Source of the DNA: Candidatus Scalindua sp.
GTDB taxonomy: Bacteria; Planctomycetota; Brocadiia; Brocadiales; Scalinduaceae
Assembly: GCA_031316235.1 (NCBI GenBank)
Contig: JALDRA010000001.1
Span: 3,150,001-3,182,000, forward strand
Direction of reading: 5' to 3'
Length of the DNA stretch: 32,000 nucleotides
Notes under the pieces: model-generated
The model's input: the letters and a program-made list of their open reading frames with translations, nothing else
What the model was told of the DNA's origin: nothing
Databases searched by the model: none
Translations under genes and position numbers: made by a program
Part shown: in pieces, positions 1 to 32,000 of the stretch
Position numbering within the stretch: the first letter of the stretch is position 1
Layout: each line of letters starts with the position of its first letter

Positions 1-573
1 GCGCTTGTAATTACACCCTATTACAATAAACCAACCCAGGAGGGCCTTTACCGGCATTACAAAGCTATTGCGGACCAGGTTGATATACCCATAGTTATAT
101 ACAACGTTCCTTCAAGAACAGGGGTATCGATATCTCCGGATACGGTTGCAAGACTCTGTGAAATGAAGAATATCGTTGCAATTAAGGAAGCAAGCGGAGA
201 TATCGATCAGGCGAGTCAGATTATCGCACTGTGTGATATAACCGTCTTGTCAGGTGACGACTCCTTGACGCTACCAATAATATCTGTGGGTGGTAAGGGT
301 GTAATCTCAGTAGTGGCAAATATCCTGCCACGGGAGGTTTCAGAAATGGTTGCAGAAAGCCTGAAAAGTATAGATAAGAGTGTACAGGAGATGCACAAAA
401 AACTCTTTCCGATCTGCAGGGCAATGTTTATTGAAACAAATCCGATTTCCGTAAAAACGGCCATGAAACTACTCGGTAGATTAACTGGAGAGATGAGATT
501 GCCGCTTTGTGAAATGAACAATGAAAATGAGGAAAAACTTCACAATGCCTTGCGGAGCTTTGGTCTTATTTGA
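1..573 (+). CDS. dapA: 4-hydroxy-tetrahydrodipicolinate synthase, C-terminal part (5' end lies off-window)
   Basis: Frame 1 is open from base 1. It reads ALVITPYYNKPTQEGLYRHYKAIADQVDIPIVIYNVPSRTG...IVAIKEASGD, the classic DapA pattern including the Schiff-base Lys context IKEA. Stop at 571-573. Confidence 0.9.
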   Translation, partial: ALVITPYYNKPTQEGLYRHYKAIADQVDIPIVIYNVPSRTGVSISPDTVARLCEMKNIVAIKEASGDIDQASQIIALCDITVLSGDDSLTLPIISVGGKGVISVVANILPREVSEMVAESLKSIDKSVQEMHKKLFPICRAMFIETNPISVKTAMKLLGRLTGEMRLPLCEMNNENEEKLHNALRSFGLI

Positions 574-588
574 GTCTTGACAACTTAT

Positions 589-1155
589 ATGATAATGGAT
601 AAAAAGAAGATAATGAAGGCGGTAAAGTTGTTCCTGGAGGGGATAGGCGATGATCCCGGCCGTGAAGGACTTCTGGAGACACCAAGACGGGTTGCTGAAA
701 TGTGCGAGGAGATTTTTTCGGGTATCGGAGTCGATTCAGGAGAGCAAATCAAGATTTTACATTCTGAAGATTACGATGAAATTGTTCTTTTAAAAGATAT
801 TCCTTTCTTCTCTGTTTGTGAACACCATTTACTTCCTTTCGTGGGAAAGGCACACGTTGCCTACATACCGAATGGCAACCGTGTTACCGGTTTGAGCAAA
901 CTTGCGCGGGTTGTCGATACAGAATCAAAGAAACTGCAGATGCAGGAACGCCTTACAACGGCAATAGCTAATTCGATCATGAAAGCTCTTAAACCAAAGG
1001 GAGCGATAGTGATTGTTGAAGCAGAGCATCTCTGCATGACCATGAGAGGGATAAAAAAACCGGGTACTATCACGCGGACGTCCGTTGTGAGAGGAATATT
1101 TCGAGAGAATCTGGCAACAAGGACAGAGGCTATGTCGTTAATTATGGGTAGATAA
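589..1155 (+). CDS. folE: GTP cyclohydrolase I
   Basis: Motifs [41 protein letters not shown] and QERLT are typical FolE. The track ORF begins at TTG 577; the first ATGs are at 589 and 595, so the exact start is uncertain. Confidence 0.9.
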
Positions 1156-1187
1156 AAAACCAGGAATCACGTACGTTTGAAATCTTC

Positions 1188-2819
1188 ATGAAAATCAAGA
1201 ATATTTTCGTAATCCTGATATTGGCGTGTTTGATGATAGTTGCTGATAATGAGGCTGATGCGCTGGAAGGTTATGGAAAGGCGCTCAAAGAGATTGTGAA
1301 GGTGAGGCCTTCAGATGATGCGGAAACTGTGGATACCTCTTTGGAAGGGAAAACTCCTGTTGTCGAATTCTTTCCAGATGATGTGATGTTTATTCAAATG
1401 TCACTGAAAGATTGCATCTTTCATGCCTTTAAAAATAACTATGACATTGAAATCGCAAATTTTGACCCTCTCGTCAGAGAGAAAGAGATTAAGGTTGAAA
1501 AGTCAGTTTTTGATCCCGTTCTCAACATAACAGGACAGACCCGGGATTCTGAAACACCATCAAACAGCCTTTTGCAGCTTGGTCTTGACAGTTCCCTGTC
1601 GAGTTTTAATGTTAGTTCACAAACGCTCGATGCCAAAGTAGAGAAACTCTGGTCAACCGGCGCCACATTTACGCTGGGTCTTAATATGAATCAGGCACAT
1701 CTCGATCCCGCCCCATTCTCATTTTTTAATCCCTTTGTTGATTCGTACATAGAAGCCAAAATTAACCAGCCTCTTTTGAGAAATGCAGGTATTTTCTACA
1801 ATAGGAGTAAAATCTACATTGCGAGAAATAATAAAAAAATTTCCCTGTTGCAGCTCAAGCAGACAGCAATCAGGGTGATCAACGATGTTCAGAGGATCTA
1901 CTGGGAACTGGTGAAGGCTATCGAGGATCTCAGGGTACGAAACAAGTCGCTGGAGAGGGCGAAAGATTTATTGAGGAAAAATAAGATTCAGGCCCAGGTT
2001 GGGACGTTGGCGCCAATTGATGTATTGGAGGCAGAAGAAGGTGTAGCTAAGCAGATTGAAGGAGTTATCATTGAAGAGAATAATGTTGCAAACAAGGGAG
2101 ACGAGTTGAAACAGATTATGAATTTGCGCAGTGGATCGGTTCTTTCTGATGCTTCGATCATACCACTGGATCAACCGGTGTTTAAGGTCAAGGATGTATC
2201 TCTGGATGAGTCATTACGGATTGCACTGGGCAACAGACCTGAACTTTCTGTACAGAGTTTAGACATAAAAAATGCAAAGATTATGGTGAAGCAGAAAAGA
2301 AACCAGCTGCTTCCAAAACTTGATTTTGAGGCGGGTGTCCGTTACTCAGGACTAGCAGCGAACAAGGGGAATTCACTTGATGCCACTTTTTCCGAGGAAT
2401 TTCAAACTGAGTTTTTTCAGGTGGTATTAGAGGTTCCTCTGGGGAATAGGGAGGCAAGAAACAGCTACTCCAAGGCGAAACTCGAAGCAAGTCAGTCTGT
2501 TATCAGTAAAAGAAAACTTGAGCAAGTCATTGTTGTTGAGGTCAGAACCGCAGTTCGTCAGATCAAAACAAATATTGAGAGGGTCAAGGCTTCGTCAAAG
2601 GCCAGGGAGTTAGCGCAAGAGCGACTGGAGGCAGAGGAGAAAAAATTTAAAGTGGGCAGGACTACAAGCCTGGAGGTAGTGAGAGCTCAGGAAAATTTAG
2701 CAATTGCTGAGGGCAGGGCAACAAATGCAATAGTTGATTACCAGGTTTCATTAGGTGATTTAGAGGCTGTGCAGGGTACTATTATTGAAAATAATAACAT
2801 CGTGATAGAAGATTATTGA
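1188..2819 (+). CDS. TolC-family outer-membrane efflux protein
   Basis: 543 aa with an N-terminal signal-like segment. It has two repeated coiled-coil/beta-barrel halves with TolC-like strings (LSLKDCI..A..NN.DI, GTLAPIDVLEAEE, GRTTSLEVVRAQENL..AE, DYQVSLGDLE). Confidence 0.8.
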   Translation: MKIKNIFVILILACLMIVADNEADALEGYGKALKEIVKVRPSDDAETVDTSLEGKTPVVEFFPDDVMFIQMSLKDCIFHAFKNNYDIEIANFDPLVREKEIKVEKSVFDPVLNITGQTRDSETPSNSLLQLGLDSSLSSFNVSSQTLDAKVEKLWSTGATFTLGLNMNQAHLDPAPFSFFNPFVDSYIEAKINQPLLRNAGIFYNRSKIYIARNNKKISLLQLKQTAIRVINDVQRIYWELVKAIEDLRVRNKSLERAKDLLRKNKIQAQVGTLAPIDVLEAEEGVAKQIEGVIIEENNVANKGDELKQIMNLRSGSVLSDASIIPLDQPVFKVKDVSLDESLRIALGNRPELSVQSLDIKNAKIMVKQKRNQLLPKLDFEAGVRYSGLAANKGNSLDATFSEEFQTEFFQVVLEVPLGNREARNSYSKAKLEASQSVISKRKLEQVIVVEVRTAVRQIKTNIERVKASSKARELAQERLEAEEKKFKVGRTTSLEVVRAQENLAIAEGRATNAIVDYQVSLGDLEAVQGTIIENNNIVIEDY

Positions 2820-2840
2820 TATAAGGAAGGTTTATGTGAA

Positions 2841-3647
2841 ATGTTAGAATTTACCGAAGAGCAGATAAATCGATACTCCAGGCATATAATTTTGTCCGAG
2901 GTTGGCGGCAAAGGTCAGCGGAAACTTTTAGACTCTAAAGTGTTTCTGGTTGGTGCCGGAGGGCTTGGTTCACCGGCAGCTTACTATCTGGCTGCTGTGG
3001 GTGTCGGCAAGATAGGAATCGCAGATAACGATACGGTTGATTTTTCAAATTTACAACGACAAATACTGCACTCTACCAAAGATGTGAATTACTCAAAGGC
3101 TCTCTCAGCAAAAGAGACCCTTGAGGGGTTAAACCCGGATGTGGAAGTGGTTCCGTATCTGGATAGACTTACATCAGAAAACATTATCGACATCATCAAG
3201 GATTATGATGTGATTCTTGATGGTTCAGACAATTTTCCCACGAGATACCTGGTTAATGATGCCTGCGTTCTTATTGGAAAACCGTTATCACATGGTTCAA
3301 TCTTTCGGTTTGAAGGGCAGGTAACCACTATTTTACCCGGGAAAAGTCCCTGCTACCGCTGTATATTCGAGATTCCTCCTCCCCCGGAATTGGTGCCATC
3401 CTGCCAGGAGGCAGGTGTCCTGGGCGTCCTTCCCGGGGTGATCGGCAGTATTCAGGCAACAGAGGTAATTAAATTGATTCTGGGGAAGGGAAAGCTCCTT
3501 CAGGGAGAACTCCTTCTCTATGATTCCCTGGCGATGGATTTTAAACGGCTGAAATTGAAACGCAATCCTGCTTGCCCGGTATGCGGTGAAAATCCTACGA
3601 TAAAGGAGCTTATCGATTATGAGCAGTTCTGTCAGGTAAATTTTTAG
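2841..3647 (+). CDS. ThiF/MoeB/HesA-family adenylyltransferase (E1-like)
   Basis: RYSRHIIL.EVG..GQ.KL, the nucleotide-binding GAGGLGSP, DNDTVD.SNLQRQ, and the CYRC plus CPVC zinc pairs. At 268 aa it has no rhodanese extension, so MoeB versus ThiF cannot be decided. Confidence 0.85.
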   Translation: MLEFTEEQINRYSRHIILSEVGGKGQRKLLDSKVFLVGAGGLGSPAAYYLAAVGVGKIGIADNDTVDFSNLQRQILHSTKDVNYSKALSAKETLEGLNPDVEVVPYLDRLTSENIIDIIKDYDVILDGSDNFPTRYLVNDACVLIGKPLSHGSIFRFEGQVTTILPGKSPCYRCIFEIPPPPELVPSCQEAGVLGVLPGVIGSIQATEVIKLILGKGKLLQGELLLYDSLAMDFKRLKLKRNPACPVCGENPTIKELIDYEQFCQVNF

Positions 3648-3657
3648 GTTATGGAAT

Positions 3658-3710
3658 TATACTCATCTCATTACTGGATTTTATCCGAAATCCAGTATGA
3701 GATGAGTATA
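3658..3710. repeat. Palindromic solo copy (copy E) of the TATACTCATCTCATA repeat family
   Basis: Sequence TATACTCATCTCAT-T-ACTGGATTT-tatccg-AAATCCAGT-ATGAGATGAGTATA. This is a 23-bp stem with one bulged T and a 6-nt loop. It lies 11 nt after the ThiF/MoeB stop and 36 nt before the pgi ATG. Confidence 0.85.
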
Positions 3711-3746
3711 TTAAAAAAGGTGAGTCATGAATGTGTCGGGGTACAT

Positions 3747-5408
3747 ATGCTCAATAAAATAAATCCTACTCAAACAGAGAGCTGGAAAAGTTTGTCCCTT
3801 CATTTCGAAGAAATGAAGGGCGTTCACATGAAAGATCTCTTTGCTGCTGATCCTCATAGATTTCAGAAATTTTCCCTCAAGCACAAAAAGATCCTTGTCG
3901 ATTATTCCAAGAACATCATAACGGAGAAAACAGTGCAGCTGTTACTTGCATTGGGGGGGGAGGTCGGTTTGAAAGATGCGATTGAGAAGATGTTCGCTGG
4001 AGACAGGATTAATGAGACGGAAGAGAGGGCTGTCCTGCACACCGCCCTGAGAAACAGAGACAACAGGCCTGTCTATGTGGATGGCAGGGACGTTATGCAG
4101 GAAGTAAACGGGGTCTTAAAAAAGATAGAAAAGTTCTCTTCTCAAATTATATCGGGCCATTGGAAGGGGTTCACAGGCGAAAAGATTACGGATATTGTCA
4201 ACATTGGGATCGGGGGTTCTGATCTGGGCCCTGTAATGGTCACGGAATGTCTGCGTCCCTATGCGGAAAAAGGTTTGTCAATCCATTTTGTCTCAAATAT
4301 TGACGGTACACATATATCCGAAACATTGAAGGGGTTGAGTCCTGAAACCACGCTGTTCCTGATAGCCTCAAAGACATTTACGACACAGGAGACGATGACA
4401 AATGCATTCAGCGCAAGGGACTGGTTTTTAGAGTCGGCAAGGGATCAGACGCACGTTTCGAGACATTTTGTTGCTGTCTCTACAAACAGTGCCAAGGTTG
4501 AAGAGTTTGGTATCGATAAAGAGAACATGTTTGTTTTCTGGGACTGGGTAGGGGGACGTTATTCACTCTGGTCGGCAATCGGGCTTTCTATAGCCTGTTT
4601 CCTGGGGTATGAAAATTTTACTGAGCTGCTGCAGGGCGCCTTTGAAATGGACAACCACTTCTCTACTGCTCCCTTTGATGAAAACATACCGGTCATTCTG
4701 GGACTGCTTGGAGTATGGTATGGAAATTTCTTCGGTGCAGAGACTGAAGCCATATTGCCCTATGACCAGTATATGCACAGGTTCCCTGCATACTTTCAGC
4801 AGGGGAACATGGAGAGTAACGGGAAGTCTGTGGATAGAAATGGCAGGAGAGTTGACTATCAGACGGGTCAGATTCTCTGGGGAGAGCCGGGGACAAATGG
4901 TCAACACGCCTTTTATCAATTGATTCACCAGGGAACCAAGATGATTCCTGCAGATTTTCTGGCACCGGCGGTCAGCCATAACCCGATTGGTGAGCATCAT
5001 GAAATTCTGTTGTCAAATTTTTTTGCGCAGACGAAAGCCCTCTTGAACGGAAAGTCCAGGGATGAGGTTATTGAAGAGTTGAAAGAGGACGGAAAGAGTG
5101 AGGAAGAGATTCAGAAATTATCTCCTCATAAGGTGTTTGAAGGGAATAAACCAACGAATTCTATCCTCTTCGAAAAATTGACACCGGGAATCCTCGGGAA
5201 TCTTATTGCGATGTATGAGCATAAGATCTTTGTGCAGGGAGTGGTATGGAATATCTTTAGTTTTGACCAGTGGGGGGTTGAACTTGGAAAGCAGCTGGCA
5301 ACAAAGATACTACCAGAGCTGAAGGGTGACAAACCTGTTGCTTCTCATGACTGTTCCACAAACGGTTTAATCAATGCCTTTAAAGAGATGCGAAGGTACT
5401 CCCGGTAA
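3747..5408 (+). CDS. pgi: glucose-6-phosphate isomerase
   Basis: [21 protein letters not shown]...MKDLFA.D..RF.KFS matches the canonical Pgi N-terminus. Also present: [31 protein letters not shown] and [17 protein letters not shown]. The track ORF start at 3651 reads through repeat copy E and is probably an artefact. Confidence 0.93.
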
Positions 5409-5664
5409 CGATTGCAGGGAAACAGTTAAGGATGCATGAAATGAAACGACAGCAGAAAAAAGATATCTCACCTGGTGGTTGCTTCTTGACCAATCATCAG
5501 CAGATGAAGTGTGTCACCAGTCTCGATAAAACCCGGGTAACAGCAGGTTTGTTCCCTGTGCCGGTGCAGCATGATCTTACACCTGCTGATATCGGTAAAC
5601 CTCCAATTGCCTTTCGTTTTGATCTCTTGATTATGATTTCTGACCTTCTTGAAATGGATATGAC

Positions 5665-6156
5665 TTGAAAACAGTGATACCCTTTATGGGTGTAACGATA
5701 CTGTTGCTCTTTACGGCAGGTTGTTTAACGACTACGCAAAAGAGCAGCGGGATAGGGACCGGTATTGGTGCGGTCCTTGGTGCTGGTATCGGTGCATTGA
5801 TAGGTGATCCCGCAATGGGTGCGGCAATCGGTGCAGGAGCCGGTGCCCTGGGAGGAGCGCTGGTCGGAGATCAGATGGATAAAAAAAGGGAAGAGGCTGA
5901 AAAAGCGGATCTCGAAAGGCAACTCGAACTTGAAAAACAATCCGGATCCGGAGAGGGGAAGAATTATATAGAGGCTCACTATGAATATGTCAAGAAGAGA
6001 AAATGGGTTGATACCTCTGAAAAAGAACGGGTATGGGTTGAAGAGCGTATTGAGGGTGAACGAAGAATAGAGGGTCATTATGAGAACAGGCTTGTTCCTT
6101 CAGGGTACTGGGAAGAGCATGAAGAGAAGATATGGGTCCCCGCTCATCATGAATAG
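5665..6156 (+). CDS. glycine-zipper lipoprotein with a charged, W/H-rich C-terminal region
   Basis: Lipobox LFTAGC, then GIGTGIGAVLGAGIGALIGDPAMGAAIGAGAGALGGALVG. The C-terminus has repeated WV..E / GHYE / WVPAHHE strings. Start is TTG 5665 or ATG 5686. Confidence 0.6.
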   Translation: MKTVIPFMGVTILLLFTAGCLTTTQKSSGIGTGIGAVLGAGIGALIGDPAMGAAIGAGAGALGGALVGDQMDKKREEAEKADLERQLELEKQSGSGEGKNYIEAHYEYVKKRKWVDTSEKERVWVEERIEGERRIEGHYENRLVPSGYWEEHEEKIWVPAHHE

Positions 6157-6219
6157 TTCCCCGTGGATCATCTCAAAAGAGCCGATAAAAAATATAGTAA
6201 TTACTGGGAGGCAGATGAG

Positions 6220-6903
6220 ATGGAAGGTAAAGATAACGTTAAGACAGAAGAAGGGCTCAAAATTGAGTTGGAAAAACTGCGTCAGCGTCTAAAAGAGACG
6301 GAAGTATCAGAGGCCAGAAATAAGAGACTGATCGAAGAGTTACGTAGTGATTCTGCCAAATATCAGGCAATTGCGCATTCATTCGATGGTTTAATCTACA
6401 TATGTTCTGAAAGCTACAGTGTGGAATTTATGAATGAGAAGTTTCTTGAGCGTACAGGGTTTGATCCAACCGGGCAGAAGTGCTACAAGGCCCTTCATGA
6501 TTTGGACAGCATCTGTTCATGGTGTGTGAATGAGAGAGTCTTTCAGGGAGAAACCGTATATTGGGAACTTCTCAGTCCCAAAGATAATCGCTGGTATCAT
6601 ATCATGAATGCACCGTTTGTTCATCCGAGCGGACAAACATACAAGATGTCGATCATACAGGATATTACAGATCGAAAAAATGCAGAAGCGGAGCGGGAGA
6701 GGATAAAGAATCAACTTCACAGTGTTCTCAAAAAGGGGCTTAGCGGATATCTTTCTATCTGTTCATCATGCAAGAAAATCCGTGACAGCAATAATAGCTG
6801 GATAGAAATTGAAAGTTATATTCACTCCCGTACGGAAACTCAGTTTAGCCACAGTATCTGTCCAGCGTGTATCAGTAAGTTGTATCCGGAACTGGAGAAG
6901 TAA
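6220..6903 (+). CDS. PAS-domain protein with a C-terminal four-cysteine module and no kinase domain
   Basis: GGGAGG lies 8 nt upstream of ATG 6220; the track starts at GTG 6163. The protein has a coiled-coil leader and a PAS-like core (FDGLIYICSESYSVEFMNEKFLERTG...WYHIMNAPF...MSIIQDITDRK). The tail is CSSCKKIRDSNNSWIEIESYIHSRTETQFSHSICPACISKLYPE. Confidence 0.7.
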   Translation: MEGKDNVKTEEGLKIELEKLRQRLKETEVSEARNKRLIEELRSDSAKYQAIAHSFDGLIYICSESYSVEFMNEKFLERTGFDPTGQKCYKALHDLDSICSWCVNERVFQGETVYWELLSPKDNRWYHIMNAPFVHPSGQTYKMSIIQDITDRKNAEAERERIKNQLHSVLKKGLSGYLSICSSCKKIRDSNNSWIEIESYIHSRTETQFSHSICPACISKLYPELEK

Positions 6904-7035
6904 TCCAAGGCCTGCCCGGAGGTGCTCACACCGGTACGTTGCATTTCTGAAACAGTATTAAATTCTTCAGTCAACCCGCGTTCCGTGTTACTGTTTCTTC
7001 TCTTTTACGGTTACGTCAGTTTAGCTGAGAGTAAA

Positions 7036-7578
7036 TTAGAACGGGGTGTTGATGCTGATCCCGGCTCCGGCAAACCAGTCATCAGCATCATCTGAGAGTC
7101 CCACTCCGGTACTGGCATCAAGTTGAATATTGTTGCGAACCTTATAAGTAAATCCGGTATCAAATGAATGGGCAGGATTACCATTTGCGCTCATTGGCAC
7201 ATTTCCGAATGACTCCGCAAAAGTGCCGAAGCGATCAGTAATTTTAAACCCGGCAGAAACAGCATATTCAAAGGACGATAACGTATCATGGCCTCCTCCG
7301 GATCCATCCCTTACAGTTTTCCAGGACATTCCCAGGTTATATCCGATGGAGATTCTTTCTGTTACGGAGTTTGAGAATAAAAATTGGAAAGAGGGGTCCG
7401 CCCGTTCACTCGATAATGCGTTTTTTCCCGTTGGCAAAGTCAATCCAGCAAGAAATCCCATTTCAGGGCGTACACCTGATTCTTTCAATACGTTAATCTT
7501 GAATCCTATTGCCGTATCACCGGGTCCATCCTCATTCTCCGCATCTTCAGAAATATATCCATCAAAGCTGAGACGCAA
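7036..7578 (-). pseudogene. 5'-truncated outer-membrane beta-barrel (MetA-pathway/phenol-degradation-like transporter family)
   Basis: 180 codons of alternating beta-strand pattern end in ...GAGISINTPF, a terminal Phe typical of OMPs. There is no signal peptide and no ATG start. An in-frame TGA lies 8 codons upstream of the TTG, and repeat copy D lies about 70 nt upstream. Confidence 0.5.
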
Positions 7579-7650
7579 CTCAATCCTGCTCTTTGCTGCT
7601 CAGGGAACTTACGTTTCTTGTTAACAGAGTTTAAACCGTTTGATAAACTA

Positions 7651-7708
7651 CAATACTAAAACAGATTTGGTTTGAGATTTTTCTGAAAACCATTATGAGA
7701 TGAGTATA
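7651..7708 (-). repeat. Minimal copy (copy D) of the repeat family, termini only
   Basis: The reverse complement reads TATACTCATCTCATAATGGTTTTC-agaaaaatctc-AAACCAAATCTGTTTTAGTATTG. The first 24 nt are identical to copy A; the 3' block matches the A/B 3' end. Confidence 0.8.
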
Positions 7709-7983
7709 CAATGTACGTAATAATTTCGCAACCGGAACGTACTGATGTACGTCAAGGATTCACGCATTAATCCACAATTCTTATTTTTACAATAATCTGG
7801 AGAAATGGTATTATCATCCTTTGCAGGATACTTTAATGTGATAGGTGTATTCTTAATTGATACCAGAATCTGATGGTAATACCGCTTTCAATTTGCAATT
7901 TGGTATACCAGGGGAGAAAGGATTACAATGGATACGGATCTGAAGTTGTGAGTACGATTCAGGAATCCGGATTCTAATAAAGC

Positions 7984-10900
7984 ATGGCTCGTTACAGAAA
8001 GATAGGTATTGGAGTAACTGGATTTTTACTGTCTCTACTCATTATCTGCAATTACCTCTCATCTCCCTTCATCAATTCAGGACCGATAAAGAGAAAGATT
8101 CAGGCCGCTATTTCGCAAAAATTTGGAGGGCAGGTTGAATACCTTTCAGTCGATCTTTCACTATTTCCATTTATTCATGCACGTGTTGACCAGGTAACTT
8201 TTTTTCTACCGGGAAAGATTAAGGGAAGAATAGAGACATTGGACATCTTTCCAGAGATTTTACCTCTCTTTGCAGGGAAAGTAAGGATCCGCGAAATTGA
8301 TTTAGAGTCTCCCGATTTCGATTTTGCTCTGTTCAGGGATAAGGAGAAACGCAAGATAACAAAAGAACTGGTAACTCTTGATATGATTAAGGACATAGTG
8401 CCGAACGTGTTATTCCCGTTGTTTTCTGAACTGCCGCAGATTCAGATTACCATTGAAAACGGAACAGGGAATATTACGGAAGGGGATGAAACCGTTTTTG
8501 ATATCAAGAATATTCAGGCAGAAATCAGCTCTCTTTCAAAAGAGATAGATATCAGCATCAAAGGCAGATCCGGAATATGTAATACTTTTTCGGTGGAGGC
8601 AAACATTGATCGAAGTGATTTCAAGGGTAATGGCGTTATCCAATTGGGTTTCTTTCAGCCACAATCCCTTGTTGATCGATTTTTACCGGATACCTCCTGT
8701 CGTATTTCAGAATCGATCGATAAACTGAGTCTGCACGTTGAGGTTGATGGCCCCCGTGACTTCAAGGCAGAGATAGAAATCTCTCCTTACAGCCTGAAAG
8801 TCAAGAAGGGTGACAGGGAACTGTTCCTGAAATCTAAAAAAGTGAAAAGCTCTCTTCACATCGGGGAAACTGAAACGGAGGTATCGCTTACTGAGCTTGA
8901 GCTTGAACATCCTCATCTTACGATGAGGGGAAAATTAGTTGTTGATCATGAAACCCGGCAAATCAACCTGGAACTTACGGGTAGAGATATTGACATCCAT
9001 TCGGTACGGGAAGAAGCTCTGGCTTCTGCAGGAGATAATGAGGTTGTAAGGAAAGTTTTTCAGATTGTAAAGGGTGGCCGGCTGTCTGATATGATGTGCA
9101 CGAGCAAGGGAAGGACATTAGCTGATCTTGGTAACATGGAAACCCTCATCATGAAAGCCGCCATGCGTGAAGGTGACATCGTTATACCCGGTCTGGACCT
9201 CCAGATGGAAGATGTTACAGGAGATTTTGTTGTTAATCAGGGCATACTGGAAGGTGATGATATCAGCGCCAGACTCGAAGATGCGTACGCAGAGGAGGGA
9301 AGGATCAGCATCGGCCTGAAAGGAAGCGGTGCTGATCTTCATGTTGAAGCAGAGATAACGGCAGCAGCCGAACAGATTCCGCCGCTTCTCAACCGATTCG
9401 TAGGAAACAGGACCGTTTTGCGTGAGATCAACCGGGTAAAAAATGTAAAAGGGAGTGTTGCGGGTAAACTGCTTCTCGGCGGACATCTTGACGCAATTAA
9501 TGTTGAAGCGGATATTAACAAGATTGATGTTTCTGCCCATTACAAGGGAGTACCCTTTCCATTACATATTAAAGAGGGAGGTTTTCATTACGACAGGGAA
9601 ACCATAGGCCTTGAGAACCTGGGGGGCACACTTGGCAGCTCCCCTTTTTCGGAGCTTTCTGCCCGGATAAGTCTTGGAAAAGATGCCTATATAGAAGTTC
9701 AATCCGGGAAGATTCTGGCCTTTCTAAAGGAAATATATCCATGGATCTCCTCGTTTGAAAAGGCGGGGAGAAGCCTTGAAGAGGTAAAGTCCGTAAGTGG
9801 TATCCTTCAGGTAGTGTCAATGAATCTGAAGGGTCCGCTTACCACACCCGAATCATGGTTTATCGAAGCTGCAGGTGAGGCGAAAGACCTCCTTGTTGAC
9901 ACAACCCTCTTTGCCGACCCTCTTGAAGTAAAAGAGGGCATTTTCAAAGTGGTAGATAAAGAGTTCTTTCTGACACATTCAAAGGTGAAGGCCGCTGACA
10001 GTTCATTGAGAGTATCAGGGGTTCTCAGCCATAATGCGGGAGTGCTTGACAAGGCAGATATTACATTCCATGGTGAAATGGGGCAGAAATCTCTGGAATG
10101 GATTGAAAAACGGGTGAACCTGCCATCTGATTTAAGTGTCAGGCCGCCTCTTTCCATACAAAAGGCCCGAATTACCTGGAAAAAGGATTATGGAACGTCA
10201 TTTGTCAGCAGTCTTACCTTTCAGAACGATGGACCGGAGGTTTCAGTAGATATGTTCATGAATCCTGAGGGCATTGAGATGAAGAGTGCTCATATCCAGG
10301 ATGGAGAATCGAGTGTATCTTTCAGGTTCGATTTCGGGGAGAAGGTGATCAACTTTGGTTTTACGGGAAATCTGTCACACACGACTACGGACAAAATATT
10401 TCTCAATACCCCATTTGCAAAGGAGCGGATTGAGGGTGATATTAAGGTACATATCCGGCTGGATCGACCTGAACATTCCACGTTTCAAGGGACATTGAAG
10501 GGGAAAGATCTTCCGTTCTCCTGGAATCGGAAGGTTCCTCTTCACATAAACGACATTTCATTGCATGGGGAAGGGAAAAGCGTAAGAGTGGGCTCGCTCT
10601 TACTCACCTTGAGTGACAATCGCCTTTCAGTACAGGGTGATGTTACCATATCTGAGGATGGTTTTCTCTTTGATCTTGACACGTCTGCGGGTGGACTTGA
10701 CTGGGGTACAATCAGAAAAATCCTGCCTGTTGAGGATAAAAGAGAGGGCAAGGGTACGGAGAATCAAAATGAAGAAACGAGTGTTGATGAAAATGCGGGC
10801 AACGGTGAAGTAAAACGGTTCTGGGACATACCCGTGAAGGGAACTCTCGGATTAGATGCTGAATCCTTCACCTTTGAACGATACACCTGGAAACAGTTAC

Positions 10901-11682
10901 GGGCTCATATCTCTTTTGAAAATGATGGCATAAAAGTGGACGTTACCGATGCTGATTTATGCGGGATTTCCTGTGAGGGAGCATTAAAAGTGGACCCTGA
11001 GGAGATATCGCTGGATTTTCAATTGCTGAGCCGGAACCAGGATGTGGATTCAACTTTCAGCTGCTTTGGGAATGAAACAGGTTTTATAACGGGAAGGTGT
11101 GACATGAAGGCCCAGGCCGTGTCACAGGGGGCAGCAGAAACCCTGGTCAGGAAACTTCAGGGTAATTTTGAAATCGCAGCAAAAAAGGGCAGGATTTACC
11201 GATATGGTCTTATTGCAAGGCTTTTCGCATTCCTGAATCTTACTGAGATCTTAAGGGGAAAAGTGCCGGACGTTGTCAGGCAGGGGTTCGGATATAAATC
11301 AATCACTGCAAACGGAGAGATTGAAAATGGCATCCTGAAGCTTGAAAAGATGTATATTGATGGTTCTTCAATGAAAGTAACCGGTTATGGTAAGGTAGAT
11401 CTCCCAGGGAAAAATTTAGATCTCAAGGTCCTGGTCTCCCCGTTTAAGACAGTTGATTTTTTCGTGAAAAAAATACCTGTTGTCGGGAAAATCCTTGGCG
11501 GAAGCCTTGTGTCCATTCCTGTTGGAATAACAGGAGATATTGAAAATCCAAAATTTTCCTATATCTCTCATGCGGCTGTTGGACAAAAATTACTGGATAT
11601 TACCAAGGGTGCCCTGAAAGTCCCGGTTAAAATAATAAAGCTGGTAATTCCCGGTGGGAACAGAAAAGAGGGTGACAAATGA
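7984..11682 (+). CDS. AsmA/YhdP/TamB-like large envelope protein
   Basis: 1232 aa with a single N-terminal TM segment (IGIGVTGFLLSLLIICNYL) and a long beta-rich body. The AsmA-like C-terminal region reads LNLTEILRGK....GF.Y.SI.ANGEIENGIL.LE.MYIDGSSMKVTGYGKVDL....LDLKVLVSP...VD......P.VG.IL.G.LVSIPV.ITG.IENPKFSY. Confidence 0.75.
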   Translation: MARYRKIGIGVTGFLLSLLIICNYLSSPFINSGPIKRKIQAAISQKFGGQVEYLSVDLSLFPFIHARVDQVTFFLPGKIKGRIETLDIFPEILPLFAGKVRIREIDLESPDFDFALFRDKEKRKITKELVTLDMIKDIVPNVLFPLFSELPQIQITIENGTGNITEGDETVFDIKNIQAEISSLSKEIDISIKGRSGICNTFSVEANIDRSDFKGNGVIQLGFFQPQSLVDRFLPDTSCRISESIDKLSLHVEVDGPRDFKAEIEISPYSLKVKKGDRELFLKSKKVKSSLHIGETETEVSLTELELEHPHLTMRGKLVVDHETRQINLELTGRDIDIHSVREEALASAGDNEVVRKVFQIVKGGRLSDMMCTSKGRTLADLGNMETLIMKAAMREGDIVIPGLDLQMEDVTGDFVVNQGILEGDDISARLEDAYAEEGRISIGLKGSGADLHVEAEITAAAEQIPPLLNRFVGNRTVLREINRVKNVKGSVAGKLLLGGHLDAINVEADINKIDVSAHYKGVPFPLHIKEGGFHYDRETIGLENLGGTLGSSPFSELSARISLGKDAYIEVQSGKILAFLKEIYPWISSFEKAGRSLEEVKSVSGILQVVSMNLKGPLTTPESWFIEAAGEAKDLLVDTTLFADPLEVKEGIFKVVDKEFFLTHSKVKAADSSLRVSGVLSHNAGVLDKADITFHGEMGQKSLEWIEKRVNLPSDLSVRPPLSIQKARITWKKDYGTSFVSSLTFQNDGPEVSVDMFMNPEGIEMKSAHIQDGESSVSFRFDFGEKVINFGFTGNLSHTTTDKIFLNTPFAKERIEGDIKVHIRLDRPEHSTFQGTLKGKDLPFSWNRKVPLHINDISLHGEGKSVRVGSLLLTLSDNRLSVQGDVTISEDGFLFDLDTSAGGLDWGTIRKILPVEDKREGKGTENQNEETSVDENAGNGEVKRFWDIPVKGTLGLDAESFTFERYTWKQLRAHISFENDGIKVDVTDADLCGISCEGALKVDPEEISLDFQLLSRNQDVDSTFSCFGNETGFITGRCDMKAQAVSQGAAETLVRKLQGNFEIAAKKGRIYRYGLIARLFAFLNLTEILRGKVPDVVRQGFGYKSITANGEIENGILKLEKMYIDGSSMKVTGYGKVDLPGKNLDLKVLVSPFKTVDFFVKKIPVVGKILGGSLVSIPVGITGDIENPKFSYISHAAVGQKLLDITKGALKVPVKIIKLVIPGGNRKEGDK

Positions 11683-11815
11683 AGGAAGTATAGTATCAGA
11701 CCCCGGAGTTGATTTCATGCTCCCGTGGACTTTCCATCATTTACCGGAAGATATCAGGTCAATAGGTGAATAATGTTTTTATTATTTTTCTTATTTAATA
11801 CGAGAAGGAGCATTA

Positions 11816-12667
11816 ATGAATAACGCTATCCAGTTTAAATCCGCTTCCATCGCTAAAAAAACTACCATAACGATCTCCACCGTTCTCGTTATATTCTTAT
11901 TAGTTGGATGTAATTACCAGAAAGCACTCCCAAGAAATCAACAATATGGACAGCGAGAAGACAAACGCGAAACGGAAGCTCACCGTAAACAAAAAATATT
12001 CTATTCCTTACCAGGACTTAAACATGGGTTGCTGCAATCTCCAATAAATATTCTATCTGATCAATCTGAAACAGGAAAACATAATGTTACTTTTAACTTT
12101 AAGGGTCAGATAAATAAGGTTGAAAATTTAGGGCATACAGTACAGTTAGATTTTGAGCCTGGTAGTACGGTAAATGTGGATGGTAAAATATTTCAATTTA
12201 GACAAATTCATTTTCATACGCCCGCAGAACATCTGATTGACGGAATAACCTACCCCATGGAAATGCATGTTGTTAATACTTTAGTCGGTCAAACTGAAGA
12301 GGAGACAACAGAATATTTAGTGTTTTCTTTTCTTTTTAAAATGGGGAGAGAAAACAGATTTATTGCTGAATTTATTCATCTCATACCAGGGGACAAAAAT
12401 GAAAGTGAAGATGTTTCGATGGGTACCGTTAATCTGAGAAGTTTAATTGATAACAATCCTGACTACAATCGTAAAGAAGTCCTCAACTCATATTTCTTTT
12501 ACAAAGGATCTCTTACAACTCCTCCATATACTGAAAGTGTTAATTGGTTTGTAATGAAGACAATAATTGATGCCTCTCCTGAGCAGATTCAAGAAATAAA
12601 TAGAATAGAAGGAGATAACGCGCGACGCATTCAGGCACGCTATGGTAGAGCAGTTTCAAATAAATAA
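11816..12667 (+). CDS. alpha-class carbonic anhydrase, predicted lipoprotein
   Basis: AAGGAG sits upstream of the ATG, and there is a lipobox LLVGC. Motifs: QSPINI; QIHFHTPAEH (first two Zn His); MEMHVVN (third His); GSLTTPPYTESVNWFV. Confidence 0.85.
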   Translation: MNNAIQFKSASIAKKTTITISTVLVIFLLVGCNYQKALPRNQQYGQREDKRETEAHRKQKIFYSLPGLKHGLLQSPINILSDQSETGKHNVTFNFKGQINKVENLGHTVQLDFEPGSTVNVDGKIFQFRQIHFHTPAEHLIDGITYPMEMHVVNTLVGQTEEETTEYLVFSFLFKMGRENRFIAEFIHLIPGDKNESEDVSMGTVNLRSLIDNNPDYNRKEVLNSYFFYKGSLTTPPYTESVNWFVMKTIIDASPEQIQEINRIEGDNARRIQARYGRAVSNK

Positions 12668-12737
12668 GGAAAATTGTTTCTGCCCATGGTATCACATTTG
12701 TCTCAAAAACTTGTTTGCAATAGATTCCTGCAATCAG

Positions 12738-12772
12738 TTCCAATGGCTTAGTTTTCGGACTGAGCCATTGGA
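12738..12772. terminator. Strong hairpin between convergent genes (possible bidirectional terminator)
   Basis: TTCCAATGGCTTAG-tttcgga-CTGAGCCATTGGAA is a 14-bp stem with one G-T position. It lies between the carbonic anhydrase stop (12667) and the stop of the minus-strand gene (12861). There is no clear U-tract on either strand. Confidence 0.3.
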
Positions 12773-12860
12773 AGCATAACGGGTAAAGATGAGAAGCTTT
12801 ATTGCAAAATGGCACTAATCAGACAGGTGGAAGTCAAAAATTGTCAAGATCATGATCGAC

Positions 12861-14177
12861 TTATTGTTGCAGTGAAGGCGGCATCAATATATCACTTACT
12901 TCTTCTTTGACTATTAATTCCCTCGCATTACATTCCTGCCTGGCTCTGGGAGTAAGCCGACCGGTTATCCATATCTCCACTTTGCTGACAGGGCGACTTC
13001 CGACACTCTTCAGTTGTACCATAGCTGCTGTACCAAGGTCTGCTCGGTCAGTCCAGTAGACGTCGTCGGTAGGAAGAGTGGAAATCAGTGCACGATCTAC
13101 GGTGTATCCCATCACGATTTTTCGAACGGGGATCAACTCACTGAGAGGTCTTACTTGAGTATGGTAACCGTACAACATCTCAGCCATACGCTGATACAAG
13201 AATGCCTCTTCCTCATACTCTGCAAAGAGAGCCTGTTTCACGAACTGATCACGGTTCTTTACCCCTGGCATTTCCGTCAGTGCATGAACCAGTATGGTTG
13301 TATGGCGTGGAGAATACTTAGGATGTCTGAGGAATTCTTCAATGACAGAGTCTTCCACTTCCATCTGCTTGAGTTTCTCACGATTTATTTTCTGAAGATC
13401 TTCAGGAGAGCTGTCACGCAATATCGTGTTCATTCCATGGACCAGACTCGTAGCCTTAATTGATATGAAAGCGACTTCCGATGCACCTTTAATAGGCATC
13501 ATGGCGAGCTTGACTCCCAACCCACCAGCGAAACCAGCCCACGCAACGCTGTTCAGCTCCTTCTGAAGTACTTCGTTTGAAGAATAGACATCTACTCCCA
13601 ATTCGTGTGCATACTGACGTTTATTTGCAGAGAAGCCAATAAGCTCTTTTGCATAGCTATCCTCCTGATCTCCTCTCCCGCCTTTTGTCATCTCACCAAT
13701 ACGCCCGAAGAATCTCCCCACCCCCTTGGGCACCCCTTTAATGGTACTGACGGGGTTCATGATCAGGGCCTTTGCTCCCTTGATAGGACTCGTGGCCGCT
13801 TTTTTTACCGCATCGCCGAAGGCATCTGATTTTTTGATCTCTTGCAAGGCAGCTATGGCTTTAATCTCCGATACACGTATCTGCAGCATCTCTTCACCAT
13901 CCGCCTCAAACTGCCCAAACCGGGACATAAGGGTGTAGCGGTTGTTAAAACCAAATGCAATAACATTTCTATCCACCCAGAAGTCCTTGCCTTCAAGAAG
14001 CTCTGGGGGTAAGATCTTGTATGCGTCTAGTACCCCCGGCTCTTCGTATTCTTCAGTCTGGGCCAATGCCGGGATAACGCAAACAGCTGTGACAAACACC
14101 ATAATTCCGAGAGCCATACACAGTGATAGATGCATTTTTGTAGTGCGCTTTAATGGCAATCTGCTTATCTTGTTCAT
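12861..14177 (-). CDS. Secreted or membrane-anchored protein of unrecognised family (paralog P1)
   Basis: GAGGAG lies 9 nt before ATG 14177; the track start is 14195. Signal/anchor: LSLCMALGIMVFVTAVCVIPALAQ. It is collinear with the 20205-21527 protein over nearly the full length (KRQYA.ELGVD.YS.N.VLQ.ELNS..WAGFAG; SPEDLQ.INREKLK.M...DSVIE.FL.HP.YSP; GVKNRDQF.KQA). Confidence 0.7.
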   Translation of the reverse strand: MNKISRLPLKRTTKMHLSLCMALGIMVFVTAVCVIPALAQTEEYEEPGVLDAYKILPPELLEGKDFWVDRNVIAFGFNNRYTLMSRFGQFEADGEEMLQIRVSEIKAIAALQEIKKSDAFGDAVKKAATSPIKGAKALIMNPVSTIKGVPKGVGRFFGRIGEMTKGGRGDQEDSYAKELIGFSANKRQYAHELGVDVYSSNEVLQKELNSVAWAGFAGGLGVKLAMMPIKGASEVAFISIKATSLVHGMNTILRDSSPEDLQKINREKLKQMEVEDSVIEEFLRHPKYSPRHTTILVHALTEMPGVKNRDQFVKQALFAEYEEEAFLYQRMAEMLYGYHTQVRPLSELIPVRKIVMGYTVDRALISTLPTDDVYWTDRADLGTAAMVQLKSVGSRPVSKVEIWITGRLTPRARQECNARELIVKEEVSDILMPPSLQQ

Positions 14178-14505
14178 TAGGGAGTCTCCTCTCATATTCT
14201 TGCTGAATTTAATTGAAATAAGATATAGAGTAATGTATGCAGATGGAGAAAAAAAGCAATAAGCTGCAATTTACACAGTAATAACAAAAAATTAATAGTT
14301 TTGCAATACATTAAATCCCATACATTATCTCAAAGTATTGTAATGTTGCCTTTTTAACCTGGATGTTGAAATGCGCTAAATAGTCCCGATCACTCTATTT
14401 TTATCTCAAAAAGTCATTGTCTTTCTTGTTTTTTTATAGTAAGATCAGGCGCTTTTTCTTATTTTGATTAGTAAGTATTCAGTTTGCTTGAACTGACTTA
14501 ATAAA

Positions 14506-14620
14506 TATACTCATCTCATAATGGTTTTCGGATAAAATCCGCGACAAAATTGAGCGAGTATACCTTTACCAAGATTTGATTTTCGGTAAAACCGAAAACC
14601 AAATCGGTTTTTAGTATAGC
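14506..14620 (+). repeat. Full short copy (copy A) of the repeat family
   Basis: TATACTCATCTCATAATGGTTTTCGGATAAAATCCGCGACAAAATTGAGCGAGTATACCTTTACCAAGATTTGATTTTCGGTAAAACCGAAAACCAAATCGGTTTTTAGTATAGC. It aligns with copy B (23848-23961) end to end with about a dozen differences. It contains a 5' closing stem (TATACTC..CTCA / TGAG..GAGTATA) and a 3' 15-bp hairpin (14573-14605). Confidence 0.9.
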
Positions 14621-14744
14621 TCGAATGGATGCTGCTTTGCGGTTACGTTGTAATGAATTATTTGTAAAATTAACCTTACTTCTTTAGCGGATACATACTA
14701 TCAATCCAAAATCCAGATATCTGAACAATTTATTAGGAGGGCAC

Positions 14745-15272
14745 ATGATTATGATACAGTATTTTGCAGACTTTTCAGGTAAAAAATGGGGATTCAGACA
14801 GATCTGTAGCACTTTAATCTTTACTGCTGTTTTTTGTTTCTTGATCACAGGCAACAGTAACGCATCGGCAGAAATGTTTATTTATCCGGCTCAGGGGCAG
14901 AGCGCTGAGCAACTCAATCGAGAAAAATTTGAATGTCACGAATGGGCGAAACAGCAGACGGGTGTTGATCCAAATCGTTTGGCAGCTGACGTACAGCCAA
15001 TGCAAGTTGAACAACGTGGAGGAGCTTTTAGAGGAGCAGCACGAGGGGCTGCGGTCGGCGCGATAGGTGGCGCTATCGGAGGAGATGCCGGTAAAGGAGC
15101 TGCAATAGGAGCAGGTGCCGGTGCCCTGATGGGTAACAGGCGAAGGAGACAGTCTGAACATGAACAGATGCGAGCTTACGAAGAAGCAAATCAACAGCGG
15201 AAGGCATTAATGGATACCTTTAATCGTGCATACCGCACATGCCTTGAAGGCCGCGGTTATACCGTGAATTAG
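14745..15272 (+). CDS. glycine-zipper family periplasmic/outer-membrane protein
   Basis: AGGAGG lies upstream and there is a signal peptide. Strings: MFIYPAQGQSAEQ...FECHEWAKQQTG; the zipper GAARGAAVGAIGGAIGGDAGKGAAIGAGAGALMG; and the C-terminal YRTCLEGRGYTV. Confidence 0.7.
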   Translation: MIMIQYFADFSGKKWGFRQICSTLIFTAVFCFLITGNSNASAEMFIYPAQGQSAEQLNREKFECHEWAKQQTGVDPNRLAADVQPMQVEQRGGAFRGAARGAAVGAIGGAIGGDAGKGAAIGAGAGALMGNRRRRQSEHEQMRAYEEANQQRKALMDTFNRAYRTCLEGRGYTVN

Positions 15273-15350
15273 CTCACTTCGTTCGCTAATTTATACTATT
15301 TTGCTGAGCAAAATGAAGATACTAATAATTATAAGAGGGAGGCAAACTGA

Positions 15351-16133
15351 ATGAAACAACGATTTTTTTTCTTCGTATTTATTTTACTGAGTTTATTCAC
15401 GAGTAACCAGGCGTTTAGTTATGAGCAGGGAAGTGCTTCTGCGGTTGATGCTACCGTTGACAAAACACTGCGTCAGATGTGTGATTATCTGAAGAGCGCT
15501 CAGCAGTATACATTTCGTTCTCAGGCTACCTTTGAAAAAATCTCTGTATCTGGTCAGAAGTTAGAGTATGGAGAGACGGTACACGCTTCAGTGCGGAGAC
15601 CTGACCGATTCCATGCAGATATTGTGGGTGATCTTATTAATAATCGCTTCTGGTATAATGGCAGGAGTATCACGATGCTGGATACAGAATTGAACATTTA
15701 TGCGACAACAGAAGCCCCTGCCGATATAGATTCTACCCTGAGTTTTGCAGCAGAAACTCTTGGAATTACCGCTCCACTGGGTGACTTTGTGGTGAGTGAC
15801 CCGTATAGTAGCCTGACTCAAAATGCAAAATCAGCAACCTATGTAGGATTGCATGAAATTAATGGCGTCAAATGCCACCACCTGGCCTTTACTCAGGAAA
15901 ATCTCGACTGGCAGATATGGGTTGAGGACGGCAGTATGCAGGTCCCCAGAAAGATCGTTATTACCTATAAACAGGAGGAGGGAATGCCTCAATACACCGC
16001 AGTATTGTCAGAGTGGGACTTTTCACCACATCTGCCGGAAAGTGTATTCTCCTTTGTAACACCAGTAAATGCTGAAAAGATTGAGTTTATGTCGATAGAG
16101 GAGAAAGTGCCTGACAAGATAACTGACAAATAA
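15351..16133 (+). CDS. DUF2092-like periplasmic protein (LolA-like fold family)
   Basis: GAGGGAGG lies upstream and there is a signal peptide. Strings typical of DUF2092: VRRPDRFHADI.GD...R.WYNG.S.T.LD...N.YA...AP..ID; PLGDF...DPY; GVKCHHLAF.QE..DWQIWVEDG....PRK.VITYK. Confidence 0.65.
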   Translation: MKQRFFFFVFILLSLFTSNQAFSYEQGSASAVDATVDKTLRQMCDYLKSAQQYTFRSQATFEKISVSGQKLEYGETVHASVRRPDRFHADIVGDLINNRFWYNGRSITMLDTELNIYATTEAPADIDSTLSFAAETLGITAPLGDFVVSDPYSSLTQNAKSATYVGLHEINGVKCHHLAFTQENLDWQIWVEDGSMQVPRKIVITYKQEEGMPQYTAVLSEWDFSPHLPESVFSFVTPVNAEKIEFMSIEEKVPDKITDK

Positions 16134-16220
16134 GTTGGAAATCTCTTCTCTTCATCATTGGTGAAACGATTTTATGTTTGTGACGTAATTGCTCGATTCA
16201 GGTAAATATATCATTCACTC

Positions 16221-17060
16221 ATGAAAAACTGGCTTAAGGAACCATTACTGCATTTTCTCATTGCGGGAGGAATGTTGTTTGCTCTCTATGGCTGGATCAA
16301 CCGCGCAAGCGTCGATAAACCGCGTGTTGTGCGCATCAGCGCTAAGGAAATGGCCTGGCTTAAGGAAATGTGGTCGCGGCAGTGGCACCGTCCGCCCGAT
16401 GAACAGGTACTTCGCGGCCTTGTTACGGATTACCTGAAAGAAAGACTGCTCGCAGCCGAAGCGAAAGAATTGGGCCTGGAAGAGAACGATACCATCGTCC
16501 GCCGTCGGCTGGCACAGAAAATGGAATTTCTTATTCAAGACACGGCCCGTCTTGCTGAGCCCGGTGAAAATGAACTGCGCAACCTCTATAATGCCAATCG
16601 CGCTCAATACCAAACCCCGGAGCGCATCACGTTTACTCAACTCTACTTCAGGACCGAAGCTGCCGCTCAACAGGGGCTGTATGAAATTAAGGCGAACAGC
16701 TCAGCTGAACAGGGCGAACCCAGTTTGCTGGAGCATGAATTGAGCCTCGTGGATGAACAGACGGTTAGCCGTATCTTAGGAGAAAGCTTTGCACAGGAAA
16801 TATTTTCAACGGAAGACAACCAATGGCATGGGCCGGTCGAATCGGAATACGGATTTCATCTTGTTCAAATTAATGAACGGGTGTCTGCCCAGATGCGCCC
16901 ATTTGAAGACGTACACCCGCAGTTACTCGAAGAATGGCAGAGATTGCAGCAAGCCAGAATCAAGAGAGAGTTCTTCGCCGGACTTTTGAAAAAATATGAA
17001 GTTGTCATGGATGAGAGCGTCAAATCACTGATTGGGCCTCTCCCGAAAACAGTTCAATGA
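16221..17060 (+). CDS. parvulin-like peptidyl-prolyl isomerase family protein (Rotamase_2-like)
   Basis: N-terminal TM segment (LLHFLIAGGMLFALYGWI), then LL.EA..LGL...D.IVRRRLAQKMEFL and ...WHGPVESEYGFHLVQINER. The stop overlaps the next start (ATGA at 17057-17060). Confidence 0.65.
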   Translation: MKNWLKEPLLHFLIAGGMLFALYGWINRASVDKPRVVRISAKEMAWLKEMWSRQWHRPPDEQVLRGLVTDYLKERLLAAEAKELGLEENDTIVRRRLAQKMEFLIQDTARLAEPGENELRNLYNANRAQYQTPERITFTQLYFRTEAAAQQGLYEIKANSSAEQGEPSLLEHELSLVDEQTVSRILGESFAQEIFSTEDNQWHGPVESEYGFHLVQINERVSAQMRPFEDVHPQLLEEWQRLQQARIKREFFAGLLKKYEVVMDESVKSLIGPLPKTVQ

Positions 17061-18037
17061 AGTGCACACTTTTTGTTATTTTCTTTTTGCTGACAGCAAC
17101 TGCGGCGATTGCTCATGAATTGCGTCCCGCCTATCTTGAACTTTACGAAGAAAAATCAGATGAATTCAGCGTATTATGGAAAACTCCGATGCGTGGAGAC
17201 ATGCGGCTTTCGTTGTCTCCCGAGTTTTCCGGTAAAACCGAAAATATAACACCACCGGTAACACGGATCACTAATGACGCGGCGGTTGCAACATGGCGGT
17301 TGAAAGCTATTGAACCGCTAAGAGGGCAATCAGTGCGCATTGACGGGCTTGAGAGAACAATGAACGATGCTCTCGTGCGGATGGAGTTTATGGACGGCAG
17401 CACTTGGGTTAAACGGCTTACATCCATGGAGCCGTCCGCAGTCATTCTTTCCGTTCAGAGTAGTTGGTTAGTTGCTTTAGAGTATTTGAAGCTCGGTATT
17501 GAACACATCCTGCTTGGCATTGACCATTTGCTCTTTGTTCTGGCGCTTCTCATCATTACCCGGGGGACAATGCGTCTGGTGAAAACCATTTCGGCTTTTA
17601 CCGTGGCTCACAGCGTCACTCTCGGATTGACGACGATCGGTTTTGTACAAGTCCCATCGAAACCCGTGGAGGCCGTGATTGCGTTGAGCATTGTATTCGT
17701 TGCTGTTGAGATTATTTACTTTCAACGCGGAAAGGCAGGCGTCACGGTAACTGCACCCTGGGTCGTGGCCTTTAGCTTTGGCCTTTTGCATGGGTTTGGT
17801 TTCGCAGGCGCGTTAAGCGAAGTTGGCCTGCCGGCCGGACACATCCCGGCGGCTCTGTTATTTTTTAATATTGGAGTAGAAACGGGGCAGCTCCTTTTTG
17901 TCGCTGTCATCATGTCATTCCTGGTGGTATTGAAAAAATTAAATTTGTCAACACCGAGATGGGTAGTGTTAATGCAAGCGTACACCATCGGTAGCATTGC
18001 CATGTTCTGGGTTATTCAACGAATTTCAGCATTTTAA
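17057..18037 (+). CDS. HupE/UreJ-family membrane protein with an N-terminal periplasmic domain
   Basis: Signal peptide, then HELRPAYLEL and a periplasmic domain of about 130 aa. The membrane core has HILLGIDHLLFVLALL, AFTVAHS.TL and GLLHGFGFAG. It appears translationally coupled to the upstream gene. Confidence 0.8.
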   Translation: MKCTLFVIFFLLTATAAIAHELRPAYLELYEEKSDEFSVLWKTPMRGDMRLSLSPEFSGKTENITPPVTRITNDAAVATWRLKAIEPLRGQSVRIDGLERTMNDALVRMEFMDGSTWVKRLTSMEPSAVILSVQSSWLVALEYLKLGIEHILLGIDHLLFVLALLIITRGTMRLVKTISAFTVAHSVTLGLTTIGFVQVPSKPVEAVIALSIVFVAVEIIYFQRGKAGVTVTAPWVVAFSFGLLHGFGFAGALSEVGLPAGHIPAALLFFNIGVETGQLLFVAVIMSFLVVLKKLNLSTPRWVVLMQAYTIGSIAMFWVIQRISAF

Positions 18038-18063
18038 TTACAAACAACACAAGGAGGAAAAAG

Positions 18064-19998
18064 ATGAATAGCAAAACAGTCTGGACAATAATAATTACCA
18101 GTCTACTGATCTCCGGCCTTATGCAGACAGCGATAGCGCAAGATGCAGGTACTCAGGACAAAGCGTCGTTGCAGAAGGTATTTCCTGATAAACCGCGCTA
18201 TTCACCTTACGCTGGTCGTTGCTACCCTACACGTCCATTTTTCGGCGATACACATCTGCACACCATGTTTTCAATGGATGCGGGTGCTGCTGGTGCACGA
18301 CTCTCACCAAACGATGCGTACAGATTCGCCAAGGGAGAGGAGGTAATAGCCTCCTCACATCAGCCGGTAAAGCTGTCACGGCCCCTCGACTTTCTTGTTG
18401 TGGCTGACCACTCGGATGGCTTTGGATTTTTCCCGCAATTGATGAGCGGAGACCCGGAATTGCTGGCAACACCGCAGGGCAGGAAATGGTATAACCTTAT
18501 CAATGCCGGCAAGGGTGCTGAAGCTACATTTGATATCATTCAAAGTTTCAGCGCTGGTAACCTGCCTGAGGGGTTTCCTTACCCTGGAACAAAGGCTTAT
18601 AGTTCAGCCTGGCAGGAGACCATCAAGGCAGCGGATGCTCACAATGATCCGGGCAGTTTCACGGCCTTTATAGGGTATGAATGGACTTCGAATACAAAGG
18701 GCAATAATCTTCATCGCAATATCATCTTTCGTGGGGATGGTACAAAGGCCAGTCTCGTTGAGCCTTATACTACTCTCAAACCCCTCGGCAGCGACAACCC
18801 CGAGGATCTGTGGAAATGGATGGAGGTTACCGAAGAAAAAACGGGAAGTGATGTTCTTGCCATTGCTCACAACGGTAATCTGAGCAACGGTACAATGTTT
18901 CCCACAATCGAAGCTTTCGGAAAAAATCTTGATCGCCATTATGTGGAAACACGCGCCAGGTGGGAGAGACTCTATGAGGTTACCCAAATGAAGGGTGACG
19001 GAGAAACGCACCCATTTCTTTCACCCAATGATGAGTTCTCCAATTTTGAGCGTTGGGATAAGGCTAATCTCGCCGTTACCCAGGCCAAGTCGAACGACAT
19101 GTTTGAGTTCGAATACGCACGCTCGGCGCTTAAAAACGGACTTAAAATTGGAGCTAAGTTCGGTACCAATCCCTACAAATTCGGTATGATCGGCAGCACT
19201 GATTCGCATACAGGACTCACTGCGGTTGAGGAGGAAAATTTCTTTGGCAAGGTCACCGTAAGCGAACCTAACCCCGGCCGTCTTTCAGGGACATTCATGA
19301 CCAACCCTAAAATCGGGGTGACTATCAGGGACTGGGAAGTGTCATCCTCCGGCTATGCCGCAGTGTGGGCAACGGAAAACACACGAGAGGCAATCTTTGA
19401 CGCCATGGAGCGTCGAGAAACATACGCCACGACCGGTCCTCGCATGATCGTGCGATTTTTCGGAGGATGGGAGTTCGAAGCAAAGGACGCGCACAACCGG
19501 TTGCCGGCTGCTATCGGCTACACCAAAGGTGTGCCTATGGGAGGGGATATTCAAAAAGCTGCCGCTGGTAAATCGCCTACATTTCTGGTTGCAGCACTTA
19601 AAGATCTTATTGGCGCGAATCTGGACCGTATCCAGATCATCAAAGGATGGTTGGATGCAAAGGGTGATGTGCAGGAAAAGATCTATGACGTCGTCTGGGG
19701 AGATGCGGACAAGCGTAAGCCGGATGAGGACGGCAAGCTGCCTCCAGTTGGAAGCACGGTGGATGTTGAAAATGCAACCTGGACCAACACCATTGGTGAT
19801 CCGGAATTGATCACGGTGTGGAAGGATCCGGACTTCGATCCGTCCTTGAGGGCCTTCTACTATGCACGCGTCCTTGAAATTCCAACGCCACGCTGGACTG
19901 CTTACGACGCCAAACATTTTGGGACAGAACCTCTTCCAGAGACCACAATGACGCTTCAGGAGCGGGCCTATACTTCACCGATTTGGTATAATCCTTAA
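18064..19998 (+). CDS. DUF3604-family protein (predicted PHP-like metal-dependent hydrolase)
   Basis: AAGGAGG lies 8 nt upstream and there is a signal peptide. Strings: FFGDTHLHTMFSMDA, DFLVVADHS, FIGYEWTS, LHRNIIF, IAHNGNLSNG, GSTDSHTG, and RAYTSPIWYNP at the C-terminus. Confidence 0.85.
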   Translation: MNSKTVWTIIITSLLISGLMQTAIAQDAGTQDKASLQKVFPDKPRYSPYAGRCYPTRPFFGDTHLHTMFSMDAGAAGARLSPNDAYRFAKGEEVIASSHQPVKLSRPLDFLVVADHSDGFGFFPQLMSGDPELLATPQGRKWYNLINAGKGAEATFDIIQSFSAGNLPEGFPYPGTKAYSSAWQETIKAADAHNDPGSFTAFIGYEWTSNTKGNNLHRNIIFRGDGTKASLVEPYTTLKPLGSDNPEDLWKWMEVTEEKTGSDVLAIAHNGNLSNGTMFPTIEAFGKNLDRHYVETRARWERLYEVTQMKGDGETHPFLSPNDEFSNFERWDKANLAVTQAKSNDMFEFEYARSALKNGLKIGAKFGTNPYKFGMIGSTDSHTGLTAVEEENFFGKVTVSEPNPGRLSGTFMTNPKIGVTIRDWEVSSSGYAAVWATENTREAIFDAMERRETYATTGPRMIVRFFGGWEFEAKDAHNRLPAAIGYTKGVPMGGDIQKAAAGKSPTFLVAALKDLIGANLDRIQIIKGWLDAKGDVQEKIYDVVWGDADKRKPDEDGKLPPVGSTVDVENATWTNTIGDPELITVWKDPDFDPSLRAFYYARVLEIPTPRWTAYDAKHFGTEPLPETTMTLQERAYTSPIWYNP

Positions 19999-20204
19999 TA
20001 TCGACAAAATTTGGGAGACAGTGATTGGTACATTCCGTATTATGCCGATATGAATTCTGTGTGGCTCACCATTTTTCTATTATCTTAACCGCTGTTATCA
20101 CCGCGACACAACAGAGATAATGAATCAGGAGTGAGTGATTTCTTAAATCAGTTCATTTTGGTGAACAGGTACGGTATATCTTAATAGCAGGCAGTATTCA
20201 GAAG

Positions 20205-21527
20205 TCAGAGAGAAACCGTTTCATATTTTTCGCTCATGTTTTCTTCAAGAATTATGCCTTTATCGCTAAGCACCATCCTGGCTCTATCTGAAAATTTCCC
20301 TGAGATACGTAATATAAATTGCTTGGCAGGATAATCCGGTGATTTCAATAACGCTAAAACCTCAGATACAAAAAGATCGGTCAGCTCCGTCCAGTATACA
20401 TGATCCAGCGAATACGTAGCTACAATTGTCTGATCAGCGGTGTGACCTACGACAGATCTCTGGACAGGGATTAATTCCAAAAAAGGTTTTATATTTTTAT
20501 GATAACTCATCATCATCTCGGCATTACGTTGTTGAATGAATGTATTTTCCTCATGCTGGGCCAAGATTGCCTGTTTGATGAACTGATCACGGTTTTTGAC
20601 CCCGTTCATCTCCGCCAGCGCATGGACGATAATCGTCTTACAGGTGGGTGAATATTCAGGGTGGTTAAGAAACGTTTCGATGACAGAATCATCTGCGCCC
20701 ATCTCTTTAAGTTTTTCTCTGTTAATATGTTGGAGGTCTTCGGGTGTATTGTCGCGCACTATTGTTTCGAGGTTCTCAAAAAAAGGGGTACGCACGATCA
20801 TCATGCCTGCTGTGTCTTTAAGGGGATCGGTAACCAATGAAACTCCTGCTTTACCGGCAAACCCAGCCCATGAGATGCTGTTCAATTCCCTTTGGAGTAC
20901 TCTGTTCGTAGAGTAGGGATCAACTCCCAATTGATATGCGTACTGGCGCTTAAGTTTTCCGAATCCTTCAAGCATGGCATTCAGCTCCTTTTCCTGATTT
21001 TCGCCATCACCCGTTGTCAGCTCACCAGAATGTGACAGAAATCTCCATCCTCCCTCAGGTAAGCCTGTTACAGTATCCGGGGCATGTAAAATCAGGTCAT
21101 TTACTCCACGGTATGAACTCCTGCCTGCGTTTTCTAACGCAACAAAGAATGATTTTGTTTTTTTTATCTCACTTAAGATACGTATAGTCTTAATTTCATG
21201 GGCCATCTTTTGCACCATAGCCTGGCTGTGGGCCTCAAATCTGCCAAACGGAGAGATTATGTCGAAACTGTGAGTAAAGCCATGCGTTTTTGTATCTGCT
21301 GTTGTCGCTGTCTTTCCTCTTACCTGGTAATTTTCTCCGAATTGCAAATCTTCGGGTAATACATCACTTGCAATTAACGTCTCCGGAGATTCATAGGGAA
21401 ATGTTAGGCTTTGACCGATAGAATCGGTCGTAAAATAAAGCAAAGATCCTGTAATGGCTACAAAACATATCATTGTTGCTAATGGATTGAAGGAACTCCG
21501 TAGCTTCAACTTGTTAGATTGTTTCAT
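20205..21527 (-). CDS. Secreted or membrane-anchored protein of unrecognised family (paralog P2)
   Basis: AAGGGGAGG lies upstream of ATG 21527; the track start at 21608 adds 27 unlikely codons. N-terminus MKQSNKLKLRSSFNPLATMICFVAITG parallels P1's MNKISRLPLKR.... Shared blocks with P1 are listed under that feature. Confidence 0.7.
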   Translation of the reverse strand: MKQSNKLKLRSSFNPLATMICFVAITGSLLYFTTDSIGQSLTFPYESPETLIASDVLPEDLQFGENYQVRGKTATTADTKTHGFTHSFDIISPFGRFEAHSQAMVQKMAHEIKTIRILSEIKKTKSFFVALENAGRSSYRGVNDLILHAPDTVTGLPEGGWRFLSHSGELTTGDGENQEKELNAMLEGFGKLKRQYAYQLGVDPYSTNRVLQRELNSISWAGFAGKAGVSLVTDPLKDTAGMMIVRTPFFENLETIVRDNTPEDLQHINREKLKEMGADDSVIETFLNHPEYSPTCKTIIVHALAEMNGVKNRDQFIKQAILAQHEENTFIQQRNAEMMMSYHKNIKPFLELIPVQRSVVGHTADQTIVATYSLDHVYWTELTDLFVSEVLALLKSPDYPAKQFILRISGKFSDRARMVLSDKGIILEENMSEKYETVSL

Positions 21528-21669
21528 CTTTTTTATCCTCCCCTTCTTACTTTTTGTTGTAATACAGACGTAATAATTCGTTGTATAAACAGATTGGTGT
21601 AGAACCAAAATTTTAATGAATGATAATTGGTATATTTAAGCATATATGATATGCATTGTCTATGAAAGA

Positions 21670-21919
21670 TATTAATACCAATTTGGTTTTCGGTTTTACC
21701 CGTTTCCGCCAGAATGAGTATCACCCGCCCGTACCGGTACGGGCGGGGGCTGGCGAACGGCTGACAGGCCGGGCTGGCTGTAAGCCAGATCTTGGTGAAG
21801 GTATCCCCGGACAAAAAGCGCCGAGAATTTTACTCGCTCAATTTTATATCGGATTTTACCTGTCTATGTGCGTTCCTTACGCACAGGCAGGCCAGAAAAC
21901 ATTATGAGATGAGTATATC
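21670..21919 (-). repeat. Expanded copy (copy C) of the repeat family, about 250 bp
   Basis: The reverse complement keeps all conserved blocks in order: TATACTCATCTCATAATG; AAAATCCGATATAAAATTGAGCGAGTA; TACCTTCACCAAGAT; GGTAAAACCGAAAACCAAATTGGT. Three insertions are present, including a GC-rich segment with the perfect 24-nt palindrome CCCGCCCGTACCGGTACGGGCGGG (21724-21747). Confidence 0.85.
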
Positions 21920-21965
21920 TGGAGGCTAATGATAGTGGATGCGATCTTTCGAGGAGGAAAGAAGC

Positions 21966-22001
21966 ATGGCAATCATGGCAATGCAGTGGTTTAAATGGTA
22001 A
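21966..22001 (+). CDS. Candidate micro-ORF (11 codons, MAIMAMQWFKW)
   Basis: A perfect GAGGAGG (21951-21957) lies 8 nt upstream of ATG 21966, at the left edge of the AT-rich cassette and 290 nt upstream of the membrane-protein gene. There is no other support. Confidence 0.2.
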   Translation: MAIMAMQWFKW

Positions 22002-22290
22002 CAGGGTTATAATCCATTATGAACATGCAACCTTATAGCCAGTGTTTATGGAAAAGATGTTAAAAATAGTGGTTTTGTACCTTGCGTTGTAACGGTGGTT
22101 TATGGTAGAAAAAACGGTATTTGTGAAGTACCTATTGTGGGAAGACTTGATAAAAGACTCATACAAAAAGGCGGTAGAAAATCATAAATCGTGATTTATA
22201 AATCTGAACATTTGAGGCTGGGTATCATAATGTCCAGCATAAACTTGTCCTTTATTAAGCAGCACATGTGAAGCAAAGAGGCTATGTAAA

Positions 22291-22980
22291 ATGGAACTTG
22301 TGATAAATGGTATAAATATTTTGGCTTATATTTATGAGGAGATCTTCTGGCTTAAGGAAATCTTATTAATAGTACAATCATTTATTGTTGCTGCTTTCGT
22401 GTGGTGGTTTTCCACTTTAAAACAGAGATATACATTACTTCTCATCCTGTCAGCCTTTATCGGATGTGCTTGCGGTATCATAGGTGATTTGGAGTATTGG
22501 AATGATAATGACGTATTAAAGCATATTGCCCCCGTGTCTTTATACTTGATAGGAAATAATGATAAAAAACGAAGAAATGATATTCTCCTGTTCGCGTTTC
22601 TTTGTCCTTTCTTTGTTATTTCTTACGAACCCTACAGAAGTTACTTAATGGCAGCGTTATCCATACTATCACATGTGTTGATTTATTACTTCATTTTTAT
22701 TGTCAGAAGAAGTATATGTTTTTCCATATGTATTGGTATCTTAATCGGATTGCTGTACAATTATATTGGCAGTAGTGCTTCCCCCGGCACGAATGATATT
22801 CTTGTAAATCCTGCGTTGATTACGCTGTATACAAAAGGTATTGATTATTACACGAAAAAGGATAACTATACACTGTTCTTACGGTATTTCTGGATAGTAC
22901 TTTTGTGCTTTGCATATTTTGGAAATTGGATATTTTACTCTGTAAGTGATTATTATGACATGTTTCCATGTTTGTGGTAG
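22291..22980 (+). CDS. Orphan polytopic membrane protein (about 6 hydrophobic segments)
   Basis: 229 aa, very AT-rich coding (a hand count of 22561-22620 gives 19 G+C of 60), rich in F/I/Y/L/C. I recognise no family motif. Confidence 0.55.
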   Translation: MELVINGINILAYIYEEIFWLKEILLIVQSFIVAAFVWWFSTLKQRYTLLLILSAFIGCACGIIGDLEYWNDNDVLKHIAPVSLYLIGNNDKKRRNDILLFAFLCPFFVISYEPYRSYLMAALSILSHVLIYYFIFIVRRSICFSICIGILIGLLYNYIGSSASPGTNDILVNPALITLYTKGIDYYTKKDNYTLFLRYFWIVLLCFAYFGNWIFYSVSDYYDMFPCLW

Positions 22981-23049
22981 GAATTGAAATACACATAAAA
23001 TTCTTTATTAGATTTCAGTAGACCGGATGAGATTGTCTCGTATGATTAA

Positions 23050-23847
23050 ATGTATGTTTCCGTTATTACACAGATAATTCCTGCAACTACGAAAGAGGTG
23101 GATGAAGAGTTGAAAAAGACGTATCTCGAATTCAATCCGGATTTTCCTGCAAAGGTTTTTGAGGGAATGGATGGTGTTTTTAACCTTTCCCTGGTAGCCT
23201 ATTCACAGGATGAAGGAAACACATGGTTCTTTACCGGCGGAAACATAATGGGGTTACGTGTCGCACATATTAAACCTGATATTTTGGAAAAGATTCAAAT
23301 ACCTTTGCCCACGTTACTTTTTGGAGAAGGCGACGATACAATAAAATTGGTCAGGCAAAGGAAACGATGGGTTTCGAATATATCTGAAATGCCAACGGAT
23401 GCAGGTGATGAAAGCATTATCTTTACCCTTGGAGAGAATACGATTGATGAGCAGCCGAATACGGCAGGCTTAGGGAGTTTGAATGATAACCTTGACCTGT
23501 ACATATACCTTGAAGAGTATCCCGATCTACTGGGTGAAGTACGTGGAAATCCGGTCCAACCGGCTGCGGATAAGAATTTTGTTAAACCAGAGGGTAGACA
23601 GGAGACTTCAGGAAATGCATCTCAATCTGTATTCGTTACCAGAACTTCCAACATGTATCACAGACCTGACTGCCCTGGCTTAAAAGATGAGGATCTGCTT
23701 GAATTTGCGTCGTCCGGGGAAAAGCCCTTGAGGCTGGAGGTATGCCCTGTAATCGTTGTAAACCCTGATACAGGAGGTAACATGCTGGAGTCTTACAGGA
23801 ATTACCAACTGCTTGAGCAACCGCCTCCTCAGTGTTACGCAAGGTGA
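23050..23847 (+). CDS. Orphan protein with an Ada-type Zn-binding ('sunset'-like) C-terminal motif, disrupted by a 1-nt frameshift
   Basis: The annotated frame gives ...MYHRPDCPGLKDEDLLEFASSGEKPLRLEVCPV.... Shifting -1 within GGGGAAAAG (23716-23724) gives ...EFASSGEKALEAGGMPCNRCKP with a stop at 23766-23768. This matches E. coli Ada N-terminus FCRPSCRA...ASEALAAGFRPCKRCQP. The intended CDS is probably 23050..23768. Confidence 0.6.
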   Translation: MYVSVITQIIPATTKEVDEELKKTYLEFNPDFPAKVFEGMDGVFNLSLVAYSQDEGNTWFFTGGNIMGLRVAHIKPDILEKIQIPLPTLLFGEGDDTIKLVRQRKRWVSNISEMPTDAGDESIIFTLGENTIDEQPNTAGLGSLNDNLDLYIYLEEYPDLLGEVRGNPVQPAADKNFVKPEGRQETSGNASQSVFVTRTSNMYHRPDCPGLKDEDLLEFASSGEKPLRLEVCPVIVVNPDTGGNMLESYRNYQLLEQPPPQCYAR

Positions 23848-23961
23848 TATACTCATCTCATACTGGATTTCGGATAAAATCCGAGATAAAATTGAGTGAG
23901 TATACCTTCACCAAGATTTGGTTGCCGGTTTTACCGGAAACCAAATCGGTTTTAGTATAAC
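23846..23961 (+). repeat. Full short copy (copy B) of the repeat family
   Basis: (GA)TATACTCATCTCATACTGGATTTCGGATAAAATCCGAGATAAAATTGAGTGAGTATACCTTCACCAAGATTTGGTTGCCGGTTTTACCGGAAACCAAATCGGTTTTAGTATAAC. The 3' hairpin is at 23915-23947. The first two bases overlap the TGA of the upstream ORF. Confidence 0.9.
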
Positions 23962-24210
23962 AATTGTGTGACAGCACTGGATTTAATTCGCAAATCAAAA
24001 ATCACAATTTTTTACCAACTGATCAAGGCGATTCTCTGAATAGCATATCAGCCTTAATTAGGTTGAAAATTTTTTTTATTATGATAGTATCGCAACTTTG
24101 AAAAATGGGTACTAATGGTCTCATTGTAAAGGTGAAGGTAACCTACTGATGATATATCGTACCATTGTAAAGAGGGTCCCTGTGGATTCAATGGAAGGGG
24201 GAACTTGAAG

Positions 24211-25320
24211 ATGCACAGGATTGGGTCCTGTTTCGGCACTCTTGCCGTCAGTTTTTTAATTGTGCTGTGTCTATTCCTGCCTGCCTGTGGCAGATTTGGA
24301 CCCAGACAAATACCAAGAGACAGCTTCAACTATAATGAGGCGATTGCACGTTCGTCTAATGAACAGATGTTAATCAACCTCGTACGCCTGCGATATCGTG
24401 AAGTGCCTGTGTTTCTTGCTGTTGGCTCGGTGCTTACCCAATATTTTTACGGCGGAGAGGCTTCTGTGAGCGCCTTTTTTGGCAAACCTACGAGTGCTGC
24501 GGCTAATGAGATTATAGGTGCAACGGGTCATACGGTTTACTTTGAGCGGCCTACTATTACCTACAGTCCTCTGGCCGGTCAGGAATTCACGCAACAACTG
24601 CTGACCCCACTTCCCCATGCATTGGTTTTTTCCCTCGTACAGTCCGGCTGGCCGCCGGAGCAACTGCTGATGATGAGCCTGGAACGAGTGAACCATCTGG
24701 AGAATATACCTTTCAGTACTGTGCCAACCGCAGAGAGCCTTGAAGGTCTTCGTACATTTAATCGTATGGTTCAAGTCATTATAGAATTGTCGAGACGCAG
24801 GTCTCTGGAAATGCAAAGCAACAATTCTGTGACTCCGAGCACCCGTTCCTTAGTCTTCAAACAGGTACAGGATAATGATACCCGGGCCCTGATCGATGAA
24901 TGTAAAAGTATGCTTGGCCTTGACCCTGATCACTCCTCTTTTCGGGTAACAGGGAGATTGGTAGGGCGTAAACCGGATGAGGTCACCATAAGGGTAAGGT
25001 CGCTTTTAGCCCTGATGGGATTCCTCTCCCGTGGTATAGAGGTTCCTGCCGCACACATCGAGGAACAACGCGTCGAGGAGATGGTTTTTTCGGTTGACCC
25101 GGAACTTTGTTCACTGTTGTTTCCGTTGAGAATTCACTCCAGTGTTGAACGTCCCGCAGACGCCTTCGTCGCGGCGCGACATCATGATCACTGGTTTTAT
25201 ATCAGTCACTCCGATCATATGAGTAAACAGGCCTTTGGTCTGCTTACCTATCTTTTCCTCATGCAGGCTCCTCAGGCGCAGACATTGGGACCGATGATTA
25301 CCGTTCCTACGTCTCAATGA
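24211..25320 (+). CDS. Predicted lipoprotein of unknown function
   Basis: GGAAGGGGG lies upstream of ATG 24211; the track start is TTG 24205. Signal peptide with lipobox LFLPAC. I recognise no family motif. The 3' end overlaps the convergent MscK-like gene by 7 nt. Confidence 0.65.
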   Translation: MHRIGSCFGTLAVSFLIVLCLFLPACGRFGPRQIPRDSFNYNEAIARSSNEQMLINLVRLRYREVPVFLAVGSVLTQYFYGGEASVSAFFGKPTSAAANEIIGATGHTVYFERPTITYSPLAGQEFTQQLLTPLPHALVFSLVQSGWPPEQLLMMSLERVNHLENIPFSTVPTAESLEGLRTFNRMVQVIIELSRRRSLEMQSNNSVTPSTRSLVFKQVQDNDTRALIDECKSMLGLDPDHSSFRVTGRLVGRKPDEVTIRVRSLLALMGFLSRGIEVPAAHIEEQRVEEMVFSVDPELCSLLFPLRIHSSVERPADAFVAARHHDHWFYISHSDHMSKQAFGLLTYLFLMQAPQAQTLGPMITVPTSQ

Positions 25321-27755
25321 AGATATGGTGTATTGATAAACTTCAAATTGAAATCACCCTTTGGTCTGGGGGTATCGATGCCGGCTTCCTTTATGGTGTC
25401 ATGAACACCTAATGCTATCTCAGACATGGTTTGGAATATGTTGTCTGATACCCAGTAGTAAAGAGTAAAGTCGAGATAGTTATCGCCAAATCCGTTGAAG
25501 ACCGCCATTGGTTCAGGACTTTTTAATACACCCTGATGTTCTCCGGCAACTTTACATAATAATTCGAGTACTTTGTGAGGATCATTTCCATATGCTACCT
25601 TGACAGGCAGTTTTATTCTCCGTCGGCGGTCAGACATGGTCCAGTTCGTAACTTGATTAGAGATTAAGTTTGCATTGGGAACGATGACGTCAGATCCGTC
25701 AAAGGTTTTTACCGTGCTGGAACGTATGCCGATATTCTCCACGTTGCCGACTATATTGTTTACCTCTACCGTATCACCAACCTCGATAGGCCGTTCAAAA
25801 ATAATGATCAGGCCTGATACAAAATTTTCAATAATATTTCGCAGGCCAAAACCGAGACCGACACCCACCGCACCTGCAAGGAGTCCGAACTTCCCAAGAT
25901 CAATACCGATGGCGGAGATGGCCAGGAATGCCCCGATTCCGATAATGGTGTATCGAACCATCAATGATATTGCTCCCGGAACACCTCTGGGAAGACTAAG
26001 TCGGGTGAATATCTCTGTTTCCAGAAAGGTACGTATCAGACGGGCCAGGATAAAGACGATTGCCAGGATGACGAAGAAACTGAAAATGGCGCCGACGGAA
26101 ATCTCTGCCGTGCCCAGGGTCCATCTCCGTTCTGCGACTTTTACAATCCAGTTCCAGAATGGTTGGGATATCCCAAAAGTTCTGAAAATCATGCGTAACC
26201 AGAAAAAAAGAACGATGAGATGAATAACGGAAATAGTTCGTCGTTCCATTTGCCCGGCATACTTCTCTACGATATGAAAAGAGCGTGCACTACGTCTCCT
26301 GATAAGGAGAACAATAAATCCGTCGAGTACCCGGGTTATTACGTACATGGCAAATGTTACATAGAGGATGTTCATCATTCCTGAAGTCAATACATACGCT
26401 AAATAAGAGATTCCAATTATATTGATTACCAGAGAAACCAGCGAAATGAATAATATGAGAGAACTCATAATTATTGATAATGTATATGTTAAACGGGATT
26501 TTATCTGATACATCCGGCTTCCCGGTCTGAGCCACCATGCAAGGGGAGGAATTATTAAGATTGATATCAGTAAGAGCAGCAATCTCTGCATCAAGATATA
26601 ATCTCCTACTATGTAGCCGGCAATATTAAGAAAACAGAGACCGGTCAGATAATAGATGGGCCTTTTCAGCTCATGGGCAAAGATTCCCGGTACTAACCGC
26701 AGGATTGGAAAAAGTACTAACAGGATTATTAATTCACCAAATGCTTCGGGTCTATCGGTATGTATCAAGCCACCAAAAAAAAGGGAGATCAGAAACGCAG
26801 TGGTGATGGGGTATGAGATAAAGAATGCTGAGGCCTTAATGTCCTCATCATTTCTATCAAACAGACGGTTATGTCTGTTCTGTTGATAAAAAAAGATCAT
26901 TACTGCCAGGAACCCCGCAAAAATAGTTATATGGAGGATGCAACGCCATTTGCTGGTATCAAAATATTCCCTGTTCACCTGAATGAAATTTATACAGGAT
27001 TCAAAAATCTGACTATCAAAACTTGGTATACCATCCAAGTCTGAAATTGTTTCCCAAATGGGCGGGCCGTCACGCACGAAGAGCTGCGTGCGTGAACGTG
27101 CTTCAGCATTGACTATAAGATCAATCAGTTTGGTAATTTCAAGCCCTTGTTCAGATATCTGATCCTGGAATGTCAGCAACACTTTGATGTGTTCGGTTAT
27201 CTGAGTTCTTGTCTCTCTGATTTGATCAAGGGTTGTTTTGGCTCTCTCCTGAATCACCTCTGGGGCGCTGTTGTTAATGGCTGAATCTGAGGTAAGTTGC
27301 CAGAGGGTAATCATTTCATCAAGTTGCCTGCTATCCTCATCTAATAACTCTGAACGTTCTTCAAGTGTCTCTTCCCACTTTTTGAGTTTATTAAGCTGCA
27401 TATTCCATTCCTGTTTGAGTTTCTGCAATTTCCATTTGGTCAGGTTGTTGAGTGAACGATAGATCCAACTGGAGTGTACCCTGTTCATGGAAGAGAGGAA
27501 GAGCGGTAATTCTTCTCTTATTGTCAGGATTTCAGTTATAGGCTCAATGTCCTTTTTTATTTTATTCAGGAGGAGGTACGTCTCCTGAGCTCGGTTTGAG
27601 ATCTTCGTAATCGGGATTGGCACCGGTTTTTCAGGTTCCTGAGTTTCCTGTTTGGTATCGGTTTGCGGTGCGGCTTGCTCCAGGGTTTGTGCCGGAAGAG
27701 AACACGAGCAAAAGAAGAGAAAAAAGATGATAGAGATCACCCAGCAATGTTTCAT
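25314..27755 (-). CDS. MscK/MscM-like large mechanosensitive channel (MscS family)
   Basis: 813 aa. It has a signal peptide, a coiled-coil periplasmic domain of about 270 aa, and multiple TM helices. The MscS core reads NFVSGLIIIFERPIEVGDTVEVNNIVGNVENIGIRSSTVKTFDGSDVIVPNANLISNQVTNWT. Confidence 0.85.
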   Translation of the reverse strand: MKHCWVISIIFFLFFCSCSLPAQTLEQAAPQTDTKQETQEPEKPVPIPITKISNRAQETYLLLNKIKKDIEPITEILTIREELPLFLSSMNRVHSSWIYRSLNNLTKWKLQKLKQEWNMQLNKLKKWEETLEERSELLDEDSRQLDEMITLWQLTSDSAINNSAPEVIQERAKTTLDQIRETRTQITEHIKVLLTFQDQISEQGLEITKLIDLIVNAEARSRTQLFVRDGPPIWETISDLDGIPSFDSQIFESCINFIQVNREYFDTSKWRCILHITIFAGFLAVMIFFYQQNRHNRLFDRNDEDIKASAFFISYPITTAFLISLFFGGLIHTDRPEAFGELIILLVLFPILRLVPGIFAHELKRPIYYLTGLCFLNIAGYIVGDYILMQRLLLLLISILIIPPLAWWLRPGSRMYQIKSRLTYTLSIIMSSLILFISLVSLVINIIGISYLAYVLTSGMMNILYVTFAMYVITRVLDGFIVLLIRRRSARSFHIVEKYAGQMERRTISVIHLIVLFFWLRMIFRTFGISQPFWNWIVKVAERRWTLGTAEISVGAIFSFFVILAIVFILARLIRTFLETEIFTRLSLPRGVPGAISLMVRYTIIGIGAFLAISAIGIDLGKFGLLAGAVGVGLGFGLRNIIENFVSGLIIIFERPIEVGDTVEVNNIVGNVENIGIRSSTVKTFDGSDVIVPNANLISNQVTNWTMSDRRRRIKLPVKVAYGNDPHKVLELLCKVAGEHQGVLKSPEPMAVFNGFGDNYLDFTLYYWVSDNIFQTMSEIALGVHDTIKEAGIDTPRPKGDFNLKFINTPYLH

Positions 27756-28075
27756 AATAACAATCTTCAGGAGTAAGAGTAATAATCAGATTGTAACAGT
27801 AATTATTTTTCAGCATTATCTTGGAAGGAAACCGATAAAGCAATGATTTTTTGGTTGCATTATAAGAGGTTATGATGATAAAGCTTAAATGTAGTAAGCA
27901 GTGAACCACGTTAACTATTTGCATTTTTTACACGGTAATGGTAATATTTTTGTGATTAGATAGTGAAAACCTAATATGATATATTACATTTCAAATTATC
28001 GTACCGGTTTGTGTTCAAAGGAATATTATTCTTCGATTCATGATGCCGGCTAATCAATATTAACAGGGGGAAAAG

Positions 28076-29380
28076 ATGAAGGTGCTTTTAATTCGATTTC
28101 TGTCTTTAGTTATACTGTTGTCATGGATTCCGGCCTGCAAGACATATAGTCCGGTTCCGATTGAGAAGGTACCTTTCCTCGATCGCTCACAGACCCAGAC
28201 CATTGGCGGGGTAACCGTAACGGCAGCTGTTCTTTCACATGAGGAGAGTGAGCAGATATTTGGCAGACCACTGGCTGAAAAGGGAATCCAGCCCGTCTGG
28301 CTGGAGATTGTAAACAGAGAAGATCTCCCGTATGCACTTATATCCAGATACCTTGATCCAACGTACTTTTCTGCTTCTGAGACAGCTCGCATGAATGCAG
28401 TATCGAAAAAAGATATAGACGAGCAGATGGCGAAAGACTACCGGAAATTAGCTATTGATATCCGGGTGCCTCCCGGCCAAACAAGGTCTGGTTTTGTGTT
28501 TACCCGGTTAGATTTCGGTACCAAGGTAGTATCAGTTCTCTTATTTGGACCAAAACAGGTAAGATCACTTGTCTTTTATATTACCGTACCCGGCCTTGAG
28601 CTTGATTACCAGGATGTTGACTTTGATAAACTGTATAAAAAGGAAGAACTGATTGTATTCGATGAAGAAAAGGCATTTCGTGAGATGCTCACCAATTTTC
28701 AATGTTGCACAGAAAATGAAAAGGGTACAAAAGATGGTGACCCATTGAATCTTGTATTGATTGGAAGCCGTAATGAATTATTTGGTGCTCTTGCCAGAGT
28801 TGGTTGGGATGAGACAGAAGCAGTTACCTTTTCTACTGCACTGAAGACTGCGAAGGCCTTCTTTTCCGGGGATATGTACATGAACGCTCCGATTAGTCCA
28901 CAGTACCTCTTTGGCCGCAGTCAGGATGTTGCACTTCAGAAGGGACGCGACTCGATTCACGAACGTAACCACTTGCGTCTGTGGCTCTCTCCATGGATTT
29001 TCCTGGGAAAAAACGTCTGGATAGGCCAGATCAGCCGGGATATTGGTATTCGGTTAACAACAGGAGTCTGGAATCTTACAACCCATGAAATAGACCCTGA
29101 GGTGGACGACTCTCGTGACTACCTGATATCTGATATCATGTCTGTACAAGGACTATCCAAGTTTGGATTTGTCAAAGGCGTAGGCGAGGCCACACCTGAA
29201 AACCCTCGTAAGATCCTGCTTGGAGATGAGTACTGGACAGATGGACTTCGCGCCGTAATGCTCTTATCAGAGGAACCAGTTGCCATGGATGAAGTCAGTT
29301 TTTTTATCTGGGATTTTAAAATGAAAGGAGCTAAAGAAGTAATTGAAAGGGTGGGACGGGAAGCTTTATCTAGCCCTTAA
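28076..29380 (+). CDS. Lipoprotein with an LssY-like C-terminal domain
   Basis: AGGGGG lies upstream and there is a lipobox WIPAC. C-terminal half: DPLNLVLIGS...L..ALARVGWDE......A........MY.NAPISPQYLFGRSQDVALQK......ERNHLRLW. Confidence 0.7.
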   Translation: MKVLLIRFLSLVILLSWIPACKTYSPVPIEKVPFLDRSQTQTIGGVTVTAAVLSHEESEQIFGRPLAEKGIQPVWLEIVNREDLPYALISRYLDPTYFSASETARMNAVSKKDIDEQMAKDYRKLAIDIRVPPGQTRSGFVFTRLDFGTKVVSVLLFGPKQVRSLVFYITVPGLELDYQDVDFDKLYKKEELIVFDEEKAFREMLTNFQCCTENEKGTKDGDPLNLVLIGSRNELFGALARVGWDETEAVTFSTALKTAKAFFSGDMYMNAPISPQYLFGRSQDVALQKGRDSIHERNHLRLWLSPWIFLGKNVWIGQISRDIGIRLTTGVWNLTTHEIDPEVDDSRDYLISDIMSVQGLSKFGFVKGVGEATPENPRKILLGDEYWTDGLRAVMLLSEEPVAMDEVSFFIWDFKMKGAKEVIERVGREALSSP

Positions 29381-29384
29381 TGAG

Positions 29385-29745
29385 CTATTTCCCTGCGTTG
29401 AAAACTCGACCGATTCGGAGACGCTGTTTTTTTCTCGCGCTGACTTTCGGACTACGCGACGATCCTCCGGCGGCGCTGGCGCGGACGATGTGGGGTGTGT
29501 CGAACGCGCCCGGAAAGACGCCGGTATTGAGCAACCGATTTACTTTAGTGCCTGCACAACCGACGGCAAGCGGTTGTGGGCCGTGCGCTACTCCAGCAAC
29601 AACGTGTCGCGGACGCAGTATCACAGTTGTAACATCCACGCCTTCAGTTGTCTGGATGCACGTTCTGGTACGTCGCTTAACTTTGATGACATACGCACCA
29701 AAGTCGGTATCAATCTTTCTGTTATGTGTTCCTGTTGTATTCATG
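29385..29745 (+). pseudogene. Class-II glutamine amidotransferase (YafJ/EgtC-like) remnant, 5'-truncated and frameshifted
   Basis: Homology is split over two frames: LFPCVENSTDSETLFF | LALTFGLRDDPPAALARTM | VERARKDAGIEQPIYFSACTTDGKRLWAVRYSS. The first shift is in the T7 run at 29427-29433 and the second is near 29490-29500. The N-terminal catalytic half is absent, and the fragment begins within about 5 nt of the LssY-like stop. Confidence 0.65.
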
Positions 29746-29752
29746 TTTTAGA

Positions 29753-30110
29753 CTAATGGTGGAAACCAGATGCCTCGTCAGCCGTCATCGGCGTGTGGAC
29801 CGGGTGCTGTTTAAAATAGTCGATCGCGCGATTCATGTCGTCCACCAACAGCGAGCCAAGGTCCCGGCTGACACCGTGACGTAACAGAATCCGCTGAATC
29901 GAGATATTCTGACAATTAGGGGGCAGGGAATAGTCGGGCACTTGCCAACCGCGACTTCTCAGCCGATCCGCGAAGTCGTAGAGTCTGAAGCCCGGGTTGA
30001 CGTCACTTTTTATTTTCCATCACAGCGCCGGAATGCCGGCATCCTCACCGAAAGATCTGCTGATGCGTAAAACCTCGTCTTCGAGGCTGTCTCTTACCGA
30101 GTCTTTTTCA
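29753..30110 (-). pseudogene. Glutamate decarboxylase C-terminal remnant with an in-frame stop
   Basis: The minus-strand translation is ...[82 protein letters not shown]. It parallels E. coli GadB ...[75 protein letters not shown]. The TGA is at 30020-30022, and about 350 N-terminal codons are missing. Confidence 0.7.
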
Positions 30111-30263
30111 TGTAGGGGCATCTCTCTCTCCTCAATATTTAAACTGTTAGCTGACCGCCGGTGATCGAAAACCGTTGGCTATAAATTTGACTGCTGCTTC
30201 ACGGAACGCCAAGCTCGTTTTCTCCTTCACGACAGCCAAACTATAGCAGATTTTAGCTTGTGC

Positions 30264-30292
30264 TTGCTTTTAAATACATTTCTGCTTATAAT
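30264..30292 (+). promoter_or_regulatory. Sigma70-like promoter candidate upstream of the arylsulfatase gene
   Basis: TTGCTT (30264-30269), a 17-nt spacer, then a consensus TATAAT (30287-30292). This is sequence pattern only. Confidence 0.35.
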
Positions 30293-30296
30293 GATT

Positions 30297-30336
30297 CCCT
30301 GCCCGGATGAAACGACTTAGTCGGGCAGGGTTTATT
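30297..30336 (+). terminator. GC-rich hairpin plus T-rich tract in the arylsulfatase leader (attenuator-like or orphan terminator)
   Basis: CCCTGCCCG-16 nt-CGGGCAGGG (30297-30330) is followed by TTTATT and then a long T-rich stretch up to 30368. It lies between the candidate -10 element and the AAGGAG at 30377-30382. Confidence 0.35.
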
Positions 30337-30392
30337 GGGTGACAGTTTTTATTTTTGTTTTTTTTTGTAACATTGAAAGGAGAAACAAAGAA

Positions 30393-32000
30393 ATGAGACC
30401 GTTCTACTTAACCATGTTAGCGCTATCTGCTTTTATGATTGGGGTATCGGGGCTTTCTGCCGATACATCATCATCAGAAGGAACGAGAGAAGATTCGAAT
30501 GTAAAAACTACTGCTGGTTTATCGAACGACAGAAAACCGGGAACAGAAGCCATTCGTGCGAAACAACCCAAACAGCGACAAACCTCCGAAAAAATTGGTG
30601 AGAAAAAAGGACAAAATAGAGCTCCAGTCAACAAAACCAAACCACTATTACTGGCTCAGGCAGGCACAAGTTCCCCTTCAGATCAACCGGAAACGGAATC
30701 TGAGAAAAAGGGTGATAAGACTCCCAACATTGTCATTATCTGGGGTGACGACATCGGGCAAAGCAACATCAGCGCCTACACCATGGGGATGATGGGCTAC
30801 CGAACGCCCAACATCGATCGCGTAGCCAGGGAGGGGATGATCTTCACTGACTACTATGCGGAGCAGAGCTGCACCGCCGGTCGATCGGCCTTTATTACGG
30901 GCCAGAGCGTTTTCCGCACAGGGCTCAGTAAGGTCGGCCTGCCGGGTGCCGACCTTGGTCTCCGCGAGGAAGATCCCACAATTGCCGAGCTGCTTAAGCC
31001 GCTCGGCTATGCTACCGGCCAGTTTGGCAAGAACCACCTGGGCGACAAGGACGAGATGCTGCCAACAAATCACGGCTTCGATGAGTTCTACGGTAATCTC
31101 TATCACCTTAATGCTGAAGAAGAGCCTGAGTTGCCGGATTATCCGAAGGACCCTGAGTTTCGTAAGAAGTACGGGCCGCGGGGTGTAATCCACAGCTTTG
31201 CCGACGGCAGGATCGAGGATACCGGTCCCTTGACCAGGAAGCGCATGGAAACTATCGATGACGACGTGGCAGCCAGGTCAGTCACGTTTATTGAAGAGCA
31301 GCACAAGGCTGGCAACCCCTTCTTCGTGTGGGTAAATTTTACCCACATGCACTTCCGGACTCATACGAAGCCGGAAAGCCTGGGTCAATCCGGCCGTTGG
31401 CAGAGTCCCTATCACGACACTATGATTGACCATGACAGAAACGTCGGGCAGGTCCTGGATAAGCTTGATGAGTTGGGAATTTCTGAGAATACGATTGTCA
31501 TGTATGGCACGGATAACGGGCCGCACATGAACTCGTGGCCTGATGCTGCCATGACACCCTTCCGGAACGAGAAGAACTCCAACTGGGAAGGCGCCTACCG
31601 CGTCCCCGCCATGGTGCGTTGGCCCGGAAAGATCAAACCCGGTACGGTCTCAAACGACATTATGTCGCACATGGACTGGTTACCCACGCTGCTTGCGGCT
31701 GCCGGAGACGCTGACATCAAGGAAAAACTTCTGAAAGGTCATAAAGCCGGGAACAAGACCTTTAAGGTCCACCTCGATGGTTACAACTTCCTGCCGTACT
31801 TAACCGGTAAGGAGCAGAAAAGTCCCCGTGAGGAATTCATTTACTTTTCCGACGACGGTGGATTGACTGGACTACGCTATGATAACTGGAAGCTGGTCTT
31901 TTCCGAGCAAAGACAACAGGGTACCCTGCAGATTTGGTTTGAACCTTTTACCCAACTGCGCGCGCCCAAGCTCTTCAACCTGCGCATGGATCCGTATGAA
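30393..32000 (+). CDS. Arylsulfatase (formylglycine-dependent sulfatase family), 3' end off-window
   Basis: This ORF is not in the track because it runs off the window. The frame is open from ATG 30393 for 536 codons. It has a signal peptide, a low-complexity linker of about 90 aa, then NIVIIWGDDIG, QSCTAGRSAFITGQ (C-x-A-x-R FGly motif), GKNHLGD, YGTDNGP and WPGKIKPG. Confidence 0.85.
   Translation, partial: MRPFYLTMLALSAFMIGVSGLSADTSSSEGTREDSNVKTTAGLSNDRKPGTEAIRAKQPKQRQTSEKIGEKKGQNRAPVNKTKPLLLAQAGTSSPSDQPETESEKKGDKTPNIVIIWGDDIGQSNISAYTMGMMGYRTPNIDRVAREGMIFTDYYAEQSCTAGRSAFITGQSVFRTGLSKVGLPGADLGLREEDPTIAELLKPLGYATGQFGKNHLGDKDEMLPTNHGFDEFYGNLYHLNAEEEPELPDYPKDPEFRKKYGPRGVIHSFADGRIEDTGPLTRKRMETIDDDVAARSVTFIEEQHKAGNPFFVWVNFTHMHFRTHTKPESLGQSGRWQSPYHDTMIDHDRNVGQVLDKLDELGISENTIVMYGTDNGPHMNSWPDAAMTPFRNEKNSNWEGAYRVPAMVRWPGKIKPGTVSNDIMSHMDWLPTLLAAAGDADIKEKLLKGHKAGNKTFKVHLDGYNFLPYLTGKEQKSPREEFIYFSDDGGLTGLRYDNWKLVFSEQRQQGTLQIWFEPFTQLRAPKLFNLRMDPYE

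Follow-up and report, generated by a model that had tools for sequence, protein, structure and literature searches.

Palindromic repeats of Candidatus Scalindua: probable copies of a previously undescribed non-autonomous DNA transposon

Five copies of a repeat family in the window

The stretch of DNA analysed here (the window, 32,000 nucleotides of a Candidatus Scalindua contig) carries the terminus TATACTCATCTCATA, with 0-1 mismatch, at 3658 (+), 3696 (−), 7694 (−), 14506 (+), 21903 (−) and 23848 (+), against a chance expectation of 0.05. A profile search with nhmmer returned exactly five copies of the repeat (A to E) and none besides. The terminus scan and the profile agree with an earlier sequence-only reading of this DNA, which had proposed five copies at these places, its boundaries being off by about 2 nt. 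The copies, and the internal modules of copy C, are:

3658-3710, no strand assigned: copy E, a 53-nt near-perfect palindrome of two inverted 5' arms
7652-7708, minus strand: copy D, a 57-nt a-b' hybrid, 5' arm joined to 3' arm
14506-14618, plus strand: copy A, canonical 113-nt two-unit element with arms a-a'-b-b' (nhmmer E=1.3e-33)
21668-21917, minus strand: copy C, 250-nt long form, a-H1-a'-H2-b-H3(long)-b' (alignment, nhmmer)
21859-21891, minus strand: module H1 of copy C, GC-rich hairpin located in the 5' hairpin loop
21804-21830, minus strand: module H2 of copy C, GC-rich hairpin separating GAGTA from TACC at the central junction
21700-21777, minus strand: module H3 (long form) of copy C, a nested set of GC-rich hairpins capping the 3' hairpin
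23848-23959, plus strand: copy B, canonical 112-nt element (nhmmer E=1e-33)

Copy A lies in a divergent intergenic region (between ORFs 12861-14195(−) and 14745-15272(+)) and has an outer TA at both ends, the putative target duplication. The start of copy B directly adjoins the TGA stop codon of ORF 23050-23847. Copy C has a degenerate 3' end (TATTAATATC in place of TTTTAGTATA); the 3' terminus of copy D is likewise degenerate, and its host site is a TA of a second repeat family. Copy E is situated between a ThiF-family gene (stop codon 3645-3647) and pgi (start 3747); it shares with copy B a 36-nt segment of 100% complementarity and folds with z = -11.8.

The sequence-only reading of the form of the copies was partly confirmed. 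Copies A and B can be aligned over their full length (88% identity over 107 nt), copy D consists of the two termini only, copy E is a 5' arm folded into its near-perfect palindrome, and the pairing of the 5' end with an internal TGAG(C/T)GAGTATA is present, both hairpins folding. For copy C, the conserved block order and the three GC-rich extra segments stood up, but the largest segment forms the tip of the 3' hairpin and is not located within its 5' arm as had been suggested.

Modular anatomy of the element

The element proper extends from TACTCATCTCAT to GGTTTTAGTA with TA on each side. A canonical copy of ~113 nt is composed of two palindromic units (arms a/a' and b/b') with a common central TATA, and every arm begins with TATAC. 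The arms are interchangeable, occurring in inverted orientation as a-a', b-b', a-b' and, in copy E, a-a. Copy length varies from 29 to ~300 nt, the main classes being 110-119 and 130-149 nt, and no ORFs were found inside copies. Up to four optional GC-rich hairpin modules (H1-H4) may be present, at the two hairpin tips, the central junction and the 5' part of arm b; the size variants reflect which whole arms and modules have been lost or gained. An origin of the modules as nested independent repeats can be dismissed for H1 and H2, since neither turned up outside the family anywhere in 935 kb of Scalindua loci (H2 is carried by ~60 copies, never solo). Hairpins related to H3 do occur solo, at four places in these loci.

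Terminal inverted repeats and the TA target site

The ends had been said to share only TACT/AGTA, but this is incorrect. An ungapped comparison of the 5' end with the reverse-complemented 3' end gives identity at 16 of 24 positions, a match equalled by only 5 of 20000 shuffles. The resulting imperfect TIR has the conserved blocks TATACT and TGGTTTTCGG, and the ends differ in between.

The family inserts at a TA dinucleotide, leaving TA on both sides of the insert. In two paralogous empty/filled pairs a single TA of the empty site corresponds to TA[TACTC...AGTA]TA in the filled one. When nine elements, representing seven independent insertions, were compared with uninterrupted paralogous repeats, the single-TA model was the best at 91 of 93 sites; it accounted for all gapless alignments (69/69), with none favouring zero TA or TATA, and all seven independent insertions into other repeats were consistent with it. 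The target context is symmetric (A/T at −1 in 79 and T/A at +1 in 88 of 104 copies), the preferred context being A-TA-T, and the 104 copies gave no sign of a conserved 4-5-nt target at just one of the ends. Sequence alone cannot separate a true 2-bp TA duplication from TA-adjacent insertion of a TA-ended element.

Distribution and genomic context

At least 116 stretches of Scalindua/Scalinduaceae genomes, spread over dozens of contigs, contain the exact 22-nt terminus. Among the matches listed, Scalindua SCAELEC01 and RBC_AMX3 account for nearly all; the few others belong to a Scalinduaceae MAG, OFTM1 and a Planctomycetota MAG. The 935 kb of Scalindua loci used throughout this study, fetched by an exact 22-nt 5' match and covering about a tenth of each MAG, contain 142 of the 5' termini. 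Complete copies are intergenic in 101 of 104 cases, though ~73% of the DNA is coding. They often lie close to stop codons or ribosome-binding sites, at distances ranging from a few to some tens of nucleotides: one in the window directly abuts a stop codon (0 nt), and at two Scalindua loci the element precedes a start codon by 10 and 22 nt.

Non-orthologous copies are ~92% identical both within and between species, a value inflated by the fetching of all loci through an exact 22-nt 5' match, as compared to 73-84% for orthologous coding DNA; this difference hints at constraint or recent activity. The species also differ in the presence or absence of copies: RBC_AMX3 has two in the interval flanked by the OEP-family and ThiF-family genes, which in the window is a spacer of 21 nt. 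No clean orthologous empty sites were found between SCAELEC01 and RBC_AMX3, the intergenic regions being too diverged. Exact-protein look-ups for strain-level empty sites of the window's copies gave only short contigs ending in repeats, and the three closest metagenomic loci of the ThiF-family protein (~80% protein and ~70% DNA identity) showed neither synteny nor the element.

The sequence-only reading recognised no named element here, and we agree: blastn against 5,426 E. coli genomes and searches of plasmids and viral contigs gave no match, nor did Rfam, and the literature search found no description of the family.

Search for a partner transposase

The window was correctly said to lack a transposase. 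Its ORFs 12861-14195(−) and 20205-21608(−), considered as candidates, encode paralogous proteins that have an N-terminal hydrophobic stretch resembling a signal peptide and match no family. Pairs of termini with a spacing of 0.7-3.5 kb were sought, as were inverted repeats around each ORF of 230-520 aa. No transposase gene between matching ends was found in the window or in the 935 kb of loci, which cover about a tenth of each MAG and come from assemblies that probably under-represent multi-copy IS. Of three long terminus pairs examined as a possible autonomous element, two (L058 and L101) are copies split by an IS110-family insertion, and the third (L046) has unrelated genes in between. By inspection, the ORFs between inverted copies look like ordinary genes (a sulfotransferase-like protein, CCA-adding enzyme, an oxidoreductase and others), and no gene for a Y1 (HUH) transposase was noticed among them.

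Alternative explanations

One could view these repeats as a structured RNA family (an sRNA or a cis-regulatory element or terminator) kept by selection on the transcript, with the mobile features being secondary. Their folds are indeed very stable (z of -5 to -12 for the long hairpin), a T-run follows the 3' hairpin, copy B sits directly behind a stop codon, the copies are more alike across species than coding DNA, and the downstream gene is co-oriented with the element in 53 cases and opposed in 33. Yet both strands fold, the opposite one as well or better, and orientation is unbiased relative to the upstream gene (42 vs 44) and among copies between co-directional genes (34 vs 25). Covariation in 27 distinct copies is at or below that of shuffles (score 0.029 vs a shuffled mean of 0.035, with double-sided changes in 2 of 971 cells), the 5' strand of helix 1 being unable to vary in this sample, since an exact match to it was the criterion by which the loci were retrieved. 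Hairpin tips are mismatched at three positions in 17, 14 and 9 of the 27 copies. The T-A pair of copy A and C-G pair of copy B, earlier taken for a compensatory change, do exist, but C-G occurs in copy B only (U-A in 9 copies, C-G in 1, unpaired in 17) and there is no covariation above shuffles. In addition, Rfam had no window match at the gathering score (the best sub-threshold hit reached 31 bits, the cut-off being 100), and no promoter-like sites were enriched. We thus consider selection for a transcript very unlikely; hairpin folding is a by-product of palindromic DNA rather than a selected RNA structure.

Another proposal invokes a single-strand-DNA substrate (IS200/IS605-derived PATE or REP/BIME-like) moved by a Y1 (RAYT) transposase recognising subterminal hairpins. 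The strong hairpins near both ends and the lack of a transposase in the window would agree with it, as would the GC-rich, REP-like hairpins related to H3 that also stand alone, and TA-adjacent insertion without duplication is compatible with the sequence. On the other hand, TA stands on both sides of each informative insertion and once at empty sites, in a symmetric context rather than beside a one-sided 4-5-nt target. Moreover, arms usable in inverted combinations behave as TIRs and not as distinct left and right ends, inspection of the genes flanked by inverted copies revealed none of the Y1 type, and the heads read TATAC as opposed to the GTAG/CGTC tags reported for REPs (PMC3733652). Such a mechanism has, in our judgement, little chance of being correct. 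The sequence-only reading had leaned towards either this or a structured RNA; both are disfavoured by the lack of covariation, of strand or orientation bias and of a one-sided target. A local duplication confined to the window locus, which the presence of five copies in 20 kb might have suggested, has a negligible probability: the flanks of the five copies are mutually unrelated, and the terminus recurs across several genomes, in at least 116 stretches distributed over dozens of contigs, which identifies a genome-wide family.

A probable non-autonomous DNA transposon family

Most probably, the five repeats belong to a bacterial MITE, a non-autonomous DNA transposon present in abundance in the genomes of the marine anammox bacteria Candidatus Scalindua. 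The family is previously undescribed; it is a known kind of element and not a new structured RNA. Bacterial MITEs are typically <200-400 bp, A+T-rich and bounded by TIRs with terminal 5'-TA-3', generate a target duplication and fold into long hairpins (PMC2229807, PMC3184786). Of the features by which Delihas (2008, 2011) defines MITEs, we observe the small size without coding capacity, TIRs, target duplication (at the sequence level), dispersed, intergenic and polymorphic copies, and the hairpin; a TA target with a 2-bp TA duplication, characteristic of IS630/Tc1-mariner elements, is likewise seen at the sequence level. The sequence-only reading was right in proposing a dispersed, non-autonomous, mobile-element-like family. 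Its rejection of a TIR-bounded MITE is overturned by the imperfect TIR, the TA, which is single at empty sites but flanks the insert on either side, and the interchangeable arms.

We propose that a DDE transposase acting in trans, most likely IS630/Tc1-mariner-like, would bind the inverted ends and cut the TA with a 2-nt stagger, thereby duplicating it; the one feature that points to an IS630/Tc1-like partner is the TA duplication. In an extended version of the MITE interpretation the family might be more than selfish DNA, either because a REP-like second element targets the MITE loops, or as a domesticated terminator, mRNA-stability signal or protein-binding site in Scalindua operons. The backbone being ~92% identical though genes are ~20% diverged, the restriction of modules to tips and junction, and the free-standing relatives of H3 would fit either scenario, which we nevertheless regard as unlikely.

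Relation to known repeat families

ERIC elements have size variants that arise from internal insertions or deletions at fixed sites, and their sequence is conserved across species. Like the Scalindua family, they are imperfect palindromes of ~110-130 nt in intergenic, often co-transcribed DNA, with TIRs, 5'-TA-3' flanks and no known transposase (PMC3184786). They differ in the lack of any sequence similarity (by blastn against the E. coli genomes mentioned above) and in belonging to another host phylum, and the two-unit structure with central TATA and GC-rich hairpin modules is specific to the Scalindua family. RUP, associated with IS630-Spn1, is a comparable ~107-nt A+T-rich MITE that inserts at TA, often inside other repeats or IS (PMC2229807); in its case a candidate partner with matching TIRs has been identified, whereas none was found for the Scalindua family in the window and 935 kb. 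The Correia elements (NEMIS/CREE) of Neisseria, MITEs of 104-157 bp, likewise have TIRs, fall into several size classes set by internal segments and are found in hundreds of copies between genes (PMC3184786). They carry an IHF site and functional promoters, neither of which was seen in the repeats described here, and have no sequence relation to them. BOX elements and BIMEs are also assembled from ordered modules present or absent in combinations (boxA-B-C; REP plus linker motifs), though without the clear TA duplication and TIR-bounded structure of the Scalindua family. BIMEs are built of REPs, which RAYT proteins have been proposed to mobilise.

Implications for Scalindua genomics

Anammox bacteria, Scalindua among them, are uncultured, and most of what is known of them comes from MAGs. 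A repeat present at well over a hundred copies per genome accounts for breaks between contigs. Short-read contigs do break at copies B and E: the contig with ORF 23050-23847 stops inside copy B, 26 nt past the stop codon, and another ends in the interior of copy E. The copies could also serve as strain-typing markers in the manner of ERIC-PCR. Judging from the closeness of many of them to stop codons and ribosome-binding sites, individual copies may affect neighbouring genes and operon expression. The family leaves the known working of MITEs unchanged.

Module H2 was also seen to host an IS110-family IS and a group II intron. The family is therefore a landing pad for other mobile elements and, with both of them located in the same module, a natural system for studies of hairpin- or sequence-targeted insertion.

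A genome-wide repeat family with five copies in the window

The 15-nt terminus TATACTCATCTCATA occurs at six sites in the window at 0-1 mismatch (3658(+), 3696(-), 7694(-), 14506(+), 21903(-) and 23848(+)), compared with 0.05 by chance. A search with a profile made from related copies delineated five elements, and none further, with the following limits read from the sequence:

Copy A: 14506-14618, + strand, 113 nt
Copy B: 23848-23959, + strand, 112 nt
Copy C: 21668-21917, - strand, 250 nt
Copy D: 7652-7708, - strand, 57 nt
Copy E: 3658-3710, palindrome, 53 nt

Copies A and B share 88% identity across 107 aligned nt, and B directly adjoins a stop codon. Copy C contains all A/B blocks in the same order plus three GC-rich segments, copy D is a 5' arm fused to a 3' arm, and copy E is an inverted pair of 5' arms. 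The terminus sites, the profile search and the re-read boundaries confirm, within 2 nt, how the sequence-only reading had described these copies.

The exact-match scan (one genome per species) found TATACTCATCTCATAMTGNNTT in at least 116 stretches. Two Candidatus Scalindua MAGs, SCAELEC01 and RBC_AMX3, account for nearly all the matches listed; a Scalinduaceae MAG, a Planctomycetota MAG and Scalindua OFTM1 contribute a few, and one match in an Uhrbacteria MAG is due to chance. The 116 loci and the window (935 kb) hold 142 5' termini, 104 of them with a recognisable 3' terminus at most 700 nt away. The family is spread both genome-wide and lineage-wide, which excludes a local duplication as the origin of the copies. 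The window itself can be assigned to a Scalindua relative by the 73-84% DNA identity of its genes at 10-3646 to the syntenic RBC_AMX3 locus. Set against this range for coding DNA, non-orthologous copies are ~92% identical, to the same extent within or between species, a value inflated because the loci were all retrieved by exact identity over 22 nt at the 5' end; it could reflect a conserved master copy that was active recently, spread by horizontal transfer, or constraint on function.

Modular anatomy of the element

The consensus is composed of four arms, every one starting with TATAC: a (the 5' end), a' (internal, inverted), b (internal) and b' (the 3' end, inverted). The pairs a/a' and b/b' form one palindromic unit each, with a central TATA common to both units. 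The outer ends, consisting of TA and TACTCATCTC-type inverted ends, make up an imperfect terminal inverted repeat (TIR) with 16 of 24 positions identical (TATACT and TGGTTTTCGG), a match equalled in 5 of 20000 shuffles. The 3' terminus is nearly invariant, though it was unused in fetching the loci. The arm combinations a-a', a-b' and a-a'-b-b', as well as a 29-nt minimal form TATACTCATCTCATAATGGTTTTAGTATA, are all found as standalone elements. Four optional GC-rich hairpin modules occupy a fixed order, a-[H1]-a'-[H2]-[H4]-b-[H3]-b', and most combinations of their presence and absence occur:

H1: loop of the first hairpin
H2: central junction
H4: inside the 5' part of arm b
H3: tip of the second hairpin

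The long forms may be ancestral, with the short ones derived by hairpin deletion, or else the modules may have been gained. Neither H1 nor H2 was found outside the family in the 935 kb, and relatives of the long H3 stand alone at four places. These free-standing GC-rich nested hairpins (L036 6726-6758, L113 422-454, L044 7086-7120 and L055 4952-4970; 19-35 nt, 89-95% identical to parts of long H3 or H4) may belong to a separate REP-like family.

Insertion at TA and classification as a MITE

Complete copies lie outside called genes in 101 of 104 cases (~73% of the DNA is coding). The preceding base is A/T in 79 and the following base T/A in 88 of the 104, and the sequence context around the target TA is symmetric. 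Two copies each sit in one member of a short paralogous duplication, the other member being free of any insert; both pairs have a single TA when empty and TA[TACTC...AGTA]TA when filled. Many copies are inserted within other repeat families. For these, virtual empty sites, made by joining 45-nt flanks with 0, 2 or 4 nt of TA, were aligned to uninterrupted paralogues. Across 9 elements, which represent 7 independent insertions, the single-TA model was top-scoring at 91 of 93 sites and accounted for all 69 of the 69 gapless alignments, the other two models requiring a 2-nt gap. The window's 21-nt spacer between the OEP-family and ThiF-family genes is replaced in RBC_AMX3 by two tandem copies. 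Both copies (L030 6301-6724) are in direct orientation, ~110 nt apart, between genes orthologous to 1188-2819 and 2841-3647 of the window; the second stops 22 nt upstream of the start codon of the ThiF-family gene, whose ribosome-binding site is left intact. A copy in another locus (L036) stops 10 nt upstream of a start codon.

IS630/Tc1-mariner transposases characteristically duplicate a TA. The element inserts at a single TA, with TA then present on either side, and a transposase of this type is the putative mover. A precedent is the pneumococcal RUP, for which IS630-Spn1 is the proposed mover (PMC2229807). The partner, an autonomous element with matching ends, was not found in the 935 kb of loci including the window. 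MAGs retain IS copies poorly, so its absence is weak evidence.

The Delihas reviews describe bacterial MITEs as small, A+T-rich elements that carry TIRs and a terminal 5'-TA-3', duplicate their target and fold into a long hairpin (PMC2229807, PMC3184786), and, as judged from sequence, the family shows these defining features. The 16/24 TIR and the TA on either side contradict the earlier dismissal of a MITE bounded by TIRs. ERIC, RUP and Correia elements, which are palindromic MITEs with TA flanks and several size classes, are the nearest analogues, and the module structure is like that of BOX elements and BIMEs. Comparison with E. coli genomes, plasmids and viral contigs showed no similar sequence, and a literature search found no published description. 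Overall, the family itself is new, while the kind of element is well known.

Structured RNA and single-strand DNA as alternatives

Right as it was about the copies, the sequence-only reading preferred mechanisms, a selected structured RNA or a single-strand-DNA substrate mobilized via IS200/IS605 or RAYT, that fail on the tests of covariation, strand, orientation, duplication and ends. Over a set of 27 distinct copies of ~113 nt, pairing in the three helices reaches 93%, but both-sided changes appear in only 2 of 971 cells and covariation is absent (score 0.029 versus a shuffled mean of 0.035). The base pair taken as compensatory is U-A in 9 of these copies, C-G in copy B only and unpaired in the other 17. 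No part varies more, or is mismatched more often, than the 3' hairpin tip. Folding is about equal on both strands (z -5 to -7), and orientation is unbiased both between co-directional genes (34 vs 25) and relative to the upstream gene (42 vs 44). Rfam gave no match, and promoter-like and terminator-like sites were not enriched. The RNA reading does not hold, and neither does the single-strand-DNA one. Under transposition via IS200/IS605 or RAYT, the target would stay unduplicated, the left and right ends would differ, and a conserved target would adjoin one end only; the flanking bases, TIR and arm combinations run against all three.

Associated repeats, insertions and neighbouring genes

A second family of repeats, palindromic, ~160 nt long and with AGTGT(C/T)TGAACGAAAAC-type ends, has 55 near-full-length copies across Scalindua loci (full ones e.g. 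L066 2611-2770). The window has one fragment:

7707-7760: second-family fragment, 54 nt, adjoining copy D

An identical TA of this family (GG-TA-CAAGG) holds copy D and an unrelated MITE copy in L051.

MITE copies are themselves interrupted by other elements. In Scalindua SCAELEC01, a group II intron (RF02005, 134 bits) lies within module H2 of a copy in L086, from ~5450:

L086 5483-5717: group II intron, Rfam match

A ~1.7-kb IS with an IS110-family transposase (PF01548, E=5e-20) occupies an identical H2 position in two different RBC_AMX3 contigs (L101 3147-5009, L058 4439-6277). The shared position suggests that the IS targets a sequence of the MITE, as IS621 does with REPs. Another repeated sequence, GTCCGGTTAGGTTTTTGC...GATTCCCGCTAAAAACATGCGGGAATGACAAG, splits two copies (L080 from ~5420 (-), L067 from ~4010 (-)).

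Window ORFs 12861-14195(-) and 20205-21608(-) encode paralogous proteins (444 and 467 aa) with no Pfam or NCBIfam matches, each with an N-terminal hydrophobic, signal-peptide-like segment; a 100-nt DNA stretch is 74% identical, and the divergent region upstream of either holds a MITE copy (A or C). Glycine-rich coding repeats at 5802-5862 and 15080-15128 are common to two small ORFs, and ORF 14745-15272 matches glycine-zipper outer-membrane domains. The repeat breaks up assemblies: two Logan short-read contigs (L117, L118) that encode window proteins exactly stop 26 and 58 nt past stop codons, within copies B and E.
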